A stretch of 64,000 bases of DNA, from sequence record NC_047770.1, one strand, 5' to 3'. Made by a program: the position numbers and the translations under genes. Numbering within the stretch: position 1 is the first letter of the stretch; every line of letters starts with the position of its first letter. The notes under the pieces are model-generated. The model searched no databases. It was not told where the DNA came from and saw nothing but the letters and a program-made list of their open reading frames with translations. This DNA is from Escherichia phage ESCO13. This document shows, piece after piece, positions 1-64,000 of this stretch.

Positions 1-206
1 TTGAGTTAGGTTCTTCAGTAACGAACGATCAAATCAAAGGTGTTATTTATGCAGCACTTGCTTTTGGACGCTTGACTTCTCTTCGTGTTTATGTTAAACT
101 TAATACTGAGGATGACAGTAAATATACAGAGAATAATATAGTTCCTGCTTATAATGTTGTCCCTTCTTTTGACCTTGATAACATTTCTTACGAGTATGGA
201 GTGTAA
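1..206 (+). CDS. 3-prime end of an upstream structural gene (partial; start lies outside the window)
   Basis: Frame 3 is open from the window edge to TAA at 204-206, 2 nt before the next ATG; no in-window start codon. Confidence 0.4.
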   Translation, partial: ELGSSVTNDQIKGVIYAALAFGRLTSLRVYVKLNTEDDSKYTENNIVPAYNVVPSFDLDNISYEYGV

Positions 207-208
207 AA

Positions 209-838
209 ATGGCAGTGAGTGTTGACCATGTAACAACTTGGGCCAGTATCAATGAAGATGTTAAAAACCTTCTGATTGAAGATTTTAAATCTTCTCCTAA
301 CATTGTCAAGCTCCTCTACATCGTATCCAGTGAAAAGCAAAAGATAGATCAGGCAATGATCTATCTTGCTAAACACCGCTTGATCTCTACAGCCACAGGC
401 AAATACCTAGATATTCTAGGGGAAGAAATGGGGATCGAACGTAATGGCTCTGATGATGAAGAGTATAGAACAATATTAAAAATCAGGGCTTACCGCGTAG
501 CCTCATCGGGGACTCGTGGTGACATAATTGATATCTTCGCCCGTTTCACAGGAACAGAGCGTGAAACGCTTAATACTTACGTAGGTTTGAATAAAACCTT
601 TGATGTGTTTTTCTACAACCTGTGTCTTCAATCTGATCAAGCTTTAGAGCAGTTGCTAAGTGTTTTCCCTATTATTAGTAGCTACCGTCTTGGAGCAAAA
701 GCAGGATCAGCTTTTGGTTTTAGTTCTTATTATGCTACCAAACCGCCTCATGGTATTGGTGGTTTAGGTTCCCTGTACATGGAATCTACTGGGGATGAAA
801 CAGGACGCATGTGTACGCTTCTCAAGCAAATAGATTAA
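209..838 (+). CDS. hypothetical tail/baseplate-associated protein
   Basis: 209-aa ORF, co-oriented and tightly packed with the tail-fibre genes. Confidence 0.55.
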   Translation: MAVSVDHVTTWASINEDVKNLLIEDFKSSPNIVKLLYIVSSEKQKIDQAMIYLAKHRLISTATGKYLDILGEEMGIERNGSDDEEYRTILKIRAYRVASSGTRGDIIDIFARFTGTERETLNTYVGLNKTFDVFFYNLCLQSDQALEQLLSVFPIISSYRLGAKAGSAFGFSSYYATKPPHGIGGLGSLYMESTGDETGRMCTLLKQID

Positions 839-847
839 GGAGTTTAA

Positions 848-1909
848 ATGGCGAAGCCAATATATTATCCTGACTGGGCTACACAAACTGTAACGCTCCC
901 AGGAACTTTAAACACAAACAAAATTAGACCTAAAGAAACCATCCGCACAGTTGGTATGGATTATGGTCAAATCATGACTTGCGAAGAAATGAACTGGATT
1001 CTTAATAATATCGGTTTATGGATTCGCTATTTGGTGGATGACTTTCTTCCAACTTTACCTAATACCTACTTGCCTTTAGTGGGAACTAAGATTACAATGG
1101 CAGGTGATGCTACTGGTGAGGCTACTTGGAACGGTAACAAAGAAGTTACTTTATCTATCCAGGTTCAAGATAACAGTCATAATCACTTGTCGGCAAACAT
1201 TACGGATGCCACTAGTTCAACAGTAACACCAAACGTGTTGGTAAAACGTGATGCGGGTGGTGCTATTTATGGTGGTGATGTTTATGTTAACGGTACTTCC
1301 ACAACAGATCCTGCAACACTGTTCTTCAAAAACTTTGCAGGACAAACAAATGGTGAGATTTCTGCCGAGTATCAAAGCGGAGGTCAGCTTTACATCTATC
1401 GTAGAAATCCTAGCACAGGCAGTGTATCGGCAGGTGTTCGTTTATATGATGCAGGTTATGTTCTAATAGATAATCCAAGATCAAACAGTGGACAAGACAC
1501 TTCTAACGGAAATGCTTTAGTTCGTTTAGATTATCTGAACTCTCGTTTGACTTCCCTTCAGAACACATTGCAGACGAATATTAACACTGTTCAAAACAAC
1601 TTGAATAATGTTAACAACAACCTCTCTTCTCGTATAAACAATGTAGAAAGTAATCATCAAAGTCAGATTACAAATAACTACAACTATGCTAACGGAACCT
1701 TTGTAAGAGATATTCGTTATACTAGCCAAGGTGTGTATTATCCACCAGGGAACGAGGTTTCTTGGACTTATATCTGTTCTTCTGGTTATGTTCTTTCTGG
1801 TATTATCGTACAGGAAACAGGACGTAGCTCTGCGGATAACATCGGTGGGGTTTACTTCAAACGCCTCCAGCGCAACGTTAACGGAAACTGGTACGATATT
1901 GGAGGCTAA
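848..1909 (+). CDS. tail fibre protein (short, coiled-coil shaft)
   Basis: 353 aa; Asn/Gln-rich heptad-like stretch LNSRLTSLQNTLQTNINTVQNNLNNVNNNL; directly followed by a Tfa-like chaperone gene. Confidence 0.6.
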   Translation: MAKPIYYPDWATQTVTLPGTLNTNKIRPKETIRTVGMDYGQIMTCEEMNWILNNIGLWIRYLVDDFLPTLPNTYLPLVGTKITMAGDATGEATWNGNKEVTLSIQVQDNSHNHLSANITDATSSTVTPNVLVKRDAGGAIYGGDVYVNGTSTTDPATLFFKNFAGQTNGEISAEYQSGGQLYIYRRNPSTGSVSAGVRLYDAGYVLIDNPRSNSGQDTSNGNALVRLDYLNSRLTSLQNTLQTNINTVQNNLNNVNNNLSSRINNVESNHQSQITNNYNYANGTFVRDIRYTSQGVYYPPGNEVSWTYICSSGYVLSGIIVQETGRSSADNIGGVYFKRLQRNVNGNWYDIGG

Positions 1910-2455
1910 ATGATATTTACAAACTTTAAAAAATATATTCCTGAAGACCCTGAACTAAAAGAATTGGTAGAAGCAGAGAACATTCTTTTTCTTCGTTGCG
2001 ATCAAGGTTACGACTGGTATGATTTACGTAGCACAGAATTCAATAACGATAAAATGAAAGTCGTTTTTGATGATCAAAATCGTATTGTGTTTTGGAATAC
2101 TGATCCTACACTACTTTGCCCTGAAGATCTTTCTATAGCACAAGTAGACTTTAATATAGATACTTTTGAGGATATTAGGAACAAGGTTCTGGATTTAGAA
2201 ACCTTAACTCTTAAAGATAAAGAGTATTCCCGTGAAGAGTTGATGACACAAGCTAGTGCAAAAATTCGCTCTTTACAAGAAACAGCGGTAGCACTTATAA
2301 CACCTTTACAGTATGCTAAAGATTTAGAAATGGCTACTGAAGACGAATTAGCTTATCTTAAAAATCTTCAAGTTTATGTAGTTAAACTAAATCGTGTTCC
2401 GCTTCAAAAAGACTATCCTTACGCTATAGATTGGCCTACATTACCGACAGAATAA
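1910..2455 (+). CDS. tfa: tail fibre assembly chaperone (lambda Tfa-like)
   Basis: C-terminal ITPLQYAKDLEMATEDELAYLKNLQVYVVKLNRV...IDWPTLP matches the conserved Tfa C-terminal signature (recalled from memory); TAAATG overlap with the upstream fibre gene. Confidence 0.7.
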   Translation: MIFTNFKKYIPEDPELKELVEAENILFLRCDQGYDWYDLRSTEFNNDKMKVVFDDQNRIVFWNTDPTLLCPEDLSIAQVDFNIDTFEDIRNKVLDLETLTLKDKEYSREELMTQASAKIRSLQETAVALITPLQYAKDLEMATEDELAYLKNLQVYVVKLNRVPLQKDYPYAIDWPTLPTE

Positions 2456-2464
2456 GGGATCACT

Positions 2465-2800
2465 ATGGAATTTCAAGAAGCATGGGGACTTGCAAAGGAT
2501 GCAATAATCCCTTTAATCGGAGTCATCTGGTTCTTTTTCAAACAAAAAATGGATAAATTCGGCTCTGATCTTGAGGAAATGGAGGAGAAAAGTCGAGAGC
2601 TAGAGAAGAAGTTGGTCTTTGTTGAATCAACTTATGCAACTAAAGCCGAACTTACCCAGATGCTAAATCAAATTAACTCTACATTAATGGCAAATAATAA
2701 CACCCTTGAGCAAAAAATTGAAAAGATTATGGACCTCAAGAATGCGACTATCCAAATGATGCTAGATGACATAGTTAAACGTACACAGAATAAGGGGTAA
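2465..2800 (+). CDS. membrane-anchored coiled-coil protein (function unknown)
   Basis: 111 aa; N-terminal hydrophobic helix IIPLIGVIWFFF followed by a charged coiled coil; RBS AAGGGA. Confidence 0.5.
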   Translation: MEFQEAWGLAKDAIIPLIGVIWFFFKQKMDKFGSDLEEMEEKSRELEKKLVFVESTYATKAELTQMLNQINSTLMANNNTLEQKIEKIMDLKNATIQMMLDDIVKRTQNKG

Positions 2801-2803
2801 TTA

Positions 2804-5800
2804 ATGGCAACATTCCCAACATATCCAGCAACGTCTCTCGAACAGGGCGTAGACCTGGTTATTTTCTCATCTAACCAACTCCATGATGTTATTAATGGAA
2901 GTGCTACAGAGAGTATTGAAACAGAATCAGGGTTGATACCAACCCTGAGAAAAGCCCTTGTTGACAACTTTTTCTTTAAAAGCCCATTGGATTGGGCGCA
3001 AGGCACAAACGAAACAGTTTTTAACCAACTACGTTATTTTCAGAATGGGGTATTGAGCGGTTATTATTATGCTCCTAATGCTACACTGGTAAACCCAATT
3101 CCTATGCAAGGGACTCCAGTAGGAGATAACAACTGGGTATTGTGGGGACTGAAGACAGAACAACTAGCAACAGAAGTCACCCCGTGGGTATACTCTGGTG
3201 CAACGGGTTATGAAACAGTAATTAGTCCTCCTTACATCTTTGATAGTGCTATTGTTACGATCAATGGTGTTATTCAGGTTCTGGGGGAAGCTTTCCGTAT
3301 AGAAGATAGTAAGATCATCTTATCTGAACCTTTGGGACACGATCCTGCAACAGGACTACCAAACAAGCTTTTTGCTTATATTGGTAAAATCGTAGCTTCA
3401 GCAGATACAGATCCTAATCTAGAGAACCGTCTTGTTAGTTTAGAAACAAAAACGGAAGAACTAACAGAAAGCATGGATAAAGTCCCTCTGCAAACTATTG
3501 CTCGTAAATATGGTTTGTTAGATGACGAGGTGGCTTACGCAACAGCAGGTCAATCGTTAACAGGGATTAAAGCTCTGTATGATCCAGTAGCACAGTCTTC
3601 CTACACATTACCTCCTAACATCACAGGAACTTTAACATCCTTGTCTGTTTCTGGAGTAATGACTTATTCTGGGGGGTCTGTAGATCTTTCTGCACTAGCT
3701 GTTGAACGTGGACAGTTTGTTCATTTGCCTACAAGCTTTGGTAATAACGTAACTCTGACAGCTAAAAATCAGACGATTGGACGTGGTGCTGGTCGTTATC
3801 GTTGGGCTGGAAGTTTACCAAAAAGTATTTTGGCCTCCGATACATTGGAGACAAGCGGTGGATTAGGTCCAAATGCATGGGTTCTGACCAATACAGAAGG
3901 ACTGTTAACCCCTCGTGGTGGAACATACAACGATTTATTCGATGTTGTCTACTTGTCAGAATTTGCTAACAACACAACAACATATACCACACCAGAAGCA
4001 GCTTTCCAAGCGGCACTGTTAGCAGCAAAAGCTTCGAAAAGCAAGATTCTCGATGCTTACGGTTGCGATATGACTTTCACGACAAGCTCTTTTGATATTC
4101 AAGGTATCACTTTGCGTGGGGGTGTGTTCCGTGGTCAACGCGACTATCGTGTGCAAAATGCTACAGTAGAAGGCACAACTTTCCGTAACTCTCGTGTTAT
4201 GTATTGGGGTGGTGCTGTGCGCATGTTCGATTGTTTGTGGGACGGTGCTCCTCGCGCAGGTCAAGTTGGTAGCTTGGTATTCCAAGGCAACCCAATATCA
4301 GGTACTTTTGAAATTGATAACTGTACTTTTAAAAACGGGTTGTATGGCATCCTTCAACAAGGAACAGGGGAACCAGTAACACATGGTGTCTTCCGTAACC
4401 TTACCTTCATGGACATGCAAGGTGATGCAATAGAACTGAACGTCATCAATAAACATTATGACGATGGTTGTGTGATTGAGAATATTTACCTGTCTAATAT
4501 CGATGGGACTAACGCTCCTATTCCTCTGTCCAACTGGGGTATCGGTATCGGTGTAGCTGGTAAAGGACCATATGGTTACGGAATACCTGATGATCAATAT
4601 TGCAAGAATATTACAATTCGTAACGTTTTTGCAAAACGTTGTCGTCAGATTGTCCACGTAGAAGTTGGTCGTAATATCTCTATCGAAAACATTCATGGCG
4701 ATCCAGACCAAACTGTATCTGTTGGGACAGGTTTGGCAACTGGCGCAGTTGTAATGTATGGAAGTAAAGACTTTACGATTGATGGTGTTTATGGAGAGCC
4801 TAAAACAGACGGTAGCACACTTGCAAGTAATATCCGTATGATTTATTTGGAGTGGGGAACTAACGCAGTTCTGGACGAAGAGGGTAATCCGGTAGTTCCG
4901 GCACAGGGTAGACCTTCAAATCCATGCTTTAACTATTCTGTTCGTAACATTCACACCAAAACTGGGCGTGTTTTTGCGGGAGTTTCCGCTGGGCCAGGTT
5001 ATGAAAACAGAGTTAGCTTTGAAAATATTCGTTGCGCCGCATTGCAGTTGTTCGGTATAGCTTCTTGGCTTTCAATGTCTAACATCACCTGTAATATCTT
5101 CGATTGTGTTGGTCAACCTGAATCTGGTCCAGGGACATTTTATGATGGATTCTTCCGTAGAGAAAAATCTGTTCTTGAAATGGTTAACGTAAACTGTTAC
5201 CCAGATGGCAAGACGATGGTTACTGGTCGTCCACAGTGGAGCCGTTGCCGTTACTCGGATATTCATCGTGTCAACTGTAATGTTGAAGCTAATATGTATA
5301 CCAATATCGCAGGTGGTATTGGAGCTATTGTAGGGACAACGGGCAAAGTTTATTACTTAGAGCCTAATCCTAGTCGAAACATTGATGGAATGCATTTCCC
5401 AACGGGGAAAGAGTTTGACAAAGGGGATATGATAGTCAAGGCGGATAATACGTTCTTCCTTGTAACAACAAGTGGGGCATATATTCCAGATATCCCAGCT
5501 TTCGGTATTCGAGCTACACAGGCAGGAGATACCTTCCTGACACAGAACTTGACTCCTAACGGGACAGCAACAAATGCTTCTTGGTTGTATCATTACCCTC
5601 TGTCAGCAGGGACACGTATCCGTATTCCTGGTGCTGGTGTAGGTGGAGCAGATTTGGACACAGTTATTACTCGTGCACCTTATCAAGATAATGATACGTG
5701 GACTAACCCAGTTAAAATAGACATTGCAGATCCAATTGTAACGCCTACAAGTGCTGGAGTTAGAATTAAAACCATACCTAATGATTCCAGTAATGTTTCT

Positions 5801-5857
5801 GTAGGTAATACTGCGGTTATTCGCCCAACGCCAGTAGTAGATGTGCCAACAACCTAA
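2804..5857 (+). CDS. large tail fibre / tailspike protein
   Basis: 1017 aa, Gly/Thr/Asn-rich beta-type composition, inside the fibre gene block. Confidence 0.65.
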   Translation: MATFPTYPATSLEQGVDLVIFSSNQLHDVINGSATESIETESGLIPTLRKALVDNFFFKSPLDWAQGTNETVFNQLRYFQNGVLSGYYYAPNATLVNPIPMQGTPVGDNNWVLWGLKTEQLATEVTPWVYSGATGYETVISPPYIFDSAIVTINGVIQVLGEAFRIEDSKIILSEPLGHDPATGLPNKLFAYIGKIVASADTDPNLENRLVSLETKTEELTESMDKVPLQTIARKYGLLDDEVAYATAGQSLTGIKALYDPVAQSSYTLPPNITGTLTSLSVSGVMTYSGGSVDLSALAVERGQFVHLPTSFGNNVTLTAKNQTIGRGAGRYRWAGSLPKSILASDTLETSGGLGPNAWVLTNTEGLLTPRGGTYNDLFDVVYLSEFANNTTTYTTPEAAFQAALLAAKASKSKILDAYGCDMTFTTSSFDIQGITLRGGVFRGQRDYRVQNATVEGTTFRNSRVMYWGGAVRMFDCLWDGAPRAGQVGSLVFQGNPISGTFEIDNCTFKNGLYGILQQGTGEPVTHGVFRNLTFMDMQGDAIELNVINKHYDDGCVIENIYLSNIDGTNAPIPLSNWGIGIGVAGKGPYGYGIPDDQYCKNITIRNVFAKRCRQIVHVEVGRNISIENIHGDPDQTVSVGTGLATGAVVMYGSKDFTIDGVYGEPKTDGSTLASNIRMIYLEWGTNAVLDEEGNPVVPAQGRPSNPCFNYSVRNIHTKTGRVFAGVSAGPGYENRVSFENIRCAALQLFGIASWLSMSNITCNIFDCVGQPESGPGTFYDGFFRREKSVLEMVNVNCYPDGKTMVTGRPQWSRCRYSDIHRVNCNVEANMYTNIAGGIGAIVGTTGKVYYLEPNPSRNIDGMHFPTGKEFDKGDMIVKADNTFFLVTTSGAYIPDIPAFGIRATQAGDTFLTQNLTPNGTATNASWLYHYPLSAGTRIRIPGAGVGGADLDTVITRAPYQDNDTWTNPVKIDIADPIVTPTSAGVRIKTIPNDSSNVSVGNTAVIRPTPVVDVPTT

Positions 5858-5863
5858 TGGAAT

Positions 5864-5885
5864 AGAGGGGGGGATTCCCCCTCTT
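5864..5885 (+). other. G-rich hairpin AGAGGGGGGGATTCCCCCTCT between fibre genes
   Basis: 9-bp inverted repeat immediately after the stop at 5855-5857; no clear U-tract. Confidence 0.35.
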
Positions 5886-5920
5886 CTTCCAATAGAATGG
5901 TCTAATGATAGGAGAGATAA

Positions 5921-7945
5921 ATGAATTTAACAAGACCTAATAGTGCGATAGCCGATCTGGTAGAAGCTACTTATCGAAAACGTCGCAGCTTTGAGGCAGG
6001 TTTTACATTACGTAATTCCCGTGAAGTTTTGCTGTTAGCAGCAGAAGGGAATTATTACCAATGGAAAGGAACTTTTCCTAAAGTAGTTCCAGCAAACTCT
6101 ACGCCAGCCACCACAGGTGGTATTTCTTCCCTTGCATGGCAAAATGTTGGGACCGCTGATGATATAGCAATTATCAATGCCAAGTTTACGGCAGTGCAAC
6201 AACAGATTAATGATTTGTCAGAAGCAATACCTGAAGCTGGTAAATCGGCTTATCAGATCGCACTTGATAATGGTTTTGTTGGAACAGAAGCCCAGTGGCT
6301 TGCTTCTTTGAAAGGAGATACTGGTGCTCAACTTAATATTAAGGGATCATTAGCAAGCACTAGTGAACTACCATCTACAGGTAACATCGCAGGAGATGGT
6401 TATATCGTAGGTGATGTGATTTACGCTTGGGATGGTTCTGTTTGGAAACTTATTTCTTCTCTTGGACCAGAAGGGAAATCAGCTTATGAGGTATGGTTGG
6501 CAGATGGTAATACAGGATCTGTTTATGACTTTCTTACCTCTATAAAAGGTGATAAAGGTGATGTTGGTCCTACAGGGCCACAGGGAGCACCTGGTGTTAA
6601 CGCCAACGGTTTTGATTATCGTGGGGATTTACCTTCTACAAGTAACTTACCACAACCTAACTCTGAAAACGTAAGCCAAGCTTATTCTATCAATGGTAAT
6701 CTTTATGTCTCTAATGGGACAGCTTGGGTCAACATGGGTAATATTGTTGGTCCTCAAGGTCCACAAGGTGAGGCAGGTAAAGACGGTCTTGATGGAACAG
6801 ATGGAGATGAAGGGAAATCTGCATATCAAAGTTGGCTGGATGCTGGTAATGAAGGGACAGAAGTAGATTTTATTGCCTCACTTAAAGGTCCAAAAGGAGA
6901 CAAGGGTGATCAAGGAGAGCGAGGTCCACAAGGTGAACTAGGTCCACAAGGACCAGTGGGTGCAACAGGATCAGGCTTAGAGATTATCGGGGTTCTGAAC
7001 AGTGAAGCTGAACTTCCTCCTACTGGAGAAGTAGGTGACGCATATAAAATTAATAATGATTTATATGTTTGGGTCCAAGATGCTACGGAATGGATGAATG
7101 TTGGCAGTCTTGGAGGAACATCAATTACAGCTAAAGGTCATGTTCCGAACAGTGAAGCTCTCCCTGTTTACAATAACTATGGTGATGCTTACTTAACTGA
7201 AGACACTAGTAATCTTTACATCTATACCTACGATCAAGACACCAATTCCGCATCTTTTGTTGACATGGGAAGTATTAAAGGCGACAAAGGTGAAAAAGGG
7301 GATAAAGGAGATAAGGGTGATCCTGGAACAAACGGAACCAACGGTACTGATGGGACCAACGGTAAGGATGGCGCACAGTGGTTTGTAGCAACAACTAATC
7401 CAGTCACAGGAGACGGTGTTATCAATGATTACGCCTTCAATACTACCACTGGAGCAGTGTTTAAGAAAACAGATTCTTCTACGTGGACGCTTATAGGCAC
7501 TCTTCCTAGTATACCAGAAGCCCCTCAAGACGGCTTGACGTATGGTCGGTCTGATGGAAACTGGATCGAAATATCAGGATCAGATCCTACGGAAGCTATA
7601 ACACCAACTAGAGTTACAGCAGGTTTCATGGAACTTGAAACAACTACTGCCAACTCTGGAGCATCTTGGACTCCTTCTGGAACTTCCAATATGTATGTTG
7701 TTACAGTAACTGATGCTCTGACAGTTGGAGCATGGCCTGGTGTCACTGGCTCTACAAAACCTAAAGCATTTTCAGCAATGATTTATTTGATTCAAGATAC
7801 AACGGGACACACGGTTACACTAGATGCGTCTTATGGAGCACTAAATGATACAGAAATAGCAACTACTGCTAACGCAGTAACAATTTTGCAATTAACGTAT
7901 CCTGGTGTGGGTGATATCGTGGACATGGTTGTTGTAACACGATAA
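5921..7945 (+). CDS. tail fibre protein with collagen-like Gly-X-Y repeats
   Basis: 674 aa; four Gly-X-Y runs, e.g. GDKGDVGPTGPQGAPG, GPKGDKGDQGERGPQGELGPQGPVGATG, GDKGEKGDKGDKGDPGTNGTNGTDGTNGKDG. Confidence 0.7.
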   Translation: MNLTRPNSAIADLVEATYRKRRSFEAGFTLRNSREVLLLAAEGNYYQWKGTFPKVVPANSTPATTGGISSLAWQNVGTADDIAIINAKFTAVQQQINDLSEAIPEAGKSAYQIALDNGFVGTEAQWLASLKGDTGAQLNIKGSLASTSELPSTGNIAGDGYIVGDVIYAWDGSVWKLISSLGPEGKSAYEVWLADGNTGSVYDFLTSIKGDKGDVGPTGPQGAPGVNANGFDYRGDLPSTSNLPQPNSENVSQAYSINGNLYVSNGTAWVNMGNIVGPQGPQGEAGKDGLDGTDGDEGKSAYQSWLDAGNEGTEVDFIASLKGPKGDKGDQGERGPQGELGPQGPVGATGSGLEIIGVLNSEAELPPTGEVGDAYKINNDLYVWVQDATEWMNVGSLGGTSITAKGHVPNSEALPVYNNYGDAYLTEDTSNLYIYTYDQDTNSASFVDMGSIKGDKGEKGDKGDKGDPGTNGTNGTDGTNGKDGAQWFVATTNPVTGDGVINDYAFNTTTGAVFKKTDSSTWTLIGTLPSIPEAPQDGLTYGRSDGNWIEISGSDPTEAITPTRVTAGFMELETTTANSGASWTPSGTSNMYVVTVTDALTVGAWPGVTGSTKPKAFSAMIYLIQDTTGHTVTLDASYGALNDTEIATTANAVTILQLTYPGVGDIVDMVVVTR

Positions 7946-7949
7946 CAGA

Positions 7950-7976
7950 AGCCCCGAAAGGGGCTTTCTTTTTATG
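7950..7976 (+). terminator. rho-independent terminator
   Basis: AGCCCC-GAAA-GGGGCT stem-loop followed by TTTCTTTTTAT. Confidence 0.6.
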
Positions 7977-7986
7977 GAGGGTTTAA

Positions 7987-10662
7987 ATGTTTCCAATTCC
8001 AATATTTACTATTATGACCAGCACTGGTGTCGTTCCTCTGCCAGCAGGTATTGTTAAAAAAGTAATCACTTTAGATTACCCAGATAACGCTGGTAATTCT
8101 AACAGCAGTTTAGCAATTTTGCTTAATGATGGTAGATTGTTTACTCAAGGCGCAAACCTCTTTGGTGAGATTGCAGATGGAACTCGTAGTGCACGATTCA
8201 ATAATTTCCACTTAGCTTCTACTGTAGTAGCGGATGTGTTTACCGCAGATCGTTGTTTTGTTATTAAAACTAACAGTGGGGGATGGCAATATTCAGGATT
8301 GACAGCAGGGTTGGTAGGATCTATAGCAGCAGGTGGTACGGATGCATGTGTAACTACCTGGACCAGCTTTCCATCTGTAATAACAGGGACTATTTCTTTA
8401 GCCAATCTTAAAGAGGTTAAAGGAGGGTATAACAATACTCTCTGGTTAATGAATAGTGGTGTTCTTTATGGATCGGGTCAAAACACAGTAGGTAGTTTAG
8501 GTGCAAGCACTACTAACGAAGTTTCTACTCCTCGTCAGATAACAAGCGCAGCAGTTGCTTTTGATGCAGGTTACAACCAATGCTCTTATGTCAACAATGT
8601 GGGAACCTTGCGTGTTTGTGGAGCTAGTAAAGGTTTAGCAGGTAATAATAACACAACAACAGCTTTTGTCAATGCCACAATATCCACTACTGAAACAGTG
8701 TATGTCAAAGATTACATCAATACAGTTTCCCAGACAATAGTTGTAGGAGATACCTCCGGTGGCACGGGTACAGTAAACTACTTATATGTTAGATCTAATA
8801 CAGAAACAACCTACACTAAACTGGATACCTTTGCAGCAGGTTTCTCAACATGGAAGTTTCCACCAAGCCGCCACTCTTTTTTCGTTGGGATCAATAATTC
8901 CTTGTGGGCTATTGGTAAGAACTACACTGCAAACTTAGGTTTGGGGTATGATTCTGCGAGCGGAGATCCACTCCAAGTGGGAAAACCAGTTAAACCTGAA
9001 GGAGTGGGTTCTTGGGATATAAACAAGCTCACAAGCGTTCATACGCTGAATATGGATGTTACTAACCAATTAGGTTATCAAGGAACCTTTTTCGTTTATA
9101 ATGGAGATATGTATTATTCCGGTATTTGGAAAGATGGGAAAGCCTCGTATCTGTTCAATAGTGGTCTAAACTATAATAAATTCACACCAATAGCAAGCTC
9201 CGTGATTACGGGCGATATTCTGGCAACAGGCTTAACTACAGATTCTTTAGGAATTTGTATTGTAGGTGGAACTAAACAGTTGACACATTCTGTTAGCCCA
9301 GAAGGAGGCAAACTTTTCAATATTAAATACACTTCTTCTGCCCCTGCAAACATGACAATATCATCTACTGGTTTAATGACTTTCCATGCAGAAGGTGGTT
9401 TTGATGCAGGTATGACAGCCTTAAACGCTGAAGGAACAACTTTATCAGATACCTCTGGAGGATATGCTTCAACATTGAGTGTTTACACCCCTAGCTTATC
9501 TGCGATGGATGTAGGAACAACACAAACAATGGTAGCAGAAATAACGCCAACAGGAGCAGCAAGCTTACCTGGTATGGTTGTTGAGTATTTCTCTAATGAC
9601 CCTACGGTAGCAACAGTTGACCCCGTTACAGGCGTTATTACAGCGGTTGCTGATGGAGGTTGTCGTATCGGTTGTAGAGCAACTTATCAAGGTGTGGTAA
9701 CTGCCGAAGATAGTTCTTATCTCACAGTGAATGCTGTGGTGATTGTGATGGATTATGATTTGACGCAAGAAACTATTCCGGCGGATGTAAAGGTCAACAG
9801 GAGTAACCGTTATGCCAGGGCTTCTGGAGATATCCTTGTACCTACAGAGAGTTCTGCTCCCGTAGCACCTTTAGAATATGTTGGTACAACTCCACAAGGT
9901 AGACGTGTTGTAGCAGCCAACCGTACACATATCTTTATCAACAATAACTTGACAACAGCTTCCCCGTGGTTGAAGACGAACTTGACAGTCACGGCATCAA
10001 CAATCAACTCTCCGGTTGGAACTACAGCTAACACTTACAAGTTAACACCTTCTACAACTTCAGGACAACATATTTTATCAGCAGTGAATACAGCTTCTGA
10101 TATTACAGCAGGTAAGCACTGGGCGGCATCCGTATTCTTGAAGCCAGACGGGATCACTAAAGTGAAACTCAAATTGACTTCAGGAGATGAGATTAACGAA
10201 GGGACTTATGATCTTGTAGCTGGAACATTTACAGGTGCAGATGCAAACATAATCGATATGGGGAATGGTTGGTATCGTGTAATTCTACACAAAGTGACAG
10301 TTGCCAAACAAGCATCTATAACCTATGAGATTATAGCTTTGAATGCAAGTGGATCAGACACTTTCGCAGGAGATGGTACGGCAGGTCTTATTGCTTGGGT
10401 TCCACAGCTTGAGATGGGTGATATGACAAATCCAGTTTGGGCTGGGACACCATTTGTTTGTTCTTATGCACGAGACACTACCAGTGCTGTTACCTTCACT
10501 ATTCCTAAGAATGGACATACTGGCGTGGACATTTACCACACTGATGGTACTGTGCAACGAGAGGTCTTCACTGGTACAGCTACAACTTGGATGTTGACGT
10601 TCACCGCCGCAAGTGCGGATTGGGGATCGAAGTTCATTACAGGTTTGAAATATTACGACTAA
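7987..10662 (+). CDS. tail fibre protein with Ig-like (Big_2-type) domain
   Basis: 891 aa; Ig-like segment VGTTQTMVAEITPTGAASLPGMVVEYFSNDPTVATVDPVTGVITAVADGG; last gene of the plus-strand late block. Confidence 0.65.
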   Translation: MFPIPIFTIMTSTGVVPLPAGIVKKVITLDYPDNAGNSNSSLAILLNDGRLFTQGANLFGEIADGTRSARFNNFHLASTVVADVFTADRCFVIKTNSGGWQYSGLTAGLVGSIAAGGTDACVTTWTSFPSVITGTISLANLKEVKGGYNNTLWLMNSGVLYGSGQNTVGSLGASTTNEVSTPRQITSAAVAFDAGYNQCSYVNNVGTLRVCGASKGLAGNNNTTTAFVNATISTTETVYVKDYINTVSQTIVVGDTSGGTGTVNYLYVRSNTETTYTKLDTFAAGFSTWKFPPSRHSFFVGINNSLWAIGKNYTANLGLGYDSASGDPLQVGKPVKPEGVGSWDINKLTSVHTLNMDVTNQLGYQGTFFVYNGDMYYSGIWKDGKASYLFNSGLNYNKFTPIASSVITGDILATGLTTDSLGICIVGGTKQLTHSVSPEGGKLFNIKYTSSAPANMTISSTGLMTFHAEGGFDAGMTALNAEGTTLSDTSGGYASTLSVYTPSLSAMDVGTTQTMVAEITPTGAASLPGMVVEYFSNDPTVATVDPVTGVITAVADGGCRIGCRATYQGVVTAEDSSYLTVNAVVIVMDYDLTQETIPADVKVNRSNRYARASGDILVPTESSAPVAPLEYVGTTPQGRRVVAANRTHIFINNNLTTASPWLKTNLTVTASTINSPVGTTANTYKLTPSTTSGQHILSAVNTASDITAGKHWAASVFLKPDGITKVKLKLTSGDEINEGTYDLVAGTFTGADANIIDMGNGWYRVILHKVTVAKQASITYEIIALNASGSDTFAGDGTAGLIAWVPQLEMGDMTNPVWAGTPFVCSYARDTTSAVTFTIPKNGHTGVDIYHTDGTVQREVFTGTATTWMLTFTAASADWGSKFITGLKYYD

Positions 10663-10663
10663 T

Positions 10664-10698
10664 AAAAAAGGGAACCCGCAAAGGTTCCCTTTTCTTTT
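10664..10698. terminator. bidirectional rho-independent terminator between convergent late and early blocks
   Basis: AAAAAA-GGGAACC-CGCAAA-GGTTCCC-TTTTCTTTT; A-run upstream and T-run downstream of a 7-bp stem. Confidence 0.6.
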
Positions 10699-10725
10699 AT
10701 AAAAACTCTTTATAAATCAATAAGA

Positions 10726-11613
10726 TCAGAACGGAATATCATCATCGAAGTCCATTGGAGGTTCTTCTTGATTGCTTGGAGTTGGTTCTGGTTGTGGTTC
10801 AGGTTTCTTAACTTCTTTCTTCTCTTCTTTCTTAGGTTGTTCTGCGGAACCACGAATGGCAGCAGCAACTTTATCAGACAGAGCTAGAACTTTACGAGCA
10901 GAGTCAATCAGATCTTCTACAGATACAGTCTTAATGGTATGGTCTTTACAAGCATTGAGAATAGCGTGACCAACAGATGCCCCAAGATCATAATCATTAA
11001 TATCAACGCCACGAGATTCAGCAATTTCCGATTTCAGCGTGACAGTTGCAGATTGAACAACCCCAGCGATATCGAAAGCATCACCTTTAACACCATTACG
11101 AATCAGTTCCAGTGCACCATTTACTGCGTGACCAGTTTCCAGACCTACAGTATCACGTTTTTTATAGGACTGCTTAGGAGCAGCATCGTTGGAACCTTTA
11201 TTGCCAGAAGATTTGTTAGACTTCTGAACACCATCGGTAGACAATACTGTAATACGAGATTTTTTAGTATTGTAGTAAGTTTTACCGCCTTTATTATCAA
11301 CGCGATCAATATCAATACTTACTTCTACACCTTTTTCAATAGTGATCCAATTATCACCTTCTTTGACTTGCAGGTTTTCATAACCTTCTTTCAGTTCAAT
11401 GTCACCAAGAGAAATCCAAACACCTTTCTCATCTGGTTTAGCACCTTTCTCTTTCAGAACAAGAGAGGCTCGGTGAGTTGAAACAATCGTTTTTCCTTCC
11501 CAATGAAAAGTTTTAGGTTCAGCGAATTTATCCAGTTTAACGTAGTCTACGATACCAGTTGCATAAGTTACGGTTTTGCCTTTACGATCAGTTTCAGTAT
11601 TAATTACGGACAT
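10726..11613 (-). CDS. ssb: single-stranded DNA-binding protein
   Basis: 295 aa; C-terminal acidic tail PPMDFDDDIPF is the same as the E. coli SSB C-terminal tail (from memory); Gly/Lys-rich linker. Confidence 0.8.
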   Translation of the reverse strand: MSVINTETDRKGKTVTYATGIVDYVKLDKFAEPKTFHWEGKTIVSTHRASLVLKEKGAKPDEKGVWISLGDIELKEGYENLQVKEGDNWITIEKGVEVSIDIDRVDNKGGKTYYNTKKSRITVLSTDGVQKSNKSSGNKGSNDAAPKQSYKKRDTVGLETGHAVNGALELIRNGVKGDAFDIAGVVQSATVTLKSEIAESRGVDINDYDLGASVGHAILNACKDHTIKTVSVEDLIDSARKVLALSDKVAAAIRGSAEQPKKEEKKEVKKPEPQPEPTPSNQEEPPMDFDDDIPF

Positions 11614-11629
11614 TATTATCTCCTCTACA

Positions 11630-12022
11630 TTACATTAATTTTGCACAGAAAGAGCGGAGTCTTTCCATATCATCTTGCTCTAACAGGTATTTACCTTTAC
11701 CTATTCCAACTCCAATTTCACCATTAGGAAAATGAACTATTTGCACTGGGAAACCTCCGAGTTTAATTGTGGCAGCTTTGCCTTCTTCGTCTATAACGTT
11801 TCGGATTGTATCTTGCAGTGAAATGAATTCTTTGTTTGTAACAGTGGTTTCAATTATTTCAGATGTTTCGACACGAGCAGTTAGCTTCTTGTTTCCACCT
11901 TGAATAACCAAAATTTGAAAATAAAAAGAGTTGTCAAGACCTACAACATTTTTCTCAACTAGTGTCAAACTGGTGTAGTTTCCATAAACAGTTTCAACAG
12001 CTATCTTAGAACGTTCAGTCAT
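11630..12022 (-). CDS. hypothetical protein
   Basis: 130-aa ORF in the packed early operon. Confidence 0.5.
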   Translation of the reverse strand: MTERSKIAVETVYGNYTSLTLVEKNVVGLDNSFYFQILVIQGGNKKLTARVETSEIIETTVTNKEFISLQDTIRNVIDEEGKAATIKLGGFPVQIVHFPNGEIGVGIGKGKYLLEQDDMERLRSFCAKLM

Positions 12023-12067
12023 TGAATGCTATCCTATCATAAAATGTTTAATATTGTCAAGCTTTAA

Positions 12068-12661
12068 TTACCAAGGAATATCATCTTCTTCCAATCTGGT
12101 ATCTACTTGAGGTGGACGTGGAACCTTAACCTCTTTCACAAAACGAAGATATGGGAAACGTGTAGCAATTTTAATAACGTGTTTGGCATCTTCTCTAACA
12201 TCTTTGTGCAAGAAGCAGATCCCTGTTTCCAAAGTTGTTTCAAAATCTTTAGAGTAATAACAATCCTTCCCATCAAATGCAGCCTGGCAGATGGACAGAT
12301 CAAACTCATTTAGAAAGGTTGTCATTACGCTTGGTTCCATAATCATAAGGTTGCAAAGCTGACCATCACGTTCAAACTCAAAAACGTGTTTAAGACCAGT
12401 AACACCCTCGTAGTTATCCGAAGCTTCTTTGTTTCCTAATTTACGAACATTAGTTCCCATCAAAGCAGATGCAATCAATTCTTGTATTTGCTCTTCTGAT
12501 CGATGTGCAGGAAGAGACGTGTAAAAATCCAGATCACGTCCAGCAATATCAAGAATACGCCAATCACGAACAGCGCCGCCAGCCAAGACAGAATTAGGAT
12601 CAGCAATCTTTAATACGGTAAGAATTTCTTTGGCAATATTGATTTGTTTTGATTTAGTCAT
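12068..12661 (-). CDS. Pol-beta superfamily nucleotidyltransferase (CCA-adding-enzyme head-like)
   Basis: 197 aa; LAGGAVRDWRILDIAGRDLDFY carries the GGAVRD ... DxD nucleotidyltransferase motif; C-terminus EEDDIPW resembles the SSB tail. Confidence 0.6.
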   Translation of the reverse strand: MTKSKQINIAKEILTVLKIADPNSVLAGGAVRDWRILDIAGRDLDFYTSLPAHRSEEQIQELIASALMGTNVRKLGNKEASDNYEGVTGLKHVFEFERDGQLCNLMIMEPSVMTTFLNEFDLSICQAAFDGKDCYYSKDFETTLETGICFLHKDVREDAKHVIKIATRFPYLRFVKEVKVPRPPQVDTRLEEDDIPW

Positions 12662-12872
12662 GGATACGCTCCACAGTTACTTTTACAACATCGTCCATAT
12701 TAATCTCATCCCCCAAGACCTCAATAACACCTTCCTCATAAAGTCGAGCACATTCTTCCCACACTTCAGCTTCCGTCATTCCGCCTGCAATCTTATTTGC
12801 AAGACCTTTAATAACATCTTCATTTTGTTCATCAACAAGAATTGAAACATTAAAGCTCACTAATTTACGCAT
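12654..12872 (-). CDS. hypothetical protein
   Basis: 72-aa ORF; RBS AAGGAG upstream. Confidence 0.5.
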   Translation of the reverse strand: MRKLVSFNVSILVDEQNEDVIKGLANKIAGGMTEAEVWEECARLYEEGVIEVLGDEINMDDVVKVTVERIHD

Positions 12873-12882
12873 TGTTTTCTCC

Positions 12883-13050
12883 TTATACTTCTAAACGGAA
12901 AGTTTCTTTAGATACAAAATCGTATCCACCTTTTTCAAGCCAGTCATTGTAAACCTCATCGGCTTGAGACTCTATCATAAAATACCGAGTGATAACTTCG
13001 TCTCCGACAATACGCACAATTTTATAGCAAATCATGATACCATTTCCCAT
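12883..13050 (-). CDS. small hypothetical protein (below the ORF-track length cutoff)
   Basis: 55-aa ORF MGNGIMICYK...; start overlaps the upstream stop (TAATG) and its stop lies just before the RBS of the next gene. Confidence 0.35.
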   Translation of the reverse strand: MGNGIMICYKIVRIVGDEVITRYFMIESQADEVYNDWLEKGGYDFVSKETFRLEV

Positions 13051-13241
13051 TAATCTTCCTCCAGATCAATTTCATTATAACAATGTATGCAGAAACCATC
13101 ATTGTGCATATGTTGTTCATAGGACATATCTTTACCACAAGACCAACAACGGATATCCCCATCGTCCCATTCACGTTCTTCTTCACCTTCAAATTCATCT
13201 GGTAGGTAAGGCATACCAAGACAATCTAAATCGTAATGCAT
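13050..13241 (-). CDS. small Cys-rich (zinc-binding) protein
   Basis: 63 aa with CWSC ... CIHC pairs. Confidence 0.5.
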   Translation of the reverse strand: MHYDLDCLGMPYLPDEFEGEEEREWDDGDIRCWSCGKDMSYEQHMHNDGFCIHCYNEIDLEED

Positions 13242-13289
13242 ATCTCCTCCTATAAAGGGGCAGAAGCCCCTTATAAAACAATGAGTTAA

Positions 13290-15887
13290 CTAGTGACAGG
13301 ACGCCCAGGAGTTACCCACATCATATCCGGCAGTAAGCTGAACATTAAGATTGTAAAATTCTCCAGCCTTAGTAACAGCTAAAGCAGCAAGTTCACCTGC
13401 CCGACTATAGGCTGTAAACCATCCACCTTTGGGAGATTCATGAATGTTAGCCCAAATTTGCCCTGTCTCTTTTTCCTTATTATGCTTCCATTCTTCAACT
13501 TTAGCAAGGCATTCTTTATCAATTTTCTTTTGTTCTTCAGGATCGTCTACTTTCTTCCAACCTAATGATTCAGGTGAAAACCATTTGAATTCTACAAGGT
13601 TACGAGAAACTTCAAGCTGGGCTTCATCGTGATATGCAATCATTTGTTGCACGAAGTCTTTATTCTTCCAGTCATCTTTAAAGAAGTCAACACTTAGCCC
13701 TTCTTCTTCGATCATGTCGTCATAAATAACCATTGCACGTTTAGCACAGATAACCCCACCACTTTGGAACAGAGAGTTAAGAATCGCGTGAGCAGAACGA
13801 GTAGGAACCTTACGACCGTCAATACCCAAAACATACTGTTTACCAGTCTTAACCCAGAAATCGTTTAAACGTTCTTTAAGACGCGCCAGTGGGAATGCAG
13901 CTTCCCAGAAAGCATCGAACACCAGTTGCCCTGTGTATTTATCGCTACCAATTGTTTTAGCAACCTTGTCTGCTTGTGCACCATAAGTGATCCCGTATTT
14001 AACAGATTTCGCCGGACTACGTTCAAACTTACGCCCAATAGTATCTGTAATACGTTTTGCCATCATGGTATGAACATCGTTAGGCTTCTCTAACAAGAGA
14101 GCGTTACAGTATTCATGAGGCTCCGGTTCGTAGCGCCAACAATAATGCGACTCAATCTTTGCTTCCAAAGAGTCGAAGTCATAACCGATCTGGAAGTATT
14201 TAGGAACTTCTACACCAAACAAGTTACGCATCTCCCATCCAAACAAAGATGTGACACGAGGGATATTGGCTACAGACCTATGCTTCATACGAGAGGTTGC
14301 AGCATCACATGTAGCGGCTGGTGTAGGAATACGCCCATCCGCCCTTACTGCGGCTAAGAAACCTTTATCGTATTCTTGATCTTCTTCATCTTCTTCCCAA
14401 TCAGCACCGCCACCTAAAATAGAGTTCCTACGATGCTTATACGTTAAGTATTCTACAATCTGAGTAGCATAAGGAAATTTCTCACCCAAAGCTTGCAGGT
14501 TAGGACAGATTTCTTTTTCCTGACCTTTGGTAAAACATGGGTTAGTCAATACTTTAAGACCGCGACCTTTACCTTTTGCTATACGCTCTTGAATCTTCCT
14601 TTCCAAGGTTTCCGGTGTGCACTCCAGATGATCACAACGATCCTGACAAAAATTAGAAGATAGAGTTTGCTCAACGTAAGCTCGAATACCTTTCTGAAGT
14701 TCTTCCTCGCTCTTTTTAATCTTGGTGCCAGATTTAAGAGTCAAGTCTTTATCTTTATATTCAGACGGTACCCAACCTAATCCTACAAGCCAGTTTTTAA
14801 TATGGGTTGTATCGTTCAATGTTGCAGGGATGTTAGGATCACATAGAGGTTCATCTGCTGCAACTGGCAGTTTCCACTCTTTCCCCAACATAACTAACCA
14901 CCAATCGCCATCCCTCTCTTCCAAATGACCATCATGCTTCTTAGCAAAATTGATCATATGGTTAGTTGGCTCTAAGTTCTTTTTAATTTGCAACTTAGGT
15001 GGAATAAAAGCCTTAAGATAGCCTTTTGTTGCTGGTTTAGGTGGCAAAATAGGCTCAACGAGTAAACGAAGACGCTCCATTTCTGCATCCAAAAAAGCAA
15101 GGTTCTCTTCTGCTTGCTTCATGTTAAAAGCAAACCCACGGTGTTCCTGGCGTGTGATAATGTCTGCTACACGTTGTTCAAGTTCAAATGGACCTTCCCA
15201 TTTATCATAATCACCCCATTCTTCCATAAGGTAGTTATATACGCTCGTATTGGCTTTGTTGTCATAGATACAGTAATAAAGCATATCCGCAGCAAAAGTC
15301 TTAAATCGATCTTCTTCTGGAATCTCTTTACGGAAATCTATTTTTACATCACCACCTGCTTTTCGAGAAAGTGCTGCCAAGCTATGTCCTGATTTGCCCT
15401 CAATCTTTCGATCTGGGTTTAACACTTTACTCAAAATCAAGGAGTCAATAAGTTTTACCTTATTTTTGCCCCACGTATTATATTTAACACTGTAATCTAA
15501 TCCATAAAACAGTTTTGTAGCCAACCAGTCGTAGTTGATACCGTTGTGAGCCACAGCCATTTCAACCAGATATTCAGGCTTGTCTTTAAAATAACCTTCA
15601 TGATTAATAAAGTCTGGGAAATCTTTTAGTTGAAAATGCGTGTAATCTTGCGCCACATACTCTTTAAGAACATATGTGTATTTACCATCTGACTCTTCAT
15701 AAGGACGCCCATCAAAGATGTATTTAGGGCCATCGTGGAAAGCTACTATTTCTCCTGTTTCATGGTTCTCTAAGACAATACAGTGCATTTGAAATGTGTC
15801 TTTGAGACGATAAGGACTAGCTAAATAATCAATAGTGTCATTATTCAACAATCCGTTTGCTTCAATATCCCATGTAAACTTACTCAC
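13290..15887 (-). CDS. DNA polymerase, family A, with 3-prime to 5-prime exonuclease domain
   Basis: 865 aa; Exo I WDIEANGL; motif B RSPAKSVKYGITYG (R..AK..YG); motif C HDEAQLEV. Confidence 0.9.
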   Translation of the reverse strand: MSKFTWDIEANGLLNNDTIDYLASPYRLKDTFQMHCIVLENHETGEIVAFHDGPKYIFDGRPYEESDGKYTYVLKEYVAQDYTHFQLKDFPDFINHEGYFKDKPEYLVEMAVAHNGINYDWLATKLFYGLDYSVKYNTWGKNKVKLIDSLILSKVLNPDRKIEGKSGHSLAALSRKAGGDVKIDFRKEIPEEDRFKTFAADMLYYCIYDNKANTSVYNYLMEEWGDYDKWEGPFELEQRVADIITRQEHRGFAFNMKQAEENLAFLDAEMERLRLLVEPILPPKPATKGYLKAFIPPKLQIKKNLEPTNHMINFAKKHDGHLEERDGDWWLVMLGKEWKLPVAADEPLCDPNIPATLNDTTHIKNWLVGLGWVPSEYKDKDLTLKSGTKIKKSEEELQKGIRAYVEQTLSSNFCQDRCDHLECTPETLERKIQERIAKGKGRGLKVLTNPCFTKGQEKEICPNLQALGEKFPYATQIVEYLTYKHRRNSILGGGADWEEDEEDQEYDKGFLAAVRADGRIPTPAATCDAATSRMKHRSVANIPRVTSLFGWEMRNLFGVEVPKYFQIGYDFDSLEAKIESHYCWRYEPEPHEYCNALLLEKPNDVHTMMAKRITDTIGRKFERSPAKSVKYGITYGAQADKVAKTIGSDKYTGQLVFDAFWEAAFPLARLKERLNDFWVKTGKQYVLGIDGRKVPTRSAHAILNSLFQSGGVICAKRAMVIYDDMIEEEGLSVDFFKDDWKNKDFVQQMIAYHDEAQLEVSRNLVEFKWFSPESLGWKKVDDPEEQKKIDKECLAKVEEWKHNKEKETGQIWANIHESPKGGWFTAYSRAGELAALAVTKAGEFYNLNVQLTAGYDVGNSWASCH

Positions 15888-16681
15888 TATTCCTCCTTTC
15901 TAATGTTCTCCAGAACCCACTGAAGTTCTTTTAAACTTAAACTTCTTACTCCCGCAGTTTTACTAGCTTCAGCTTTAAGTAACGGGTAAGCCTCAATGAT
16001 ACGCGTTTTAAGATCAGAAGTCAAGGCTTTTAAAAAATAGGTAGATGCTTCAGATAAAGAATCTTCTTCTGATAACACTTTACCTGCACTTGCTCCCGCT
16101 CTCCTAACGGCTATATCGTAGTCTTTACTGTTACCTAATACGAATAGTCGATTCTCTCCTAAAACAACGGGAGAACGCTTCTCGTTGCGTTTAATCCATA
16201 TCTGGAATACACAAGGAACATCCCAAGGTTCTCCATGAAGAATAAAAGATCCTTTTGGACATTCTTCTTCGTAAAGAAGATGCATGTGGGGATTTAGTTT
16301 GTGTGCAAAAAAGATTTTTTGAAATGTGCGAGGCAAGATAAAACAAATACCACCTTCGTTATCCAACATTTCAGCACAATGGTTAAAGAACTTAATGGCA
16401 AGACTAGCATTTTTTCCAAACGGAGGATTACCGACAAAAGCAGTTACACTACCAACAGACTCTACAGATTGAGCTAAAAAATCTGCCTCAATACAATCTT
16501 CAAACTTAGGATCAATATCAAAAGAAGTTATGTTTTTAAAACAAGAAGAGAAAGCTCCTTCTCCCGCAGATGGTTCTACGTAGTTAGCTTCCTCTCCAAA
16601 AATTTCTTTGATCTTATCACATAAGAACCCCGCATAAGCGGGGTTAGTGTAATATTGATCAAGTGTGTTCAACTTGCTCAA
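15887..16681 (-). CDS. DNA N6-adenine/N4-cytosine methyltransferase (amino-methyltransferase class)
   Basis: 264 aa; SAM motif VEPSAGEGAF followed by catalytic FVGNPPF (NPPF). Confidence 0.75.
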   Translation of the reverse strand: MSKLNTLDQYYTNPAYAGFLCDKIKEIFGEEANYVEPSAGEGAFSSCFKNITSFDIDPKFEDCIEADFLAQSVESVGSVTAFVGNPPFGKNASLAIKFFNHCAEMLDNEGGICFILPRTFQKIFFAHKLNPHMHLLYEEECPKGSFILHGEPWDVPCVFQIWIKRNEKRSPVVLGENRLFVLGNSKDYDIAVRRAGASAGKVLSEEDSLSEASTYFLKALTSDLKTRIIEAYPLLKAEASKTAGVRSLSLKELQWVLENIRKEE

Positions 16682-16690
16682 TAGTCCTCC

Positions 16691-17122
16691 TTAGTTGTTA
16701 GCGAACTCAATAGTGAGGTCAACTTTACCATCGTCAGAAATAACCATGTTTTTGGTATTTTTAAAGATGATATCTACTTTACCTTCACTTACACGACAGA
16801 ATGCAACACCATCTGCAACTTTATCGATATAATATTTGTAAGAAAGAATACCCACTTTACTACGACCAGCACCTTTTGTGAAAGAAGGGCTTACATCGAA
16901 ACGGAAACCTTTAGAAGAAACAACACGGTAAGAACGTCCAGTTGGAAGATGTTCAATAACAGAGACATTGTTCTCAACAACTTTTACAGCAAACTCTTCA
17001 GGATGATCCTCAACAATCATATGTGGGATGGCAAATGCCAACGCTTGTTTGTGTTTAATAACACCAGCACCCAGAGCACCAGCAGCTTTAACTTTTGCAT
17101 TCAGATCGATTGTCATACGCAT
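16691..17122 (-). CDS. hypothetical protein
   Basis: 143-aa ORF; RBS AGAGGAG; downstream of a consensus sigma70 promoter. Confidence 0.55.
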   Translation of the reverse strand: MRMTIDLNAKVKAAGALGAGVIKHKQALAFAIPHMIVEDHPEEFAVKVVENNVSVIEHLPTGRSYRVVSSKGFRFDVSPSFTKGAGRSKVGILSYKYYIDKVADGVAFCRVSEGKVDIIFKNTKNMVISDDGKVDLTIEFANN

Positions 17123-17155
17123 TTTTACTTCTCCTCTTGTTTGGTTGATGAGACA

Positions 17156-17184
17156 AGTATAAGTCCCTTCCGCAAAGTTGTCAA
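17156..17184 (-). promoter_or_regulatory. sigma70-type promoter TTGACA-N17-TATACT
   Basis: Minus-strand -35 at 17184-17179 and -10 at 17161-17156; drives the 16691 gene and likely the methyltransferase and polymerase. Confidence 0.5.
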
Positions 17185-17198
17185 CAGGTATTTTTAAT

Positions 17199-17214
17199 AA
17201 AAGGGCCGAAGCCC
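17199..17214 (-). terminator. hairpin / putative terminator after the primase-helicase gene
   Basis: Minus-strand AAGGGC-TTCG-GCCCTT followed by TTTATTAAAAA. Confidence 0.4.
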
Positions 17215-18993
17215 TTAGTAGTTGCTATCCGTAGGCAAATTAGCAGGATTGTTGAAATACTGCTCTTTGTCATGCAGAGTTGCAGTTCTAATGTCATAGT
17301 AAAACTGCCCTGCCGGACCAGTTTCCGAGAACTCACGGTTTTTTAGGATAAAGCAATGAGTCGTATTGCGTTCTACAGGGTCTTCAGCGGCTTTATCTCG
17401 TTCCAAAGCCAAGGTAATACCAGCACCTTTAGCCAAGAAACTACTACCCATTGCATCGTCCTCTGTTAAGTGTTCATTGCCACCATTAGCCGATTTCTTA
17501 ACGTGTGAGATGACGATAATAGTTATAGCATACTCTTTCATGATGCGCTTCAACCATGTTGCTAACTCTTCCTGGGCTTGAACATCCATACCAGAAAGCA
17601 AATCAGAATAAGGGTCGATAACAAGAATTGTTACTCCAAAATAGATGATCATCTCCAAAACTTTTTCTTTGATAGACTCCACATCTGCTCCACGATCATC
17701 ACACACATAAAAACGTGGTGATCCATCTTCTCTTTCGTAAAAATCTAGGATTTTTTCTTTATTCTCTTCCAAGATTTGAAATTTCTCTTCCGGTGTTTTC
17801 CTGTGTAGAGGAATATGCAGGAACGAGGACAACAGGTTACGAGAATACTTCTTATAAGTTGCTTCCAAGGACAGAATGCCTAGGGTATGTTCTGGGTGCG
17901 CAACAATGATATGTTTGGTGATCTCGTTCACCATCAAAGTTTTACCGATACTGGTCTTTGCCAGGATGACTGTAATCTCTTCCTCTACTAAACCACCACC
18001 CAGCATATTTGCAGCAACACGCATAAAAGGAGGCAAGGTAATCATCTTGGATTCCAAGCATTCTAATGCAGCTTCATACAAGACATTAGAAGCATAAACA
18101 CCTGCTGGGGTGTATAGACGAGCACTCCAAAAAGCTTTTACGAAATCTTTTGCACGACCTTCTTCCAGATATTGATTGGCATCCTTAAGATCCATCTGCA
18201 TACGGTAGACTTTGTTACGAGGCAGCACCTTAACAATATTTTCAAATGCCTCATTACCTGCTTTGTCATTATCCATGCAAACAATAATCTTCTTAAATTT
18301 TTCAAAGAAAGGGTATTGTGCCTGAACTTGTTTATACATACTGGTTTCACCAGTTGTGCCACTTACTACGGCTGGAAGCTCATATTTACTGTCCAAGTTT
18401 TCAGATAGCATTTGATAAGCTGCCAGAGCATCGTGTTCACCACCTGTAATTACAACAGTATGAGAACGGTCTGCAAAACGAATTTGTCCAAAAAGATCTA
18501 CATCTTTACCTACTTGACCAATAGGTTTACTGAAATCTTTAGGATGAATACGACGCTTAAAACCAACCAATTCTTTACCGATGGTAGTCGGATATAAACA
18601 ACTTTCTACTACCATCTGATCTCCTTCCTGACGGTATTCATAACGAACACCATAGAAAGATGAAACTTTTTCTTTAATGCCTCGATAACCACGTGGGTTG
18701 GTTGATGTTTCTTGAACAATTTTACGATGAATCTGTTTATTAAATTCCGAACCCACAATCTCCTCCTCTTCTTCTAAAACTTCACCATTTTCTCGTAACC
18801 ATTCTACGCTAGGAATAGTGTATTCACACGCAAAGCACTTAGCACCTTTATGCTCTCCATTAGAATCTAATCCGTAAACCATCAGGTTATTACGAGAGCG
18901 ATCCTTGCCATTTTTCATGCAGCGCGGACAACCTGTATGTCCTTCCTTGCTAAGATCAACATCAAATCCATATTTAGTTATAATGTGCGACAC
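17215..18993 (-). CDS. primase-helicase (T7 gp4-like)
   Basis: 592 aa; N-terminal zinc ribbon CPRC...CFAC, TOPRIM-like middle, DnaB-type Walker A AKTSIGKT. Confidence 0.85.
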   Translation of the reverse strand: MSHIITKYGFDVDLSKEGHTGCPRCMKNGKDRSRNNLMVYGLDSNGEHKGAKCFACEYTIPSVEWLRENGEVLEEEEEIVGSEFNKQIHRKIVQETSTNPRGYRGIKEKVSSFYGVRYEYRQEGDQMVVESCLYPTTIGKELVGFKRRIHPKDFSKPIGQVGKDVDLFGQIRFADRSHTVVITGGEHDALAAYQMLSENLDSKYELPAVVSGTTGETSMYKQVQAQYPFFEKFKKIIVCMDNDKAGNEAFENIVKVLPRNKVYRMQMDLKDANQYLEEGRAKDFVKAFWSARLYTPAGVYASNVLYEAALECLESKMITLPPFMRVAANMLGGGLVEEEITVILAKTSIGKTLMVNEITKHIIVAHPEHTLGILSLEATYKKYSRNLLSSFLHIPLHRKTPEEKFQILEENKEKILDFYEREDGSPRFYVCDDRGADVESIKEKVLEMIIYFGVTILVIDPYSDLLSGMDVQAQEELATWLKRIMKEYAITIIVISHVKKSANGGNEHLTEDDAMGSSFLAKGAGITLALERDKAAEDPVERNTTHCFILKNREFSETGPAGQFYYDIRTATLHDKEQYFNNPANLPTDSNY

Positions 18994-19005
18994 TTTGTTC
19001 TCCTG

Positions 19006-19284
19006 TTAAAATGGTTCGTTAGTCTCCATCATATATTCTGCTTCTAGTTCTTCCATGTGCTTTCTAAATTGGAAAGCAATTTCTGCTACAGTTACATTTA
19101 AATCTTTTTCAAAAACTTCTGTAGATCCTTCATAAAAACGAATACCGTCAATTAAAAGCCCTCCGTGGTAATCCCAATCGCTTTCACGAGAAAGTGGATT
19201 AGGTTCTTCATAATAGTAATCCACCTCCACGACCAAGGCTTTCCCGTTACGAGTGGTGTATTCAAAATCAAAAGTGTTAATCAT
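19006..19284 (-). CDS. hypothetical protein
   Basis: 92-aa ORF; ATGA-type overlap with the downstream gene. Confidence 0.5.
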   Translation of the reverse strand: MINTFDFEYTTRNGKALVVEVDYYYEEPNPLSRESDWDYHGGLLIDGIRFYEGSTEVFEKDLNVTVAEIAFQFRKHMEELEAEYMMETNEPF

Positions 19285-20228
19285 TATAGCTCCTCAAATA
19301 AAAGTCTACGACGCTCATTCAACACATCAATGTGATAATGAGTCCTGACATACTTAGCTAATGCTAATCCTTTCTCCATGCAAACATCGGGAGCACTTAA
19401 TAAGTATTCCGTAATATCTTTCCACTCGGAAGGTGTTTCAGCAAAGAATAACAAATCTTTAAACTCTTGTGTATGATAATTCTCACGAGGAGAGCAGATT
19501 AAAGGTAAACCCTTAGCACCTGCCTCAAGAATTTTAAGATTGCTTTTTGCATTATTAAACACGTTATCGACCAATGGTGCAAGACTGATTTGATGACCAT
19601 CGTAAGATTCCATGTAGTTGGCATATGGTCTTACACCTTCATAAACACTAGTTGGTGCTACATTTTCTCTAATTACAGACCATTCACGACTACTTAAAAC
19701 TTCAGAATCCCTACGAAAACCACATATTGTAAGATCTTTACCAAAATCGGGCAAGATAGCCAAATCTTGTTTATGTGTTTCACTTCCAGCCCAGACTAAT
19801 GGAGTTTTGGAGTAGCGATCACGGGTCAACACAAATTGACCTTCATCGTAAGGAAGTCCATTAGGGATTATGTGCACATTATCATTGTATTGTGAAAGTT
19901 CAACTTGCAAAGCAGGTGTCGTAGTTGTAACAAGATCACTGTGCTCTAAAAACCATTTTAAATGTTCACGAATACCTGATTCAAAAATACCTTCTAACAT
20001 GTGTCCTTTTGGAATAACTAAAGAGTCATCCAAATCCATAACCATTTTAAAGCCCAGGTTTTTAAGGGCTAAAAAGCCCTCTTTACCTTTTGTTGGCACT
20101 CCGTTAAAAACGAAAACGTTGTATTTAGGTTGTGAAGAGAACTGCCTTGAGTAAGGCAGCACTACCCTATGGAAATCGCAGACACTATAATTGATTCCGT
20201 TACGATTGTCAAGAATTATTTGTCCCAT
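19284..20228 (-). CDS. putative glycosyltransferase (paralog 1)
   Basis: 314 aa; shares CD(F/Y)HR(V/I)V(L/I)P(Y/F) and NLKILEAGAKG(L/I)P(L/I)(I/V)CS with the next gene; E-x7-E-like region typical of GT-B enzymes. Confidence 0.55.
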   Translation of the reverse strand: MGQIILDNRNGINYSVCDFHRVVLPYSRQFSSQPKYNVFVFNGVPTKGKEGFLALKNLGFKMVMDLDDSLVIPKGHMLEGIFESGIREHLKWFLEHSDLVTTTTPALQVELSQYNDNVHIIPNGLPYDEGQFVLTRDRYSKTPLVWAGSETHKQDLAILPDFGKDLTICGFRRDSEVLSSREWSVIRENVAPTSVYEGVRPYANYMESYDGHQISLAPLVDNVFNNAKSNLKILEAGAKGLPLICSPRENYHTQEFKDLLFFAETPSEWKDITEYLLSAPDVCMEKGLALAKYVRTHYHIDVLNERRRLLFEEL

Positions 20229-20235
20229 ACTTCAC

Positions 20236-21183
20236 CTACAAACTTTCAATAACCTGGCGTCGCAATTCGTTTGCATCTGCCAGATTATAATGTGTTCGAA
20301 CATGTTCCGCTAAGAACAAGCCACGATCTTCCCGATAGTTCGGATTGCGAAGAAGCTTAACAATTTCGTAATGCCATTCTGCTTTATTCTCTGCGTAAGC
20401 AACAGCGCGAGCATCTACAGGGTTAAAATAAGGTAATATCTTAGAACAAACAATTGGAATACCTTTTGCCCCAGCTTCCAAGATTTTGAGATTACTTTTA
20501 CAATTATTAAAATCGTTATCTACCAGAGGAGCTATAGCAATAGCATGACCCTCGTAAACACTCATGTAATTATCTAAATCTTTTACAGCGGCTTTATATT
20601 TAGCATTTGGTAAATTTCTGCGAATCTTAATCCACTCTTGTCCCGTGATGCTCTGTGATGCCTCATATCCCGCAATAGTAAGAAGTTCATCGTCGAAAGT
20701 ATTAGAGACTAGTCGTAAGTCGGGTTCGTGACTAGCACCGCCAGCCCATACGACAGGGGTACCGGATGAACGATCATTTGACAAAGTGAATTGTCCGCTA
20801 TCAAAAGGAAGTGCATTTCGGATCACAACAACATTCCTATTTAAGTGACGGATCTTATATGCCAAGTATTCCGTAGTCACAATGACCACATCAGCAAGCT
20901 TAACCATAGCTACAATAGAATGGGTGTTTGACTCGTATAGACTTGCTAAATAATGTTCTGGATTAAGTTGGTAGAAATCATCTAAATCTACAACAATCTT
21001 AACACCTTGACGTTTCAGGGACAGAACATATTCTGCCCCTTTAGAATGAATACGGTTAAACACGACAACATCTTTCTTAGGCTGAAAATTATTGTTGTTA
21101 AATGGTATAACAATACGATGATAATCACAACCACTGTGAGGTTTTGCATCAATTTTCAGTTTAGTCCATTTTTTATTTGACAT
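20236..21183 (-). CDS. putative glycosyltransferase (paralog 2)
   Basis: Start moved to the ATG at 21183 (MSNKKWTK; RBS GAGGAGG upstream; 315 aa, matching the 314-aa paralog). Confidence 0.55.
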   Translation of the reverse strand: MSNKKWTKLKIDAKPHSGCDYHRIVIPFNNNNFQPKKDVVVFNRIHSKGAEYVLSLKRQGVKIVVDLDDFYQLNPEHYLASLYESNTHSIVAMVKLADVVIVTTEYLAYKIRHLNRNVVVIRNALPFDSGQFTLSNDRSSGTPVVWAGGASHEPDLRLVSNTFDDELLTIAGYEASQSITGQEWIKIRRNLPNAKYKAAVKDLDNYMSVYEGHAIAIAPLVDNDFNNCKSNLKILEAGAKGIPIVCSKILPYFNPVDARAVAYAENKAEWHYEIVKLLRNPNYREDRGLFLAEHVRTHYNLADANELRRQVIESL

Positions 21184-21856
21184 GTGCCAGTGCCTCCTCA
21201 TAAGAAATTCGGATTTTCCCATTTTTAATATCTTCTAAAGACGCTTTATATTCTTCCCAGTTAATGCCAATAGCAGCTTCTTTCTCTTCTTTTGTCAGAT
21301 TAGCAAAAGGCATAGGATTGTTTCCAAAAACATCGTCTGGGTGGATATAAGCCATGATACGAAGTGGACAAGGTATTGCCTGAATGCCCTGATTCAAACC
21401 AGCAGCTTTCAAACGGTGTACCCATTCAGCATCTTCAAAACCATAGCCGTGAGTGTAAGGGCGGAAATAACCCATCTTCTCAACAACGGCACGAGAATAC
21501 ATTGCAAATTGACACATTGCAAGTTCCCAGAGAATAACTTCTCCTTTACTCCCAACAACTTTATCTTTGAAATACTCCGGCATACCAAAGAAATCCCATC
21601 CTCCAGAGACAGCTTGATCTACAAAATATGTTTCCCATCCCTCCATGATTGGGTAGCAATCGTCGTCAAAAATAAACCAATAATCATAACCTTCTTCATA
21701 AAACTGGTGCATAAGTTCATTCCTGGCGTAAGCTACACCTTTACGATCTGGATCGTTGAATACTCGAAAATCTGCATGTGGATCTGTTACAAGATAGTCT
21801 TTAAGTGGACGGACACCTACAGTGATAACACCCACTCCGATTTTAATATTTTCCAT
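21173..21856 (-). CDS. GT-A fold glycosyltransferase (DxD type)
   Basis: 227 aa; WFIFDDDCYP (DxD) and GYGFEDAEW motifs. Confidence 0.55.
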   Translation of the reverse strand: MENIKIGVGVITVGVRPLKDYLVTDPHADFRVFNDPDRKGVAYARNELMHQFYEEGYDYWFIFDDDCYPIMEGWETYFVDQAVSGGWDFFGMPEYFKDKVVGSKGEVILWELAMCQFAMYSRAVVEKMGYFRPYTHGYGFEDAEWVHRLKAAGLNQGIQAIPCPLRIMAYIHPDDVFGNNPMPFANLTKEEKEAAIGINWEEYKASLEDIKNGKIRISYEEALAHVK

Positions 21857-21864
21857 TTTCTCTC

Positions 21865-22428
21865 CTAGATAGTTTTACTGTGATCGTGACAGTGTAATAA
21901 ATGATGTATAGACCGTTGAGGATTTGTTTGACCTAATCTGTAAATGTGAAACAGATACATTCCCCGCATCAATCCTAACCTTTTTCCTTTTTCATGTAAA
22001 GTGCGAGAGAAAATTAGGTCGAATTGGATAGATTTTTCTTCGAAAGGAATTTCATTCCACAATGATTTTCTAAAAAGCAAAAAGAAACCTGCCAGAGGTG
22101 TTCCGAAAGGAACTTCTTCAACACTCACTTTATGATATTCTCTTGCAATCTTAGCATATTCTATATGGTTTAGAATATTTGGATCATCGTTAATTTGGTT
22201 AGAGAAAAGCTGATAACCACTACCTAACCTGTTACAAGTTGCACCTATTACATCAAAAGGCGGGTTTGACATAATAAGCTCTTCAAGCATAGATGGTTGA
22301 TCAGGCAGGAGGAACATTGTATCGGTATCTCTTAAGCACACCCAACTATCATCTGGAAGAACGGCAATAGCTTCATTGATAGCCTTGCCGATATTTCCTG
22401 TCAGATAGGGAGTAATATAATAAATCAT
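21865..22428 (-). CDS. putative glycosyltransferase-like protein
   Basis: 187 aa; LRDTDTMF DxD-like motif; fourth member of the tandem block. Confidence 0.4.
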   Translation of the reverse strand: MIYYITPYLTGNIGKAINEAIAVLPDDSWVCLRDTDTMFLLPDQPSMLEELIMSNPPFDVIGATCNRLGSGYQLFSNQINDDPNILNHIEYAKIAREYHKVSVEEVPFGTPLAGFFLLFRKSLWNEIPFEEKSIQFDLIFSRTLHEKGKRLGLMRGMYLFHIYRLGQTNPQRSIHHLLHCHDHSKTI

Positions 22429-22445
22429 TCTCCCCCTCCGTTATA

Positions 22446-22637
22446 TTAACTGTCAGCTACAATCCCACGTTTAATCATTTCTTGTTGGATTTGGATGACA
22501 CGATCTCGTGCTTCCATATATTCTTTAAAAGATTCTTGGAGATGGTCACGAGCTACATCCCGTAGTTTAATCAGCTTGTCGTTTGTCACTTCTTGAAGAG
22601 AGATCTCGCCAGTTTCATTGGTCCCAAGCGTTTTCAT
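22446..22637 (-). CDS. hypothetical protein
   Basis: 63-aa ORF. Confidence 0.45.
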   Translation of the reverse strand: MKTLGTNETGEISLQEVTNDKLIKLRDVARDHLQESFKEYMEARDRVIQIQQEMIKRGIVADS

Positions 22638-22845
22638 TTACAACCTCCTTAATAGCTACTGCACAGTTCTTACAAATACATTGACCTTTGTTCTTAGAAA
22701 TTTCAATGTAAGGTTCATTTTCGTTTTCTCCGCGTCGTGAATCGTATATTACAGTATTGAAGCAGACAACGCAAATGTTTTTAATAACAACATATTTTTG
22801 CACTTTTTGTTTAGTGCGAAAATTTACTTCAATGACTTCTCCCAT
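22615..22845 (-). CDS. small Cys-rich protein
   Basis: Start moved to MGEVIEV (ATG at 22845, TGATG overlap with the upstream stop, RBS GGGGAG); CVVC...CKNC. Confidence 0.45.
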   Translation of the reverse strand: MGEVIEVNFRTKQKVQKYVVIKNICVVCFNTVIYDSRRGENENEPYIEISKNKGQCICKNCAVAIKEVVNENAWDQ

Positions 22846-23129
22846 CAGTGAATCTCCCCTAAAATGTTGTTTTGAGACATTACTGCGGAGCATTCTACAG
22901 CATCATGAGTCCTTGCAAAACGCTCCCACAGCACAGCATCTACTTTAAGAACCATACAAGGATAAATACTGTCGTTGATCATATCAATGCTATATTTATC
23001 TACATCCTTTTCATCTTCCATAAACAAAGTAGCGTATGCTTCCAAATGTTTACGGGTGTAGTATACGTCCTCTTCGGTAAGACCGACAACCAGGTAACTT
23101 GCTACAACAACAGTATTATCTTCTTGCAT
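22845..23129 (-). CDS. hypothetical protein
   Basis: Start moved to MQEDNTVVV (ATG at 23129) to remove the overlap with the upstream hydrolase gene. Confidence 0.45.
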   Translation of the reverse strand: MQEDNTVVVASYLVVGLTEEDVYYTRKHLEAYATLFMEDEKDVDKYSIDMINDSIYPCMVLKVDAVLWERFARTHDAVECSAVMSQNNILGEIH

Positions 23130-23130
23130 T

Positions 23131-23652
23131 TTAACTCCCCTTTGGTAGATAGAAACCATGCACTTTATCTCGATAAACAAGACGCATATCACGCTCCCAG
23201 TGTGTCCTTATATTCCGTTTCTTGAAGTATAGAGCACCTTTAGTAACATCTAAAACAGACCGCAATTCAGGAAAATGTTTCTCTAAATAAAGTAAACGCT
23301 CCGCTATTGCTTTTGCTTCCTGCCACTTATCTTTCTCTGTCACGTTAAAAGTTTTCGCATATGAGAATTGCCCTTTCTGGAACAAGACTCCCTTGACTGT
23401 GTTAGGGAAGTAGGCATCATTTCTTCTGTTGATTACCACATTCCCAACGGCATTCATTCCTTTTTTACCCAGACCGCGACCTTCTGCGTAAATTGCACAA
23501 GCTAATAGAATTTTATCATTATATTGCTTTGTACATTTGTGAACTACTTTAGCGGTTTTTACGTTTGCAGCTTCGGCTTTCGCCACAACAGGTGTAAATG
23601 TAAAAGCAGTTAAGGATAGTAACGCAACTGTTACAAAGTTTTTTATCAGCAA
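23131..23652 (-). CDS. secreted cell-wall hydrolase (SleB/Hydrolase_2-like)
   Basis: 173 aa; signal peptide MLIKNFVTVALLSLTAFTFTPVVAKA; AIYAEGRGLG...GMNAVGNVVINR motif; TTG start after RBS AAGGAGG. Confidence 0.65.
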   Translation of the reverse strand: MLIKNFVTVALLSLTAFTFTPVVAKAEAANVKTAKVVHKCTKQYNDKILLACAIYAEGRGLGKKGMNAVGNVVINRRNDAYFPNTVKGVLFQKGQFSYAKTFNVTEKDKWQEAKAIAERLLYLEKHFPELRSVLDVTKGALYFKKRNIRTHWERDMRLVYRDKVHGFYLPKGS

Positions 23653-23684
23653 ATTTTGCCTCCTTTTTAAGTTAACGAACTTCT

Positions 23685-23713
23685 AGTATAACACGATAGA
23701 GGCTTTATTGCAA
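23685..23713 (-). promoter_or_regulatory. sigma70-type promoter TTGCAA-N17-TATACT
   Basis: Minus-strand promoter just downstream of the TerD stop; adjacent G-rich hairpin GAGGGGG-ACTTCTC-CCCCCTC at 23714-23734. Confidence 0.45.
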
Positions 23714-23752
23714 GAGGGGGACTTCTCCCCCCTCAAAATCATTTGTTAATTA

Positions 23753-24355
23753 TTATGGACATTCATACCATTCTTTTTTACCACCGAAGGCCATCACCAC
23801 ATCGCAAATATCCAGACCAGCTTTACCTACACCATATGCTTTCAGCTTCCATTCTCCATCTTCACGAACCAGGGAAGCCACGTGGCAGATTGTGTTGCCA
23901 GCTACTTCAGGAGCCAGGAAGTCAAAATCCAGAATTTCCACATTGCGCTCGGAGTCGAAGATTTTAAGCATACCTTCAGAAGCATGACCAAAACGTTTCA
24001 GACCTGTATCATCATCAATGGTCAGAACAAAGGCAATCTCTTGTGCATCAGGAGAGATTTTAGCCAGAGTAATATCAATCTGCTCCATGCTGCCAGTTCC
24101 ATCACGAACATCGTCACCAGCGAAGGTAGAACGTTCAGGATCAAACTTGTTAGCATAGCAAACCAGATGACGTGCAGATAGCATTTCAGGATTGCCAGCG
24201 GCATTGTGACGACAAACCAGTGCACTTACATCCAGATCCAGTTTAGAATCAGATTTCCAAGAGAATTCCAGACGCAGTTCTTTCAGAGCCGGAGCAACTT
24301 TCTTCAGGGAAATTTTTTCGCTAGAACCTTTTTTCAGGGAAATTTTATCAGTCAT
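23753..24355 (-). CDS. terD: TerD-family stress protein
   Basis: 200 aa; N-terminal doubled ISLKK motif, DLDVSA, GDDVRDGTG, FVLTIDD and GEWKLKAYG segments follow the TerD domain pattern. Confidence 0.75.
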   Translation of the reverse strand: MTDKISLKKGSSEKISLKKVAPALKELRLEFSWKSDSKLDLDVSALVCRHNAAGNPEMLSARHLVCYANKFDPERSTFAGDDVRDGTGSMEQIDITLAKISPDAQEIAFVLTIDDDTGLKRFGHASEGMLKIFDSERNVEILDFDFLAPEVAGNTICHVASLVREDGEWKLKAYGVGKAGLDICDVVMAFGGKKEWYECP

Positions 24356-24370
24356 CTTTTGTCTCCTCTA

Positions 24371-24640
24371 TTATTTAAGTGTAATACCAGTTACAGTCAA
24401 TTCTACTTCCAAAAGCTTAGATGTGTTTTGGATTGATACTAATTGTGCATGATGGTTTAGTTCTACAGCAGAATAATCATTTTCCCCATCATCTACTTTT
24501 AAATAAACAATGATTTCACTAAGGTCTAAACCATTTTCGTCAAATGCATTTTCATAGACGAAAGTATCTCCTACATCCAAATCTTTAATGGTAAGGCATC
24601 GTTTATTTACTTTTTGCTCATCAATTTCGAAGTTTAACAC
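24371..24640 (-). CDS. hypothetical protein (paralog of 25662-25940)
   Basis: 89 aa; shares DLDVGxTF.Y..A..E.GLD and (V/L)E(V/L)TVTGITLK-type C-terminus with the paralog. Confidence 0.5.
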   Translation of the reverse strand: MLNFEIDEQKVNKRCLTIKDLDVGDTFVYENAFDENGLDLSEIIVYLKVDDGENDYSAVELNHHAQLVSIQNTSKLLEVELTVTGITLK

Positions 24641-24869
24641 TTCTTCCTCCTAATGTTATCTCCGGTTTGTATATACGAAGAATTATAGCATTTTCATTTT
24701 CTTTGTCAACCCATTCTTCATAATCAGGCCATACATGAATCTCTACTCTACTTACAATATCTTCCATTCGCACAGTCCCAATGAAATACTCTTTGAGACT
24801 GCGCATAATGAAAGCTTCTCTCTCGCGCCAATAATTTTCTATGACTTGAGAGGCAAGCTCGTCGATCAT
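24621..24869 (-). CDS. hypothetical protein
   Basis: 82-aa ORF; ATGA-type overlap with the upstream gene. Confidence 0.5.
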   Translation of the reverse strand: MIDELASQVIENYWREREAFIMRSLKEYFIGTVRMEDIVSRVEIHVWPDYEEWVDKENENAIILRIYKPEITLGGRSVKLRN

Positions 24870-25660
24870 TTTTTAGCACCTACTTTAACAACCCACTCTC
24901 CGAACTCTTCAGATAAGAGTTTGTCATAAAGCTCTGAATCTGTCAAGTCTAAATCTTTAATGCCAATAAAACCAACATTATCATAAGCATTTGCCAGTTC
25001 TTTCAGGAAGCCAAACTTCTCATTACCAACGCCAACCATGAACCAATAAATAGGTTTATTCTTATTCTCTTCAATAAGACGACGAACAGCACTAGGATCA
25101 CCATTCTCACCATCCGTCTGGAAGAATACAACACCAGGGGTAACGTCAGCACCTGGTTCAGACACAGCTACAACCTTTTCACGCTCTACAGATACTGTTT
25201 CAGTTTTACCAAGCAGACGATTAAAGAAGCCTTTCTTTGGAGCCTCCTCTTGTACCACTTGTTTAGTGGTAATATATTTGGTAACAGTGCCAAAATACTC
25301 ATCGTAGATATCTGCCATTACAGGGGCGTAATTTGTTCCACCTCCGATACGAACATTACGCATACATTTACCAACATAGTCATCGTAAACGTCTGCTGTT
25401 GCTGGAGTAAGCTCTTGGGAACTCGTATTGAAGGCCCACATATCAATTTGTTGATTATCGTCGAACAGCATACCAAAAGGAAGCAGTTTACCTACAAAAT
25501 CACTCACTACCCCACTAGAATATAGACCATGCATACTACCAGAAATATCTAGAGCACATGCTACACGAAGAACAATCTTACCTTCATTCAGGTTCTTATT
25601 CTTTTTCAGAGAGAAAGCAAGGTTTTCTTGACGTTTTTTCAGGCTGATTTTCTCGGACAT
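24866..25660 (-). CDS. vWA-domain protein (TerY-like)
   Basis: 264 aa; MIDAS motif ALDISGSM; N-terminus MSEKISLKK echoes the TerD N-terminus. Confidence 0.65.
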   Translation of the reverse strand: MSEKISLKKRQENLAFSLKKNKNLNEGKIVLRVACALDISGSMHGLYSSGVVSDFVGKLLPFGMLFDDNQQIDMWAFNTSSQELTPATADVYDDYVGKCMRNVRIGGGTNYAPVMADIYDEYFGTVTKYITTKQVVQEEAPKKGFFNRLLGKTETVSVEREKVVAVSEPGADVTPGVVFFQTDGENGDPSAVRRLIEENKNKPIYWFMVGVGNEKFGFLKELANAYDNVGFIGIKDLDLTDSELYDKLLSEEFGEWVVKVGAKK

Positions 25661-25661
25661 A

Positions 25662-25940
25662 TTATTTCTCCTTCTTAAGTGTAATATTGGTAACTTCTAA
25701 ATCTACTTCCACCATATTTGTATCTGGTGGGATGCAATGAGTATAGCCTCGTTGTGCTAGTGATCCATTAATACAAATCGCACTGTTTGTGGAATTTTTA
25801 ATGAACACCAAGTTACGGTAGGTATCCAACCCTGCGTCTTCATAGGCATCATAATACATGAATGTGGCCCCTACGTCAAGATCTTCGAAAGCAATAGGTA
25901 AATCCTGACTTTTTTCTTCTTGAATATTGAATCTAAACAC
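25662..25940 (-). CDS. hypothetical protein (paralog of 24371-24640)
   Basis: Probable GTG start at 25940 after RBS GAGGAGG; the track ATG at 26006 would overlap the upstream gene by 74 nt. Confidence 0.45.
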   Translation of the reverse strand: MFRFNIQEEKSQDLPIAFEDLDVGATFMYYDAYEDAGLDTYRNLVFIKNSTNSAICINGSLAQRGYTHCIPPDTNMVEVDLEVTNITLKKEK

Positions 25941-26496
25941 GCATACCTCCTCTACCAATTTTGAAGCCCAAATCGTAAGCTTCCTTAGTGATCTTTTGTA
26001 ACTCACTTATAGGAAGTGTTACAAGAGGATCATCTTCTTCAATTTCCATCTTGTCATCTTCTGTTTCAATGAGAGTATTATGCACTTTGTGATAAGGGTT
26101 GTCAACACGTTTAAACTTATTCTTTTCTGTGCTGAAAAAACAATCTGGATCTTCTTCGCCATCACCCCAACCTTGGTTAGGATCTCCGTCAGATTGTTCT
26201 GTAGGGATTTCACCTGTAAAATACTCTTCCAGCACCATAGCGATACCATCCCTTGGATTCGAGGAATGCATTAAATCACAAACCTTACCCCAATCCATAG
26301 CCCATTCGAACCGTTCACGAACGCCATTTTCATCCTCCTTTCCAGAGAAAACACAACCATAACTATCATAGTTGCCATACATCTCTTCAATAACAACACC
26401 GTCCTTCAAAAGAAAGAGATAACAAGGTGATCCGTCGAAAGAAGTAGAAAGGGCAGCTTTGCCCGATTCTTTGCACAAAAAGCTAAAACAACCCAT
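25933..26496 (-). CDS. hypothetical acidic protein
   Basis: 187-aa ORF. Confidence 0.5.
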   Translation of the reverse strand: MGCFSFLCKESGKAALSTSFDGSPCYLFLLKDGVVIEEMYGNYDSYGCVFSGKEDENGVRERFEWAMDWGKVCDLMHSSNPRDGIAMVLEEYFTGEIPTEQSDGDPNQGWGDGEEDPDCFFSTEKNKFKRVDNPYHKVHNTLIETEDDKMEIEEDDPLVTLPISELQKITKEAYDLGFKIGRGGMRV

Positions 26497-26699
26497 TACA
26501 AACCCTCCTTCAGATTATCAAGAGCTACAGTGGTTTCACAAAATTCTCCATAAGCTTTATGATGTTCCAGAAAAGCTTCGGGTCCACCCCAATCATTGTC
26601 TTGTGTATTCCAGCCATCAATAAAAGCATCTTCAATGATTGTGATCAGTTCTTGTCGGGTTAACTGGATAATATTAGGGTCGTTATCGTAGTTAAACAT
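26496..26699 (-). CDS. hypothetical protein
   Basis: 67-aa ORF. Confidence 0.5.
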   Translation of the reverse strand: MFNYDNDPNIIQLTRQELITIIEDAFIDGWNTQDNDWGGPEAFLEHHKAYGEFCETTVALDNLKEGL

Positions 26700-26865
26700 C
26701 CTCTTCCTCCTCTAAAATATGGAACCCGTAATTACAATAGTCCTGAAAGGTTTCGTGTGCAAGATCTTCTATATCCTCTTGAGACATATCATCTTCAATT
26801 TCGATATCCACAACCTCATTGCATCCACACCAAGCAGTTTCAATATTCACTCGTAATATTTTCAT
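26692..26865 (-). CDS. small hypothetical protein (below the ORF-track cutoff)
   Basis: 57-aa ORF MKILRVNIETAWCGCNEVV...; TAATG overlap with the upstream stop, RBS GAGGAG, 8-nt overlap with the next gene. Confidence 0.35.
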   Translation of the reverse strand: MKILRVNIETAWCGCNEVVDIEIEDDMSQEDIEDLAHETFQDYCNYGFHILEEEEDV

Positions 26866-27065
26866 TACTCCTCCTCCTCCTCATTGAAGTCAATATCTGC
26901 AAGGAGTTCGAATTTACGGAAGTTACGACAACCTTCATAAATATAACAATCACGACAAACTGCTAGAACACTTGGGGGATATATGCCTCCCATCGGCGCG
27001 AATCGTTTTTCGTCATCATAACGGACACCAATGTCCTCATCAATTATATAGATACGGATTCTCAT
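26865..27065 (-). CDS. hypothetical protein
   Basis: 66 aa; ATGA overlap with the TelA-like gene. Confidence 0.5.
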   Translation of the reverse strand: MRIRIYIIDEDIGVRYDDEKRFAPMGGIYPPSVLAVCRDCYIYEGCRNFRKFELLADIDFNEEEEE

Positions 27066-28174
27066 TTACCAAGCCCTCGTTTCACAGCAGCTACCATCCC
27101 GTCTTCCAAAGATTGAACTTCATTAATATAATCAACACGAGCAGCACGGGCTTCCGTATTGATGCGGTTAGTTTCTTCCAACATCTTAACCAAGTTTTCC
27201 TGATCGTGACGCAGAGTTTCAATATCCAACACTTGACGGTTAGCCAGTGCTGCTGCTTCGATCTGATTCTGTGTGGCAAGATCGCTACCCAGTTTAATTG
27301 CCAGGTTAAATTCATCAAGAACGTTATTCTGCGTCTCTGCTGCTTTCATTTGACGTAAGCTCTCGATATACATTGAGAAGTTAGCAGAGTAAGCAGGAAT
27401 AACATTATTTACTATGTTACGCGCAGATCGCATTAAGCTTGCAGAAACTTTTTGCATACCTTGTACACGCGGTCCCATTTGGACACACAGTAGGCGCAAT
27501 GCTTTTAAATCTGCAATACGAATCTCCAGAAGATCCAAAGTATCTCGGATCACTTGTCGCTGTTCTACTGCATCTTCTGGAAGAGCAGCCAAAGCTTGTT
27601 CTTCTTTTTCATAGGTTGCTGTTAGAAGCTGCATATCTCGGTTCAAACTTGCAGCATATTGTCCAATAGCTTGATGTAGCTTTTCAAGATATACCAAGGA
27701 ATCTTCTTCTTTGCGAATATCCATTTGAAGGTTTTTTACCAACTCTTCAATACGGTTATTAACATTATCAAACTCCCCAAACAGATCTTCTTTCATACCC
27801 ATAACTTTTTTAATGAGTTTAGTAATACCCTTGCTTTGTTTAATAGAGTTTGGATCAAGTTGTTTTGCCTGTTTAATCAAAGCTGTGAGTCGTTCACTCA
27901 TCTGATCGCCTTGATTACTACGTTGATGTTTTAATACCTCGGCATTCAAGGAACGCAAGGTTGTTCCTGCCTCTGCCCCAATCTCTTCGATCTCTTGTCG
28001 GGTCATAGAAGGCAAAACTGGAACTTCTTGCGGTGCCGCTGGTGCATAAACAGGACTGGCATCTAACACGCTTGGAGCGAATACAGATTTACTTGCATCT
28101 GTTGTTGCAGCAAATACGCTCATTTCAGGCTTCTTCTGACCGCCAGTAGCTGCTTTTAAAAATGGACTTGTCAT
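27062..28174 (-). CDS. telA: TelA-like (toxic anion resistance family) protein
   Basis: 370 aa, all-helical, coiled-coil-rich; size and composition fit TelA/KlaA; sits next to the TerD, vWA and TerC genes. Assignment by context, not a verified domain hit. Confidence 0.45.
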   Translation of the reverse strand: MTSPFLKAATGGQKKPEMSVFAATTDASKSVFAPSVLDASPVYAPAAPQEVPVLPSMTRQEIEEIGAEAGTTLRSLNAEVLKHQRSNQGDQMSERLTALIKQAKQLDPNSIKQSKGITKLIKKVMGMKEDLFGEFDNVNNRIEELVKNLQMDIRKEEDSLVYLEKLHQAIGQYAASLNRDMQLLTATYEKEEQALAALPEDAVEQRQVIRDTLDLLEIRIADLKALRLLCVQMGPRVQGMQKVSASLMRSARNIVNNVIPAYSANFSMYIESLRQMKAAETQNNVLDEFNLAIKLGSDLATQNQIEAAALANRQVLDIETLRHDQENLVKMLEETNRINTEARAARVDYINEVQSLEDGMVAAVKRGLGK

Positions 28175-28761
28175 TCTTCATTCTCCTCTTCTGCATCTCT
28201 TATATATGGTGAAACACCGTACTCTTTAGCTACTTTAACCCAATCGTCCCATTTATACAACCATAATTTTCCTTCGGTCCCTTCTTTATCTGATTTCAAC
28301 CACATATTAGGTTGCTTACCTGGGTACATGCGATTAGGTTTACGATTATAACCTCTAACACATCTTGTCGCAAACCTATCTACCAGAACAAGAACATATT
28401 TATATTCGTGGTTCAACGGCTCTTTGGAAGTGGCTTTAGGATTAGCCCCTAACTCTGCTGCCAGTTTTTGCCAATGAGCACCGTGTCTACTAAACTTACC
28501 CATACAACCATCAATAGCATGAGCAATTTCGTGCTTCATTGTATCCACGATCATATCTCTTGTAGAGTTCTTATGCAAGTGCCAATTTACAACAACAATT
28601 TTATCTCGGTAGTTGCACCAACCGAAAGAGTTATTCACTTTGTTTCTAACACAAGCTTTATATCCTGCTTCACGTAACATGTTGTAGTAAACAGGAAAAT
28701 CTTCTTTTATTTCCTGCATCACTTCCCACCACAAGAGTTGCAAGTCTCTCTCGGTATACAT
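28171..28761 (-). CDS. SprT-like zinc metallopeptidase
   Basis: 196 aa; HExxH motif MKHEIAHAI plus downstream His/Cys. Confidence 0.5.
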   Translation of the reverse strand: MYTERDLQLLWWEVMQEIKEDFPVYYNMLREAGYKACVRNKVNNSFGWCNYRDKIVVVNWHLHKNSTRDMIVDTMKHEIAHAIDGCMGKFSRHGAHWQKLAAELGANPKATSKEPLNHEYKYVLVLVDRFATRCVRGYNRKPNRMYPGKQPNMWLKSDKEGTEGKLWLYKWDDWVKVAKEYGVSPYIRDAEEENEE

Positions 28762-28764
28762 AAC

Positions 28765-29358
28765 TTACACCTTAAAAGTGAAATGCGTGGTCGTGGTTTC
28801 AAAATCAGGACCAGATAAACGTGCACTGAAATCTGAAATATTTGTAATTAAAAAGCTTTTATGCATACCTAACACAGCTACGCTTTCAATATCTTCTACT
28901 AACATTTCAACCATGTTAGAAACATGGCTGAACGTAGAGTTTTGTTTTTTGATGGTGTAGAAAGAAAGATTCCCACCTGCTGTATAAGATACCTCTTCAA
29001 AATCTTTAATCGTATATTGTGTGCCATCAGTAAAGAAAATGGTAGCTTTATTAGTAGCACGTTTCTTGTTTTTTGGTCCTTTTTTACGTTTACTGCGAGT
29101 AGGCAAACCGTTTGGGAACACCATAGCTACAAATTCTTCAGCAGAAACCTCCTTACCGAAATCATAACCATAAGAAACAGCGTCTATAAACTCGTCATCT
29201 TCATTTTTAAAATAATGGAAATAGGGCCAATTTGAAAGATTATCAAGCATCTTATGCTCGTCCACAGCAGAGAATGTATCCCTCAAAGCGCGTGTGATTT
29301 GCAAAGCATTAGGCAACCTTTTAACACCTACGATGGAAGTACGAATAGAAATTGTCAT
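28765..29358 (-). CDS. hypothetical protein
   Basis: 197-aa ORF. Confidence 0.5.
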   Translation of the reverse strand: MTISIRTSIVGVKRLPNALQITRALRDTFSAVDEHKMLDNLSNWPYFHYFKNEDDEFIDAVSYGYDFGKEVSAEEFVAMVFPNGLPTRSKRKKGPKNKKRATNKATIFFTDGTQYTIKDFEEVSYTAGGNLSFYTIKKQNSTFSHVSNMVEMLVEDIESVAVLGMHKSFLITNISDFSARLSGPDFETTTTHFTFKV

Positions 29359-29372
29359 TGTTTTTCTCCTTA

Positions 29373-29810
29373 TTAACGTCGCTTGCTACGAGATGAACTC
29401 TTTTTACTTAAAGGGCTATTGTAAGATTTACGAGTTGTATAGCTACTATTTGTTTTAAAAGTTTGTCTCGGCTTTTCATAAGTTTTTATCTCTTGTTTAG
29501 GCTTACTATAAAAATTAGTTTTCGGTTTAGGTGTATTATAATGCTTATTAATAATCGTTCTGTTATCGTTATAATCCCCACTGCTACGATTACTACCGCC
29601 ACTCATCATATGCCCTAACAACATACCTGTAGCAAACTCACCAACACCGCTACTACTAGAACCGCCACCATTGTTGATAATAGTTGTATCTCCGTCAGAT
29701 CCTTGTTGAGCGTATTGTTGAGGAGGTTGTTGGTATTGTGCAGGATTTGTTTCATCCTCGCAAGCTGTTAAAAAGATACAACCAATTAAAATCAGGGCTA
29801 GTTTTTTCAT
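29373..29810 (-). CDS. lipoprotein with Gly-zipper segment
   Basis: Start moved to MKKLALILIGCIFLTAC (lipobox LTAC; RBS GAGGA); GMLLGHMMSGG glycine zipper; basic C-terminus. Confidence 0.55.
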   Translation of the reverse strand: MKKLALILIGCIFLTACEDETNPAQYQQPPQQYAQQGSDGDTTIINNGGGSSSSGVGEFATGMLLGHMMSGGSNRSSGDYNDNRTIINKHYNTPKPKTNFYSKPKQEIKTYEKPRQTFKTNSSYTTRKSYNSPLSKKSSSRSKRR

Positions 29811-29997
29811 ATTTGCTTTCCTCGTTTTGGCTATTAATACATCTGTGTTTGAAATCTCCAGAGAAGCAATAAAGTTGCTCTCCATCTCGGTATAAACTCA
29901 CTTTACTGCCGTTGATTACGCTTGTCAATACAAAAATTACAACAAACAACCCTATTGCAAAACAAATATTTTCAAACACAACCAACAAGTATTTCAT
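29752..29997 (-). CDS. small membrane protein
   Basis: 81 aa; N-terminal TM helix; ATGA overlap with the upstream gene; 3-prime end overlaps the lipoprotein start. Confidence 0.4.
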   Translation of the reverse strand: MKYLLVVFENICFAIGLFVVIFVLTSVINGSKVSLYRDGEQLYCFSGDFKHRCINSQNEESKYEKTSPDFNWLYLFNSLRG

Positions 29998-30344
29998 TTT
30001 AAAAATACCTCATCATCAGTTTCATTATCCCAGAAGAACAAGTCCCAACCATTCGGATCATTCCATTTAGCTGCTGGAGAAGTCCATATTTGCTCGATAT
30101 CAATATTCAAAACTTCACCGTTTCGTTTTGAAACAGCTTTAGTTAATTCCCAACGGGATACAGGCTCCACTTCCCCTGAACCACTCCCACAACAAGCTAC
30201 CACATTAGGAGGCAAATTAATTGGATCTTTGGTCACGATCATAACGCTTACCCCAGGGTAAACTTTTGAAAGATAATCTAAAACGTAATCCACATCACCA
30301 GATAAATCCCAAACAAGTTCTTGAATTTCATCAAAATTACTCAT
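29994..30344 (-). CDS. hypothetical protein
   Basis: 116-aa ORF. Confidence 0.5.
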   Translation of the reverse strand: MSNFDEIQELVWDLSGDVDYVLDYLSKVYPGVSVMIVTKDPINLPPNVVACCGSGSGEVEPVSRWELTKAVSKRNGEVLNIDIEQIWTSPAAKWNDPNGWDLFFWDNETDDEVFLK

Positions 30345-30386
30345 AAGTCTCTCCTATAAAATAGCCTCCCGAAGGAGGCTCATTTA

Positions 30387-31361
30387 TTAAACAGTAGCTT
30401 CTTCTTTTTCAGGGAAGATAAAGCTTGCAATAACACCAAGAGATAATGTGCCTAGAACAATCATCAGACTTACGTTAGGGGAAATATCATGCGGGAGGAA
30501 TGACCACTTGGCATGAAGTGTTTCACCGAACGGGTGATACATAAGTTTAGCACCAACAAACACCAGAACCACAGCAACAGCTTTCTCTAAGTGAACCAGA
30601 TATTTCACAGCTACACTTAACACAAAGAAAAGTGCACGTAAACCAAGAACAGCCATCAGCATTGCAGAATAAACTAGCAGAGGTTCTTGTGTCACACCGA
30701 TCACAGCCGGAACTGAATCAAAAGAGAAGACAATATCTGTAAGCTCAATAACAAACACACAAAGAAGAGCAGGAGTTGCATATTTAATACCATTCTTAAT
30801 GGTGATGAACTTTTCACCATCCAGTGCATTGTGCACAGGCAGAACTTTACCTACTAAACGAACAGCCCAATGTTTAGAGTAATCAATATCCTCTTCTTCG
30901 TCACCACCTTTGATGATAGCCACGGCAGACCAAGCTACAATCAAACCGAACAACACTTGGACCGACCAATGAAGGTTAAACAAAGCGGTCCCTGCTGCAA
31001 CAAAAATACCTCGGAAGACAATGGCTCCTGCAATCCCCCAAAGTAGAATCTTATGTTGGAGATGTGTGCTCTTAATTCCAAAGCTTGCAAAAATTGCCAT
31101 GAACACCATTAGGTTATCTACAGAAAGACTCTTTTCCAACACATAGCCACTTAGGAAAAGCGCGGCAAACTCTTTACCATGTTCTACCCAAATGAATGCG
31201 TAATACCCTAAAGCTAAAGCAATCCAAAAAACAGACCAAAGCAAAGCAGATTTAATTCCAATTTCTTTATTCTCTTTATGACCAAAGAAATCGATACCAA
31301 TAGACAATGCTAAAATACCAACTAAAACAACTACATCAATAATTGGGAAACCGAGTTGCAT
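30387..31361 (-). CDS. terC: TerC-family integral membrane protein
   Basis: 324 aa, multi-TM; hallmark segments LEKSLSVDNL and ELTDIVFSFDSVPAV. Confidence 0.85.
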   Translation of the reverse strand: MQLGFPIIDVVVLVGILALSIGIDFFGHKENKEIGIKSALLWSVFWIALALGYYAFIWVEHGKEFAALFLSGYVLEKSLSVDNLMVFMAIFASFGIKSTHLQHKILLWGIAGAIVFRGIFVAAGTALFNLHWSVQVLFGLIVAWSAVAIIKGGDEEEDIDYSKHWAVRLVGKVLPVHNALDGEKFITIKNGIKYATPALLCVFVIELTDIVFSFDSVPAVIGVTQEPLLVYSAMLMAVLGLRALFFVLSVAVKYLVHLEKAVAVVLVFVGAKLMYHPFGETLHAKWSFLPHDISPNVSLMIVLGTLSLGVIASFIFPEKEEATV

Positions 31362-31378
31362 TCTTTTCTCCTCTCTTT

Positions 31379-31437
31379 GCGGGGAACTATTCCCCGCTTC
31401 ATGTGATATATCTTACTCTTTTTAAGAACTATGTCAA
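31379..31437 (-). promoter_or_regulatory. promoter plus 5-prime hairpin cassette upstream of terC (minus strand)
   Basis: Minus strand reads TTGACA-N16-TAAGAT-ATATCACATGAA-GCGGGGAACTATTCCCCGC then RBS GAGAGGAG and ATG; same architecture as the plus-strand cassettes at 53-63 kb. Confidence 0.55.
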
Positions 31438-31440
31438 CAC

Positions 31441-31662
31441 TTATTTTGTTGAATGAGAGGAAAAGATTCCTCGTAATACCGCCAAAATAAACGAAACACA
31501 AACCACGGTCCAGAAGGTTACTGGGACAGTGATATCTGCATGACCCATAACTTCAGCAACATAGTTGTAAGCCAGCAACAGTAACCAAGCTGGAATCAAA
31601 CTAAGCATAAAAGCAATAACAAAAAAGCTTACCACTGCAACAATACCTGCAAAAACACCCAT
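31441..31662 (-). CDS. small membrane protein
   Basis: 73 aa, two predicted TM helices. Confidence 0.5.
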   Translation of the reverse strand: MGVFAGIVAVVSFFVIAFMLSLIPAWLLLLAYNYVAEVMGHADITVPVTFWTVVCVSFILAVLRGIFSSHSTK

Positions 31663-31674
31663 ACTAATCTCCTC

Positions 31675-32148
31675 TTAAAGTTTATAAATAGTCACATCGT
31701 GACCTGTTTTTACTAAAGTTTCTTCAATCATCACTTGGATGATAGCCCAATTACCTCCGGCATGTCCCGCTCCAATCATAGGTAAACCGATCTTACATTT
31801 TTGGTCACGGAGAAGCAAATCATTAGCCATAGCTATTAGTGCATCGTAAAGTGCATCATAGTCCAACTGACGACCTTTAGCATTGTATCCGTAACGGTAT
31901 TGCCCGTATAGATTATATACCAAAGGGTCTGATTGTTCGTCTGGCACCCCTAAACTAAAAGAACCTAACTTACTTTGATCACCAGCCATTGTGTCTAAAT
32001 CTGCCGCATATGCATAAGGGAATGCTCGTTTAATTTGCGGAGCAATTCCTGCTCCCATATTACACATACAATTGCAACAATGAGCAATAACAGTTACTTC
32101 ACCTGCTTTAGCGGCATCAATAAGATTACCTGTTTTCATTTTAAGCAT
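31675..32148 (-). CDS. macro-domain protein (ADP-ribose binding/processing)
   Basis: Start moved to the ATG at 32148 (RBS AAGGAG); GNLIDAAKAGEVTVIAHCCNCMCNMGAGIAPQIKRAFP matches the macro-domain N-terminal signature. Confidence 0.7.
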   Translation of the reverse strand: MLKMKTGNLIDAAKAGEVTVIAHCCNCMCNMGAGIAPQIKRAFPYAYAADLDTMAGDQSKLGSFSLGVPDEQSDPLVYNLYGQYRYGYNAKGRQLDYDALYDALIAMANDLLLRDQKCKIGLPMIGAGHAGGNWAIIQVMIEETLVKTGHDVTIYKL

Positions 32149-32161
32149 TTTTAGCTCCTTA

Positions 32162-32989
32162 TTACAGAATGTGTTGTTTTGTGTAACGATCCAAGAATTC
32201 AAAGTTTTCAGCATACTTTGAAATTCGGTTGTAACCTTCTCCCAAACATCCGAAGAAAAGTTGCTCTACATAGTAGTGTGGCAATTGGCTAAGAATGATT
32301 TTGAAGTCTTCGTGATTTTGGCCCATAAGATACTTAATAGGACGAACAAGACACTGTGCATCACGTTCTTCATTAATCATTTTAACAAACGCTTCTGGTG
32401 TATTGATGTAGTTAAAATTCAGTTTAGCTTCAGTATCTGCTTGATTACCTTCATATTTTGCAAAATACAAGAAGTAAACATCATTTTTAACTTGATTTTC
32501 ATCAAGAATCTCAATCAGTTTGTCTTCATGAGTTCCGGTGATATTTACATCATCAATGAACACAAGCTTCTTATCACCCCAGAATTCTTTGTTGCAGTAG
32601 AATGTATCCCCATCAATAAGTTTCTTACGACTAGCTTTATCCAAGAAACCATAATCGTTGATATAGCTAACTTTACGATGAATAATATCCAGTTCTGCTG
32701 AACGACCTTGATCATATTGTGCTTGCAACATATTAAAGTAATTAATAAAATGATCTGTCATCATTGTTGCAGCATTGTGCACATGGTTATAAGGAGAAGG
32801 GATGATAACAAATTGTTCCCCAATATGTTTCATTGCCACTTGAGCAAAAAACTGAAGTGCCAATTCTTTACCCATACGACGCGCAGCTTGGTTACTACCA
32901 AATTTCAATTTTGAATAGTCTTTGATATCAAAAGTAGCAGTTTCCAGGTCATCAAATTTATTTGCAAAAATTTGAGTTTGATTACGCAT
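32162..32989 (-). CDS. phosphoribosyltransferase-like protein
   Basis: 275 aa; PRPP-binding-like motif KKLVFIDDVNITGTHEDKL. Confidence 0.5.
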   Translation of the reverse strand: MRNQTQIFANKFDDLETATFDIKDYSKLKFGSNQAARRMGKELALQFFAQVAMKHIGEQFVIIPSPYNHVHNAATMMTDHFINYFNMLQAQYDQGRSAELDIIHRKVSYINDYGFLDKASRKKLIDGDTFYCNKEFWGDKKLVFIDDVNITGTHEDKLIEILDENQVKNDVYFLYFAKYEGNQADTEAKLNFNYINTPEAFVKMINEERDAQCLVRPIKYLMGQNHEDFKIILSQLPHYYVEQLFFGCLGEGYNRISKYAENFEFLDRYTKQHIL

Positions 32990-33638
32990 TTACAATTTCT
33001 CCTCTTTTAAGTTTCTCTAGTAAATCGTTAGGGTTCTTAATATGACAGAAGTTAATCCCTATGTCAACACATTTACCATCAAATTCTTCGCTGTCCCCAA
33101 CATGTAAAATCTCTTCAGCCTTCAAAGGAATGCTTGAATATGTGGCGGTCCTAACAAAGAATCTAGGATCTGGTTTACATAACAGATGTTCGTCTGAAAA
33201 ATGCATAAATTCAAAACAATTCCAACTGTCGAACATACAAGCACGACGCAAAATATCCCCAGATATAAAATTAGTATTGCTTTTAATACTAAGATCATAT
33301 TTACCAGACAAGTATAGCAAACAAACTGGCAAATCTAAAGCGATATGTGGAGGAAATTTAAGAAACCATTGCTCACACTCAAAACGCATTTGTGCAGATT
33401 CTACAGGGGTTAAACCTATCTTTCTTCCCAACATATTCCATGCATATGCTACACCTTCTGCACACCCATTTAGTGCAGCATTATCCATAATTTCTTTGGC
33501 ATCTTTATATGCTTCTTTTGCCGCACGTTCAGACATTCTACCATATGTAGCAATAGTGTGCGTACGTGCATCTGCATAGTTTTGATTGGCAGAAATAAGA
33601 GTATTCCATACATCAAAAGAAATATGTTTTATTGTCAT
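32982..33638 (-). CDS. HAD-superfamily hydrolase
   Basis: Start moved to MTIKHISFDVWNTL; motifs FDVWNT, KPDPRFF and GDSEEFD. Confidence 0.6.
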   Translation of the reverse strand: MTIKHISFDVWNTLISANQNYADARTHTIATYGRMSERAAKEAYKDAKEIMDNAALNGCAEGVAYAWNMLGRKIGLTPVESAQMRFECEQWFLKFPPHIALDLPVCLLYLSGKYDLSIKSNTNFISGDILRRACMFDSWNCFEFMHFSDEHLLCKPDPRFFVRTATYSSIPLKAEEILHVGDSEEFDGKCVDIGINFCHIKNPNDLLEKLKRGEIVNA

Positions 33639-33639
33639 A

Positions 33640-34245
33640 CTAGGCCCACCACGCATCAAGATTTAAGTTACTGTCTACCACAACTTGTTCTATGTGGTAG
33701 CCTTTTATCTGTATCCCACTGTTCAAGAGCATATCATACGCTTCATTGAAACGCAACTTATCTTCTGCGGAATATAAGCGAGCATTATAAAATCGGTAAT
33801 CAATTTCTTCAGCATTAGAAGAAATACGGAAGAAGTTTGTTTCTACTTCGGGATCACTTGCTGAAGTCTTAATGTGAACTTCTCCATAATTTTCTTTACT
33901 TAGATCCATGAAAAGAACACAGGCAACATGTTTAAACATTCGTTCCAGTTTGTAACGAACAACATTGAAACCTGCATTCTCAAGTTTTTCTACACACTGC
34001 AACATTAAAGTAGTGTCGAGATCGCTTTGATACTTTGTTAACATACGATCACGTTGAGACTTTGTATCCCGATGTAAATCAATTGTTGTGCATTTGGCAC
34101 CAATAATCTTAGCTGCTTTCATCAACTCTTCAGAACTAACGTTAGATAAAGTAAGATGAAAATGGGCTTTCCACACTTTTTTAGCAGGGACACCAAAAGA
34201 TTTATCCCCACTATTCGGCATGTTGACTACTACACTATGTTGCAT
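33640..34245 (-). CDS. hypothetical protein (weak 2H-phosphoesterase-like H-x-T motif)
   Basis: 201 aa; AHFHLT motif; function not assignable by eye. Confidence 0.45.
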   Translation of the reverse strand: MQHSVVVNMPNSGDKSFGVPAKKVWKAHFHLTLSNVSSEELMKAAKIIGAKCTTIDLHRDTKSQRDRMLTKYQSDLDTTLMLQCVEKLENAGFNVVRYKLERMFKHVACVLFMDLSKENYGEVHIKTSASDPEVETNFFRISSNAEEIDYRFYNARLYSAEDKLRFNEAYDMLLNSGIQIKGYHIEQVVVDSNLNLDAWWA

Positions 34246-34260
34246 TACTTATCTCCTCAC

Positions 34261-34452
34261 TTAAAATGGAAGTCTTTGAAGTTCATCTCCTCCGATATCA
34301 AGTAATTTAGCAACATCTCGATCAGAAAGCAACTCTTTTCTTTGTAAAATATCCACAAGGGTTGCAAGAATGTCCTTAACGTCCCGATCACTGTTCTTCA
34401 AAAGTTCTCCTGCCGTCCCTACCCTATCTCCTACAGCAAAATATGTAACCAT
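34261..34452 (-). CDS. hypothetical protein
   Basis: Start moved to MVTYFAVGDR (ATG at 34452, RBS GGAGG, 14 nt after the nrdG stop). Confidence 0.45.
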   Translation of the reverse strand: MVTYFAVGDRVGTAGELLKNSDRDVKDILATLVDILQRKELLSDRDVAKLLDIGGDELQRLPF

Positions 34453-34465
34453 AAAACCTCCTACG

Positions 34466-34936
34466 CTAATCTGATTGCCAACCACTCGCCGTTTTGGTCC
34501 ATAATCTTTGATTATCTGACCCTCTGAAAGGTTTTGTGGTTGGATTGTTTATTTCATACTTTCCGTCTACAATAATGTCAACAAGATTTTTAATATACAA
34601 AGGCACTTCCTCAAAAGTATATCCTGTATACACCATTATATCTTTGCTTGACCCATAAACGTCTCTAACCTTTTCTATAAGGTTTTTAACATTGTAAATA
34701 TTCTGCGGATCTAATGGTTCTCCTCCTAAAATTGTTAAACCTTTTACAAACGGTCTTGACAAATCTTTTAAAACTTGCTCTACATTTTCGTTAGTGAACG
34801 GTTTCCCATAAGAATAAGACCAGGCTTTCTGGTTAAAACAGCCACGACAACCGTGGCTACAACCACTAACCCAGAGGGAGCACCTAACTCCCTCACCATT
34901 AATAAGATCTACAGGTTCATATCCTGCAAAATTCAA
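34466..34936 (-). CDS. nrdG: anaerobic ribonucleotide reductase activating protein (radical SAM)
   Basis: 156 aa; CxxxCxxC cluster GCSHGCRGC; ATGA overlap with nrdD. Confidence 0.85.
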   Translation of the reverse strand: MNFAGYEPVDLINGEGVRCSLWVSGCSHGCRGCFNQKAWSYSYGKPFTNENVEQVLKDLSRPFVKGLTILGGEPLDPQNIYNVKNLIEKVRDVYGSSKDIMVYTGYTFEEVPLYIKNLVDIIVDGKYEINNPTTKPFRGSDNQRLWTKTASGWQSD

Positions 34937-36747
34937 AGATGTTTCTCCCTTTGCAAAACTTCCTGCATTTTACCTTTGTTATAAGGCCGTGAATTAGGGG
35001 CAGAAAGATACCCTGATACACGTCTAACTACAGAAATAGTTTCTTCTTCATGGTTGCCACAATTAGGACACTCAAACCCTTTAGCCGTTGCCTTAAATTC
35101 TCCATGAAAACCACACTTAAAGCATTGATCCACGGGCTGATTAATACCAAAATAGTGAATATGTTCATAAGCGTAGTCTACTAAAGTCTCCAAAGCTTCT
35201 AAGTTATTCTTTAAGTTTGGTGTTTCGACATAACTTATGTTACCACCATTGCTAATCTGTGCAAAACCTGCTTCATAATCCCATTTTTCAAAAGGATTTG
35301 TTACCAACCATACAGGTTGATGAAAAGAATTAGTAAGATAGTCTCTTTCTACCAGACCTGGATATTTTTCATTTAAAGCTGTTGCAAATTTATAGCACAA
35401 GGATTCTGCTGGAGTTCCATAAAGACTAAATGCCAACTTAGATCGTTCTTTAAACACAGCACACACATCTTTCATATGTTGCAGAATGTTTTTACCTAGT
35501 TCCTTTTTATCTTTTTCCTCTGGATAAAGGATTTCCAAAGCTTCGGCAAGACCTACATAACCAATACTAATAGAAGCATAACCACCTTCAAACAAAGCAC
35601 CAATTTCATCGTTGGCATTTAAACGCGCTAAAGCCCCTTCCATGAAAAGAATAGGGTTTTCAGATGCTTTGGTATGTCTGATACGGTTTACACGTAGCAT
35701 GTGAGCATCGTAGGCTATCTCCATATGTTTATTAAGAAGATCGGTGAAAGATTCTCCTTTACTTCTCGCTTCCGCAGCAATCAGAGGCAAGTTGATAGAA
35801 ACTACTCCAAGGTTGAATCGTCCATCATATTTTTCTCCTTGTTCGGTGGCATAGTACGACAAAAAGGAACGACAACCCATACTCGTAACGGTACCATCTG
35901 CTGATCCCGTAACTTCTTTGTTCAAAGGAACAGAAATAAAATCTGGATAAATACGATCAGCACAACATGCCAAAGCTTGTTGCTTAAGGTCGTAGTTAGG
36001 ATCACTAGGTTTCATGTTAACACCTTCTTGTAAAAAGAAAATAACTTTAGGGAATACAGGCGTTACATGATCTTTACCTAGACCGTTACTATGCACTTTA
36101 AGATAGTTAGCTGTGATCATTCTGCCAAAAACAGAGGTATCCAGACCCATACTGATTGTAATAAAAGGAGATTGTCCATTAACACTCATTAAAGTGTTAA
36201 CCTGATACAAAAGAGTTTGCATAGCGTCATATACATCTTGTTCGGTCATTTCTAGGGCTTCTTTCCTTGCATAACAACCGTAGCGACGTTTGGTTATCTC
36301 CATGTTTTTAAGGAAACTGGCTTCAACATAAGGACTAAGACCTTTATCAATGTGCGCACACGTCTGACCTCCATACTGACTGGAGGCAACAGCTTGGATG
36401 ATTTGAGTTAGCACTGTAGTAGCTACTCCAATAGATTTTGGTTTTTCTATCTGTGCAGCACCGATCTTAAAACCATTCTCTAACATATCTTGATAATTAA
36501 CAAGACAACAGTTTGTAAGAGGAGAGAGCAGATAATCCAAGTCGTGAATATGTCCAAAACCTTCTGTATGCCATTCTGACAAGTTTTTTGGCAGTATCTG
36601 TGTCATTGCCATATGTTTGCTTAAAATCCCCGCCAAGAGATCCCTGTGCGTGTTAACAAGGTGGGAAGGTTTGTTTGCATTCTCTCTAGTGTATGTTTCT
36701 GAAGTGCGATCTAAAAAAGAAAAAACATCTTGGTACAAATCTTTCAT
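34933..36747 (-). CDS. nrdD: anaerobic ribonucleoside-triphosphate reductase (class III)
   Basis: 604 aa; C-terminal zinc ribbon CFKCG...CPNCG and glycyl-radical-type motif RRVSGYLSAPNSRPYNKGK. Confidence 0.85.
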   Translation of the reverse strand: MKDLYQDVFSFLDRTSETYTRENANKPSHLVNTHRDLLAGILSKHMAMTQILPKNLSEWHTEGFGHIHDLDYLLSPLTNCCLVNYQDMLENGFKIGAAQIEKPKSIGVATTVLTQIIQAVASSQYGGQTCAHIDKGLSPYVEASFLKNMEITKRRYGCYARKEALEMTEQDVYDAMQTLLYQVNTLMSVNGQSPFITISMGLDTSVFGRMITANYLKVHSNGLGKDHVTPVFPKVIFFLQEGVNMKPSDPNYDLKQQALACCADRIYPDFISVPLNKEVTGSADGTVTSMGCRSFLSYYATEQGEKYDGRFNLGVVSINLPLIAAEARSKGESFTDLLNKHMEIAYDAHMLRVNRIRHTKASENPILFMEGALARLNANDEIGALFEGGYASISIGYVGLAEALEILYPEEKDKKELGKNILQHMKDVCAVFKERSKLAFSLYGTPAESLCYKFATALNEKYPGLVERDYLTNSFHQPVWLVTNPFEKWDYEAGFAQISNGGNISYVETPNLKNNLEALETLVDYAYEHIHYFGINQPVDQCFKCGFHGEFKATAKGFECPNCGNHEEETISVVRRVSGYLSAPNSRPYNKGKMQEVLQREKHL

Positions 36748-36823
36748 TATTAATCCTTATTTTGTGAGTAGAACTATTATTCTACCTCTTTCAACCGAAA
36801 AAAGCTTTGAGGGAAATCAAAAA

Positions 36824-36843
36824 AGGCGCAAAGTGCGCCTTTA
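36824..36843 (-). terminator. rho-independent terminator
   Basis: Minus strand AAAGGCGCAC-TTTG-CGCCTTTTTT after the 36851 gene. Confidence 0.5.
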
Positions 36844-36850
36844 AGTTTTA

Positions 36851-38236
36851 TCATTTGGAGAGGAATTGTCTTCCCATGATCTTACCGTTCTTCACAGCGG
36901 TCCCATCGTGTCCATTGTAATCCCAGGTTCCATCGATATTACGCAAGAAGCTATCACGAACAGTATAGGCTTTACCGTTCTCTACTTTACTTTCTTCCAC
37001 AATGATTGCCATAACAAGCTTATTTTCAATTTCGGTAGTAACCGATTCTTTGATACCCTCTGTAACTTCACGATCATATTGGATATAAACTCGCTCCTCG
37101 GTTACTTGCACGTCTACCACATTTTTAAATGTGTAGGTCTGTTGCGTAGTGTAGAGGACACGAACGACACTCTTCTTACCTACCGGAGGCTTCTTACGAG
37201 GCTTACGGTAACGTGGTTTAGGGTTGTTAGTTGGAAGCCAACCAACAATATCCCGATCATATCCAACATGACCCCAAGTGAAATGCGTAGCCGATCCACT
37301 ATCCGTAGTTCCGTCACGAAAGAGAACTTCTACGTGACCACCACAAGGGCGGTGTCCACCATTATTATAGTTGTATTTTGCCGTGCGCGGGAGAATGAAG
37401 TATTCTTTAATCGCCCACTCTTCCAGATTGTCGATATTCCAAGTGAATACTGTTCCCTTAGCAACATCTGTTTGACCATTGTTGAAGCGAACCTGCACGA
37501 AATCTTCCGAAGGCATAACACCTGTGTTCGGCAGATATTCAAATGCAGTATCTTCCGCTACAAACTGTTCTTCCTCTTGCTCCTCAATACTTGGCACAGG
37601 CGCAGCTTCATCGTATTTCGCAGCAAACATATTTTTAAATTCTTGAGCCGTGACTTCTACAAGGCCGCGATCACCAGTAGCAGCAGAGTGTGGGCGTGGT
37701 AAATCCCCAACTTCAATATGCATTGCATCTAAGCCTGCTTGACGATCAAAGAAGATAACCTTGCGGAATTGTTTATCTTTATATTGTGGCAGTTCATACA
37801 TACTTGGATCGATTGTCTTCAAACGTTCAGCATCTTCTGGCTTCCAGAAGCTTTTACCTGTTGCAAATCTAAAGTCTACCAGTAGTTTAACAACATCTCC
37901 TAATGATAAACTATCTGCATCTACGAAAACGTCTTCGATTCCCAATAACCCTGATTTCTTAAGAATCAAATCTAACATGTAACCTCCTGTGGTTTGTTCT
38001 GCGTCTGGATAACGATCAACACTGGTGCTGGTTACACCGTTTATTTCACCAGTGGAGGCATTGTAGGAAATATATGGGAAGGTCATATCGTTCATTGCAA
38101 AATCACCTGAACAGGTTGGATCATCTTCTCCCTCCCAGCCATACACCTTCACAATACCTTCACACAATTTGTCATACACACCAGCGCGACGTGCTGCTTC
38201 AGCAACTTCCTGTTTACGGGCAAATTTATTAATCAT
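36851..38236 (-). CDS. hypothetical protein (461 aa)
   Basis: Start moved to MINKFARKQ (RBS AGGAGG); no recognisable motif. Confidence 0.55.
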   Translation of the reverse strand: MINKFARKQEVAEAARRAGVYDKLCEGIVKVYGWEGEDDPTCSGDFAMNDMTFPYISYNASTGEINGVTSTSVDRYPDAEQTTGGYMLDLILKKSGLLGIEDVFVDADSLSLGDVVKLLVDFRFATGKSFWKPEDAERLKTIDPSMYELPQYKDKQFRKVIFFDRQAGLDAMHIEVGDLPRPHSAATGDRGLVEVTAQEFKNMFAAKYDEAAPVPSIEEQEEEQFVAEDTAFEYLPNTGVMPSEDFVQVRFNNGQTDVAKGTVFTWNIDNLEEWAIKEYFILPRTAKYNYNNGGHRPCGGHVEVLFRDGTTDSGSATHFTWGHVGYDRDIVGWLPTNNPKPRYRKPRKKPPVGKKSVVRVLYTTQQTYTFKNVVDVQVTEERVYIQYDREVTEGIKESVTTEIENKLVMAIIVEESKVENGKAYTVRDSFLRNIDGTWDYNGHDGTAVKNGKIMGRQFLSK

Positions 38237-38786
38237 GATTCCTCCTGTTAATTGCCATAGATGCACGAGGTTCGGCTATGGCTGTTGCATAAATATATGG
38301 ATGACCTTGTGGGGACAATCTTGTTCCGAATGACCCTAATTCTAAACCATTCATGTCTTCCACGTCAAGCCCTATTTCTGTTTCTACAATTCTTGTTTGG
38401 ACTTTGTAGTAGGTCCAGAAGAAGTATCGCATTTCTTCGGCATACTCTTTCACTTCACCAAAGCTGGGATAGAACTCAATCAACTCCAGCTTCAAGAAGA
38501 TGTTGAAGTGAGAATCATCCAACACTTCCTCTGTGCGGTAACATGGTGTCAGGGCCATGTAGGGATGACCAGCGATAAACTCGTAGCCATCCTTTTCCAT
38601 TTGCAAGAATGATTGCTCGGCACTGGCAACATAAAACTTCCCATTAGGATGCCCCAAAGGAGCATCTTCTTTGCCAGGTGGCAGTGTGAATGCCAAAATA
38701 TCTGCATCCACTAAATAAGGAACATCTAACATTTCAGCAAAGCGTCCATAACTCTGGATGGCTTCGGCAATCACACCTGTGTTCAT
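38229..38786 (-). CDS. hypothetical protein
   Basis: 185-aa ORF. Confidence 0.5.
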   Translation of the reverse strand: MNTGVIAEAIQSYGRFAEMLDVPYLVDADILAFTLPPGKEDAPLGHPNGKFYVASAEQSFLQMEKDGYEFIAGHPYMALTPCYRTEEVLDDSHFNIFLKLELIEFYPSFGEVKEYAEEMRYFFWTYYKVQTRIVETEIGLDVEDMNGLELGSFGTRLSPQGHPYIYATAIAEPRASMAINRRNHD

Positions 38787-39034
38787 GACCTTCCTCCTGT
38801 GCGGAAAGCGCGTTTAGTAATGTTGGACATAATGATTAAATCTTGTAAAGTCATATCTGGGAACTGTTGTTCTAAAACTCCCTCGACAGCCCCTATAATA
38901 TCTGACAATTCAACAAGTTGCATTATTTTGCAATCCTGCTCAACAGCATCAAAAAGTTCTTCTACTTCCTCTTTAATCTTTTCTATGCTGCCATAAGGTT
39001 GTTTCTTAATGTCTGTTATGTGATACCCTGCCAT
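38783..39034 (-). CDS. small acidic protein, possibly MazG-like pyrophosphohydrolase
   Basis: 83 aa; IKEEVEELFDAVEQD resembles the MazG EExxE motif; weak. Confidence 0.35.
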   Translation of the reverse strand: MAGYHITDIKKQPYGSIEKIKEEVEELFDAVEQDCKIMQLVELSDIIGAVEGVLEQQFPDMTLQDLIIMSNITKRAFRTGGRS

Positions 39035-40627
39035 TTAACGATCCTCTCTGATTTGATTAATCTTACGAGCAAGGGCAGCTATAAGCTTATCTTCTTCAGA
39101 TACAGGAGCCGTGCTCTTACCTAAACGATGCATGTCTAAAATCTCTTGAACAGTTCGGTTCCATTGCAGACATTTAATACAACGTGTATGTGCAACATAC
39201 AGAAGATTTCGTTCTGATTCTTCAAGACCTACCCACTCACCCTTCTTATCGTAATTAGAAGGGAAGTCATTTGCAACAATAACCTGATCCCATTCCAAAC
39301 CTTTTGATTTGTGGGCTGTAGTTAAAGTAACTTTAGCCGTTGGAGAGTTACGGTGCATACGTAAAGTGTATGCAATATTATTAGCTTTACCAGAAACAAC
39401 AATGTTTAAAAGTCGTTTTGCATCAGGATCTGATTCTGCACACTCTACAAATTCTTCCCAAGAAGTGTAAGGTAGAACTGTCTCATGCTTAACTTTGTCC
39501 AAATCACCTCTACGTAAAGCATTAACACTATCAACCATAGAAATGAAATCTTTGGTATCTACGTTAATAATAATCTCTTCTCCGTTAGCGATTCGGTCCA
39601 TAGCTTCGAGCAACAGGGTCAAATTCTTACGGAAAATAATGGTGTAAGGTTTACTATAATCTACCACATCAGAATGAAAACTTCCAGTGACAGTATCATA
39701 ACCTTTCCCTACCAGCGGATGCTTCAGAGGTGAGCGATCAGAAAGGATCGCATTAGCAATGTCCGCAACTTTAGGACCAAAGCGAAAACAAGCTGTCAGA
39801 GGCAACTCAACCCCATATGTAGCCGTTTGCTTCATCATGTTCTGGCTTCCACGGAACTGATAAATACTCTGAAACTCATCACCCACAACAACAATACGTT
39901 TAGCCGATTTAGCATTGCGAAGGATAGACAGGAATGCAGGGTTAACATCCTGGAATTCATCTCCAAAAATAATATCGTATCCTAAATCTTCTTTACTCAA
40001 TTCAAAGAGTTTCACATAGGTGTCATGAGTCATAATGGTTTCTGATTTAGGATCAATACGCTCACGCCAAAGTTGCTTCGCATATTTAACAACTTCGTTA
40101 ATAAGTTTTTGTTCGTTGATGTTCTTACGTTTAAGATCTGACATATGCACTTTAGGAAAATGTTTATGTCCAATATGTTCATCGTCAGAAAACTCGTATT
40201 TAGCTAAAGTTTGTTTTACCATTAACCCGATCATTGCACGAGTCAGTAGCACTTTACCATTCTTATCAATCAAGTTCTGAATCTTGAATTTTTTGGCAAT
40301 CTCACTACCAGTTCCAGCTACGTTAACATATTGACCTTCTGGACGAGACAATTTGTGTCGAAGGTTTTGTGGAAGACGCTGGTAACAGATTGAATGTAGC
40401 GTTCGGCACATAACATTAGGCGGCATTTTACGTCGAGCTTCCTCTGCCATACTTTTGTTAAACGCCAAGTATAGAATACTATCATTTGTGCCATTAGCCA
40501 ACATATACAGCGTTGACGTTTTACCTGATCCAGATTTAGCTTGAATTGTAACGAAACGATTTTCTTGATACCCACTTTCAATAGCGTATTGTTCGTCGGT
40601 AGGTGTAAAACTCAACTGTGTAGACAC
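39035..40627 (-). CDS. SF1 DNA helicase (UvrD/Dda-like)
   Basis: 530 aa; Walker A AKSGSGKTS, Walker B IIFGDEFQD, C-terminal helicase motifs. Confidence 0.8.
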   Translation of the reverse strand: MSTQLSFTPTDEQYAIESGYQENRFVTIQAKSGSGKTSTLYMLANGTNDSILYLAFNKSMAEEARRKMPPNVMCRTLHSICYQRLPQNLRHKLSRPEGQYVNVAGTGSEIAKKFKIQNLIDKNGKVLLTRAMIGLMVKQTLAKYEFSDDEHIGHKHFPKVHMSDLKRKNINEQKLINEVVKYAKQLWRERIDPKSETIMTHDTYVKLFELSKEDLGYDIIFGDEFQDVNPAFLSILRNAKSAKRIVVVGDEFQSIYQFRGSQNMMKQTATYGVELPLTACFRFGPKVADIANAILSDRSPLKHPLVGKGYDTVTGSFHSDVVDYSKPYTIIFRKNLTLLLEAMDRIANGEEIIINVDTKDFISMVDSVNALRRGDLDKVKHETVLPYTSWEEFVECAESDPDAKRLLNIVVSGKANNIAYTLRMHRNSPTAKVTLTTAHKSKGLEWDQVIVANDFPSNYDKKGEWVGLEESERNLLYVAHTRCIKCLQWNRTVQEILDMHRLGKSTAPVSEEDKLIAALARKINQIREDR

Positions 40628-40641
40628 GTATTTCTCCTCTC

Positions 40642-41151
40642 TTAATAAAAACTCTTGACAATCCTCATCATTTCCTTAGCTCTGCTGGCATAAGGTTCTT
40701 TTAGATTAGGTGGCAAATGTGCATTAATGTATCCCATTTGTTTTTCCCATGTCCACTTATCTTTAAATCTTGGCATGGTATCTCCTGCTAAACTGTTTTC
40801 TTTTCGTGTTTGAATAATCCAATTACATGGAAAATGCACACCACCTTTACGGAAGGGAATATAATGTCCCAATGTGAATGCCTTATTGTTCTTTAAACGT
40901 CCAGCTAAATTAAGATTAACAATAAGACTACGAAACACATAGTATTGATAAAGATTGTCAACAGTATATACAGAGTAGTATGCTCTAAGTGCATTATCTC
41001 TACTAAGATTACCAACATCCAAACTGCACCAGTTTAAATTACTTGGATCATAGTTGTGATTATCAATCCATTCTTCTCTTTCCTCAAATTCTGCATTAAC
41101 AGCAGATTGCCCTGCTGTAGATACAAAAAGAGAATTTGCATCAAAGAACAT
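40642..41151 (-). CDS. HNH-type endonuclease (putative homing endonuclease)
   Basis: 169 aa; GHYIPFRKGGVHFPCNWIIQTRKEN resembles the His-Me finger H..P..GG....N...N pattern. Confidence 0.45.
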   Translation of the reverse strand: MFFDANSLFVSTAGQSAVNAEFEEREEWIDNHNYDPSNLNWCSLDVGNLSRDNALRAYYSVYTVDNLYQYYVFRSLIVNLNLAGRLKNNKAFTLGHYIPFRKGGVHFPCNWIIQTRKENSLAGDTMPRFKDKWTWEKQMGYINAHLPPNLKEPYASRAKEMMRIVKSFY

Positions 41152-41161
41152 ACTCCCTCCT

Positions 41162-41572
41162 TTAGTTTACATCGTTTAGAGCATTACCAATCTTTAAGAT
41201 AATAACATCGTTAAGGGCTTCTTCTCCATTAAGGCCAGAGAAAGCAGGAGTAACGAAAGTTACCATATAATAATGGTCTTCTTGTAGGATTGCGATAACG
41301 CCGTCTAGTTTAACATCTCCTGTGAAACGAAAAACTTTCAACTTTTGTTCTAAAGGAAGATCTCCTTCAACATTTAAAACCATATCTCCAACACCAAACT
41401 TTTCTGCCCCGATGTAGATGTAAGCTTGGTCCTCTTTTTTATGATAATACAGTGTTGCTTGTTTGTCTTGTAGTGTTGTGATACCAAACACATCTACATC
41501 AATAATATTTTTCAAAAATTCTCCTCCCAAATCCAATAATTGTCTACATAAGTAGGATGCCTTTTGTCCCAC
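41162..41572 (-). CDS. hypothetical protein (start uncertain)
   Basis: 136-aa track ORF overlaps the upstream gene by 61 nt, so the true start is probably internal. Confidence 0.4.
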   Translation of the reverse strand: MGQKASYLCRQLLDLGGEFLKNIIDVDVFGITTLQDKQATLYYHKKEDQAYIYIGAEKFGVGDMVLNVEGDLPLEQKLKVFRFTGDVKLDGVIAILQEDHYYMVTFVTPAFSGLNGEEALNDVIILKIGNALNDVN

Positions 41573-41880
41573 TCTTTTCTAGCCCAAGCCACGGCTGCTA
41601 TCAATACATCTCCATGACAAGGTTGAGGGGAGCAGAAGCAAACTAAATCTTTCCCTTCTAGCTCTAATAAATCTTCAAGAGTGATCTTACCACAACGAAT
41701 TTGCTCCCACAACCACTCTTTATACCTTTGTATAGTTGATCCTCGTGGTTCATCATCTTTTAACTTAAAAGGGTTTGCAAACTTGGAGGCTTTTAGTCCC
41801 ATGTGTGGCATTGCTCTACCAATATAAACAGCACCTTCTGGGATTGTTTTGCCTAAATGGTAAAAGTTTAATACCTTCAT
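41512..41880 (-). CDS. DUF4326-like protein
   Basis: 122 aa; conserved GKDLVCFCSPQPCHGDVL segment. Confidence 0.5.
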   Translation of the reverse strand: MKVLNFYHLGKTIPEGAVYIGRAMPHMGLKASKFANPFKLKDDEPRGSTIQRYKEWLWEQIRCGKITLEDLLELEGKDLVCFCSPQPCHGDVLIAAVAWARKEWDKRHPTYVDNYWIWEENF

Positions 41881-41881
41881 A

Positions 41882-42244
41882 TTAACCTAAACACATACGT
41901 GCGATCAGACCTTGAATTAGTTTATCTGCTTCTTCTCGATCATAGTCGGTATCTTCTATACCACCATCTTCGTCACGATAAACTTTACCTTCCAGGTACC
42001 CAGCATCGATCAAACCAATAATCAAATCGAACTGCCAACAAGAATTACCGAAAGGACGTTTTCCACTGAAACTGTCTTCTTCTTCCCAAAGTGTAGAGAG
42101 CAGTCGTCTGAAATATTCACGCACAGTAACAGTGCCAAGATCATCGTCTTCAAAAACAACATCTAAAGCATCTGGTTCAGCTTTATCTACAACAGGCACA
42201 TAACGTTGACCATTAATAACAACATCTACAATCGTTTCTCTCAT
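41882..42244 (-). CDS. hypothetical protein
   Basis: 120-aa ORF. Confidence 0.5.
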   Translation of the reverse strand: MRETIVDVVINGQRYVPVVDKAEPDALDVVFEDDDLGTVTVREYFRRLLSTLWEEEDSFSGKRPFGNSCWQFDLIIGLIDAGYLEGKVYRDEDGGIEDTDYDREEADKLIQGLIARMCLG

Positions 42245-42603
42245 TTTTCCTCCTTCTTGTATTCTAAGAACATGTCAACTTCATAAGCTGCCCGTTCATT
42301 AAATTTACTAGGATCTACTAAAATAAAAAGTTGTTTATTTATATCTTGAAACTCTTTTACTACAATGTAAAGGTGTTTCTTACAAGAGAAGCCTGTTGCT
42401 TGATAAGCATCGCCCCAATCATCCACACCTTTTAATGTTTCTACATACTTACATTTTATTTTATCTTTACCGTCTTGGTAAAGTGCTTCACCTCCGAACC
42501 ATGTGAAGAATTTAGTGCGATCTGCCCCAACCTTAAAGCCGTCACGAGCAAAAACACCAGTAGAGGCTAATAACAGCAAGGCAAACAGCACTTTTCTCAT
42601 CAC
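42241..42603 (-). CDS. secreted hypothetical protein
   Basis: 120 aa; signal peptide MMRKVLFALLLLASTGVFA. Confidence 0.5.
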   Translation of the reverse strand: MMRKVLFALLLLASTGVFARDGFKVGADRTKFFTWFGGEALYQDGKDKIKCKYVETLKGVDDWGDAYQATGFSCKKHLYIVVKEFQDINKQLFILVDPSKFNERAAYEVDMFLEYKKEEK

Positions 42604-42911
42604 ATCTCCTCGTCGGACTTCAAGGCTTTAGAGAATACTACATTAAACATTTCACCGCAACCATTATTAACATAATACATGATGTAATTATCATCTTCGT
42701 CTACAGGCGCACGATACTCCAATTCATAACTATACAGATTAGAATTACTTGTGCAACCTTGTGGATACCAAAAGTAAAGTTCACCACAAGATTCTACCCA
42801 TTTAAGACCAGTCCGATCTTCAAACACCAATGTAGAAGGGTTTTCTGAATCTTTCACAGCTTCTTCATACTGTTGATGTACCATAACTGCTAATGATAAT
42901 GTACTCATCAC
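42600..42911 (-). CDS. hypothetical protein
   Basis: 103-aa ORF; ATGA overlap. Confidence 0.5.
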   Translation of the reverse strand: MMSTLSLAVMVHQQYEEAVKDSENPSTLVFEDRTGLKWVESCGELYFWYPQGCTSNSNLYSYELEYRAPVDEDDNYIMYYVNNGCGEMFNVVFSKALKSDEEM

Positions 42912-43124
42912 GCCTCCAAATAGTGTTTACAAATGACAAAACGCCATGTTTGTTTATAATAGTCTCTTTTTTCAAGAGCCTCTTTGTAAGAGGGTATACG
43001 TTGCGACAGAAGCATCCATTCACAATCTGCACCCATTCTTCCATAAAGCGCGTAACGGATGTTACTTTGTTTATCTCCCATAAATGCCTCCTTAATCTTG
43101 TTTACAAGTATACCCTCTAATTAG

Positions 43125-43322
43125 TTACACTTTTTCCCAAGTACCAAAAGCACAGGAAGGGTAGATTCCAACTTGAGGGTTTCCGTTATCATCTTTGAAA
43201 GTAAAACTGTTGTTGTCTTTATCAAGAACTGTAGAATAAATCTTACCAACAGTAACGCAGTTGGAAGCTTGACCCAGTTCAGTAAGAGTAAGACATTTCA
43301 TTTTCTGTTTCTTTGTAGCCAT
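43125..43322 (-). CDS. hypothetical protein
   Basis: 65-aa ORF. Confidence 0.45.
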   Translation of the reverse strand: MATKKQKMKCLTLTELGQASNCVTVGKIYSTVLDKDNNSFTFKDDNGNPQVGIYPSCAFGTWEKV

Positions 43323-43404
43323 TTATAAAGTCTCCTTAGTAAGTGAATCTTTATTCTACACAAAGAGCTTTGCACATGTCAAGTAACTCTTTGTGAGATT
43401 AATC

Positions 43405-43674
43405 TTAATGATTGATGATGTTGATGACGATCTTAGTTTCAACCTTAGCCCAACAGGAATCTGCTTCATTAAAACGACTATTTGCAATGTATTCTCCTGC
43501 ACGAGAACCTGTTAAGCAAACTGCACCTGTATCTGTAGCTAAGTAGTAGTCCCGTTCTTGTTCATTTACTTCTGAGTTGTAGTAATAGAAAACAGACATA
43601 GGTTCAATTTCAGATAAACGGTATAACTTTGGAACAGGGGATTTCTCGATAAACTCAACAGAAGTTTTACTCAT
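43405..43674 (-). CDS. hypothetical protein
   Basis: 89-aa ORF. Confidence 0.5.
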   Translation of the reverse strand: MSKTSVEFIEKSPVPKLYRLSEIEPMSVFYYYNSEVNEQERDYYLATDTGAVCLTGSRAGEYIANSRFNEADSCWAKVETKIVINIINH

Positions 43675-43907
43675 TTGTTTTCTCCTAGATCTAAACTAAT
43701 TAAGAAGTCACGAAGGATGATCATTTGTTCTGTAGACAATGATAATACACCTTCTCCATAAATATCACCAGACCATTCAGCAGTTAGATCTAGTGTACCA
43801 GTACCAGGAAACCAATCAATAGTGATCTGATTACCATTAGAGTCAGGTAGTATTTCACTGACTAACATAACACACTCTCCTATTATTGTTCTTGATCTTA
43901 CGATCAT
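43671..43907 (-). CDS. hypothetical protein
   Basis: 78-aa ORF; ATGA overlap. Confidence 0.5.
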   Translation of the reverse strand: MIVRSRTIIGECVMLVSEILPDSNGNQITIDWFPGTGTLDLTAEWSGDIYGEGVLSLSTEQMIILRDFLISLDLGENK

Positions 43908-44037
43908 CTACCGATAAGAACAAGTACTTAAATCTCTGTTCTTCGAACATCTAACGATAGAGATTAATCTATTACATAATCTATACTCGCTATCGCTCGA
44001 CCCTTCGGGGTTAGGGTAGCATATTTTTTGAAAAAAG

Positions 44038-44394
44038 TCAACACTTATTTTTGGTAAGTAGATAAATCAATTGTTCACCTGCTTCTGGTGCATATAGTGC
44101 TTTAGTATCGAAGTCAAAGAAGTGAGTGACTCCTGTTACTTTGGATGCCTGAATAGATAATCGTGCAAGCTTAAGCAGATTATCCATTTCTGCAATCTTT
44201 GCACGAAACACTGCACGTGTAGCGTCAAAAGCTGCATGTGGCATGTATTTACGATTTAGACTACTACGTTTAAATTTACGATAATCTGCAATGATCTTGT
44301 TACGTTCTTTGTTCAAGTGCTTTACCAGTGCAGTGTATACATGTGGTTCTTTGTTAGCCATTGTTAATCTCCTCTTCATATGTTGGTAGTGCAT
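44038..44394 (-). CDS. hypothetical basic protein
   Basis: 118-aa ORF. Confidence 0.5.
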   Translation of the reverse strand: MHYQHMKRRLTMANKEPHVYTALVKHLNKERNKIIADYRKFKRSSLNRKYMPHAAFDATRAVFRAKIAEMDNLLKLARLSIQASKVTGVTHFFDFDTKALYAPEAGEQLIYLLTKNKC

Positions 44395-44566
44395 GGTATG
44401 CGATCACAGGTGCCAAGTCAAAATAAAAATGACCATTGATAACAGCTATCGTGCCATTGCGTGTTTTGTTAACTTCACAGAATCCCTTCTTGCCGTTTGC
44501 CATGATTACAAGCCACTCTCCGATAGGAACATCCTCGGTACCAGATACTTTAATCCATCCACTCAC
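44354..44566 (-). CDS. hypothetical protein
   Basis: 70-aa ORF. Confidence 0.45.
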   Translation of the reverse strand: MSGWIKVSGTEDVPIGEWLVIMANGKKGFCEVNKTRNGTIAVINGHFYFDLAPVIAYHALPTYEEEINNG

Positions 44567-44820
44567 TTTACTTCCCCTTTGTAATCGGACACTATACCAG
44601 GTCTTACTTTTGCCTTAAGATGTTTCAACTCTACCATAGGAGTTGCCACTTGTATAGGGCTAACTTCAACCTTGTAGATAGTATATTCATAAGTCGCATA
44701 TTTACCGATGGAATGCAAATACTTAATTGCGTGTTCAGGGGAATCTGCTTCAACATACCCTAAATCTTTCGTAGTACGACCTTCGGTATCGCCTTCAGTG
44801 GTTACGTGATAAAGTGTCAT
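44563..44820 (-). CDS. hypothetical protein
   Basis: 85-aa ORF; ATGA overlap. Confidence 0.5.
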   Translation of the reverse strand: MTLYHVTTEGDTEGRTTKDLGYVEADSPEHAIKYLHSIGKYATYEYTIYKVEVSPIQVATPMVELKHLKAKVRPGIVSDYKGEVK

Positions 44821-45140
44821 AAAACCTCCTTCTGGTTGGCTGCTTCAATCATAACGTTAAGAGTCTCCATACCGCTTTCAACTGCTTGAGCAATCTCTTG
44901 GAACACTGTTTTCTTAAAGATGTATAAAGATCCTGCCTGTAAGCGTTGCACACAGCATAAGAGGGTTTGGTGATCCATAACAAAGTCTCCATAAGCACAA
45001 TCAATTTTCCCTGTGATTGGGTTGTCTCGTGAGCGAGGATCGTATTCTAATGTGATATGCGTTACACCAGGTAAAGTAACAAACTGACAACGGATGTTGA
45101 CACGTGGTGCAATTGACACGCTAAACAAACTGTTTGACAT
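44817..45140 (-). CDS. hypothetical protein
   Basis: 107-aa ORF. Confidence 0.5.
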   Translation of the reverse strand: MSNSLFSVSIAPRVNIRCQFVTLPGVTHITLEYDPRSRDNPITGKIDCAYGDFVMDHQTLLCCVQRLQAGSLYIFKKTVFQEIAQAVESGMETLNVMIEAANQKEVL

Positions 45141-45287
45141 TTAAACCTCCTCGTAGTAAGGCAAAGCTTTGATCAGCTGTTCTGAAGTGCCATTCTCTGT
45201 CCATGTAACCCCGTTGTCAAGAGAAACATACCCTTTCTTATCGATAAATTTACGGAGACAACCAGTGAACTTGTTTTTGTAGATCAT
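45141..45287 (-). CDS. small hypothetical protein (below the ORF-track cutoff)
   Basis: 48-aa ORF MIYKNKFTGCLRKFIDKKGYVSLDNGVTWTENG...; ATGA overlap with the upstream stop; fills the gap exactly. Confidence 0.35.
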   Translation of the reverse strand: MIYKNKFTGCLRKFIDKKGYVSLDNGVTWTENGTSEQLIKALPYYEEV

Positions 45288-45718
45288 TTCTTCTTTCCTT
45301 TCTTTAATTTGTTGTGACCTTTACCCTTATAAAGCTTGTGATTACGAGCAGATGGGTTATTTTGGTTCTCCAGTCGGCTAACAGGTGTATTCCAAAGATT
45401 TCCTGCTACAAAAGATGCTGCCACAAGTTCTTCCAGGTATACAAAATCCAAAGCAGGTATCTTTGTTTCCCTCATCTTGCGTTCTACATTAGACAACACG
45501 CCTTCTTCCTTACTGTCTTCTTTTTCAATTACAGACCAACCCTCTTCCTGCCAAGCTTCCCCTCTGAACCAAGTTTCCATGTTATAACCTTGTTCGTCGA
45601 GAATAACACCATCTCGCATCTCAAACCATTCACCACCGCAAAAATAACTGTGCTCAACACGTCTACCTTCCTTCATTGCTTCTTTAGCTTCGGTCCAAGT
45701 CAGTTTGATGTTTTGCAT
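45284..45718 (-). CDS. hypothetical protein
   Basis: 144 aa; first gene of the minus-strand block; RBS AAGAGGAG. Confidence 0.55.
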   Translation of the reverse strand: MQNIKLTWTEAKEAMKEGRRVEHSYFCGGEWFEMRDGVILDEQGYNMETWFRGEAWQEEGWSVIEKEDSKEEGVLSNVERKMRETKIPALDFVYLEELVAASFVAGNLWNTPVSRLENQNNPSARNHKLYKGKGHNKLKKGKKK

Positions 45719-45748
45719 TTGTTTTCTCCTCTTGTTTTGTATGAGTTG

Positions 45749-45776
45749 ATCTTAACAGGACTAAAAAGCATGTCAA
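45749..45776 (-). promoter_or_regulatory. sigma70-type promoter TTGACA-N16-TAAGAT (minus strand)
   Basis: -35 at 45776-45771, -10 at 45754-45749; divergent from the plus-strand block. Confidence 0.5.
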
Positions 45777-45779
45777 TAC

Positions 45780-45808
45780 TTGATCTGAAATTATTTTCAG
45801 GTATCATA
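45780..45808 (+). promoter_or_regulatory. sigma70-like promoter TTGATC-N16-TATCAT (plus strand)
   Basis: Upstream of the 45836 gene in the divergent intergenic region. Confidence 0.4.
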
Positions 45809-45835
45809 TATGAACATTAACAAGAGAGGTAGATG

Positions 45836-46126
45836 ATGAACATTACTTTAGCAACTAAGAATATTTCTGAGACAATTAACGGTTTTGGTGTCATTGTAGC
45901 CTTACACGGTAACAACGAGAAATGGTTGGCTTCTTTTGAAGAGGATCGTCAGCACAACATTATTTTAGATGCTCCTATAAAAGTTATGCATATCGTTGGT
46001 GAAAGCAAAGTGCTCACTTCCTCCCGTTCAAAAGAACAAATTACAAATGAATTAGTAAAACTGCTTGACAATGTTCTTAACATGTTTGATAATGCACCCA
46101 TCGATACAAAACGTGTCTTAATGTGA
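45836..46126 (+). CDS. hypothetical protein
   Basis: Second ATG chosen for RBS spacing (GAGAGG plus 6 nt). Confidence 0.5.
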   Translation: MNITLATKNISETINGFGVIVALHGNNEKWLASFEEDRQHNIILDAPIKVMHIVGESKVLTSSRSKEQITNELVKLLDNVLNMFDNAPIDTKRVLM

Positions 46127-46138
46127 GAGGAGAACCAA

Positions 46139-46426
46139 ATGTATTATTCACAAAATGAAGTAGCAAACATTAAACTGGCAGTTGGCGATCTTATTGTGTC
46201 ACCTAACTACCATTGGGATAACACAGACTTGGTTGAAGTAGTAACTCATGTTGGGTTTGAGGGTGTTGTGCTCTACACCCTGGGTGGAGGTGTTGTTGGG
46301 GAAATGGAACGTTATACAACGACCAAGAAACTGGTAAGTTCTTATCGTATGTTCTTGCATCAAGGCTCAGAAGAGTATGCAACCTTCTTGTTGAAATTGG
46401 ACGCAGATCGGGAGAAGGCACGATGA
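46139..46426 (+). CDS. hypothetical protein
   Basis: 95 aa; RBS GAGAGGAG. Confidence 0.5.
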   Translation: MYYSQNEVANIKLAVGDLIVSPNYHWDNTDLVEVVTHVGFEGVVLYTLGGGVVGEMERYTTTKKLVSSYRMFLHQGSEEYATFLLKLDADREKAR

Positions 46427-46779
46427 AAATTGTACACGATGAAATTCAAATAGAAGAAAGTGACCTGATGGATTTGGATGCAGCTTTGGGGAAGGTAATC
46501 TATGCAGGAATTAAAGCCTTCCGTGAGAAGGCAAACAATAGCACGTTTGTCATGATCCCCACTAAACTGATGCGTGTTTTGTATCCAAATAGAAGTGCGC
46601 CGTATACAGATGAAGAAGAGGAGACAGGTAGAAGAGAGTGGTTAAATATTTTAGAAAAGATGGAGAATGCTTTTATTGATAGTGGTAATCCAGAAATCGT
46701 GTATGCTGAAGATCAAAGGAAGGCACGGTTAGAGGGCCGTCTTTTATTCGCTAGTTATTTTGATAATCTTTGGAGCTAA
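46423..46779 (+). CDS. hypothetical protein
   Basis: 118 aa; ATGA overlap. Confidence 0.5.
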   Translation: MKIVHDEIQIEESDLMDLDAALGKVIYAGIKAFREKANNSTFVMIPTKLMRVLYPNRSAPYTDEEEETGRREWLNILEKMENAFIDSGNPEIVYAEDQRKARLEGRLLFASYFDNLWS

Positions 46780-46781
46780 AT

Positions 46782-46958
46782 ATGTCTGAATTCTTCACAA
46801 TGGCTTTCTTAGGGATCTATCTGATTATTAGTGCTGTTGGCTTAATCATGTCTCTAATAGAGGAAATGGGAATTAAGTGGAATTGTGCATTCGGTATAGC
46901 TCTTATGCTCACTCCGGTTTGGATCTACATCTGCAAAGCAGTTGAACTCATTGGTTAA
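46782..46958 (+). CDS. small membrane protein
   Basis: Start at MSEFFTMAFLG; two hydrophobic helices. Confidence 0.45.
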   Translation: MSEFFTMAFLGIYLIISAVGLIMSLIEEMGIKWNCAFGIALMLTPVWIYICKAVELIG

Positions 46959-46968
46959 TGGAGGTAAT

Positions 46969-47307
46969 ATGTTTAGTAAAGAAATGAGAGAGGTGATCGC
47001 TACTCTGGTAGTAGATCATAGTGTTGAAGTTGAGCGTCACGTTTGGAAAGATGAGCCTCCTTTCTTTGATTTGGCATCACGGGCTAAAAGTCACATGTAT
47101 CTCCTTGAAGATGATAAGGATTTTATTCTGCGTATGCGTTATGATCGAGAGTTTAGAATTCCTCTTGACACAGATCCTGATGATGTAGTATTGTGGTTGG
47201 CAGAGCATTTCGCATTTAACGCTCTACATGGAAGAAGTTTTGGTAATGAACGTTGGGATACCATTTGTCGTAAACATAATATTGAACCAGAATACGGGAG
47301 TATGTAA
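46969..47307 (+). CDS. hypothetical protein
   Basis: Start at MFSKEMREV after RBS GGAGG. Confidence 0.5.
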   Translation: MFSKEMREVIATLVVDHSVEVERHVWKDEPPFFDLASRAKSHMYLLEDDKDFILRMRYDREFRIPLDTDPDDVVLWLAEHFAFNALHGRSFGNERWDTICRKHNIEPEYGSM

Positions 47308-47558
47308 TGTTAAGTATCAAACCTAAAATGATTACTGAAGATCAAAAAGATTACATTTATAAATGTGGTCGGGTGTGGAAAGAATACACTAAAGGTAATG
47401 AAGTTATTGTAGTTACGGAACATGCTATTTCTTTATCAGATCTTTTTGGTGATTATTTGCAAGTCATTAAAATTGGTATTGACAGAGGTTTGGTGCAGGT
47501 GTTAACATTATCCCAAGTTGAAGCAGAACACTTAGACAAAATCATTGTCGAGTTCTAA
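47307..47558 (+). CDS. hypothetical protein
   Basis: 83 aa; TAATG overlap. Confidence 0.5.
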   Translation: MLSIKPKMITEDQKDYIYKCGRVWKEYTKGNEVIVVTEHAISLSDLFGDYLQVIKIGIDRGLVQVLTLSQVEAEHLDKIIVEF

Positions 47559-47571
47559 GAGGAGAAAGAAT

Positions 47572-47736
47572 ATGATCTCTTTAGAATCAATAGCTTTTAA
47601 GAAGGGGTATACCGCAGGGTTCAAGTTTGGTATGTTTAATAAAGTAAATCCATATTGTCCAATGACACACAAAAAGGAATTCGAAGAATGGGAAGATGGA
47701 TTTTCTAAAGGCTATCAGGCAAAAGGTTGGTTGTAA
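47572..47736 (+). CDS. hypothetical protein
   Basis: Start at MISLESIAF after RBS AAGAGGAG. Confidence 0.45.
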   Translation: MISLESIAFKKGYTAGFKFGMFNKVNPYCPMTHKKEFEEWEDGFSKGYQAKGWL

Positions 47737-47745
47737 GGAGAGAAT

Positions 47746-47910
47746 ATGATTTTAAACTTCATCATCAACTTGTGTTTGACATTGGGGTTACTCTGTGCAA
47801 TAGTATCCCCTTTGGTTGGTGAATATTGTTCTGAACTGGCGATGTTTATAGTTCTTGGTGCGGCTATTGCTAATATGTTTGTCGCTGCGATTTGTATGTT
47901 GTGGGAATAG
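47746..47910 (+). CDS. small membrane protein (below the ORF-track cutoff)
   Basis: 54-aa ORF MILNFIINLCLTLGLLCAIVSPLVGEYCSELAMFIVLGAAIANMFVAAICMLWE; RBS AAGGAGAG. Confidence 0.4.
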   Translation: MILNFIINLCLTLGLLCAIVSPLVGEYCSELAMFIVLGAAIANMFVAAICMLWE

Positions 47911-47921
47911 GAGGGAAGTTT

Positions 47922-48278
47922 ATGAAAAAACTAATCTTAGCCACATTGCTGGCTACCGTAAGCTTCACCACTTACGCTCAAAAATTTGTAGCAGTTAAAA
48001 CAGATATTGGTAAAGATGTTGTGATCACAGGCAACAAGTTTTACTATACACCTGGGAATGGTGTTCTAGAAGAGTGTAAAGATGTTGAGGCATATACGGG
48101 AAAAGAAGATAACACGGAACGTCCTTTTTATTCGATTATAGCTACTTGCAAAAATGAAATAGTAGCTATTAAACAATACAAAGATGCCCCTGGAGGAGAA
48201 TACTTATTAGTCAAGAATATTAAGAGTGAAAAAACTGCAAAGTTTACAGTAATTATTTTAAAAGGAGAAACGTTCTAA
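47922..48278 (+). CDS. secreted protein
   Basis: Start at MKKLILATLLATVSFTTYA (signal peptide) after RBS GGAGGGAAG. Confidence 0.55.
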   Translation: MKKLILATLLATVSFTTYAQKFVAVKTDIGKDVVITGNKFYYTPGNGVLEECKDVEAYTGKEDNTERPFYSIIATCKNEIVAIKQYKDAPGGEYLLVKNIKSEKTAKFTVIILKGETF

Positions 48279-49417
48279 TGAAATACACTATTTTTGGAGA
48301 TGTAGCTGTTGTAAATAAGGAATATGGCGTTGAAGCTAATAAACTTCCTGCTGGAGTTTGGGTTGTCAACTGCGATCCGCACGGTAACTACTCTTTAGTG
48401 CGTGGTGAAAGTTTCTCTCTTCCGAACACTCTTTATGGGGAAACTAAAGATCGCGCCGCACATGTTATTAAAACATTTGCTCGTCGTAGTAAAGAAGGTA
48501 AAAATACTGGGGTGTTACTGACAGGGACAAAAGGCAGTGGTAAGACGATGTTAGCTAAACTAATTAGCATGTCTCTAATGTCCACAGAAGGTTTAGGTAT
48601 TCCAACCATTTTGGTTACACAGCCTTACACAGATGCTGGATTCTTAGAATTTATGAGTAAAATTACAGATCGTGCTGTTGTTTTATTTGACGAGTTTGAT
48701 AAAGTGTACGCTAAGAAAGAAGATCAGGAAGCACTGTTGACCTTGTTGGATGGAACAGGAAGTGGAAATAAACTTTACATCCTCACTAAAAATAGTGGCT
48801 ATATCTCGGAATATTTTGTAAACCGTCCTAGTCGTATCTACTACAGTTTCAATTACGATAAACTGTCTAGTGAAACTATGTTAGATTACTTGGATAAGAA
48901 CTTGGTAAATAAAAAGCACGTAGATAACTTCCAACGTTTATGGGATGTTAGCACAGAGTTGTCTTTCGATGTTATTCAAGGCATTGTAGAAGAATTGAAT
49001 TTCTATCCAAAAATGACTTTTAAAGAATGTCTTGAAATGATGGGTATTTCTTTAGGGAACGATGCTAAATGGAATGTGGCTTCTATCGTAGCTAATGGCA
49101 AAACCTTGAAGGTGAATTGGATCAATAACTGGCACGACTTCACCCCTACTAAGTTTTTGTCGGGTGCTTGTTCCCTGAACATCTATCTACAAAGTTTGAA
49201 AGATGATGAAGTGGAAGCAATGGAAACCAACAGTTATGTTATCCTGGATGAAGATGGTGATCCACATATTGATCTATGTGCAACGGCTGATGGTCTAACT
49301 TGTGATCTGATTGAAGGTGGTAAGATTCTGGTTATGAGCACTACACCAGGAAACACTTTGCGAGTGGTGCTGGAGCCTGTAACACAACGTTCCACTACAC
49401 TTGGTAGCGTGTTCTAA
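48278..49417 (+). CDS. AAA+ ATPase
   Basis: 379 aa; Walker A GTKGSGKT, Walker B VVLFDEFD. Confidence 0.7.
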   Translation: MKYTIFGDVAVVNKEYGVEANKLPAGVWVVNCDPHGNYSLVRGESFSLPNTLYGETKDRAAHVIKTFARRSKEGKNTGVLLTGTKGSGKTMLAKLISMSLMSTEGLGIPTILVTQPYTDAGFLEFMSKITDRAVVLFDEFDKVYAKKEDQEALLTLLDGTGSGNKLYILTKNSGYISEYFVNRPSRIYYSFNYDKLSSETMLDYLDKNLVNKKHVDNFQRLWDVSTELSFDVIQGIVEELNFYPKMTFKECLEMMGISLGNDAKWNVASIVANGKTLKVNWINNWHDFTPTKFLSGACSLNIYLQSLKDDEVEAMETNSYVILDEDGDPHIDLCATADGLTCDLIEGGKILVMSTTPGNTLRVVLEPVTQRSTTLGSVF

Positions 49418-49422
49418 TAAAG

Positions 49423-49446
49423 ATGCCCCGCAAGGGGCATTTGTTA
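49423..49446 (+). terminator. rho-independent terminator
   Basis: ATGCCCC-GCAA-GGGGCAT followed by TTGTT. Confidence 0.5.
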
Positions 49447-49505
49447 TGGAGGGATTTTAGTTATTCTTTTGTTGTAGGCTCGCACTAATAGCTAAAGGGG
49501 GAGGT

Positions 49506-50966
49506 GTGCCAAAAATAGTCACTTGGGAACAATATAAAACAGATATAAAACAAGCTTATCAAGGTAAGTCTTGGATTGTTGTAGATTATATTGAGCCGTG
49601 GAACGGCAATAAAACTAAACTTAGATGCATCTGTGCTCTGCATGGAGAATGGAAAACAACAAGCATAAATACCGCTAAACTAGGGAGGGGTTGTCCAGAA
49701 TGCGGTAGGGAGATTATAAGTAAAGCAGTATCTATAAACAAATCAAAAACCTGGGAGCAATATAAAGAAGAAGTGCAAACCACTTACAATCAGGCAGGTA
49801 AGTTTTGGACTGTTACAGGATGGCACGGAGAATGGAAAGGATGGAATACTAAACTGGTTTGTTGTTGTGCTTTACATGGGGAGTGGAGGTCTACTTCTAT
49901 ATCTTCTGCGAAAAACGGGAGTGGATGCAGGAAGTGTATGGGAGAAGCAAACAGAGAAAGAACATCGATTGCATGGGAGAAACATAAAGAAGAAGTAGAA
50001 GAAGCTTATAAAGAAAAACCCTGGATTGTTAGAGGCTATGTGGAACCGTGGAACGGTTCCCGCACTAAGTTGATTTGTGAGTGTAAGGTTCATGGTCAAT
50101 GGTGCACTACCACTGTAAACAGTGCTAAACAAGGGACTGGATGCTACAGTTGTCAAAGAGAAATGACGAAACAAAGGAATACAATGGAGGATAAACAACA
50201 TGTTGAAGATTTTATAAAAGCTTGTCCTGATAATGTAGAGCGTAAATATTATCGTAGCGATAGAGTAGATAGATTAGGTCGTCAGGTTTACTGGATTGTA
50301 GAATGTCCTATATGTGCAGAGGATGATTATTGTAAAGAAGGCTTATGCGATAATAAATTTGAGATGAAGATGAGTCATTTGAAAAGGGGTGGCCTTCCTT
50401 GCCGTTGTTCTAAATATTATCATTACACTCCTGAACAATGGGCCTACCGTATGACCAAAGCTTGCCAGGAACGAGGGGATCAATTTATAGGATTCATTGA
50501 TAAGGTAAGCAATAACAGCAAGTTTAAATATCTATGTAGGGAGCATGGAGAGCAAACGATCACACCTACCGATTATCTCAATGGGAAAGGTTGTCCAGGC
50601 TGTAAGAACAGAAATATGCAAGAATTTTACATCAATATTATTCTTGATGAGTACGGAGAAGACACGGGAGCTTACAAGTTGGGGATTGCAAAGGACAGTG
50701 ATATCAGGATCAAAGGGCAGAATGCAAACAACAATTACTCTATGCGCCGTATAGCATTGTTCGATCTGCCGTCCTACCAAGCTTGCAGGGCGTTAGAGAG
50801 TAAGCTAAAGTCTAAGACTGATCAGATTCTACCGTCTATTGGCTGTGTAGAACGCTTGCACATGAAAGATGGTCATAGTGAAACCTTCCTGCGCGAGGAT
50901 TTGGCTATCGTCTTAAGTGCTATCAACCAAGCAGGTGGAATAATGAGAGAGGAGGAAACATGTTAG
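49506..50966 (+). CDS. protein with tandem zinc-ribbon repeats and a C-terminal GIY-YIG/T5orf172-like domain
   Basis: 486 aa; GTG start after RBS GGGGGAGG; at least three ~48-aa repeats of the pattern W(T/I)V.G(Y/W).EPWNG..TKL.C.C..HGEW..T(S/T)(I/V)..AK.G.GC..C; C-terminal YKLGIAKDSDIRIKGQ resembles the T5orf172/GIY-YIG core. Confidence 0.6.
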   Translation: MPKIVTWEQYKTDIKQAYQGKSWIVVDYIEPWNGNKTKLRCICALHGEWKTTSINTAKLGRGCPECGREIISKAVSINKSKTWEQYKEEVQTTYNQAGKFWTVTGWHGEWKGWNTKLVCCCALHGEWRSTSISSAKNGSGCRKCMGEANRERTSIAWEKHKEEVEEAYKEKPWIVRGYVEPWNGSRTKLICECKVHGQWCTTTVNSAKQGTGCYSCQREMTKQRNTMEDKQHVEDFIKACPDNVERKYYRSDRVDRLGRQVYWIVECPICAEDDYCKEGLCDNKFEMKMSHLKRGGLPCRCSKYYHYTPEQWAYRMTKACQERGDQFIGFIDKVSNNSKFKYLCREHGEQTITPTDYLNGKGCPGCKNRNMQEFYINIILDEYGEDTGAYKLGIAKDSDIRIKGQNANNNYSMRRIALFDLPSYQACRALESKLKSKTDQILPSIGCVERLHMKDGHSETFLREDLAIVLSAINQAGGIMREEETC

Positions 50967-51325
50967 TTGACGTTCAAATTATGCGCAACGAAAGAATGGA
51001 CTTCTTTGAAGCAGTAGAGAAACATCTGATCAGATGGGACTATGAATTTGTTCCTGCTGGATGTGGACCAGTAGAGCATTTAGCGGAAGACGACGATGTA
51101 TACATGATCATTCGTCAAGTGTACCAGACAGACCAGTGTGAAGAAACTCCCGAACTGATTTTGTTTGAGTGTAAAGATCTTGCAAAATATTTTGACTATG
51201 GCGGAAAAGAGGGTCATAATCTCTCCAGATACAATAAACGTCTACTTATCTTAGACTACATGCGGAACAACAAACACAAACTCATCGACGCAGACGCAGT
51301 TTATGGCTACTGGTGGATGGACTAA
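50960..51325 (+). CDS. hypothetical protein
   Basis: 121 aa; RBS GAGGAGG. Confidence 0.5.
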   Translation: MLVDVQIMRNERMDFFEAVEKHLIRWDYEFVPAGCGPVEHLAEDDDVYMIIRQVYQTDQCEETPELILFECKDLAKYFDYGGKEGHNLSRYNKRLLILDYMRNNKHKLIDADAVYGYWWMD

Positions 51326-51338
51326 CAAAGGAGAAACT

Positions 51339-51518
51339 ATGGCACGTTTAGCAGATCATGAAATCTTTAAACCTATTCTGAACCACTATGATGAACTTAA
51401 AGCAGTGTTGGATTGTTATAGAGAGGATGAAGAACGTTTGGAAGTCAATCTTAAGATAGTTCTGATGAAAGCTTTTCAAGACGGGCAAGCTAAAGTTTTA
51501 GAAGGCATGAAAAAATGA
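51339..51518 (+). CDS. hypothetical protein
   Basis: Start at MARLADHE after RBS AAAGGAG. Confidence 0.45.
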   Translation: MARLADHEIFKPILNHYDELKAVLDCYREDEERLEVNLKIVLMKAFQDGQAKVLEGMKK

Positions 51519-52057
51519 GAATAACTGATGAATATGTATTCTTCTTTTCACATAAAGATGTGTTTAGTAATTGGTATATTGCACCCTTTACAGAAACTGA
51601 ACCAGGTTACAATGAGACTTTCTGTTGTGTTGAGCAATATATGATGTGGCGTAAGGCTTTGCTGTTCAAGGATCATGCGATTGCAGCAGCTATCCTTGAT
51701 CACTCAACTATACGTGACAACGAGAGGAAACAAGCATACTACAAACGTATGGGTCGAGCGGTATCTGGTTTTAATAATGATATGTGGGAAGAGAACCGTG
51801 AGCGTATTGTTATGCGAGGCTTATGCTTGAAATATGTACAGAATCCAGATTTGTATGCAGACTTACACCTTTACCAATACAAAACGTTTGTTGAAGCAAG
51901 TCCTTACGATAAGGTTTACGGTATTGGAATGGGAATGTATGAACCAGGGGTGCTAAACCCTGCTACCTGGAAAGGGCAGAATCTTTTAGGAAAATATCAT
52001 AATAAACTGATCGAAATACTTTTCCCAGACAAAATACCGCAAAGACGATATTTGTGA
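51515..52057 (+). CDS. NADAR/YbiA-like (DUF1768) domain protein
   Basis: 180 aa; FFFSHKDVFSNWY ... CVEQYMMWRKALLF ... YGIGMG pattern characteristic of the NADAR family. Confidence 0.65.
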   Translation: MRITDEYVFFFSHKDVFSNWYIAPFTETEPGYNETFCCVEQYMMWRKALLFKDHAIAAAILDHSTIRDNERKQAYYKRMGRAVSGFNNDMWEENRERIVMRGLCLKYVQNPDLYADLHLYQYKTFVEASPYDKVYGIGMGMYEPGVLNPATWKGQNLLGKYHNKLIEILFPDKIPQRRYL

Positions 52058-52113
52058 TATTTTAACTTTTTTCATTTTTAGAACAAAGGTGTCACTTTGT
52101 AGCACAGAAATAA

Positions 52114-52148
52114 GGCTCCTACAGCACCGTAGAGAGCCTGTTATTTTG
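52114..52148 (+). terminator. rho-independent terminator ending the plus-strand block
   Basis: GGCTCCTAC-AGCACC-GTAGAGAGCC followed by TGTTATTTTGT. Confidence 0.5.
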
Positions 52149-52296
52149 TCCTATACAAACCCTTGTCTTTTTCAGTTTGCATCACTAGGATTCGATCTGA
52201 GTGGGTTCCTGAAGGTTTACCAATAAGATTAAAGGTTATATCAAATTCCCACTACCTATTATCTCAAAAATCCCTCAAATTATTTAAACTTTTTAA

Positions 52297-52480
52297 GAAT
52301 TTACAAAAGTGAAAGTTGAAAACCAAAATTTAAAGTTTAGGAAAATTATCTTAAAATGTCAGATACAAAACAAAACTCAAAAGTCAAGGAAAATTTTAAA
52401 AATTTTGCGCGCCCACAGTATTTAAAGTTTTTTTGCTTTTACAAAAATGAAAGTACAAAAGCAAAATTTAAAGTTTACAA
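52297..52480. repeat. AT-rich iteron-like repeat zone
   Basis: About seven copies of (G/T)AAAGT(T/C/A) with A-tracts; two ~40-bp imperfect direct repeats (TACAAAAGTGAAAGTTGAAAACCAAAATTTAAAGTTTAG and TACAAAAATGAAAGTACAAAAGCAAAATTTAAAGTTTAC). Confidence 0.45.
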
Positions 52481-52497
52481 AAATTTTTATGCAGGTG

Positions 52498-52606
52498 AGA
52501 ATGAGAAGAGTTCTCATATGGAAATGCAAATGATAATGATTCGCATTTAAGTTTATAAATGAGATTGATTCTTATTTAATAAGGTAAATGATAATCATTC
52601 TCATTT
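52498..52606. promoter_or_regulatory. array of four phased 21-bp Fur-box-like palindromes
   Basis: Boxes start at 52498, 52528, 52557, 52586 (29-30 bp period): gAATGAgAagagTTCTCATat, AAATGATAATGATTCGCATTT, AAATGAGATTGATTCTTATTT, AAATGATAATCATTCTCATTT; the last contains AATGATAATCATT, the core of the Fur consensus GATAATGATAATCATTATC. Confidence 0.45.
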
Positions 52607-52865
52607 AGAGAATGACGCGCAGGGGCGGTGTTTGTCTCGCGCTCCCGTGTCCCCTCGCCATGTAATAAGAATAACAGATCCAGCCAGGAAAGCAAGCGAT
52701 TATTTTATCTTTACATTTCTTTACAAATATAGAGCGCCCAGCCTACCGGCGATCAACCTTCCAACCAGTGCCCCCTGGTATGTTAGCCCCGCCTTTACGC
52801 CGTGGGGTGGCGCTTCCTCTTCTGTATGTAAAACAGTATAAGCCCGATCCCTGGGCTTGTCAAGA

Positions 52866-53132
52866 TTATTTTTTGTTTTCTTGCCAGGATAGGACACCTA
52901 ACCAAAAATACATATCGCCCCGCGCCCCTGGTGGTATCTTGCTTTCCCCGCCGCCACTGCAAGCCCATAGATAACCATTTGCGAACGTATCAAAATGATC
53001 TATCTCTTCCACCTTATGATCGCCCAGGTTGAGAACGGTTTCAACCTTTAAGCCCGTTGCGCTTGCTACCTGGTGCACCGTGCCGCCTTGCCAGCCCAAT
53101 GAGTGCATAAGGTGTAATGTAGTATTTGTCAT
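52866..53132 (-). CDS. hypothetical protein in the GC-richer island
   Basis: 88 aa; preceded on the minus strand by its own promoter, 5-prime hairpin and RBS. Confidence 0.5.
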   Translation of the reverse strand: MTNTTLHLMHSLGWQGGTVHQVASATGLKVETVLNLGDHKVEEIDHFDTFANGYLWACSGGGESKIPPGARGDMYFWLGVLSWQENKK

Positions 53133-53154
53133 GGTATCGCCCTTTCTTTGATGT

Positions 53155-53207
53155 GCGCCCTGGTTGGCGCGGTAGAAAGATGATAGCCCTTTCTTTTATA
53201 TATAGCA
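53155..53207 (-). promoter_or_regulatory. minus-strand promoter TTGCTA-N17-TATCAT plus 5-prime hairpin
   Basis: -35 at 53207-53202, -10 at 53184-53179, hairpin GCGCC-AACCAG-GGCGC (53170-53155), then RBS AAAGGG and ATG at 53132; divergent from the first plus-strand cassette. Confidence 0.45.
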
Positions 53208-53241
53208 AGCAAAAAGAAAATAAAAAAGATTGAAAAAGTGA

Positions 53242-53299
53242 TTGACGTTCGCCAGGTGGCGGCATAATATTTACCACGTAGGGCGGCAATGGTGCCGCT
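53242..53299 (+). promoter_or_regulatory. promoter-hairpin cassette 1
   Basis: TTGACG-N17-TAATAT-TTACCACG-TAGGGCGGCAATGGTGCCGCT. Confidence 0.6.
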
Positions 53300-53319
53300 C
53301 ATTATTTGGAGTTAAAATC

Positions 53320-53517
53320 ATGGCAACATTGCACATTGTGGCGAAAGCTGGACAAATAAACGTGGTAGTAAACGGTTTTACTGAGTTCAGTCATCCCCAG
53401 GATGATCATGAAACGGTTTTATCTTTCATTGATTCACTGTTAGAAATGGGAGTAATTACAGAAGACCAGCACGGTACAAAATGCAAGCGCGTTAATCAAA
53501 TTGCAGGAATAGAATAA
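53320..53517 (+). CDS. small hypothetical protein
   Basis: 65 aa MATLHIVAKAGQ...; ATG after RBS GGAG, not the upstream TTG of the track ORF. Confidence 0.55.
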   Translation: MATLHIVAKAGQINVVVNGFTEFSHPQDDHETVLSFIDSLLEMGVITEDQHGTKCKRVNQIAGIE

Positions 53518-53523
53518 AAACTA

Positions 53524-53582
53524 TTGACAACAAACAACAACCTGATAAGATGTATCACATAGGGCGGGAAGTGGTTTCCCGC
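53524..53582 (+). promoter_or_regulatory. promoter-hairpin cassette 2
   Basis: TTGACA-N16-TAAGAT-GTATCACA-TAGGGCGGGAAGTGGTTTCCCGC. Confidence 0.6.
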
Positions 53583-53607
53583 TCGTAACAGAAGAGAGAT
53601 TATCATC

Positions 53608-53880
53608 ATGGCATCATATAGCGCAACAATGATCGTAGCTGGCACAACTGGTAAACCTATGAGCGGTGGCGGATCTTTCGCTAATATCAATATTGACGGG
53701 CGTTTATCCCTGGACGCAGCGATCGCTATTGCACGGGAAACATTTAAGAAAGAATGTAATTTCAACAAGCAAGATTATCTCGGTTTCGCTATTGAAAAAA
53801 CCGCGCGCTTTGTTGATTATAAAAGCCCGAAAATGGTTGATACTACACTAAAAGCGCAAGATGTAGCGTTTTTGCTTTAA
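53608..53880 (+). CDS. small hypothetical protein
   Basis: 90 aa; RBS AGAAGAGAG. Confidence 0.55.
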   Translation: MASYSATMIVAGTTGKPMSGGGSFANINIDGRLSLDAAIAIARETFKKECNFNKQDYLGFAIEKTARFVDYKSPKMVDTTLKAQDVAFLL

Positions 53881-53883
53881 GGC

Positions 53884-53939
53884 TTGACATTAACGAATAA
53901 TTTGTTAATATGTTACATAAAGCGGGAATAGTTCCCGCT
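53884..53939 (+). promoter_or_regulatory. promoter-hairpin cassette 3
   Basis: TTGACA-N16-TAATAT-GTTACATA-AAGCGGGAATAGTTCCCGCT. Confidence 0.6.
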
Positions 53940-53956
53940 ATTTGTAAGGTGGTAGA

Positions 53957-54214
53957 ATGTTTTACATCAAATTAAAAGGTCACGTGATCGCGTTCAAAGA
54001 TAACGCTTTTTACAGATTAGCAAAATATGCGTTAATACATCCCCACTATGTTTATATAAGGAGGCGTGATGAAATAAATATCTTTGATCAAACAACATGC
54101 GAGAACATCGAGATCCGCAAGGTTGGCGTACGTGATTATCGTACATCTTTCTACCCTTGCAAGGATTCAGCAAGTCTTTTTAAAGTATGCCAATTGTTGA
54201 AAAAAGGTGGTTAA
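53957..54214 (+). CDS. small hypothetical protein
   Basis: 85 aa; RBS AAGGTGG. Confidence 0.55.
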   Translation: MFYIKLKGHVIAFKDNAFYRLAKYALIHPHYVYIRRRDEINIFDQTTCENIEIRKVGVRDYRTSFYPCKDSASLFKVCQLLKKGG

Positions 54215-54215
54215 T

Positions 54216-54773
54216 ATGGGCCGCGAATATGTGATCCAGTCTTGGGTAAAACATGAAGCAGATGATCCGCGCATCATTCCCGATCATCTTATCGATGAAT
54301 CCACGGGATATAGCGGTGAGCAAATAGGTAACAGATTAGCACGTAGTAACGGCAACGTAAAAGCGCGTTATGTGCGCCCTGGCTGGCTGGCAAATGGTAA
54401 CGCTGATTTATCCAGTGCGGAAGATGCGAGCGACGGCGCGAAAGATAATCCTTTGTACAAAGTTGATCCGGCTTTTCGTGTCCTGGATGAATACCCCAGC
54501 AAGATAGCGGCGCTCGATCAGGCCCTGGAAAGTAAGCGCATCACCTGGACCGCTTACAACATGGCAAAAAACGTACTTGATGGTAAATTGATTCAAGCTG
54601 AAAGAAAATTAGCCAAAATTGCAGCCATAGCCCAGGAGGAAGACGAGGAGACAACGGAAGAGGAAGAGTACGAAGAGATCCCGCCGTTGTTGTGTGTTGA
54701 TGCTTTTCCTGATTATCAGCCGACAGAGGAAGAAAAAAGGATCGCACTAGAAAACTTTGAAAATAGTCTTTGA
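54216..54773 (+). CDS. hypothetical protein with acidic C-terminal region
   Basis: 185 aa from the ATG at 54216 (RBS AAAGGTGG); second cistron of cassette 3; EEDEETTEEEEYEE stretch. Confidence 0.55.
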   Translation: MGREYVIQSWVKHEADDPRIIPDHLIDESTGYSGEQIGNRLARSNGNVKARYVRPGWLANGNADLSSAEDASDGAKDNPLYKVDPAFRVLDEYPSKIAALDQALESKRITWTAYNMAKNVLDGKLIQAERKLAKIAAIAQEEDEETTEEEEYEEIPPLLCVDAFPDYQPTEEEKRIALENFENSL

Positions 54774-54827
54774 CATATCGCCGCCACTGGCATAATATTT
54801 ACCACGTAGGGCGGCAATGGTGCCGCT
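54770..54827 (+). promoter_or_regulatory. promoter-hairpin cassette 4
   Basis: TTGACA (overlapping the upstream stop)-N17-TAATAT-TTACCACG-TAGGGCGGCAATGGTGCCGCT; near-identical to cassette 1. Confidence 0.6.
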
Positions 54828-54855
54828 CATAGTGAAATTATGCAAGAGGCTTACA

Positions 54856-54951
54856 ATGATTAATAAAGAAAATAGCTTGACGGTTGGAACGATTAACGCT
54901 ATCATTCTAGCCGTTCCATTTTGGATTGTAGTAGCGGCTATTATTTTCTAA
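54856..54951 (+). CDS. hydrophobic micro-protein (31 aa)
   Basis: MINKENSLTVGTINAIILAVPFWIVVAAIIF; RBS AGAGG 6 nt upstream. Confidence 0.4.
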   Translation: MINKENSLTVGTINAIILAVPFWIVVAAIIF

Positions 54952-54959
54952 AAATATTC

Positions 54960-55020
54960 TTGACAACGTTTTTTAATCTGATAAGATGTATCACATAGGG
55001 CGGCGGAATACTTCCCCGCC
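54960..55020 (+). promoter_or_regulatory. promoter-hairpin cassette 5
   Basis: TTGACA-N16-TAAGAT-GTATCACA-TAGGGCGGCGGAATACTTCCCCGCC. Confidence 0.6.
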
Positions 55021-55041
55021 AAAACAAAAAAGGGTAACACA

Positions 55042-55404
55042 ATGAGCAAGCAAATCAATACTATCATGTTAAACCTGGTATCCTTCCGCGATGATATGAA
55101 AAATTTACCACGTGAAACGGTTGATATTCATGTTTCAGCTTATCGCGCCCTTATTGACATGTTACCGCTAAAACGTGATCAACATGCCGCTAACATGATG
55201 CTTAATGCTATGCTTAAAAAGATGATTCAAACGGATCTCATCCTGGCGTATGAGTATCAAGGGCGCTTATATGCTACTTACAACAAGGCGGTACCTGGTC
55301 TGGGAAGTACCGAAGAGTTGCACGGCTTAAACCTGGATCAGAACACTTGGGATAGTATGCGCCGCGTTATGGTATGGGCCGAAAGCGGTAAAATTTACGA
55401 ATAA
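55042..55404 (+). CDS. hypothetical protein
   Basis: 120 aa. Confidence 0.55.
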   Translation: MSKQINTIMLNLVSFRDDMKNLPRETVDIHVSAYRALIDMLPLKRDQHAANMMLNAMLKKMIQTDLILAYEYQGRLYATYNKAVPGLGSTEELHGLNLDQNTWDSMRRVMVWAESGKIYE

Positions 55405-55409
55405 AACGG

Positions 55410-55466
55410 TTGACACTGTTTAAAATTCTGGTATAGTTTATCACGTAGGGCGGCAATGGTGCCGCC
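55410..55466 (+). promoter_or_regulatory. promoter-hairpin cassette 6
   Basis: TTGACA-N16-TATAGT-TTATCACG-TAGGGCGGCAATGGTGCCGCC. Confidence 0.6.
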
Positions 55467-55486
55467 AACAATAAAAGGTTAACATC

Positions 55487-55666
55487 ATGACTATCATTGC
55501 AAAAACTGAGATTATAGGTTTAGATTCGATCCTCCTGGCTTATGAGGAAACTTTAAAAATGTATGTAGTGACCTATGGTGATTATGTGCGTGAATACGAA
55601 TACATTGATCTTGCTTTCGAATGTTACATTCGCCAGGTCAATAAAGCCTATAACGATTATCGTTAA
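55487..55666 (+). CDS. small hypothetical protein (59 aa)
   Basis: MTIIAKTEIIGLDSILLAYEETLKMYVVTYGDY...; below the track cutoff. Confidence 0.45.
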   Translation: MTIIAKTEIIGLDSILLAYEETLKMYVVTYGDYVREYEYIDLAFECYIRQVNKAYNDYR

Positions 55667-55685
55667 AAGTTTTAGTCTTATACTA

Positions 55686-55738
55686 TTGACAATGAGTGAT
55701 AGTATAAGCATAATAACTTTTATCGGGAATACTTCCCA
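55686..55738 (+). promoter_or_regulatory. promoter-hairpin cassette 7 (variant)
   Basis: TTGACA-N17-CATAAT ... CGGGAATACTTCCC. Confidence 0.5.
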
Positions 55739-55763
55739 CTAACCAAAAAAAGAGAGTAATATC

Positions 55764-56129
55764 ATGGCTATTAATATCAATGTTTCCTCTTATGCTACCC
55801 TGGCTGACACGGCTAAAATTGAATTATCCAGCATTGAGGCGGTGCATATTAGCGCCCGTCGTTGGTTTCAACAGTCCTACGGTAACACATATTTTTCTTT
55901 AATGGTTGACGTTGAGATCGGCGGTAAACTGATCGAGGTGGTTAACGTTCCGTTTCAATATGGTTATGGTGATCATTTTGATACCGTCGCCCTGGAAGAA
56001 TTTAGCAAGGTTATTAATATGGAAGGTAAAGAGTTTTCACGCGGCGCGTATCTTTCCCGTTTTTGCCGTGACAATGGGATCACTGTATACAGTCATGCAA
56101 GCGATGTTAAACGTAAAAAAGATTTATAA
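55764..56129 (+). CDS. hypothetical protein
   Basis: 121 aa; RBS AGAGAG. Confidence 0.55.
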   Translation: MAININVSSYATLADTAKIELSSIEAVHISARRWFQQSYGNTYFSLMVDVEIGGKLIEVVNVPFQYGYGDHFDTVALEEFSKVINMEGKEFSRGAYLSRFCRDNGITVYSHASDVKRKKDL

Positions 56130-56135
56130 AAAGCA

Positions 56136-56194
56136 TTGACAGCACGAATAAAAAGAGTAAACTGTATTACATAGAGAGCGGGAACACTTCCCGC
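56136..56194 (+). promoter_or_regulatory. promoter-hairpin cassette 8
   Basis: TTGACA-N16-TAAACT-GTATTACA-TAGAGAGCGGGAACACTTCCCGC. Confidence 0.55.
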
Positions 56195-56218
56195 CTCACT
56201 GAAAAAGAGATTAACATC

Positions 56219-56458
56219 ATGGCTAAATCAAAAATGTTCTTAGGTCACAAAAATAAAACTCATTGGAATGTAAGCCTTTGGATTAATAACGACGAATCAT
56301 TATATCGGTTGGCGAAAGAATTTATCGCCGCTAATACTAATCGTAATGATGCTGCCCGTGATATGATGTTATTCCTGGAACAAACTGGACAAGATAAAAC
56401 TCCAGACGGTTTCAAGTATAGTAAAACTGCAATCCGTGCCGCGATGGTTGGAATGTAA
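56219..56458 (+). CDS. small hypothetical protein
   Basis: 79 aa. Confidence 0.55.
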   Translation: MAKSKMFLGHKNKTHWNVSLWINNDESLYRLAKEFIAANTNRNDAARDMMLFLEQTGQDKTPDGFKYSKTAIRAAMVGM

Positions 56459-56467
56459 TAAAAACAG

Positions 56468-56526
56468 TTGACAACGTTTAAAATTAGTGTAAGATGTATC
56501 ACATAGGGCGGGAAATGGTTTCCCGC
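56468..56526 (+). promoter_or_regulatory. promoter-hairpin cassette 9
   Basis: TTGACA-N16-TAAGAT-GTATCACA-TAGGGCGGGAAATGGTTTCCCGC. Confidence 0.6.
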
Positions 56527-56549
56527 TCACAACAGAGAGATTAAAGATT

Positions 56550-56777
56550 ATGGCTATCAATATTGTTCGCGTATCCGGCACCGTTGGCTATTCCCAGGTT
56601 GTAGCAGTTGTAACAAACAAAAAGATTAATGATGTATGTGAGATCTTGAATAAGTGGGCTATTGCTAATTTTGGAGAATATGCAAGCGTCGAGTACATCG
56701 AATCCTACCAGGTGCCGACCATCAGCCTAACCGATCTCAACGTTGATCGCCTGTTATGCCTGGATGAATTAAACTAA
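56550..56777 (+). CDS. small hypothetical protein
   Basis: 75 aa. Confidence 0.55.
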   Translation: MAINIVRVSGTVGYSQVVAVVTNKKINDVCEILNKWAIANFGEYASVEYIESYQVPTISLTDLNVDRLLCLDELN

Positions 56778-56784
56778 AATAATA

Positions 56785-56841
56785 TTGACAAGATAACTAA
56801 AATCAGTAAAATGTAATGCATAGGGCGGCAATAGTGCCGCT
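56785..56841 (+). promoter_or_regulatory. promoter-hairpin cassette 10
   Basis: TTGACA-N16-TAAAAT-GTAATGCA-TAGGGCGGCAATAGTGCCGCT. Confidence 0.6.
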
Positions 56842-56863
56842 CATAGTAAGAGGGATTATCAAA

Positions 56864-57079
56864 ATGGCTAATATCCGCACACTGTTAAAAAATGCAAGTC
56901 AAGTTTTATTTTCAGATGACGAGTATTTCAATAAAGACATTACAGGCGTGAAAAATTTAAAAGACGTTAAGGATGTAATAGGTATTCGAGGATCTTTACG
57001 TAAAGGTGACTACTACGGCAATAAAGTACAATATAAATTAAATCAGTCTTATGATTTTACTTTGACAATTATTTCATAA
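56864..57079 (+). CDS. small hypothetical protein
   Basis: 71 aa from MANIRTLLK (RBS AAGAGGGA). Confidence 0.55.
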   Translation: MANIRTLLKNASQVLFSDDEYFNKDITGVKNLKDVKDVIGIRGSLRKGDYYGNKVQYKLNQSYDFTLTIIS

Positions 57080-57085
57080 AACCGC

Positions 57086-57147
57086 TTGCAATCTTAATAA
57101 AATAAAGTAAACTGTATTACATCAAGGCGGCGGAATGGTCCACCGCC
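57086..57147 (+). promoter_or_regulatory. promoter-hairpin cassette 11
   Basis: TTGCAA-N16-TAAACT-GTATTACA-TCAAGGCGGCGGAATGGTCCACCGCC. Confidence 0.55.
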
Positions 57148-57171
57148 TAACAAAGAGAAGAGGAAAACATC

Positions 57172-57339
57172 ATGATCACTTTCGCTACCCGTGAAGCCGC
57201 TCGCAACGTTGCCCGTAAAGTTAACGCCGCCAACCTGGGCGCTACGCTTAAAGCCCCTGTAAAAGATGAATCAGGAAAATGGATCTTCCCTGGTCTGCGT
57301 CATGCTGACAAGTTAGGTACTTTAAGCCTTAAAAAATAA
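57172..57339 (+). CDS. small basic protein (55 aa)
   Basis: MITFATREAARNVARKVNAANLGATLKAPVKDESGKWIFPGLRHADKLGTLSLKK; below the track cutoff. Confidence 0.45.
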   Translation: MITFATREAARNVARKVNAANLGATLKAPVKDESGKWIFPGLRHADKLGTLSLKK

Positions 57340-57342
57340 TCG

Positions 57343-57380
57343 TTGACTTTTCGTTATAGCGCCTTATAATGGGCGCTATA
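57343..57380 (+). promoter_or_regulatory. consensus promoter TTGACT-N16-TATAAT inside a 9-bp inverted repeat
   Basis: TATAGCGCC-TTATAATG-GGCGCTATA (57355-57380) brackets the -10 hexamer; operator-like. Confidence 0.5.
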
Positions 57381-57413
57381 GAGAAGAGAAACCACTACTA
57401 ACAAGGAAACATC

Positions 57414-57635
57414 ATGATCACTTTCGCTATTGTCGCCGTTGTCGCTGGTCAGGTTTACATAAACGATACATTCACCACAGAAGACAAGGCCGCAGGAGAC
57501 ATAACCGCCGTTTACAATGAGTGCAAGGCAGTAGAAAGGATGTTAGCGCCTTGTATGCTAATGAGTGAACGCCAGGACGGGATAACAGTATTTACTAACA
57601 TTGAAACAGGGTACCAAATGGTAGTAACAAAATAA
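57414..57635 (+). CDS. small hypothetical protein
   Basis: 73 aa; shares the MITFA N-terminus with the preceding ORF. Confidence 0.55.
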   Translation: MITFAIVAVVAGQVYINDTFTTEDKAAGDITAVYNECKAVERMLAPCMLMSERQDGITVFTNIETGYQMVVTK

Positions 57636-57638
57636 AGC

Positions 57639-57695
57639 TTGACACGGATTTAATTTTTAGTAAACTGTTACACGTAGGGCGGGAATAGTTCCCGC
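57639..57695 (+). promoter_or_regulatory. promoter-hairpin cassette 13
   Basis: TTGACA-N16-TAAACT-GTTACACG-TAGGGCGGGAATAGTTCCCGC. Confidence 0.6.
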
Positions 57696-57714
57696 TCAAA
57701 AAGAGAGAAAGACC

Positions 57715-58068
57715 ATGAAAGCACAAAATGCAATTAAAGAGTACATCCTTGCCGCTATCGATTTTAATGATTACGGTATTACAACCGAAAAAGAGAAGAT
57801 CGCGGAATTGATGCGCCGTTTTAATTCCGAGTACTGGTACCCTGATAACCAATCACGTTTTAATTATAGTATTGTTAAAGCACTTGCATCATGGTTACAA
57901 GGCTTGCCATCAGATATCAATATCGCTTTCGAATATTGGGAAATTGATCGCCTGTTAACATCCTGGGGATACATTAAAGAGAATAGCAGCGATGATAAAA
58001 TCCAACGAGAAAGGGAAAATTATTGGCTTTATATTGCAGGCGTGATCCTTGCTTGCTCTTATGAATGA
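57715..58068 (+). CDS. hypothetical protein
   Basis: 117 aa. Confidence 0.55.
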   Translation: MKAQNAIKEYILAAIDFNDYGITTEKEKIAELMRRFNSEYWYPDNQSRFNYSIVKALASWLQGLPSDINIAFEYWEIDRLLTSWGYIKENSSDDKIQRERENYWLYIAGVILACSYE

Positions 58069-58074
58069 TAAACC

Positions 58075-58128
58075 TTGACAATTTTACAAAACAGTTTAAA
58101 TTAACAATATAGCGGCAATGGTGCCGCT
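58075..58128 (+). promoter_or_regulatory. promoter-hairpin cassette 14
   Basis: TTGACA-N16-TAAATT-AACAATAT-AGCGGCAATGGTGCCGCT. Confidence 0.55.
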
Positions 58129-58147
58129 CATATGAAGAGGAAACAAA

Positions 58148-58294
58148 ATGAATACATCTAATCGCGCAGAAAAAATTCAATCTTCCAAGATCCGCAAGGC
58201 CTGGAACGAGGAAGTGATCCGCAAAGGCGACAAGCGCAATAAAACAAAGCGCGGGAAGAGTGACAAATATAATTGGATGGATTTAGAGGATTAA
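58148..58294 (+). CDS. small basic protein (48 aa)
   Basis: MNTSNRAEKIQSSKIRKAWNEEVIRKGDKRNKTKRGKSDKYNWMDLED; RBS GAAGAGGAA. Confidence 0.45.
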   Translation: MNTSNRAEKIQSSKIRKAWNEEVIRKGDKRNKTKRGKSDKYNWMDLED

Positions 58295-58303
58295 CATAAC
58301 AAG

Positions 58304-58329
58304 GGGCGCACCAAGCGCCCTTTCTTTTT
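58304..58329 (+). terminator. rho-independent terminator
   Basis: GGGCGC-ACCAA-GCGCCC followed by TTTCTTTTT. Confidence 0.6.
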
Positions 58330-58350
58330 ACATGTAGAGGATAAACAAAG

Positions 58351-58536
58351 ATGACTTTAAGCGAGCTTAAAACAGCCTACAACGCAACGTTAAAAATAGC
58401 CGTGCGTTACCGTGACGAATACGGTTTTATTGCGCAGGGCGTGATCCTGGGCTTTTCTGACGATGGTTTGATCTATGTTGATGCACATCACAATAAGGTT
58501 AAACCTGAAAACGTCATTAGCATAAAATATCTTTAA
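58351..58536 (+). CDS. small hypothetical protein
   Basis: 61 aa; RBS GAGGA; no own promoter seen (read-through?). Confidence 0.5.
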   Translation: MTLSELKTAYNATLKIAVRYRDEYGFIAQGVILGFSDDGLIYVDAHHNKVKPENVISIKYL

Positions 58537-58542
58537 AAGTGG

Positions 58543-58600
58543 TTGACACCATAACCGGACCTGTTAAACTGTATTACATCAGGCGGGGAATAGTTCCCAC
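58543..58600 (+). promoter_or_regulatory. promoter-hairpin cassette 15
   Basis: TTGACA-N16-TAAACT-GTATTACA-TCAGGCGGGGAATAGTTCCCACC. Confidence 0.55.
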
Positions 58601-58620
58601 CATACAAAAAGGTAAATATT

Positions 58621-58827
58621 ATGATCACCGCAAAACAAGAAAAAATCATTATCGACGTTGCAGCCGTTGCCGCTATTGCTATTATTGGATCTTATTATGA
58701 CACCGCGCGTCCTTCCTCCTTGCATGAGGTCGCCGCCGTTGCATCAGTTGGCGTACTGTTTTACGTTGGTAAACGCTATTTATCACCAATGATTAACAAG
58801 CTGACACCGTGGAAAAATAAAGGTTGA
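58621..58827 (+). CDS. small membrane protein
   Basis: 68 aa; hydrophobic stretches IIIDVAAVAAIAIIGSYY and VAAVASVGVLFYV. Confidence 0.55.
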   Translation: MITAKQEKIIIDVAAVAAIAIIGSYYDTARPSSLHEVAAVASVGVLFYVGKRYLSPMINKLTPWKNKG

Positions 58828-58883
58828 TCCTGTTTTATATTGTGTTATAGTTATCGTGTAGGGCGGCAATGGTGCCGCGCCCT
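58824..58883 (+). promoter_or_regulatory. promoter-hairpin cassette 16
   Basis: TTGATC (overlapping the upstream stop)-N16-TATAGT-TATCGTG-TAGGGCGGCAATGGTGCCGCGCCC. Confidence 0.55.
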
Positions 58884-58898
58884 TTTGAGGATGCAATC

Positions 58899-59183
58899 AT
58901 GAGTAAAGCTAACACCGTGCTAATGTTTTCCCTGATTAATGATTCCGCTTACTTGTCCAACATGACGCAGGAGGGTAACACATTAACGGCAACATTCACC
59001 AATAAGCTTGACCGGGTGATCATCGTCTCACTGAAAACAGTTAGTAAAGGCTTTTACTCGTTAGCTTATCATTGGATCACCGATACCGATGAGACAAGCC
59101 AGGACTATAGCACCCCTTTCCCTGAATCAATGGCACGGGAGGTCATCGCCGCCGTTGTAAATGATGGTTTGTTTACTGCATAA
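58899..59183 (+). CDS. hypothetical protein
   Basis: 94 aa from MSKANTVLMFSL. Confidence 0.55.
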   Translation: MSKANTVLMFSLINDSAYLSNMTQEGNTLTATFTNKLDRVIIVSLKTVSKGFYSLAYHWITDTDETSQDYSTPFPESMAREVIAAVVNDGLFTA

Positions 59184-59201
59184 AATAATTTAGAAAAAGG
59201 C

Positions 59202-59258
59202 TTGCAATCATTTTGAGATAGTGTATATTTAATTCATAGGGCGGCGGGAATAGTTCCC
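59202..59258 (+). promoter_or_regulatory. promoter-hairpin cassette 17
   Basis: TTGCAA-N16-TATATT-TAATTCA-TAGGGCGGCGGGAATAGTTCCC. Confidence 0.55.
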
Positions 59259-59281
59259 AAAGCAAACGAGAGGATTACACG

Positions 59282-59401
59282 ATGAGCAAGTACACAGTAG
59301 AATACACGGTAGAAAATCCGGCAGTATCCGAAGGTAAAAAGATGACATTTGCCATCAGTATAATCGCTTTCGTTATCACTATCTTATCAATCATCTTATA
59401 A
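59282..59401 (+). CDS. micro-protein with C-terminal TM helix (39 aa)
   Basis: MSKYTVEYTVENPAVSEGKKMTFAISIIAFVITILSIIL; RBS GAGAGG. Confidence 0.4.
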   Translation: MSKYTVEYTVENPAVSEGKKMTFAISIIAFVITILSIIL

Positions 59402-59411
59402 GGTGCGTACT

Positions 59412-59573
59412 ATGAAAACAACAGACATTATCAAAGAGATCGCCCTTGCCGCTGACGTTGAGATCGAGGAAGTGATCGCGCTCAACCTTACAGAAAACGA
59501 TCTGCGCAACTATGAAGCGGAAAGCGTGAAAGCAAGCGGCGCGGTCCTGGCATATAATCCGGCTAACAAGTAA
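59412..59573 (+). CDS. small acidic protein (53 aa)
   Basis: MKTTDIIKEIALAADVEIEEVIALNLTENDLRNYEAESVKASGAVLAYNPANK; RBS AAGGTG. Confidence 0.4.
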   Translation: MKTTDIIKEIALAADVEIEEVIALNLTENDLRNYEAESVKASGAVLAYNPANK

Positions 59574-59582
59574 GGGGATAAC

Positions 59583-59693
59583 ATGAATCCGAAAGATATG
59601 CAAGCATGGAAAGGGTACGACGATCTAAGCGCCTTGCGCAATAAGTCAAGCCGTAACCTTAGACGGTTGGAAGCAAAGAAAAAGAAAAAATAG
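59583..59693 (+). CDS. small basic protein (36 aa)
   Basis: MNPKDMQAWKGYDDLSALRNKSSRNLRRLEAKKKKK; RBS AAGGGGA. Confidence 0.35.
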   Translation: MNPKDMQAWKGYDDLSALRNKSSRNLRRLEAKKKKK

Positions 59694-59694
59694 T

Positions 59695-59751
59695 TTGACA
59701 AGTCCGCCTAGTCTGATAATATGTATCTTGTAGGGCGGCAATGGTGCCGCT
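59695..59751 (+). promoter_or_regulatory. promoter-hairpin cassette 18
   Basis: TTGACA-N16-TAATAT-GTATCTTG-TAGGGCGGCAATGGTGCCGCT. Confidence 0.6.
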
Positions 59752-59771
59752 CACAAGAAGAGAGAAAAATC

Positions 59772-60056
59772 ATGAAAATCACAAAAAGCCTAACTAATTA
59801 TGCAGCACGTCGCGGATTATGTTTAACCGTTGAAAACTTAGGGAAAGAAGACTTTTTGTGTTTTTGGGAGCTTGAAAATGATTGCGAGTGGATGTTTTCT
59901 TATTCTATCTGCGAAGATCAAAACGGTTGTTTGTTAACCTGGCGCGGTAATATCTATTTACCGGAAGAAATTAAAGAAGAGTTACCAGGTACGATCATGA
60001 CAGAGAGACAGCTTAAGGAAGTGATCAATTTTGTAGGGCAAAACATTAAAAAATAA
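59772..60056 (+). CDS. Cys-rich hypothetical protein
   Basis: 94 aa from MKITKSLTNYAARRG; several Cys. Confidence 0.55.
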   Translation: MKITKSLTNYAARRGLCLTVENLGKEDFLCFWELENDCEWMFSYSICEDQNGCLLTWRGNIYLPEEIKEELPGTIMTERQLKEVINFVGQNIKK

Positions 60057-60057
60057 T

Positions 60058-60119
60058 TTGACAGTAGGCAAACAACGTAGTAAAGTTTATTACATAGAGC
60101 GGCGGAATGGTCCACCGCT
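60058..60119 (+). promoter_or_regulatory. promoter-hairpin cassette 19
   Basis: TTGACA-N17-TAAAGT-TTATTACA-TAGAGCGGCGGAATGGTCCACCGCT. Confidence 0.55.
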
Positions 60120-60141
60120 CACAACAGAAGAGAAACAAATC

Positions 60142-60312
60142 ATGATCCCGACTATGTTTTATGTATCGCGCAAAGGTCACAATATTTTTTGGTCTGAAGA
60201 TTTAAATGAAGCTATGACGTTTGCCCGTGATCGTGTTGCTATCGGTGGCGTTAATATCACCGTGACCGATGAAAACGGCATTGAATACTATAACGGCGAT
60301 GATGAAGAGTAA
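60142..60312 (+). CDS. small hypothetical protein (56 aa)
   Basis: MIPTMFYVSRKGHNIFWSEDLNEAMTFARDRVAIGGVNITVTDENGIEYYNGDDEE. Confidence 0.5.
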   Translation: MIPTMFYVSRKGHNIFWSEDLNEAMTFARDRVAIGGVNITVTDENGIEYYNGDDEE

Positions 60313-60318
60313 TCAACA

Positions 60319-60338
60319 AGGCGGGATTAATCCCGCCT
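60319..60338 (+). other. perfect 20-bp palindrome AGGCGGGATTAATCCCGCCT (promoter-less intercistronic hairpin)
   Basis: Preceded by TAATCAACAA; no -35/-10 pair and no U-tract. Confidence 0.5.
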
Positions 60339-60356
60339 ATATTAAAGGGTAATACA

Positions 60357-60494
60357 ATGAAAACTTTCAACGCAACAGCCTCGACAATTGGTTATATTAT
60401 TACAGTGCAAGCCGTGGATCTGGTAGCAGCAGCAAACAAGATTAAAAAGATGATCCCGCCAGGTAGTGAATTTTCCGTTTGGGAAGTAAAATAA
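60357..60494 (+). CDS. small hypothetical protein (45 aa)
   Basis: MKTFNATASTIGYIITVQAVDLVAAANKIKKMIPPGSEFSVWEVK; RBS AAAGGG. Confidence 0.4.
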   Translation: MKTFNATASTIGYIITVQAVDLVAAANKIKKMIPPGSEFSVWEVK

Positions 60495-60497
60495 ACC

Positions 60498-60559
60498 TTG
60501 ACAATAATTTGTTATCTGATAAAGTGTATTACGTAGGGCGGGGCAATGGTGCAACGCCC
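60498..60559 (+). promoter_or_regulatory. promoter-hairpin cassette 21
   Basis: TTGACA-N16-TAAAGT-GTATTACG-TAGGGCGGGGCAATGGTGCAACGCCC. Confidence 0.55.
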
Positions 60560-60577
60560 ATTAATGAGGGTAGAATC

Positions 60578-60682
60578 ATGTTAGAGAAAATTTTCACGGT
60601 TGTAATAGTGGGCCTGGCGTTATCGGTTGGAGTGGTTGCAACTATGGCTAACATGATCCTATCTTCCCACGGTATCGGTTAA
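60578..60682 (+). CDS. hydrophobic micro-protein (34 aa)
   Basis: MLEKIFTVVIVGLALSVGVVATMANMILSSHGIG; RBS GAGGG. Confidence 0.4.
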   Translation: MLEKIFTVVIVGLALSVGVVATMANMILSSHGIG

Positions 60683-60692
60683 GGTGAAACAA

Positions 60693-60908
60693 ATGATCAC
60701 GAACAAAACAGGCAAAACGGAATTTTTACGCGGCTTACAAGTTGGTAAGCCTGAGATCTGGCATTGCACGAAGTCCGCGCATAATGAAATGAAAGATTTC
60801 ACCGCTACTTTACAACGTGTTAAAATATCTATTACGCAGAAAAAAGCCTTATTAGTAGTAGAAAACGAGATCCCGCAAACCATTATTATTGTCGAGCGTA
60901 CAGCATGA
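60693..60908 (+). CDS. small hypothetical protein
   Basis: 71 aa from MITNKTGKTE (RBS AAGGTGA). Confidence 0.5.
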   Translation: MITNKTGKTEFLRGLQVGKPEIWHCTKSAHNEMKDFTATLQRVKISITQKKALLVVENEIPQTIIIVERTA

Positions 60909-61291
60909 AAACAGAAATCATTAACGAAATCATCAACGGCTATAAAGAAGCCTTTATTTTTGCTGAATCAGCAAGGGATCATGAAGGTAATTTTATAGAT
61001 GACATGACTGATTATGATTTTTCAGATCAAGCCCATCAACGGATCGCCCAGGATGTAACAGCCTTTATTAATGCTAATCTTGCCGCTATCTCTGAGGCAA
61101 TGAGCGACGGCGCAACAGCCAACCAGATCGGGAATGATTTACATTTTACCCGTAACGGTCACGGCGTAGGATTTTGGGATCGCCCTGAAATATACACCAC
61201 TAACACGGCGAACCGCCTAACAAATGCAGCTAAGTTTATGCCGAACGTGTCGGCTTACATTGGTGAAGATAATTTGATTTATATTGAATAA
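60905..61291 (+). CDS. hypothetical protein
   Basis: 128 aa; ATGA overlap. Confidence 0.55.
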   Translation: MKTEIINEIINGYKEAFIFAESARDHEGNFIDDMTDYDFSDQAHQRIAQDVTAFINANLAAISEAMSDGATANQIGNDLHFTRNGHGVGFWDRPEIYTTNTANRLTNAAKFMPNVSAYIGEDNLIYIE

Positions 61292-61297
61292 AAAGTA

Positions 61298-61354
61298 TTG
61301 ACACAGATCGCCAGTGTGCTAATATTTACCACGTAGGGCGGCAATGGTGCCGCC
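61298..61354 (+). promoter_or_regulatory. promoter-hairpin cassette 22
   Basis: TTGACA-N16-TAATAT-TTACCACG-TAGGGCGGCAATGGTGCCGCC. Confidence 0.6.
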
Positions 61355-61372
61355 GATAATGAGGAAAATAAA

Positions 61373-61672
61373 ATGGAAACTATCGCTATTGTTACCGTAG
61401 AAAAACTGGTTGTTGGTGATGTGTTCGCGTTAATGGTGCCTAACAGCAGCAAACTGGGCGCTTATGAAGTGATGGACCATAAAAATGAATCATTTGGCGA
61501 CGGTTGCACAATGGCGGTAAAATCCTTAAAGGATGGAATCATCCGCCAGGCTAACTGGCACAAAGGGAATCAAGTCGGTTTAATATCAGCTAATTTCTTG
61601 CCAGAAGAGCAAACGTTAGACCAACTATCAGGCGGTAAGACGTTAGCCGAACTACTGGAAACAGCGATCTAA
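61373..61672 (+). CDS. hypothetical protein
   Basis: 99 aa; RBS GAGGAAAA. Confidence 0.55.
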   Translation: METIAIVTVEKLVVGDVFALMVPNSSKLGAYEVMDHKNESFGDGCTMAVKSLKDGIIRQANWHKGNQVGLISANFLPEEQTLDQLSGGKTLAELLETAI

Positions 61673-61680
61673 TCAACAAA

Positions 61681-61696
61681 GGGGCGGCAACGCCCC
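61681..61696 (+). other. promoter-less intercistronic hairpin GGGGCG-GCAA-CGCCCC
   Basis: Preceded by TAATCAACAAA; no U-tract. Confidence 0.45.
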
Positions 61697-61716
61697 ACAT
61701 CAGAAAGGAAAAGATT

Positions 61717-61953
61717 ATGAGTATTGCAACAGTATTAAACGCCGTTAAAACCGCTGAATCATCCGGCTTGCATGTTGAGCTTATAGATCAACCAGGTGGC
61801 GATCTCCTTGTCCAGGTTTACCCGCCGAAAGTAGGGGATGATTATTATTGGGCTTATTCTGATACGTTCGAACAAGTAGACACGAAAGCGATCACGGCTT
61901 TTATTTTAAAAGCTATTGAAGAAAATAACTTTCATCATAACATCAATCAATAA
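61717..61953 (+). CDS. small hypothetical protein
   Basis: 78 aa. Confidence 0.55.
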   Translation: MSIATVLNAVKTAESSGLHVELIDQPGGDLLVQVYPPKVGDDYYWAYSDTFEQVDTKAITAFILKAIEENNFHHNINQ

Positions 61954-61962
61954 ACCATAAGC

Positions 61963-61978
61963 GGGGCGGTAACGCCCC
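61963..61978 (+). other. promoter-less intercistronic hairpin GGGGCG-GTAA-CGCCCC
   Basis: Same hairpin family as 61681-61696. Confidence 0.45.
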
Positions 61979-62007
61979 ATTAAACGCAATAGGAAGAGGA
62001 TAGACGC

Positions 62008-62292
62008 ATGAAAAACATGATCGCAGTAGTTGCCCTAGTTGTTGGTATTAACGCGCCTGTACTGGCTAATGAGTTGCCAGAATCCATCACGTTAACCGAT
62101 ATCAACGCAGTGAACCGGATCGGTGTTAATTATCGCCTATGCCTTGCCGCTAAAACTTTCCAGGATGGCACAACAGAGTACTACGGATTCGAGGGTATCC
62201 GGTGCGGTGAGCTTGCACGCGACCTTAAGGAAGATCCAGACCTTGAGGCCATACCGATGACCGTAAACGGTAAAGCTTACGTAAGCCGCTAA
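62008..62292 (+). CDS. secreted/periplasmic small protein
   Basis: 94 aa; signal peptide MKNMIAVVALVVGINAPVLA. Confidence 0.55.
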   Translation: MKNMIAVVALVVGINAPVLANELPESITLTDINAVNRIGVNYRLCLAAKTFQDGTTEYYGFEGIRCGELARDLKEDPDLEAIPMTVNGKAYVSR

Positions 62293-62294
62293 CC

Positions 62295-62429
62295 ATGAGA
62301 AAGGTAATCATCACAATGGGGATCGTAGTAGCAACGCTGGCGCTTATTCCCTTCATGGTTGAACATGTGCTGATCAATGTTGTCCTGGTAGTCAGCGACC
62401 TATTAGAAACGGTTGGCAACTGGTTTTAA
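62295..62429 (+). CDS. hydrophobic micro-protein (44 aa)
   Basis: MRKVIITMGIVVATLALIPFMVEHVLINVVLVVSDLLETVGNWF; starts 2 nt after the upstream stop. Confidence 0.4.
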   Translation: MRKVIITMGIVVATLALIPFMVEHVLINVVLVVSDLLETVGNWF

Positions 62430-62438
62430 GATAAATAA

Positions 62439-62468
62439 ACAGGGCTTGCAATAGTCCTGTTTTTTGTT
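62439..62468 (+). terminator. rho-independent terminator
   Basis: ACAGGGC-TTGCAATA-GTCCTGT followed by TTTTTTGTT. Confidence 0.55.
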
Positions 62469-62606
62469 ATACTTATTGAACGGGCGGCACCTGGGAGCAG
62501 GGGAAGATAATCACCGGAAGACCCCGCTATATATATTGATAGCTAACACCTATCAAACAACAAAACATCAAAGAGATAAACTATCAAATCTTTACAATCC
62601 CACCTA

Positions 62607-62664
62607 TTGACACCGGATCACGCTTACATTATTATTTATCACGTAGGGCGGGAATGTTTCCCAC
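62607..62664 (+). promoter_or_regulatory. promoter-hairpin cassette 24
   Basis: TTGACA-N17-TATTAT-TTATCACG-TAGGGCGGGAATGTTTCCCAC. Confidence 0.55.
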
Positions 62665-62683
62665 CTGATTTAGGAGTCATATC

Positions 62684-62917
62684 ATGATCGAACAAATTAA
62701 AAGCACTACACCAAATGTTAACGGTAATGTTTCTCACTTTATCGGGGATAATGAAAGAGGTACACCGTACGCCGCCGTAACCGTTCAACCTAACGGGGAT
62801 TATTGGTTTACCGTGTACGGATCTTACTCTTTTGGACGTTCGGCACATGATAAGATCTTGCAAGTGGTTAAGCCTACTGGGAAGAATATCACAGCAGAAA
62901 AATTTTATAAAAAATAA
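62684..62917 (+). CDS. small hypothetical protein
   Basis: 77 aa; RBS AGGAG. Confidence 0.55.
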   Translation: MIEQIKSTTPNVNGNVSHFIGDNERGTPYAAVTVQPNGDYWFTVYGSYSFGRSAHDKILQVVKPTGKNITAEKFYKK

Positions 62918-62918
62918 C

Positions 62919-62978
62919 TTGCTTTATAGCTCCTGTTAACTTATAGTTATTGCGTAGGGCGAGCAATACAGCAAGCCC
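62919..62978 (+). promoter_or_regulatory. promoter-hairpin cassette 25 (degenerate)
   Basis: TTGCTT-N17-TATAGT-TATTGCG-TAGGGCGAGCAATACAGCAAGCCC. Confidence 0.45.
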
Positions 62979-62995
62979 ACAAAGAGGAAAATAAA

Positions 62996-63364
62996 ATGAG
63001 CAAATCAGCAATTAAAGCACTTGAAAAAGCACAAGAAGTGATCGCAACGTCAACCACTGGCGCAAAGGTTAATCTCGTTGGTTATCTGACAGATGAAACT
63101 ATCCGTAAAAATTGGCGTAATGCTGATTTACTGGCTTGCTTATTGATTAATAGTGTCGCTAATGCTTTCCAGTGTGAAACAGCCGAGAGCCTGGAGGAAA
63201 ACTTGTTTGATAATATGGATCAAGCCATTGAAACCTATATTCAATCAAATTTAGATAGCTGGAACAGTAAAACATGGCCCGACAATTTACGCGATACAAC
63301 TGATCAACTGATCCGCCTTGCCCTGATGGTTGAACGCGATAACGTTCACAACCGCACAAAGTAA
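62996..63364 (+). CDS. hypothetical protein
   Basis: 122 aa; RBS AAGAGGAAA. Confidence 0.55.
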   Translation: MSKSAIKALEKAQEVIATSTTGAKVNLVGYLTDETIRKNWRNADLLACLLINSVANAFQCETAESLEENLFDNMDQAIETYIQSNLDSWNSKTWPDNLRDTTDQLIRLALMVERDNVHNRTK

Positions 63365-63375
63365 GATTATACAAG

Positions 63376-63395
63376 GGGCGCACTAAGCGCCCTTT
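63376..63395 (+). terminator. hairpin / weak terminator
   Basis: GGGCGC-ACTAA-GCGCCC followed by a short TTT; same hairpin family as 58304 and 63940. Confidence 0.4.
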
Positions 63396-63422
63396 AACGT
63401 AAAGAAATGTAAATAATGCGCT

Positions 63423-63459
63423 ATCCCCTATTGACAGGGGATCGGCGTTATATTATATT
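63423..63459 (+). promoter_or_regulatory. sigma70 promoter TTGACA-N17-TATATT with an inverted repeat over the -35
   Basis: ATCCCCT-ATTGAC-AGGGGAT (63423-63442) flanks the -35; no 5-prime hairpin. Confidence 0.5.
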
Positions 63460-63504
63460 TAACTCACTGGCAGCAAACAACGAAACGAAACAAAGGATAA
63501 CACT

Positions 63505-63924
63505 ATGAACATTAAATCAAATAATCCAGCTTACTCCTTCGATAACGCTTTTTGTCACGGTAGCGCCGCCAAAGGCTTCGAAATCGATGGTAAATTGGTT
63601 ATCGTGAACGTTGACGGGGAAGAGGTTGCAGTGTATCCGGTAAACGATGTTAAAAGCCGTTTACAATGCCGCATGGATGTTACCGCATATCAGCTTGATC
63701 CGGTCCGTGTAGTTGCCCTGGTGTTAGAGGAAGAGATCAAAGCAATGCATCACAGTAATAAGTTTATTGGTGACGCGCAGGATAATATGAACGTTTGCCG
63801 CCATAAAGTTAATGAAGCATTGAAAGAATGCGGTTTTAAGGATCTGATGATTAAACGTGATGAAAAATTCCGCTTTCGTAATGACCTGGCAAACCGGATC
63901 TACTCAATCTATGAAGCGTTATAA
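63505..63924 (+). CDS. hypothetical protein
   Basis: 139 aa; RBS AAAGGA. Confidence 0.55.
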   Translation: MNIKSNNPAYSFDNAFCHGSAAKGFEIDGKLVIVNVDGEEVAVYPVNDVKSRLQCRMDVTAYQLDPVRVVALVLEEEIKAMHHSNKFIGDAQDNMNVCRHKVNEALKECGFKDLMIKRDEKFRFRNDLANRIYSIYEAL

Positions 63925-63939
63925 TTGACAACAAAACAA

Positions 63940-63965
63940 GGGCGCACCAAGCGCCCTTTCTTTTT
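63940..63965 (+). terminator. rho-independent terminator
   Basis: GGGCGC-ACCAA-GCGCCC followed by TTTCTTTTT; near-identical to the terminator at 58304. Confidence 0.6.
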
Positions 63966-64000
63966 GCCCGAACAATGTTGATAGCTTTCGCCTATGAAAA

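Follow-up and report, generated by a model that had tools for sequence, protein, structure and literature searches.

The 53.2–63.5 kb region of the 64-kb window, the whole stretch of DNA analysed here, probably constitutes the variable region of early genes in a Phapecoctavirus, with about 24 direct copies of a portable σ70 early-expression cassette of ~90 nt. The window belongs to a phAPEC8-type E. coli phage with 96% identity to Mt1B1_P17 and tuntematon. Nineteen canonical and about five atypical cassettes occupy the + strand of this region, and one extra cassette lies outside the array, on the − strand at 31.4 kb. We infer the start site, early timing and promoter activity of the cassettes from sequence. 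A preliminary description had proposed a promoter–hairpin array in a genome that encodes a family A polymerase and is not T4-like. The array proved non-random by motif counts against shuffles, a covariance model and the promoter–hairpin link. The polymerase was confirmed at 13293–15887 (− strand) and, with the Phapecoctavirus assignment, upholds the non-T4-like character.

Anatomy and distribution of the cassettes

The near-consensus σ70 promoter and the leader hairpin at a fixed distance were recovered as described. The elements run in the order A-rich UP-like tract, TTGACA, spacer, TAnnnT −10 and conserved Y-R start site; a 7–10 bp GC hairpin follows the predicted start, and then an unstructured purine-rich leader extends to the ATG. 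Of the 24 cassettes, 17 match TTGACA exactly at the −35; the spacer measures 16–17 nt. At the nine positions 4–12 nt upstream of the −35 the fraction of A is 0.63, against 0.31 window-wide. The TAA of the upstream gene falls within this tract; the −35 had been said often to overlap the previous stop, but it does so in only two of 24 cassettes (54770 and 58824), the usual gap being 1–9 nt. The hairpin, with a loop of 3–4 nt, begins ~3 nt past the predicted start; in 16 of 20 cassettes its stem starts 10 ± 1 nt from the −10. The stem lies 15–27 nt (mean 19.4) from the ATG, and the leader, which includes the ribosome site, usually ends in ATCATG.

The sequence TAGGGCGG occurs in 14 exact copies, all on the + strand within 53279–62651 (shuffles, 0.66 ± 0.88), and the composite TTGACA-N16/17-TAnnnT-N8-TAGnGC gave 12 matches against none in shuffles. 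A covariance model, proposed earlier as a check, was trained on 15 cassettes and used to scan the whole 64 kb. It identified 19 + strand copies in 53242–62665 and one − strand copy (31376–31437), with no further matches in the 64 kb. A hairpin of −9 kcal/mol or better with its onset 8–13 nt after the −10 accompanied 15 of 23 σ70-like sites in the array, and 3 of 87 in the rest of the window, one of these three being the 31437 cassette. The cassettes are listed below; those with numbers are the 19 matched by the covariance model.

53242–53322, +: cassette 1; TTGACG-17-TAATAT, hairpin 53281–53300 (GGGCGGCAATGGTGCCGCTC), ATG 53320; 61.5 bits
53524–53610, +: cassette 2; TTGACA-16-TAAGAT, hairpin 53562–53584, ATG 53608; relatives carry another hairpin family at the orthologous site
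53884–53959, +: cassette 3; TTGACA-16-TAATAT, hairpin 53921–53939, ATG 53957; two genes
54770–54858, +: cassette 4; −35 overlaps upstream TGA stop, hairpin 54809–54828, ATG 54856
54960–55044, +: cassette 5; hairpin 54999–55020 (GGCGGCGGAATACTTCCCCGCC), ATG 55042
55410–55489, +: cassette 6; hairpin 55449–55466, ATG 55487
55686–55766, +: atypical cassette; TTGACA-17-CATAAT, weak 5-bp hairpin 55725–55737, no TAGGG motif; missed by the covariance model
56136–56221, +: cassette 8; hairpin 56174–56197 (GAGAGCGGGAACACTTCCCGCCTC)
56468–56552, +: cassette 9; hairpin 56506–56528 (fold z −4.3), ATG 56550
56785–56866, +: cassette 10; hairpin 56823–56842, ATG 56864
57086–57174, +: cassette 11; TTGCAA-16-TAAACT, hairpin 57125–57148, ATG 57172; 20 bits
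57343–57416, +: atypical cassette; TTGACT-16-TATAAT, no downstream hairpin; inverted repeat TAGCGCC/GGCGCTA spans the −10, a T4 PeSL-like position
57639–57717, +: cassette 13; hairpin 57677–57697, ATG 57715
58075–58150, +: cassette 14; hairpin 58111–58128, ATG 58148 of a T7 gp1.1-like 48-aa gene
58543–58623, +: cassette 15; hairpin 58582–58601, ATG 58621
58824–58901, +: cassette 16; −35 TTGATC overlaps upstream TGA stop, hairpin 58861–58880, ATG 58899
59202–59284, +: degenerate (atypical) cassette; TTGCAA-16-TATATT, then TAGGGCGG, imperfect hairpin 59241–59263; three genes
59695–59774, +: cassette 18; hairpin 59733–59752, extendable to CTTGT.../...ACAAG, ATG 59772
60058–60144, +: cassette 19; hairpin 60097–60120 (GAGCGGCGGAATGGTCCACCGCTC; fold z −5.1), ATG 60142
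60498–60580, +: cassette 20; hairpin 60536–60559, ATG 60578; three genes
61298–61375, +: cassette 21; hairpin 61337–61354, ATG 61373; four genes
62607–62686, +: cassette 22; TTGACA-17-TATTAT, hairpin 62646–62666, ATG 62684
62919–62998, +: atypical cassette; weak −35 TTGCTT, then TAGGGCGA, hairpin 62957–62978, ATG 62996
63431–63507, +: promoter only (atypical); TTGACA-17-TATATT, no hairpin, ATG 63505
31359–31437, −: single cassette apart from the array; TTGACA-16-TAAGAT, hairpin GCGGGGAATAGTTCCCCGC; 35.4 bits; precedes the gene for a 324-aa membrane protein (30387–31361)

Most cassettes serve a single gene (18 cases), and others two (3), three (2) or four (1), against the one to three given earlier. 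Together they serve 34 small ORFs of 31–185 aa (53320–63924, + strand). PHROG families were found for 33 of the 34, 32 of them in families with no assigned function and one in a family labelled only 'membrane protein', and the Pfam matches were limited to T7 gp1.1-like and DUF7249. These results agree with the statement that the small proteins have no recognisable function.

Evidence for the hairpin as an RNA structure

Judging from its pattern of variation, the hairpin is under selection as a sense-strand RNA structure, as indicated by compensatory changes, G·U pairs and a stabler sense fold. In the stem alignment 95% of cells were paired, and five of eight pairs showed compensatory change, a signal that collapsed in slid controls. 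One pair read C-G in 44 sequences but G-C in another 33; a second pair was G·U in 34 of 99. In 56 of 72 cassettes the sense strand gave a stabler fold than the antisense strand. Fold z-scores ranged from −2.9 to −5.1, and the remainder of the leader was unpaired. Two main hairpin families had been described, but there are at least five stem families side by side, one taking the place of another at orthologous sites. At one such site, five phages ~96% identical carried three different stems, with the promoter conserved and the leader nearly so. The loops were mostly AAT(G/A)GT in both main families.

The position of the stem was also conserved. Its onset 10 ± 1 nt past the −10 recurred in phi92, FV3 (Vequintavirus) and the 121Q-type jumbo phages 121Q and fEgEco12, although discriminator, initial transcribed sequence and stems differ between phages; in FV3 and 121Q the loops and flanks were wholly different. 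The resemblance to the promoter–early stem-loop (PeSL) cassettes of T4-type phages, noted previously, holds for architecture, the variable ORFan-region setting and evolutionary behaviour. It fails for the position and terminator role of the stem-loop. The T4-type PeSL stem-loop lies inside the promoter, takes any of five positions that all precede the start site, and functions in termination (PMC2839356). Here the stem-loop keeps to one fixed position inside the transcript, past the predicted start, and lacks a U-tract.

The sequence 3′ of the cassette stems averaged only 1.2 T in 8 nt. The cassette hairpin was rejected as a terminator, since it has no U-tract whereas true terminators exist elsewhere in the array. 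These and the promoter-less hairpins were located as follows.

58301–58333, +: intrinsic terminator inside the array; stem, then T-tract
62437–62472, +: intrinsic terminator; 10-bp stem, then TTTTTTGTT
63938–63968, +: intrinsic terminator past the last gene seen in the window
60319–60338, +: GC hairpin between genes (AGGCGGGATTAATCCCGCCT), no promoter; ATG 60357 lies 18 nt downstream
61681–61696, +: GC hairpin between genes (GGGGCGGCAACGCCCC), no promoter; ATG 61717 lies ~20 nt downstream
61962–61979, +: GC hairpin between genes, no promoter; ATG 62008 lies downstream

The three promoter-less hairpins are of cassette type and lie at cassette-like distances from their ATGs. Promoters without a hairpin occur at 63431 and 57343 in the window, and several in 121Q. 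Thus, the hairpin is neither strictly 5′-terminal nor obligatory.

Proposed function and alternatives

Unmodified host RNA polymerase would fire all cassettes upon infection, giving mostly short monocistronic mRNAs. The hairpin would act in the RNA, where the GC-rich 5′ end, folded on itself, may keep the leader and its ribosome site accessible irrespective of the ORF downstream. It would probably also slow 5′-end-dependent decay by RppH and RNase E, and would lie near the 3′ end of read-through transcripts from the upstream unit. Such protection of mRNA 5′ ends would be plausible. Three nucleotides would be unpaired if transcription starts at the predicted eighth nucleotide after the −10, and five if at the sixth. 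RppH requires only two to three unpaired nucleotides (PMC3997798) and RNase E is able to bypass orthogonal stem-loops (PMC9943677), so that protection may be weak; three unpaired nucleotides would be borderline for tolerance by these enzymes.

It seems unlikely that the stem-loop serves chiefly, like that of T4-type PeSLs, to attenuate or insulate transcription, stopping or damping upstream read-through and leaving each ORFan on its own promoter, with its presence in the cassette's own transcript incidental. One PeSL stem-loop did reduce lacZ read-through as much as rrnB T1 (PMC2839356), and PeSL stems share the polarity seen here (G-rich 5′ arm, C-rich 3′ arm) and G·T pairs occur in them. Such a hairpin carries the label 'terminator' in one GenBank record (H147), cassette-type hairpins without promoters stand between cistrons, and the sequence after two cassette hairpins (53301 and 53940) is somewhat T-rich. 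However, the low mean T content and the proper T-tract terminators elsewhere in the array argue against this role. Termination of upstream transcripts does not require the stem to keep a set distance from the −10 that follows, yet 10 ± 1 nt is kept across four lineages where T4-likes use five positions, and a strong terminator at +4 to +25 would also cut short transcription from the cassette itself.

Recognition of the conserved YRTAGGGCGG and stem-loop by a regulator governing the whole early regulon at once is improbable, whether by a phage RNA-binding protein or endoribonuclease like T4 RegA or RegB, or at a palindromic DNA operator just past the start site for early shut-off. Conservation does exceed the needs of the stem, with TAGGGCGG exact in 14 cassettes and a mostly shared loop in both main families, and operators and roadblocks classically sit in the +3 to +25 interval. 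Such conservation would also be expected from shared ancestry of the copies and gene conversion between them, however, while the swapping of stem families and the divergent loops and flanks of FV3 and 121Q, with geometry kept, point away from a recognition sequence. Frequent G·U pairs break DNA palindromy, and the early proteins of the window include none recognisable as an RNA-binding protein or nuclease. Equally doubtful is a hairpin with no expression role, a self-propagating palindromic repeat or recombination-only signal hitch-hiking with early promoters, whose constant position would reflect descent of the whole cassette and not selection. The cassettes are clearly paralogous and exchanged in patches, SKA64 carries one hairpin flipped as a whole, as is typical of palindromes, and PeSL crossovers map within or adjoining the stem-loop. 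Yet stems survive through compensatory changes and replacement by unrelated stems, their spacing to the −10 is kept in non-alignable surroundings, sense-strand bias and G·U pairs indicate RNA, and cassette conservation equals that of coding sequence.

Exchange of cassettes among phages

The cassettes are common to phi92, Vequintavirus and the Asteriusvirus jumbo phages, a distribution absent from the preliminary description. From sequence comparison, cassette parts and ORFans are exchanged among these lineages, with some joints inside cassettes. From the −10 to the end of the hairpin, phi92 and SKA64 cassettes almost match those of Asteriusvirus, but their −35 differs. The cassette 8 hairpin recurs in Asteriusvirus cassettes, one of them with a similar leader, and mosaic joints in FV3 fall inside a cassette. 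A deletion in SKA64 joins cassette 55410 directly to gene 55764 at ...catcATG, and a whole cassette-plus-ORF module is found in tuntematon, Mt1B1_P17 and SKA64 and missing from the window. Of the small genes, phi92 has 20 of 34, in partly permuted order and at 35–98% amino-acid identity; Asteriusvirus arrays hold homologues of five, one at 94–95% identity.

Breakpoint location alone is weak evidence, because indels end between genes and the intergenic DNA is almost all cassette. One of four junctions examined (62437) did not involve a cassette, and one module boundary was a stop codon, not a second cassette. Overall divergence of cassette parts was 4–6%, equal to that of flanking coding sequence. 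On these comparisons the cassettes are not general hotspots, and changes are patchy.

The comparisons support a role for the cassettes, as direct-orientation repeats common to several phage lineages, as homology patches by way of which ORFans and cassette sub-parts are lost, replaced or relocated. The presence of cassette parts, and of some genes behind them, in unrelated large coliphages suggests that the cassette helps new genes move between phages.

Cassette architecture and genomic setting

Over its full length, the array region (53242-63459, + strand) showed 96-97% identity to Escherichia phages Mt1B1_P17, tuntematon and other members of Phapecoctavirus, which are ~150-kb myoviruses of the Stephanstirmvirinae according to the taxonomy of the matches. 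This placement, together with the family A DNA polymerase, bears out the preliminary description of a phage that is not T4-like. The leftward block that carries the polymerase also encodes a primase-helicase, NrdD and a UvrD-type helicase. Some 20 records labelled 'Campylobacter phage' (MG0656xx, 135-146 kb) that carry no annotation matched the same coliphage group at 66-90% identity, as did one 'Acinetobacter' (96%) and one 'Pseudomonas' (88%) phage record; these host assignments seem questionable, and contamination of the isolates is an alternative.

Features of the window (elements of the array are named by their first position)
2.8-10.6 kb, + strand: tail-spike genes
13293-15887: family A DNA polymerase, in the leftward replication/nucleotide-metabolism block
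52058-52865: gene-free AT-rich region of 800 nt, preceding the array
55686 and 59202: atypical cassettes with degenerate stems
57343: atypical cassette with an inverted repeat across the -10, the only placement in the array like that of the promoter-early stem-loop (PeSL) cassettes of T4-type phages
62919: atypical cassette with a weak -35
63431: promoter without a hairpin

Motif counts, shuffled sequences and a covariance model all showed the promoter-hairpin array to be real and far above chance. The sequence TAGGGCGG occurred 14 times, always on the + strand between 53279 and 62651 (0.66±0.88 in shuffles), and the pattern TTGACA-N16/17-TAnnnT-N8-TAGnGC occurred 12 times (0 in shuffles). A covariance model seeded with 15 cassettes of one hairpin family matched 19 sites on the + strand (53242-62665) and one on the - strand (31376-31437), with no further matches in the 64-kb window. 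Hairpins of -9 kcal/mol or below, starting 8-13 nt past the -10, followed 15 of the 23 strong sigma70-like sites in the array, against 3/87 elsewhere. Five more promoters in the array were atypical (55686, 59202, 62919, 63431, 57343). Several details of the preliminary description were revised. The -35, said to overlap the preceding stop codon often, does so in just 2 of 24 cases, and at least five stem families were distinguished, those of the relatives included, in place of two main ones. The proposed one to three genes per cassette held for most (one gene in 18 cases, two in 3, three in 2), with the exception of one cassette followed by four.

The match on the - strand belongs to a lone canonical cassette (31359-31437) within the leftward replication/nucleotide-metabolism block, upstream of a gene for a 324-aa membrane protein (PHROG 7180, 'moron/host takeover' category). 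In Certrevirus, a few promoters of the early type have likewise been reported close to replication genes, which this solitary cassette recalls.

The consensus of 20 cassettes was nnTnnnAaAAaAannn-TTGACA-N16-TAAaaT-gTAtcAC(A/G)-TAGGGC... The nine positions directly upstream of the -35 had an A fraction of 0.63, compared with 0.31 window-wide, and the TAA of the upstream gene usually lies inside this A-rich tract, whose position matches the proximal UP-element subsite. The conserved CAC(A/G) places pyrimidine-purine steps at the 6th and 8th nt past the -10, the start positions preferred by E. coli RNA polymerase. In 16 of the 20 cassettes the first paired base lay 10±1 nt past the -10, downstream of any plausible start. 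Stems were 7-10 bp, loops 3-4 nt and stem-to-ATG distances 15-27 nt. The predicted 5' UTRs folded into a single hairpin preceded by 3 unpaired nt, with the entire leader and ribosome site unpaired (z-scores -2.9 to -5.1); for the predicted starts, the unpaired 5' nucleotides would number 3 from the 8th nt and 5 from the 6th. The cassette promoters are very probably functional early promoters, from which host sigma70 polymerase would transcribe at once upon infection.

Two non-coding stretches of this part of the window had features of their own. The gene-free region at 52058-52865 contains a 138-nt direct repeat and iterons at 29-nt spacing (AAATGAnAnTnATTCnCATTTA), whose GATAATCATTCTC core was found again in phi92 and FV3. 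One iteron (52584-52602) has at most 3 mismatches to the E. coli Fur-box 19-mer (1 match vs 0.05 expected). The region could be an origin, an iteron set or a Fur-binding site. After the terminator at 62437, a non-coding stretch of ~160 nt (62446-62606) contains a promoter-like site, TTGCAA-16-TATACT, and its first ~100 nt are ~82% conserved even in Vequintavirus FV3. A structured small RNA was sought here, and the fold was not significant (z = +0.75).

PHROG families covered 33 of the 34 array proteins, and 32 of those families have no assigned function; that of the 39-aa ORF at 59282 is labelled only 'membrane protein'. Pfam recognised just two proteins, a 48-aa basic protein (58148-58294; Phage_1_1, T7 early protein gp1.1, E = 5e-13) and the DUF7249 protein at 56219. 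PADLOC returned one weak match (PDC-M10B, E = 1.9e-4). The cassette has also affected deposited annotations. An ATG in a hairpin loop (GGCAATGGTGCC; 58869) opens a longer ORF, and the ATG preceded by a ribosome site lies 30 nt downstream at 58899. Both tuntematon_30 (L001 8925) and the Mt1B1_P17 CDS 7058-7372 (L002) are annotated from the loop ATG, a systematic start-codon error caused by the cassette. Some cassette hairpins carry a 'terminator' annotation in deposited genomes.

Nature and role of the hairpin

When all 22 cassettes were aligned with plain MAFFT, RNAalifold gave no shared structure, since the stems differ in length and their 3' arms had been misaligned. A covariance model seeded on one family, to which the other cassettes were then re-aligned, overcame this. 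The resulting alignment took in 99 distinct cassettes (window plus six relatives) and, being fitted to the model, leans towards structure. In it, 95% of cells were paired and five of the eight pairs showed compensatory change. A single stem pair was C-G in 44 sequences and G-C in 33, and another was G·U in 34 (n=99). The pairing signal was lost when the partner was slid by ±1-3 columns as a control.

The conserved structure might act in RNA or, as an operator, in DNA. In 56 of 72 non-redundant cassettes the sense strand gave the more stable fold of the two strands, with a mean advantage of 1.3 kcal/mol. Ahead of the orthologue of gene 53608, five ~96%-identical phages carry three unrelated stem families between a conserved promoter and a nearly conserved leader. 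In SKA64 (L004 5078-5138, orthologous to window 56785-56845) the stem is inverted in place, with loop CTAT instead of ATAG and the arms swapped. Together, the strand bias, the stem replacement and the inversion favour an RNA-level structure over a DNA operator, which is also disfavoured by the G·U pairs and the many coexisting stem families. We consider it probable that the hairpin is an RNA-level structural element. As to what kind of RNA element, an RNase III site was rejected since that enzyme needs longer stems than 7-10 bp. Antitermination of the lambda nut or rrn boxA/boxB type gained a faint likeness from CGCTCACAACA, which follows the stem in some leaders and resembles boxA (GCTCTTTAACA); it was rejected, as a boxA-like motif is missing in most cassettes. 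No CsrA-type GGA loops were found in the cassette hairpins, and the whole window gave no Rfam match at the gathering threshold and nothing in a tRNA scan.

The reading as an intrinsic (Rho-independent) terminator was rejected. The 8 nt past the stem contained a mean of 1.2 T residues (86 non-redundant cassettes), and this absence of a U-tract argues against intrinsic termination by the cassette hairpin. A terminator scan flagged 53281 alone among the cassette hairpins. Genuine terminators, with stem and T-tract, do occur inside the array at 58301, 62437 and 63938.

The preliminary description had proposed that the hairpin protects the mRNA from 5'-end-dependent decay. Judged from the predicted 5' ends, such protection is plausible but borderline, because 2-3 unpaired nt suffice for RppH (PMC3997798) and RNase E is able to bypass orthogonal stem-loops (PMC9943677). 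The closest models are the ompA/papA-type stabilising stem-loops (Emory, Bouvet and Belasco 1992; Bricker and Belasco 1999, cited in PMC3997798). Like the cassettes, they have a simple, stable hairpin a few nt from the 5' end of the mRNA and, behind it, an unstructured leader with a ribosome site. They differ in that the 3-5 unpaired 5' nt predicted here lie at or beyond the tolerated limit, and in that a single-gene feature is here an element repeated ~20 times within a mobile cassette. Hairpins without a promoter were found at the same distance to the ATG (60319, 61681, 61962), as were promoters without a hairpin (63431 and several in 121Q), so the hairpin is not obligatory, nor is it confined to the 5' terminus. 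No Srd-like or RNA-targeting phage factor that would explain a need for 5' protection was recognised among the array proteins and the ORFs at 45-52 kb. Within the mRNA the hairpin would act close to the 5' end, by stabilising the transcript, by insulating the leader, or through both effects, and it would serve a second role as a 3'-proximal structure of read-through transcripts. That 5' stabilisation is its main role we put forward only tentatively, as somewhat less than an even prospect.

Exchange of cassettes and genes

Related cassettes occur well beyond Phapecoctavirus. Phage phi92 (Justusliebigvirus) has at least 13 copies of the same cassettes in 9 kb. In FV3, a Vequintavirus of a different subfamily, promoter-hairpin units keep the 9-11 nt spacing with unrelated discriminator and stem sequences; FV3 also has two phAPEC8-type cassettes, placed either side of the only two genes in that stretch not annotated as rV5-like. 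The Asteriusvirus phages fEgEco12 and 121Q have arrays of AGTACTTGCA-N16-TATAAT-gttttacatc-hairpin-leader-ATG, in which the -10-to-stem spacing is the same as in the window, and one Asteriusvirus cassette family has a stem identical to that of window cassette 56136 (GAGAGCGGGAACACTTCCCGC). Over the stretch between -10 and hairpin, both included, cassettes of phi92 and SKA64 are near-identical to those of Asteriusvirus, yet they have a different -35, which indicates that they are chimeric. The jumbo-type cassette was present in at least 35 records, at up to 18 places each.

Genes are shared as well. Homologues of the protein of gene 55042, 58-63% identical, were found unexpectedly in 350-375-kb jumbo coliphages, and for 5 of the 34 array proteins the sampled Asteriusvirus arrays encode homologues. 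Among these comparisons, the 79-aa DUF7249 protein (56219-56458) is 94-95% identical in 121Q and fEgEco12 (L007 2202-2441; L008 6401-6640). Such identity between a 150-kb Phapecoctavirus and a 350-kb Asteriusvirus points to a recent transfer between families.

Four indel junctions were examined against close relatives. At one, in tuntematon, Mt1B1_P17 and SKA64, a stop codon is followed directly by a whole inserted cassette-plus-ORF module that is missing in the window (59573/59574). At another, in SKA64, cassette 55410 is fused precisely to gene 55764 at ...catcATG. A third indel has both ends in leaders, and a fourth adjoins a terminator with no cassette involved. Mosaic joints also lie within cassette 9002 of FV3. 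In phi92, 20 of the 34 array genes are shared, in partly permuted order, with neighbouring genes 35-98% identical. The parts of the cassette have diverged by 4-6%, as much as the coding sequence on either side, and the changes are patchy, with an entire promoter, stem or leader swapped. Hairpins as general mutation hotspots were not supported (4.2% vs 3.7-5.7% in flanks). Like PeSLs, the cassettes are associated with insertion, deletion and replacement joints between close relatives in a variable region. The location of breakpoints is by itself weak evidence, because the intergenic DNA of the array is almost wholly cassette. Overall, a role of the cassettes in recombination and modular exchange seems likely, and the cassette repeats would mediate homologous exchange.

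Two neighbouring, otherwise unrelated genes have an identical leader end and first codons (57172-57190 and 57414-57432; aacatcATGATCACTTTCGCTA, MITFA...). Cassette homology, or a recombination joint, appears from these sequences to reach into the coding sequence here.

Relation to known systems and significance

The likeness to PeSLs drawn in the preliminary description stands for the overall design and evolutionary role, and not for the position of the stem-loop. PeSL cassettes are known from the T4-type phages RB49/phi1, PST and nt-1 (Arbiol et al. 2010, PMC2839356; Comeau et al. 2014, PMC4122927). In both kinds of cassette, AT-rich sequence that contains the stop codon of the preceding gene leads into a consensus sigma70 early promoter. 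A G-then-C stem-loop that includes G·T pairs belongs to the same motif of ~100 nt, which closes at the 3' side with a Shine-Dalgarno sequence and start codon, and the copies are densely repeated between the ORFans of a variable region. The PeSL stem-loop, however, takes five variable positions, all upstream of the start, and acts as a terminator on upstream transcripts (PMC2839356), whereas that of the array has a single fixed position past the predicted start, in the cassette's own mRNA, and no U-tract. The host lineage also differs (Stephanstirmvirinae with a family A polymerase, not T4-type), and parts of the cassette described here are common to unrelated phage families. A further mark of T4-type PeSLs is the formation of encapsidated cassette-plus-ORF mini-circles. 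With its fixed, transcribed stem the array lacks one defining PeSL feature, and on this analysis its cassettes are not strict PeSLs, yet would work much like them.

Among relatives and other virulent myoviruses, arrays of RpoD-like, UP-containing early promoters have been described in Certrevirus CB7/CR3 (PMC7344957), rV5 (PMC3606486) and jumbo phage CBB (PMC5259590), and 41-nt promoter repeats in PAK_P1-like phages (PMC4309531). These myovirus arrays likewise consist of near-identical, A-tract-preceded sigma70 promoters in a putative early small-ORF region, with a few near replication genes; unlike the present array, they are described without a transcribed hairpin, a fixed -10-to-stem distance or cross-family sharing. 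Lambdoid 'morons', units of promoter, gene and terminator, resemble the array units in that one ORF with its own promoter is gained or lost whole. Morons are scattered and have no conserved flanking linker, whereas the units of the array stand in tandem and in one orientation, with a conserved cassette joining them. No description of the hairpin or of cross-family sharing was found in the literature searched, where the term PeSL was confined to papers on T4-like phages; an earlier mention may exist. Promoter arrays are ordinary for this phage group; what appears new is the transcribed hairpin at a fixed position and its sharing across at least three lineages.

A broader reading, which we regard as unlikely, is that the cassettes are a horizontally mobile, pan-lineage 'expression plug' for ORFans, with the transcribed hairpin-leader as the conserved currency. 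It would span the large virulent enterobacterial phages of the Stephanstirmvirinae, the Vequintavirinae and the Asteriusvirus jumbo phages. A new gene would gain immediate, context-independent early expression, and the hairpin may spare early phage mRNAs from phage-stimulated decay of host mRNA. Host-takeover and anti-defence genes would pass between unrelated phage families co-infecting E. coli chiefly through recombination at the cassettes, possibly via mini-circles.

The design rule of promoter, hairpin from ~+4 and open purine-rich leader could provide a compact natural insulator part, of possible use in phage engineering and synthetic biology. Since the array offers ~20 natural variants of one element, hairpin function is directly testable, and the conserved geometry and exchange between families make it worth an experiment. 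If correct, the overall interpretation as portable, PeSL-like early cassettes would extend the PeSL idea past T4-like phages and provide a concrete mechanism for the expression and trading, between unrelated coliphage families, of orphan early genes, the pool that yields host-takeover and anti-defence proteins.

Follow-up and report, generated by a model that had tools for sequence, protein, structure and literature searches.

In the lytic myophage T4, the early small inner-membrane proteins Imm and Sp (83–97 aa) reportedly confer superinfection exclusion, and Sp is said to act on the periplasmic side. In E. coli, the small proteins AcrZ, MgrB, and MgtS are inner-membrane regulators. In phage M, the 37-aa peptide LysM reportedly serves as a single-gene lysis protein by inhibiting MurJ.

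In a hyperplastic region of T4-type phages, small ORFan genes lie between repeated units of a promoter and a stem-loop (PeSL), which mediate modular gene gain, loss, and exchange (Arbiol et al. 2010, PMC2839356; Comeau et al. 2014, PMC4122927). [quoted passage not shown] In phage rV5, gp173 ("membrane protein, 1 TMD") and gp170 ("membrane protein, 44 aa, 1 TMD"), each with one TMD by TMHMM/Phobius, are the orthologues of ORF3 and ORF4 described here (Kropinski et al. 2013, PMC3606486, Table S3).

We analysed a stretch of 64,000 nucleotides of Escherichia phage ESCO13 (NC_047770.1), hereafter the window, which shares 95–99% nucleotide identity with Phapecoctavirus genomes; judged by sequence, its source is a Phapecoctavirus (phAPEC8-like) coliphage. 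The four reading frames studied are named ORF1–ORF4.

Cassettes and Translation Starts

We found about 24 promoter and 5' hairpin cassettes; the layout of the ORF1 cassette recurs in about 20 others between 53.2 and 63.5 kb of the window. In three cassettes, the first cistron after the sigma-70 promoter and hairpin is ORF1, ORF2, or ORF3 (Table 1); the sequence-only reading had credited two ORFs with their own cassette, and there are three, with promoters at 54770, 59202, and 60498. The ORF2 cassette is conserved in L001, L002, L003, L004, and L010, ORF3 has crossed between subfamilies along with its cassette, and in phage alia an empty cassette without a gene occupies the corresponding position. 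ORF1–ORF3 possess a GAGG Shine-Dalgarno (SD) site whose pairing energy with the anti-SD (-5.8 to -6.1 kcal/mol) resembles that of the neighbouring genes and whose canonical spacing is identical to theirs. The first ATG of ORF4 has no SD (anti-SD duplex -0.6), so the credible ribosome-binding sites proposed for all four are borne out for ORF1–ORF3 and not for ORF4.

The ORF1 of EP57 is annotated as 44 aa and rV5 gp173 as 46 aa, both from an ATG inside the hairpin loop. In the window, the loop ATG at 54817 is the mechanical start of a 44-aa version of ORF1. This ATG recurs in many cassettes and is therefore no start codon. The phAPEC8 ORF4 is annotated at 37 aa, from Met8; homologues have Leu or Ile at this position, and Met1 is therefore the start of the ORF4 family.

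The stop codons of ORF2 and ORF3 overlap the SD of the following gene, and neither downstream gene has a promoter of its own. Both ORFs might thus be translated leaders whose peptides have no function and whose translation merely opens up the mRNA or couples the ribosomes to the gene that follows. However, the downstream genes have adequate SD sites of their own, and ORF2 and ORF3 are conserved at the amino-acid level, in specific motifs and in hydrophobicity, across pS 0.6–0.7, which makes the leader explanation very unlikely. Nor is there a coupled gene behind ORF1: the one that follows is driven by a separate cassette.

In annotated relatives, every gene neighbouring ORF1–ORF4 is a small "hypothetical protein", save a few with "membrane protein" labels, and no lysis gene occurs among these neighbours. 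One 70-aa neighbouring ORF is labelled "phosphoribosylpyrophosphate synthetase" in relatives, a label copied by homology. Holin and antiholin systems typically use small single-TMD peptides, and a holin or antiholin role was among those first suggested. As modulators of lysis timing (holins, antiholins, or holin-accessory peptides), however, the four ORFs would be out of place in a sigma-70-driven, presumably early array of small genes, far from the annotated lysis genes and surrounded in relatives by small hypothetical proteins. They lack a holin-type charged cytoplasmic C-terminal tail, ORF1 and ORF2 ending within the helix, and PHROG and Pfam/NCBIfam-type searches returned no holin family. 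A lysis role is, in our judgement, highly improbable.

Table 1. Coordinates of the four ORFs, their control elements, and adjacent genes in the window.
Feature	Position	Strand	Details
ORF1 promoter	54770..54798	+	sigma-70-type TTGACA-N17-TAATAT; 10/12 matches
ORF1 cassette 5'-UTR hairpin	54809..54828	+	GGGCGGCA-ATGG-TGCCGCTC; 5' UTR -18.0 kcal/mol (ViennaRNA)
ORF1 Shine-Dalgarno	54844-54849	+	AAGAGG; SD duplex -5.8 kcal/mol
ORF1	54856..54951	+	31 aa, MINKENSLTVGTINAIILAVPFWIVVAAIIF; translation of reading frame
ORF1 helix	54892-54948		residues ~13-31
ORF2 promoter	59202..59229	+	weaker, TTGCAA-N16-TATATT; 9/12 matches
ORF2 degenerate hairpin	~59244-59263	+	5' UTR fold -9.4 kcal/mol
ORF2 Shine-Dalgarno	59268-59273	+	GAGAGG
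ORF2	59282..59401	+	39-aa tail-anchored peptide; translation of reading frame
ORF2 helix	59345-59398		residues ~22-39
Gene after ORF2	59412-59573		SD TAAGGTG at 59399
ORF3 promoter	60498..60525	+	TTGACA-N16-TAAAGT, TG upstream
ORF3 cassette 5'-UTR hairpin	60536..60559	+	-15.7 kcal/mol
ORF3 Shine-Dalgarno	60566-60570	+	GAGGG
ORF3	60578..60682	+	34 aa; translation of reading frame
ORF3 helix	60590-60661		residues ~5-28
Gene after ORF3	60693-60908		SD TAAGGTG at 60680
ORF4 partner gene	62008..62292	+	94 aa; signal-peptide-like N-terminal segment MKNMIAVVALVVGINAPVLA, then NE; two conserved Cys
ORF4	62295..62429	+	44 aa; translation of reading frame
ORF4 helix	62304-62360		residues 4-22
Intrinsic terminator of ORF4 operon	62437..62468	+	10-bp stem and T-run; -15.9 kcal/mol

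Hydropathy and Conservation

The translations match the coordinates in Table 1 and confirm four peptides of 31–44 aa with one hydrophobic stretch each, as first described from the sequence; the Kyte-Doolittle 17-residue maxima (KD17) of 2.5–2.95 are the four highest among the 33 array genes scored. ORF1 has a polar N-terminus, MINKENSLTVGT, followed by a C-terminal hydrophobic helix, and ORF2 has a conserved polar N-terminus, MSKYTVEYTVENPAVSEGKK, preceding its helix. In ORF3, MLEK leads into the helix and a conserved motif, ATMxNMILSSxGIG, forms the C-terminus. ORF4 comprises MRK, the hydrophobic helix, a conserved VLVVSDL, and a variable tail, and its AlphaFold2 model is a single continuous helix (residues 2–43, pLDDT 92).

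An ATG with an open frame of 31–44 codons is not rare, and among the ATG ORFs of 20–60 aa in the window (n = 386), 14 (3.6%), mostly in non-coding frames, reach KD17 ≥ 2.4. ORF1–ORF4 could on these grounds be chance ORFs in non-coding spacers between the cassettes. Against this stand the canonical SD spacing, shared with the neighbouring genes, and the conservation of the frames. In roughly 286 related records, tblastn finds ORF1, ORF2, ORF3, and ORF4 in 110, 73, 227, and 131 phage records, respectively, almost always at full length (always for ORF3), with the frames kept. At a divergence of pS ~0.5–0.7 they are still open and hydrophobic, and ORF2–ORF4 also keep their length; ORF3 and ORF4 extend to rV5 and the Vequintavirinae, another subfamily. 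The annotated orthologues in rV5 and GenBank are 93–100% identical for ORF1 and ORF2, and 50–77% for ORF3 and ORF4 at the same length and with synteny (50–59% for ORF3 in rV5-like phages).

Most substitutions affect the first or third codon position, and pN/pS is 0.3–0.5 (~0.37 for ORF2 vs nepoznato, ~0.4–0.5 for ORF3). For each divergent pair, the same number of substitutions was placed randomly in 20,000 trials, a success being an ORF that stayed open and equally hydrophobic with as few amino-acid changes. The resulting p values ran from about 1e-3 to below 5e-5, with every pair below 1.4e-3: from ≤ 1.4e-3 to 5e-5 for ORF1, which is kept in relatives as far as Klebsiella phage 05F01, 1e-4 to 3e-4 for ORF3, and < 5e-5 both for ORF2 and, against rV5, for ORF4. 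The motifs are more conserved than the transmembrane segments; by direct count, the polar head of ORF1 is identical to that of 05F01 at 10/13 positions and the helix at 5/15, and the C-terminal motif of ORF3 matches rV5 at 12/14 positions and the N-terminal part at 6/20.

The conservation data effectively refute the chance-ORF explanation, which we hold to be extremely improbable; conservation, not hydrophobicity alone, puts the four ORFs beyond chance. ORF1–ORF4 are almost certainly real translated membrane-peptide genes, although the moderate purifying selection and narrow families are also compatible with weakly selected ORFans. Given the share of related records that carry them (73 to 227), the exchange of the ORF3 cassette, and the empty cassette in alia, we regard them as accessory and mobile; we also take them to be clade-restricted and unrelated to one another.

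Earlier Annotation and Homology Searches

None of the four ORFs is new: public databases list them as hypothetical or membrane proteins. Peptides identical to ORF1, ORF2, and ORF4 are present in NCBI or UniRef (ORF1 in both), and ORF3 is in an auto-called public set; GenBank counterparts include phAPEC8_004, phAPEC8_0015, Mt1B1_P17 gp031/gp016/gp004, and tuntematon gp044/gp029, of which Mt1B1_P17 gp031 and tuntematon gp044 correspond to ORF1. ORF2, ORF3, and ORF4 match phrog_10979 ("membrane protein", E 5e-23), phrog_14631, and phrog_16005 over their full length (E 1e-22 to 1e-29), and the profile lengths of 39, 34, and 44 equal the ORF lengths exactly, which again argues against chance ORFs; ORF1 has no PHROG family. 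With identical peptides, PHROG families, and the 2013 paper on record, the idea that these genes had been missed falls away: public annotations contain them, so their absence from the program-made list of reading frames reflects only its length cut-off.

Pfam and NCBIfam yielded no match of ORF1–ORF4 to a characterised protein, the single NCBIfam match, YkgR, being insignificant (E 0.41), and the PHROG function fields are empty. The category of phrog_10979, moron/host takeover, is an annotation label only. Among 1.84 billion proteins, just two representative clusters genuinely belong to ORF2, and one of these is a frameshifted variant. In the literature searched, nothing was reported on the expression, localisation, or phenotype of the four ORFs.

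ORF4 and Its Partner Gene

ORF4 starts 2 nt past the stop codon of a 94-aa partner gene (TAAccATG), and in relatives the two genes overlap as ATGA; the translation of ORF4 is probably coupled to this stop codon. The partner occurs in 171 records, and adjoins ORF4 immediately upstream in every record checked; its full-length homologues in both subfamilies are at least 79% identical. Its AlphaFold2 model (pLDDT 79.5) shows a three-stranded meander plus a helix, for which no fold match was found. An intrinsic terminator (Table 1) closes the operon that ends with ORF4, and the rV5 operon is closed by the same terminator.

In rV5, a single operon driven by one cassette comprises ORF3, then a gene of 71 aa, the gene of the 94-aa protein with the signal peptide, ORF4, and finally a gene of 63 aa, and this order is also kept in nimi and, with insertions, in the window. 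Together with the putative translational coupling, the conserved ORF3 and ORF4 motifs on the predicted periplasmic side, and the early-type sigma-70 promoters, it would fit a module that acts at the envelope and, like T4 Imm and Sp, excludes superinfecting phages: the periplasmic protein, anchored or positioned by the peptides, would hinder an incoming phage from penetrating the cell wall or injecting its DNA. However, family searches found no similarity to Imm, Sp, or known exclusion proteins, and the partner fold is without a match. The unequal record counts of ORF3, partner, and ORF4 (227, 171, and 131) further mean that the three are separable, and ORF3 and ORF4 of the window lie apart, with another promoter cassette and three additional genes between them. 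Such a module seems unlikely to us.

Proposed Role

We favour, as the somewhat more probable account overall, that ORF1–ORF4 are accessory, early, single-helix inner-membrane micro-proteins acting on the host envelope and not in lysis. The host sigma-70 RNA polymerase would transcribe them at once upon infection from the near-consensus promoters, an early timing suggested solely by promoter type. Transcripts would start a few nucleotides 5' of the stable GC hairpin, a likely 5' stabiliser; ORF1–ORF3 would be translated from ordinary GAGG sites and ORF4 by coupling to the gene of the putatively secreted or periplasmic 94-aa protein. Each peptide would then insert into the host inner membrane, with a topology predicted solely from flanking charges, and its conserved, non-generic motif may bind and alter a host envelope protein during early infection.

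The candidate motifs are the N-terminal KENSLTVGT in ORF1; the N-terminal KYTVEYTVENPAVSEG in ORF2, probably cytoplasmic because it adjoins KK; the conserved C-terminus of ORF3, probably periplasmic; and the central VLVVSDL in ORF4, which would most likely act with its periplasmic partner. Such action would serve to take over the host, shut out competing phages, or protect the envelope, rather than to control lysis timing. That the peptides act early on host membrane targets is an evenly balanced proposition, and any one specific target class is unlikely at best; the exclusion, holin/antiholin, and transporter/receptor functions listed in the sequence-only reading are a generic prior for small phage membrane peptides.

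Comparison with Known Systems

The rV5 proteins gp173 and gp170 and the GenBank counterparts are orthologous to the ORFs, differing in some annotated starts. T4 Imm and Sp are larger than ORF1–ORF4 and have no sequence or family match to them, but the periplasmic action of Sp resembles the pairing of ORF4 with its predicted periplasmic partner. AcrZ, MgrB, MgtS, and LysM, at 30–50 aa and with one helix, bind a larger membrane protein, which is the mode proposed for ORF1–ORF4, although they have no homology to these; furthermore, LysM is the lysis gene of an ssRNA phage, whereas ORF1–ORF4 are presumed early genes of a large myophage. The PeSL system is resembled in the repeated units, the empty alia cassette, and the exchange of the ORF3 cassette. 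Unlike the PeSL stem-loop, the hairpin in the ESCO13 window is located downstream of the -10 element, at the 5' end of the predicted transcript and before the SD, and, whereas PeSL units belong to T4-type phages, the present cassettes occur in Stephanstirmvirinae and Vequintavirinae.

Genomic Setting and Signals of the Four Micro-ORFs

The 9 kb around ORF1-ORF4 share 95-99% identity with the Phapecoctavirus genomes Mt1B1_P17, ESCO37, REC, and tuntematon (Stephanstirmvirinae), and give weaker matches to the rV5-like Vequintavirus. Several near-identical genomes carry the labels Campylobacter, Acinetobacter, Pseudomonas, Serratia, or Klebsiella phage; such host labels look doubtful for a coliphage clade at 95-100% identity. 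From ~53.2 kb to the window end, only small plus-strand genes are found (34 counted; the 33 scored have a median of 73 aa, and seven are shorter than 50 aa). Most of them are preceded by a cassette that consists of a sigma-70 promoter (TTGACA-N16/17-TAnnnT), ~10 nt, a GC hairpin, a GAGG-type SD, and the ATG. The hairpin, typically GGGCGG...CCGCC with -9 to -21 kcal/mol, coincides with the 5' end predicted for each transcript. The features are collected in the table below.

Coordinates of the micro-ORFs and associated features (window coordinates unless another record is named)
Feature	Record	Position	Strand	Basis or remark
ORF1, 31 aa	window	54856-54951	+	
ORF2, 39 aa	window	59282-59401	+	
ORF3, 34 aa	window	60578-60682	+	
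ORF4, 44 aa	window	62295-62429	+	
94-aa partner gene	window	62008-62292	+	directly 5' of ORF4
Promoter cassettes, ~24 copies (~20 near-consensus promoters)	window	53242-63460	+	promoter and hairpin pattern
48-aa very basic peptide, non-hydrophobic	window	58148-58294	+	array micro-gene
68-aa protein, two hydrophobic segments, phrog_30003	window	58621-58827	+	early array
36-aa peptide ending KKKKK, non-hydrophobic; annotated in relatives	window	59583-59693	+	array micro-gene
58-aa ORF, two hydrophobic segments, SD-like sequence, outside the array	window	46782-46958	+	hydropathy scan
54-aa ORF, two hydrophobic segments, SD-like sequence, outside the array	window	47746-47910	+	hydropathy scan
GC hairpins without promoter, mostly without T-run	window	60319-60338, 61681-61696, 61962-61979		directly 5' of internal operon genes
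Promoter-like TTGCAA-N16-TATACT	window	62446		inside the terminator 3' of ORF4
Palindromic repeat TTGATAGC-N7-CTATCAA/CTATGAA	window	62533-62557, 63975-63999		two promoter-less spacers 3' of terminators
rV5 operon	rV5 locus (L005)	3290-4420	minus strand of record	cassette + terminator
Empty cassette: promoter, hairpin, SD-like AAGGTG, next promoter at once, no ORF	alia locus (L006)	570-640		
Unannotated 27-aa hydrophobic micro-ORF, MFTTSLFFAINFIPGFRAALEIILWTL, between cassette and ORF1 homologue	phiWec190 locus (L010)	1079-1162		

All four ORFs translate exactly as the sequence-only reading had described them, each with one transmembrane-length helix. The maxima of Kyte-Doolittle hydropathy in a 17-residue window (KD17) are 2.89, 2.95, 2.70, and 2.54 for ORF1 to ORF4, the four highest values in the array, and each ORF contains the hydrophobic helix of ~17 residues or more that generally marks a membrane peptide. 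ORF1 and ORF2 are "tail-anchored", the helix reaching the C-terminus behind a polar head; ORF3 has a short MLEK head, the helix, and a short polar tail; and ORF4 is modelled by AlphaFold2 as a single continuous helix (residues 2-43, pLDDT 92). The 68-aa protein is likely, from its hydropathy, to be another membrane protein of the early array.

Two of the four had been credited with a cassette of their own; we found three, as ORF1, ORF2, and ORF3 all start at the canonical position behind a cassette, that of ORF2 being weaker (TTGCAA/TATATT, with a degenerate hairpin). The proposed ribosome-binding sites hold for these three ORFs, the anti-SD duplexes of which (-5.8 to -6.1 kcal/mol) equal those of neighbouring genes, but not for ORF4, which has no SD (-0.6 kcal/mol). 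The ATG of ORF4 lies 2 nt 3' of the stop codon of the 94-aa gene, and the two genes share an ATGA overlap in several relatives, which indicates that translation of ORF4 would be coupled to the 94-aa gene instead of being SD-driven. A strong intrinsic terminator lies 3' of ORF4. ORF2 and ORF3 both occupy the first-cistron position, and the stop codon of each overlaps the SD of the next gene (TAAGGTG). Two alternative starts were considered. A 44-aa version of ORF1 (start 54817) was rejected because its ATG lies in the hairpin loop of the cassette, where such an ATG recurs before many genes, and has no SD. A 37-aa version of ORF4 (Met8, SD -4.6 kcal/mol) was judged less likely since residue 8 is Leu or Ile in the homologues and Met1 is invariant.

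No known RNA family was matched by Rfam anywhere in the window; a known RNA thus does not account for the ORFs. The promoter-less hairpins may be RNA processing or stabilising sites. Folding of the spacer 62474-62606, which holds one copy of the palindromic repeat, was no better than that of shuffled sequence (z = -0.94).

Conservation of the Reading Frames

Among the 386 window ORFs that start with ATG and span 20-60 aa, 14 are equally hydrophobic by chance, mostly in obviously non-coding frames; hydrophobicity and ORF length alone are thus no more than chance. Conservation was examined in related phages. Matches were obtained by tblastn in 110, 73, 227, and 131 phage records for ORF1 to ORF4, respectively, almost all at full length, and all four ORFs are intact in the fetched loci of relatives. 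ORF2 keeps its length in nepoznato at pS 0.5-0.7, and so do ORF3 and ORF4 in rV5, isim, and nimi, members of a subfamily different from that of ESCO13. In the fetched loci, pN/pS is 0.3-0.5 and codon position 2 is changed least. When the observed number of substitutions was placed randomly (20,000 trials per pair), the frame remained open and no less hydrophobic, with no more amino-acid changes than observed, in fewer than 1.4e-3 of the trials for every divergent pair of all four ORFs, and often in fewer than 5e-5. The sequence-only reading would have been abandoned if the frames were not conserved in related phages; they are conserved, and the ORFs withstand this check. The analysis as a whole shows that ORF1-ORF4 are real, conserved, hydrophobic, modular genes, located behind cassettes or translationally coupled, and leaves chance ORFs as an extremely improbable explanation.

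Previous Annotation

The four ORFs had been thought to be missed, but none of them is new as a predicted gene, since the peptides, the PHROG families, and the rV5 protein list are already public. NCBI and UniRef contain the exact ORF1, ORF2, and ORF4 peptides; ORF3 occurs in exact form only in an auto-called set, with entries of 94-97% identity in NCBI. In relatives, ORF1, ORF2 (as "membrane protein"), and ORF4 carry annotations. An annotation of ORF3 is lacking in Mt1B1_P17, tuntematon, and phAPEC8 but present in Schickermooser, in rV5, and in many genomes of Vequintavirus. Full-profile PHROG matches were obtained for ORF2 (phrog_10979, E 4.9e-23), ORF3 (phrog_14631, E 1.7e-22), and ORF4 (phrog_16005, E 1e-29), the profile lengths of which equal those of the ORFs, and no PHROG family was matched by ORF1.

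ORF3 and ORF4 share 56% and 61% identity with rV5 gp173 and gp170, respectively, at equal lengths, and the gene order ORF3, 71 aa, 94 aa, ORF4 is common to the window and rV5, as expected of orthologues. In Table S3 of the rV5 genome paper (PMC3606486), gp170 (44 aa) and gp173 appear as "membrane protein, 1 TMD", as called by TMHMM and Phobius. The annotated start of rV5 ORF173 (46 aa) lies inside the hairpin loop and is probably wrong.

An exhaustive HMMER search of 1.84 billion representative proteins with ORF2 recovered its own cluster and a frameshifted variant, the sole further hit being a repetitive junk protein, and a scan of IMG/VR with the ORF3 alignment gave four close loci and no new diversity; in these searches, the ORF families are clade-restricted. 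The literature on Phapecoctavirus and Vequintavirus yielded no expression or functional study of these ORFs, which are known already as annotated hypothetical or membrane proteins with no function attached. Our analysis adds no new gene or mechanism; it justifies the existing micro-ORF annotations, revises some of the annotated starts, and draws attention to ORF3 as a gene that is often left without annotation.

Conserved Motifs and Possible Functions

The four peptides and four neighbours matched no informative family in the Pfam, NCBIfam, and PHROG function fields. Imm/Sp homology was sought in Pfam and NCBIfam without a match at E <= 1, and no Pfam match was obtained to type I toxins or small membrane proteins such as Hok, Ldr, Ibs, TisB, ShoB, and YkgR, the sole NCBIfam match being YkgR at E 0.41 (10 bits against a cut-off of 40).

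Holins and antiholins are typically encoded in or beside a lysis cassette with the endolysin and spanin, are expressed late, and carry a charged cytoplasmic tail at the C-terminus, behind one or more TMDs. The four ORFs have no Pfam, NCBIfam, or PHROG holin match; ORF1 and ORF2 end within the helix, the tails of ORF3 and ORF4 are uncharged or acidic, and the neighbours are only small hypothetical genes in the sigma-70 cassette array. The earlier interpretation is upheld in part: it stands as to conserved single-helix peptide genes, while its holin/antiholin part is disfavoured by the array context, and a role of the peptides in modulating lysis timing is highly improbable in such surroundings.

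The motifs kept outside the hydrophobic cores are KENSLTVGT(I/L)N in ORF1, KYTVEY(T/S)(V/T)EN(P/V)AV(S/T)EG followed by basic residues in ORF2, ATMxNMILSSxGIG in ORF3, and VLVVSDL in ORF4, the tail of which varies (LLETVGNWF, LVLYINSLF, or LLSSIGTLF). ORF1 and its homologue in Klebsiella phage 05F01 share 10 of 13 head residues and 5 of 15 helix residues; between ORF3 and its rV5 counterpart, 12 of 14 motif residues are identical, as are 6 of 20 residues of the N-terminal part. Such a pattern suggests specific partner binding instead of unspecific membrane perturbation. It also speaks against leader ORFs whose peptide does not matter, which we consider quite improbable. The flanking charges make a cytoplasmic N-terminus probable for ORF2, ORF3, and ORF4; the motif of ORF3 and the tail of ORF4 would then face the periplasm.

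The best-supported reading is that the sigma-70 cassettes would drive early accessory single-helix inner-membrane peptides, for which the timing, membrane insertion, topology, and partner binding are predicted properties. Each peptide would probably bind and modify a host envelope protein, and ORF4 would probably act together with its predicted periplasmic partner, the 94-aa protein. A superinfection-exclusion module, a specific sub-case of this envelope-acting reading, is possible but doubtful.

The ORF4 Partner and the rV5-Type Operon

The 94-aa partner begins with a signal-peptide-like segment and contains two conserved Cys; its full-length homologues share at least 79% identity across both subfamilies. 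It was found in 171 records, and in every genome checked it adjoins ORF4, which is always directly downstream. The AlphaFold2 model of the partner (pLDDT 79.5) had no Foldseek match in the PDB at E <= 1e-3, and homologue searches with ORF4 and the partner returned the same phage clades only. In rV5, a single cassette precedes the ORF3, 71-aa, 94-aa, ORF4, and 63-aa genes, which end at the terminator shared with the window; compared with rV5, three genes and another cassette are inserted between ORF3 and ORF4 in the window. From this single operon, ORF3 and ORF4 may belong to one envelope-directed module.

A more far-reaching proposal, which we regard as unlikely, is that the rV5 operon would be an undescribed early envelope system, in which a periplasmic protein and the two single-helix micro-proteins act jointly to block superinfection or to disable a host defence embedded in the membrane, and which spreads between Stephanstirmvirinae and Vequintavirinae as promoter-hairpin-bounded modules. 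The upside would be modest, the rV5-type operon then being a coherent envelope-directed system. If characterised, the peptides could lead to new membrane targets in the host for the large lytic phAPEC8- and rV5-like coliphages, which are used in therapy and biocontrol, and could partly explain the more than 30 tiny early genes in these phages.

Module Mobility and Comparison with PeSLs

In the loci compared, the cassette-ORF units behave as modules. In alia, an "empty" cassette stands at the position that ORF1 and a 120-aa gene occupy in the window, and an extra micro-ORF accompanies the ORF1 homologue in phiWec190. Compared with window 60480-60910, nimi (Vequintavirus) carries the window-type cassette and ORF3 at 88-100% identity and switches to rV5-type sequence (95-100%) at ~60756 of the window, inside the 71-aa gene; this mosaic junction indicates that the cassette-ORF3 module has been exchanged between phage subfamilies.

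In T4-type phages, gene shuffling is mediated by PeSLs, the layout of which has been described (PMC2839356). The ESCO13 cassettes differ from PeSLs in that the hairpin is located ~10 nt 3' of the -10 element and before the SD, in the 5' UTR, instead of at a terminator position; the order of promoter and hairpin is reversed, and most copies have no T-run. However, the two systems are similar in role and in their repeated unit, a strong promoter of sigma-70-like type with a stable stem-loop, which flanks ORFans in a plastic region, and the presence or absence of modules and the mosaicism in alia and nimi resemble the shuffling of T4-type phages (PMC2839356).

Follow-up and report, generated by a model that had tools for sequence, protein, structure and literature searches.

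The short intergenic segment that separates two small ORFan genes around position 57343 of the 64,000-nucleotide stretch of phage DNA analysed in this work (referred to below as the window) is probably a PeSL-like composite cassette, in which a promoter and an RNA hairpin would be dual-coded, with the hairpin acting on read-through RNA and the whole segment serving as a junction for gene shuffling. The comparisons described below show one compact cassette, common to two phage subfamilies, that joins promoter information in the DNA to a strongly selected hairpin in the sense RNA, and from these comparisons we infer the promoter activity, the start site and the effect of the hairpin on RNA. Large virulent coliphages used in therapy carry long arrays of tiny early ORFans, whose expression and reshuffling are poorly known outside T4. 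The cassette would carry the PeSL concept, in which promoter/stem-loop linkers serve gene shuffling, beyond the T4-like phages, and it offers a testable model for transcript insulation in tandem early-promoter arrays without canonical terminators. In addition, the covariance model derived here can be used to annotate cassettes that software calls "terminators" or ignores, and the results provide a warning that a palindrome around a -10 hexamer should not be read as an operator without comparative data.

The window is from a Phapecoctavirus (Stephanstirmvirinae). Its segment 56500-58500 is 100% identical to the corresponding part of the Escherichia phages vB_EcoM_ESCO37 and REC and shares 94-99% identity with dozens of phAPEC8-like phages. 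On the + strand, an array of small ORFan genes extends from about 53.2 kb to the end of the window. This array is comprised of about 20 units, each containing a TTGACA (-35) hexamer, a spacer of 16-17 nt, a TAnnnT (-10) hexamer, a GC hairpin, a purine-rich leader and the ATG of a small ORFan. The array hairpin (typically GGGCGGC-AATGGT-GCCGCTC) has 7-10 bp and a folding energy of -9 to -20 kcal/mol, and its onset is about 10-12 nt 3' of the -10. Given a start about 7 nt past the -10, the hairpins of these units should begin at about +4 or +5 of their own transcripts. The unit at 57343 is alone in enclosing its -10 within the hairpin, whereas its approximately 20 neighbours place the hairpin after the -10. 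It is preceded by an ordinary unit (Table 1), whose hairpin would form the 5' end of the transcript of the 55-aa gene, and the terminator scan revealed no U-tract terminator between the promoter of that unit and position 57343.

Table 1. Positions of the nested module, its elements and the neighbouring features in the window
Feature	Position	Strand	Remarks
Ordinary early promoter, TTGCAA-N16-TAAACT	57086-57113	+	Nearest source of read-through RNA crossing the nested module
Ordinary array hairpin, AGGCGGCGGAATGGTCCACCGCCT	57125-57148	+	Starts 12 nt after its -10; -15.8 kcal/mol
30-nt direct repeat, copy 1	57158-57187	+	RBS and first five codons (MITFA)
Upstream gene, 55-aa ORFan	57172-57339	+	phrog_13689, function not assigned in PHROGs; stop codon 3 nt before the -35
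A-rich tract, TAAAAAATAAT	57330-57340	+	Candidate UP-like element; includes stop codon
Extended RNA hairpin, about 20 bp	57342-57392	+	Predicted fold -26.3 kcal/mol, z -5.75
-35 hexamer, TTGACT	57343-57348	+	In RNA, the leader pairs with the first two T and with the final C and T; G and A bulged
Spacer, 16 nt	57349-57364	+	
5' arm of perfect 9-bp inverted repeat, TATAGCGCC	57355-57363	+	Within the promoter spacer
-10 hexamer, TATAAT	57365-57370	+	Exactly the 6-nt apical RNA loop, closed by U57364·G57371
3' arm of inverted repeat, GGCGCTATA	57372-57380	+	Doubles as GC-rich discriminator; contains predicted start
Predicted transcription start, T57377/A57378	57377-57378	+	7-8 nt past the -10; sigma70 geometry and YA step
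Purine-rich leader, GAGAAGAGAAACC...	57381-57413	+	Shine-Dalgarno-like AAGGAAA at 57403-57409, before ATG 57414
30-nt direct repeat, copy 2	57400-57429	+	90% identity to copy 1, spacing 242
Downstream gene, 73-aa ORFan	57414-57635	+	phrog_25390, function not assigned in PHROGs; served by the predicted nested promoter

The nested promoter, TTGACT-N16-TATAAT, agrees with the sigma70 consensus at 11 of 12 positions, which bears out the description of it in an earlier note on this DNA as a good sigma70 promoter. The same note considered it to be the closest sigma70 match in the array, and this holds only in part: five other + strand sites between 50 and 64 kb tie with it at 11/12, but of the tied sites it alone possesses a perfect TATAAT. 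The A-rich tract located 5' of the -35 may constitute an UP-like element, as judged from the consensus of the proximal UP subsite, AAAAAARNR, and comparable A-rich tracts are present 5' of most other copies of the cassette; the stop codon of the upstream gene (57337-39) lies within the AT-rich TAAAAAATAA. The likely start of transcription is A57378, predicted from sigma70 geometry together with a conserved pyrimidine-A step, and this YA step is nearly invariant at the predicted-start position across all copies. The discriminator of the nested promoter (GGGCGC) is GC-rich, in contrast to the AT-rich discriminators of its neighbours. As a GC-rich discriminator can alter the kinetics of sigma70 promoters, the nested promoter could differ kinetically from these neighbours. 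No further hairpin is found between 57381 and the ATG at 57414, as was also noted earlier, and because the -10 is not followed by a hairpin, the transcript of this promoter should lack the 5' stem-loop carried by the transcripts of the neighbouring units. A second promoter lying further upstream, which would place the hairpin at the 5' end of a transcript, was considered and rejected; the best candidate, AATAAT at 57335-40, has a -35 matching at only 2/6 positions and is not conserved among the other copies.

The -10 hexamer is bracketed by a perfect 9-bp inverted repeat, which had been reported in the earlier note and was confirmed at the coordinates listed in Table 1, with an 8-nt loop (TTATAATG) between the two arms. 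Perfect 9-bp inverted repeats with a loop of 3-10 nt are not rare by themselves; five of them are present in the window, compared with 2.7 +/- 1.8 in Markov simulations. Among 217 promoter-like sites on both strands, the longest stem that abuts a -10 is that of the 57343 site, where it consists of 11 pairs, nine of them Watson-Crick and two terminal G·U. By our own estimate, a value of about 0.01 applies to the occurrence of nine Watson-Crick pairs at 16 registers over the 217 sites. A chance origin of this geometry, which was also considered, is rejected on these register statistics and on covariation, and we regard the conservation of the structure with compensatory changes in the relatives as the decisive evidence.

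To examine covariation, homologous junctions and similar modules were gathered from relatives, and 12 variants were aligned by MAFFT without fitting to a structural model. In this unfitted alignment, 97.5% of the cells of the 10-bp core pair and six of its pairs have undergone compensatory double changes, and sliding the register by 1-3 columns causes pairing to fall to 22-50%. For the extended helix of 19 pairs in the same alignment, 95.6% of the cells pair and nine pairs are compensated, and the extended structure beats shuffles on every measure, with none of 500 shuffles reaching the observed value. A covariance model was then built from the extended-helix alignment and 34 hits were aligned. 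Of the cells in this larger alignment, which is fitted to the model and hence leans towards the structure but with which the unfitted 12-variant alignment agrees, 96.8% pair, compensatory changes affect 12 of the 19 pairs, and covariation scores 0.531 versus 0.183 +/- 0.015 for shuffled data. Within the 34 hits, one pair of the lower helix is found in four different types (CG, GC, AU and UA), and covariation is also seen between the final -35 base and the base it pairs with (UA in 23 cases and GC in seven). If the palindrome were an operator, however, symmetric change in its two half-sites could imitate part of this covariation.

The structure predicted for the RNA extends well beyond the perfect palindrome. 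The RNA was folded over 57335-57400, and the core fold alone has an energy of -16.8 kcal/mol. The complete hairpin has a lower helix of 3 bp and a middle helix of 6 bp, separated by a GA bulge, and then, past a 1x1 mismatch, an upper helix of 11 bp capped by an apical loop that is exactly UAUAAU, with 20 pairs for the sequence in the window. In this extended helix the purine leader pairs with the -35 and the spacer (19 consensus pairs by RNAalifold). When 13 variants were folded singly, the lower helix, GA bulge, middle helix, 1x1 mismatch and an upper helix of 10-14 bp were present in all of them, with 20-23 bp in each and energies of -21 to -30 kcal/mol. The non-Watson-Crick cells on the sense strand comprise 75 G·U versus 12 A·C, several of the U·G positions are conserved, and the sense-strand fold is more stable than the antisense fold in 11 of the 13 variants. 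This strand asymmetry indicates a hairpin formed by the RNA of sense transcripts, and it argues for RNA rather than DNA pairing because G·U greatly exceeds A·C on one strand, whereas no asymmetry would be expected of an operator in double-stranded DNA or of a two-stranded cruciform. As the predicted start lies inside the 3' arm, the nested promoter's own transcript should be unable to form the hairpin, and therefore only RNA begun upstream of 57342 would form it. A search of the region 53000-64000 against Rfam 15 gave no match to any curated covariance model at E <= 1. An antisense terminator, for which the minus strand offers a T-run, was also considered, and it was rejected on the grounds that 11 of the 13 variants fold less stably on the minus strand and that the 75 G·U cells would turn into C·A mismatches.

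In the promoter-bearing copies, the promoter hexamers have been retained along with the hairpin. Across two subfamilies, TTGAC(T/G) is kept 16-18 nt from the loop hexamer while the stems change. The loop hexamers read as -10 in the promoter-bearing copies are TATAAT, CATAAT, GATAAT, TAAGAT, TATCCT, TATCAT and TAAGCT, and the A at the second position and the T at the sixth are present in all of these. Judging from these copies, the A2/T6 invariance is a signature of sigma70 recognition, not an RNA-loop requirement. The arms TATAGCGCC/GGCGCTATA are retained in close relatives, and in some of these C-to-T substitutions have turned pairs into G·U (TATAGCGTCC, TATAGCGTTC). In Klebsiella Justusliebigvirus-like phages the corresponding sequence is TATGCCGTGC-TATCCT-GTACGGCATA, and in Vequintavirinae (viz. 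Salmonella phage SSBI34, Av-05 and Serratia phage ChuuTotoro) it is TATGCCGC(T/C)...GGCGGCATA around TATAAT. The hairpin AATAGCGCCC...GGGCGCTATT is kept with both hexamers degenerate in a viral contig, PsgM04F and phiWec190, all of which have TTAGCC where the -35 would be, and whose loop reads GCCAAT (CTCAAT in phiWec190). In ZCKP1 and SF1-1, the arms are kept and the 8-nt loop is exactly inverted (CATTATAA), which places TATAAT on the other strand; an antisense promoter in these loop-flipped variants was rejected, as its -35 matches by eye at most 2/6 positions. Taken together, the aligned variants show that selection has acted on pairing in the sense strand as well as on the promoter hexamers.

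The cassette was identified in both the Stephanstirmvirinae and the Vequintavirinae, with 1-7 copies per region examined. The ESCO37-type genome contains one nested copy in the 116 kb searched (the window and 52 kb more of ESCO37 from outside its positions 50001-83513), and because only this copy is present in the 116 kb, recombination between like copies would be unable to operate inside an ESCO37-type phage. Salmonella phage SSBI34 has seven copies in an early region of 23 kb, a 146-kb viral contig has four to six in 11 kb, and two or three copies per short locus are found in Klebsiella phages and viral contigs; a pattern scan added one multi-copy contig. The scan with TTGACT-N16-TATAATGGGCG matched mostly unrelated promoters, and a search for related loci with the 55-aa protein retrieved four viral contigs only. 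Homology among the phages crosses the module and ends directly after GAGAAGAGAAACCA, and at this breakpoint the Schickermooser-type phages have an extra gene of 219 nt. In the loci examined, at least five unrelated genes are found after the module and at least three before it, and two relatives have an ordinary promoter-then-hairpin unit, not the nested module, behind the same upstream gene. These gene orders show replacement of genes at the edges of the cassette.

Based upon these observations, the same 51 bp would perform two jobs, that of a sigma70 promoter as DNA and that of a hairpin as RNA. In the DNA, the A-tract, TTGACT, N16, TATAAT and the GC-rich discriminator would start the mRNA of the 73-aa ORFan at about 57378. 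In the RNA, transcripts from upstream promoters, of which the nearest is that at 57086-57113, would cross the 55-aa gene and fold the segment 57342-57392. The hairpin would then act as a transcript boundary on read-through RNA, either as a barrier that shields the upstream message at its 3' end, or as an attenuator of read-through, or as a processing site. Since it survives the loss or inversion of the promoter, and since it swaps with an ordinary unit at the same position, its selected role should be exerted on read-through RNA. The cassette would, in addition, be a junction at which phages acquire, lose and exchange small neighbouring genes. A search of the literature revealed no transcript maps or earlier description of this element for Phapecoctavirus or Vequintavirinae. 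A bolder proposal, which we put forward only tentatively and consider rather unlikely to hold in all its parts, is that rV5-like and phAPEC8-like phages share an undescribed, covariation-supported family of structured RNA: its DNA would be a complete sigma70 promoter, the hairpin of about 20 bp, formed in read-through RNA only, would be a signal for nuclease processing or stability, the processed and primary RNAs would have about the same 5' end, and inversion of the loop, as in ZCKP1 and SF1-1, would be an evolutionary on/off switch of the promoter that spares the RNA element.

One possible refinement of the role of the hairpin, which does not conflict with the composite cassette but to which we give a rather low probability, is that it is an RNase III processing site similar to those between the early genes of T7. 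If read-through RNA were cut on the 3' side of the stem, the upstream mRNA would acquire a protective 3' hairpin, and the 5' end of the downstream RNA would be nearly equal to that of the primary transcript of the nested promoter. The helix required by E. coli RNase III measures about two turns, and with 20 pairs in the window the helix attains the length of roughly 20 bp or more, mostly double-stranded, that such a site calls for. The helix of about 20-23 bp, with its 2-nt bulge and 1x1 mismatch conserved in all 13 folded variants, the maintenance of the lower helix by covariation (the CG/GC/AU/UA pair) and the absence of a U-tract are all consistent with processing, which would also explain the extra length in comparison to the array hairpins of 7-10 bp. 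However, the lower helices are short and interrupted, the lower helix would be opened by ribosomes ending at the stop codon 3 nt upstream, and no Rfam match exists in the region. If the element were instead a plain terminator of the 55-aa gene, its promoter-like hexamers would be incidental. The homologous hairpin in phage ASO2A has in fact been annotated as a rho-independent terminator by WebGeSTer, which was used for the annotation of that phage (methods in PMC10612097), and a PeSL stem-loop decreased reporter expression as much as rrnB T1 (PMC2839356). However, none of the 20 copies inspected has a U-tract after the stem, which in the window runs into GAGAAGAGAAACC, although canonical U-tract terminators are used elsewhere in the phage, including those inside the array at 58301-58323 and 63938-63958; the terminator scan lists these two sites, at 58301 and 63938, and not the nested one. 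Plain intrinsic termination is hence unlikely, and the retention of TTGAC(T/G) and of TAnnnT with A2/T6, 16-18 nt apart, in two subfamilies while the stems change makes incidental hexamers highly improbable.

The earlier note had seen in the inverted repeat the geometry of a repressor operator or of a cruciform-prone element, and neither of these suggestions is upheld by the comparative data. According to the operator explanation, a dimeric repressor of the phage or the host would bind to the two arms, which flank the -10 two helical turns apart, and would silence the promoter. The repeat is indeed perfect and centred on the -10, operators overlapping a -10 are common, and the outer bases of the arms, TAT(G/A)..(C/T)ATA, are fairly conserved among the copies. 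However, the inner arms differ within a single genome, that of SSBI34 (TATGACCG, TATGCCTG, TATGTGGG and TATGCCGC), and yet each copy is self-complementary; G·U exceeds A·C by 75 to 12 on one strand; the covarying pairs are not confined to the palindrome but include the -35 and leader; and the hairpin is retained where the promoter has been lost. We therefore consider an operator to be very unlikely. The least probable of the explanations is that a cruciform extruded on supercoiled phage DNA either occludes the promoter or exposes a single-stranded -10, thereby making it sensitive to supercoiling. Its appeal lies in the GC arms around an AT-rich centre, in the fold of the single-stranded DNA (-9.2 kcal/mol, z -3.65) and in a promoter engineered as a cruciform, reportedly by Horwitz and Loeb in 1988; the exact inversion of the loop in ZCKP1 and SF1-1 also indicates that the arms interact as DNA at least occasionally. 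Against it, arms of 9 bp with an 8-nt loop are costly to extrude, extrusion would use up the spacer and destroy the -35/-10 spacing, the G·T of many family members becomes A·C mismatches in the hairpin of the other strand, and the hairpin is kept in the promoter-less and loop-flipped variants. The further suggestion that the downstream gene is regulated differently from its neighbours retains some merit, as the unit is built differently and its GC-rich discriminator makes a different behaviour plausible, but the operator and cruciform mechanisms invoked for it are unsupported.

[quoted passage not shown] Their stems include G-T pairs, they sit between ORFans and they mediate ORFan insertion, deletion and shuffling (Arbiol et al., 2010, PMC2839356; Comeau et al., 2014, PMC4122927), and the stem-loop that was tested reduced expression of a downstream reporter (PMC2839356). 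Examples have been described from RB49/phi1, PST and nt-1 (PMC2839356; PMC4122927). Mini-circles produced by PeSL-PeSL recombination are a further trait of the family. PeSLs have been defined only in T4-like phages, and their stems without covariation analysis. The nested module shares with them a sigma70-like early promoter with a stem-loop in a short gap between small ORFans, an AT-rich stop-codon region upstream and an SD and ATG downstream, and flanking ORFans that are inserted, deleted or replaced from one close relative to another. Of the traits that characterize PeSLs, we find a promoter predicted to be near-consensus, a stable stem-loop overlapping the -10, an intergenic ORFan position and an ORFan-exchange junction. 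In the trait of many repeats the picture is mixed, with one nested copy in 116 kb here and multiple copies in SSBI34 and the 146-kb contig. The lineage, viz. Phapecoctavirus of the Stephanstirmvirinae, is not T4-like, and hence we refer to the module as PeSL-like and not as a PeSL sensu stricto. It also differs from PeSLs in its occurrence in the Stephanstirmvirinae and Vequintavirinae, in its fixed geometry, with a loop equal to the -10 and a helix of about 20 bp, supported by covariation, that takes in the whole promoter, in having no U-tract, and in being a single copy here among about 20 units with the hairpin after the -10.

The resemblance to other systems is more limited. The early mRNA of T7 contains RNase III processing hairpins between its genes, and the sib element of lambda is responsible for retroregulation. 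Like the T7 sites, the module is an intergenic hairpin, about 20 bp long and interrupted by small internal loops, in what would be a polycistronic early phage mRNA, and like sib its complete structure would be present only in read-through RNA from one promoter and not in transcripts that start or end inside it. It shows no sequence similarity and no Rfam match, and the T7 sites lack a promoter. With operators of the LexA, LacI and phage-repressor types it shares an inverted repeat centred on the -10 of a strong promoter, but in those operators it is the half-site sequence recognized by one repressor, and not the pairing, that is conserved, and only the contacted bases have to be symmetric, whereas the arms of the module vary within one genome, its G·U pairs are strand-specific and its pairing continues beyond the palindrome. 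The promoters of phage N4 are used by a dedicated virion RNA polymerase and have short stems with 3-nt loops. In these promoters and in that of Horwitz and Loeb, as in the module, the core of the promoter lies within an inverted repeat capable of forming a hairpin; the module differs from the N4 promoters in its classical sigma70 hexamers and in that its evidence is for pairing of RNA, not DNA. In addition to these features, the two copies of the 30-nt direct repeat (Table 1) bracket the 55-aa gene together with the module, and both flanking genes open with the MITFA codons.

In two relatives, Klebsiella phage ZCKP1 and Shigella phage SF1-1, the 8-nt loop of the nested module (the promoter contained within a hairpin) was found to be exactly inverted (CATTATAA vs TTATAATG), while the flanking 9-bp arms were unchanged. 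As a result of this flip, the sense strand loses the TATAAT and the hairpin is kept. A change of this kind is the signature of an event mediated by the inverted repeat, either an inversion or a template switch. The coordinates of this and other features are summarized in the table below.

The upstream gene and the module are also bracketed by a 30-nt direct repeat, whose two copies are 90% identical and lie 242 bp apart. Because each copy spans a ribosome-binding site and the five codons that open the gene, both of the flanking ORFans (55 and 73 aa), which are unrelated, begin with MITFA. The repeat resembles either the footprint of a recombination event or a substrate for one, by which the upstream gene and the module could be excised as one.

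The gene content next to the module varies among the relatives. In many of them (Schickermooser, phiWec179, Mt1B1_P17, P3322, and others), an extra 219-nt ORFan is present immediately 3' of the module, and in these phages a promoter-like stretch without any hairpin precedes the next gene. In two IMG/VR contigs (L003 and L004), the 55-aa upstream gene is present (98% identical), and next to it, in place of the nested module, comes an ordinary TTGACA-N17-TAAAGT unit, whose GGCGGGAAATGGTTTCCCGCC hairpin sits downstream of its promoter; the 73-aa gene is absent. Salmonella phage SSBI34 (Vequintavirinae) carries seven nested promoter-in-hairpin cassettes within 23 kb, the stems of which differ among the copies (TATGACCG, TATGCCTGGTA, TATGCCGC, TATGTGGGG), and its early array seems to use this cassette commonly as a unit.

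Coordinates of the features in the window and in related phages
Feature	Record or locus	Position	Related position or detail
Inverted loop with arms	L032 (ZCKP1), L031 (SF1-1)	~456-481	homologous to window 57355-57380
30-nt direct repeat	window	57158-57187, 57400-57429	
Extra 219-nt ORFan	L001 (phage Schickermooser)	2419-2637	insertion point relative to window ~57394/57395
Ordinary unit in place of module	L003, L004	~1665-1760	
Nested cassettes	L039 (SSBI34)	10618, 12593, 13309, 15506, 16435, 17072, 17854	record 118000-141095
Ordinary hairpins	window	53242-62640	e.g. 56826-56846, 57677-57697
Intrinsic terminators	window	58301-58323, 63938-63958	
Spacer palindrome	window	53249-53262	promoter at 53242
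Related GC-rich spacers	window	54770, 61298	
71-aa ORF	window	56864-57079	

The ordinary hairpins of the array (about 18 units) are strikingly uniform, with GGGCGG(C/G) stems and conserved AATGGT/AATAGT loops; all of them lie about 11 nt downstream of the -10, and they would be predicted to give each early transcript a 5'-terminal stem-loop. Two nearly identical canonical intrinsic terminators, both reading AAGGG(G)CGCACCAAGCGCCCTT followed by TCTTTTT and separated by 5.6 kb, are the only + strand U-tract terminators within the early array. One promoter has a 12-bp palindrome, CGCCAGGTGGCG, in its -35/-10 spacer, and related GC-rich spacers occur at two other sites. Lastly, a 71-aa ORF is named 'phosphoribosylpyrophosphate synthetase' in ESCO37 (identical to the window), anhysbys, and SF1-1; its length is far below that of this enzyme, and the name has therefore probably spread by annotation carry-over.
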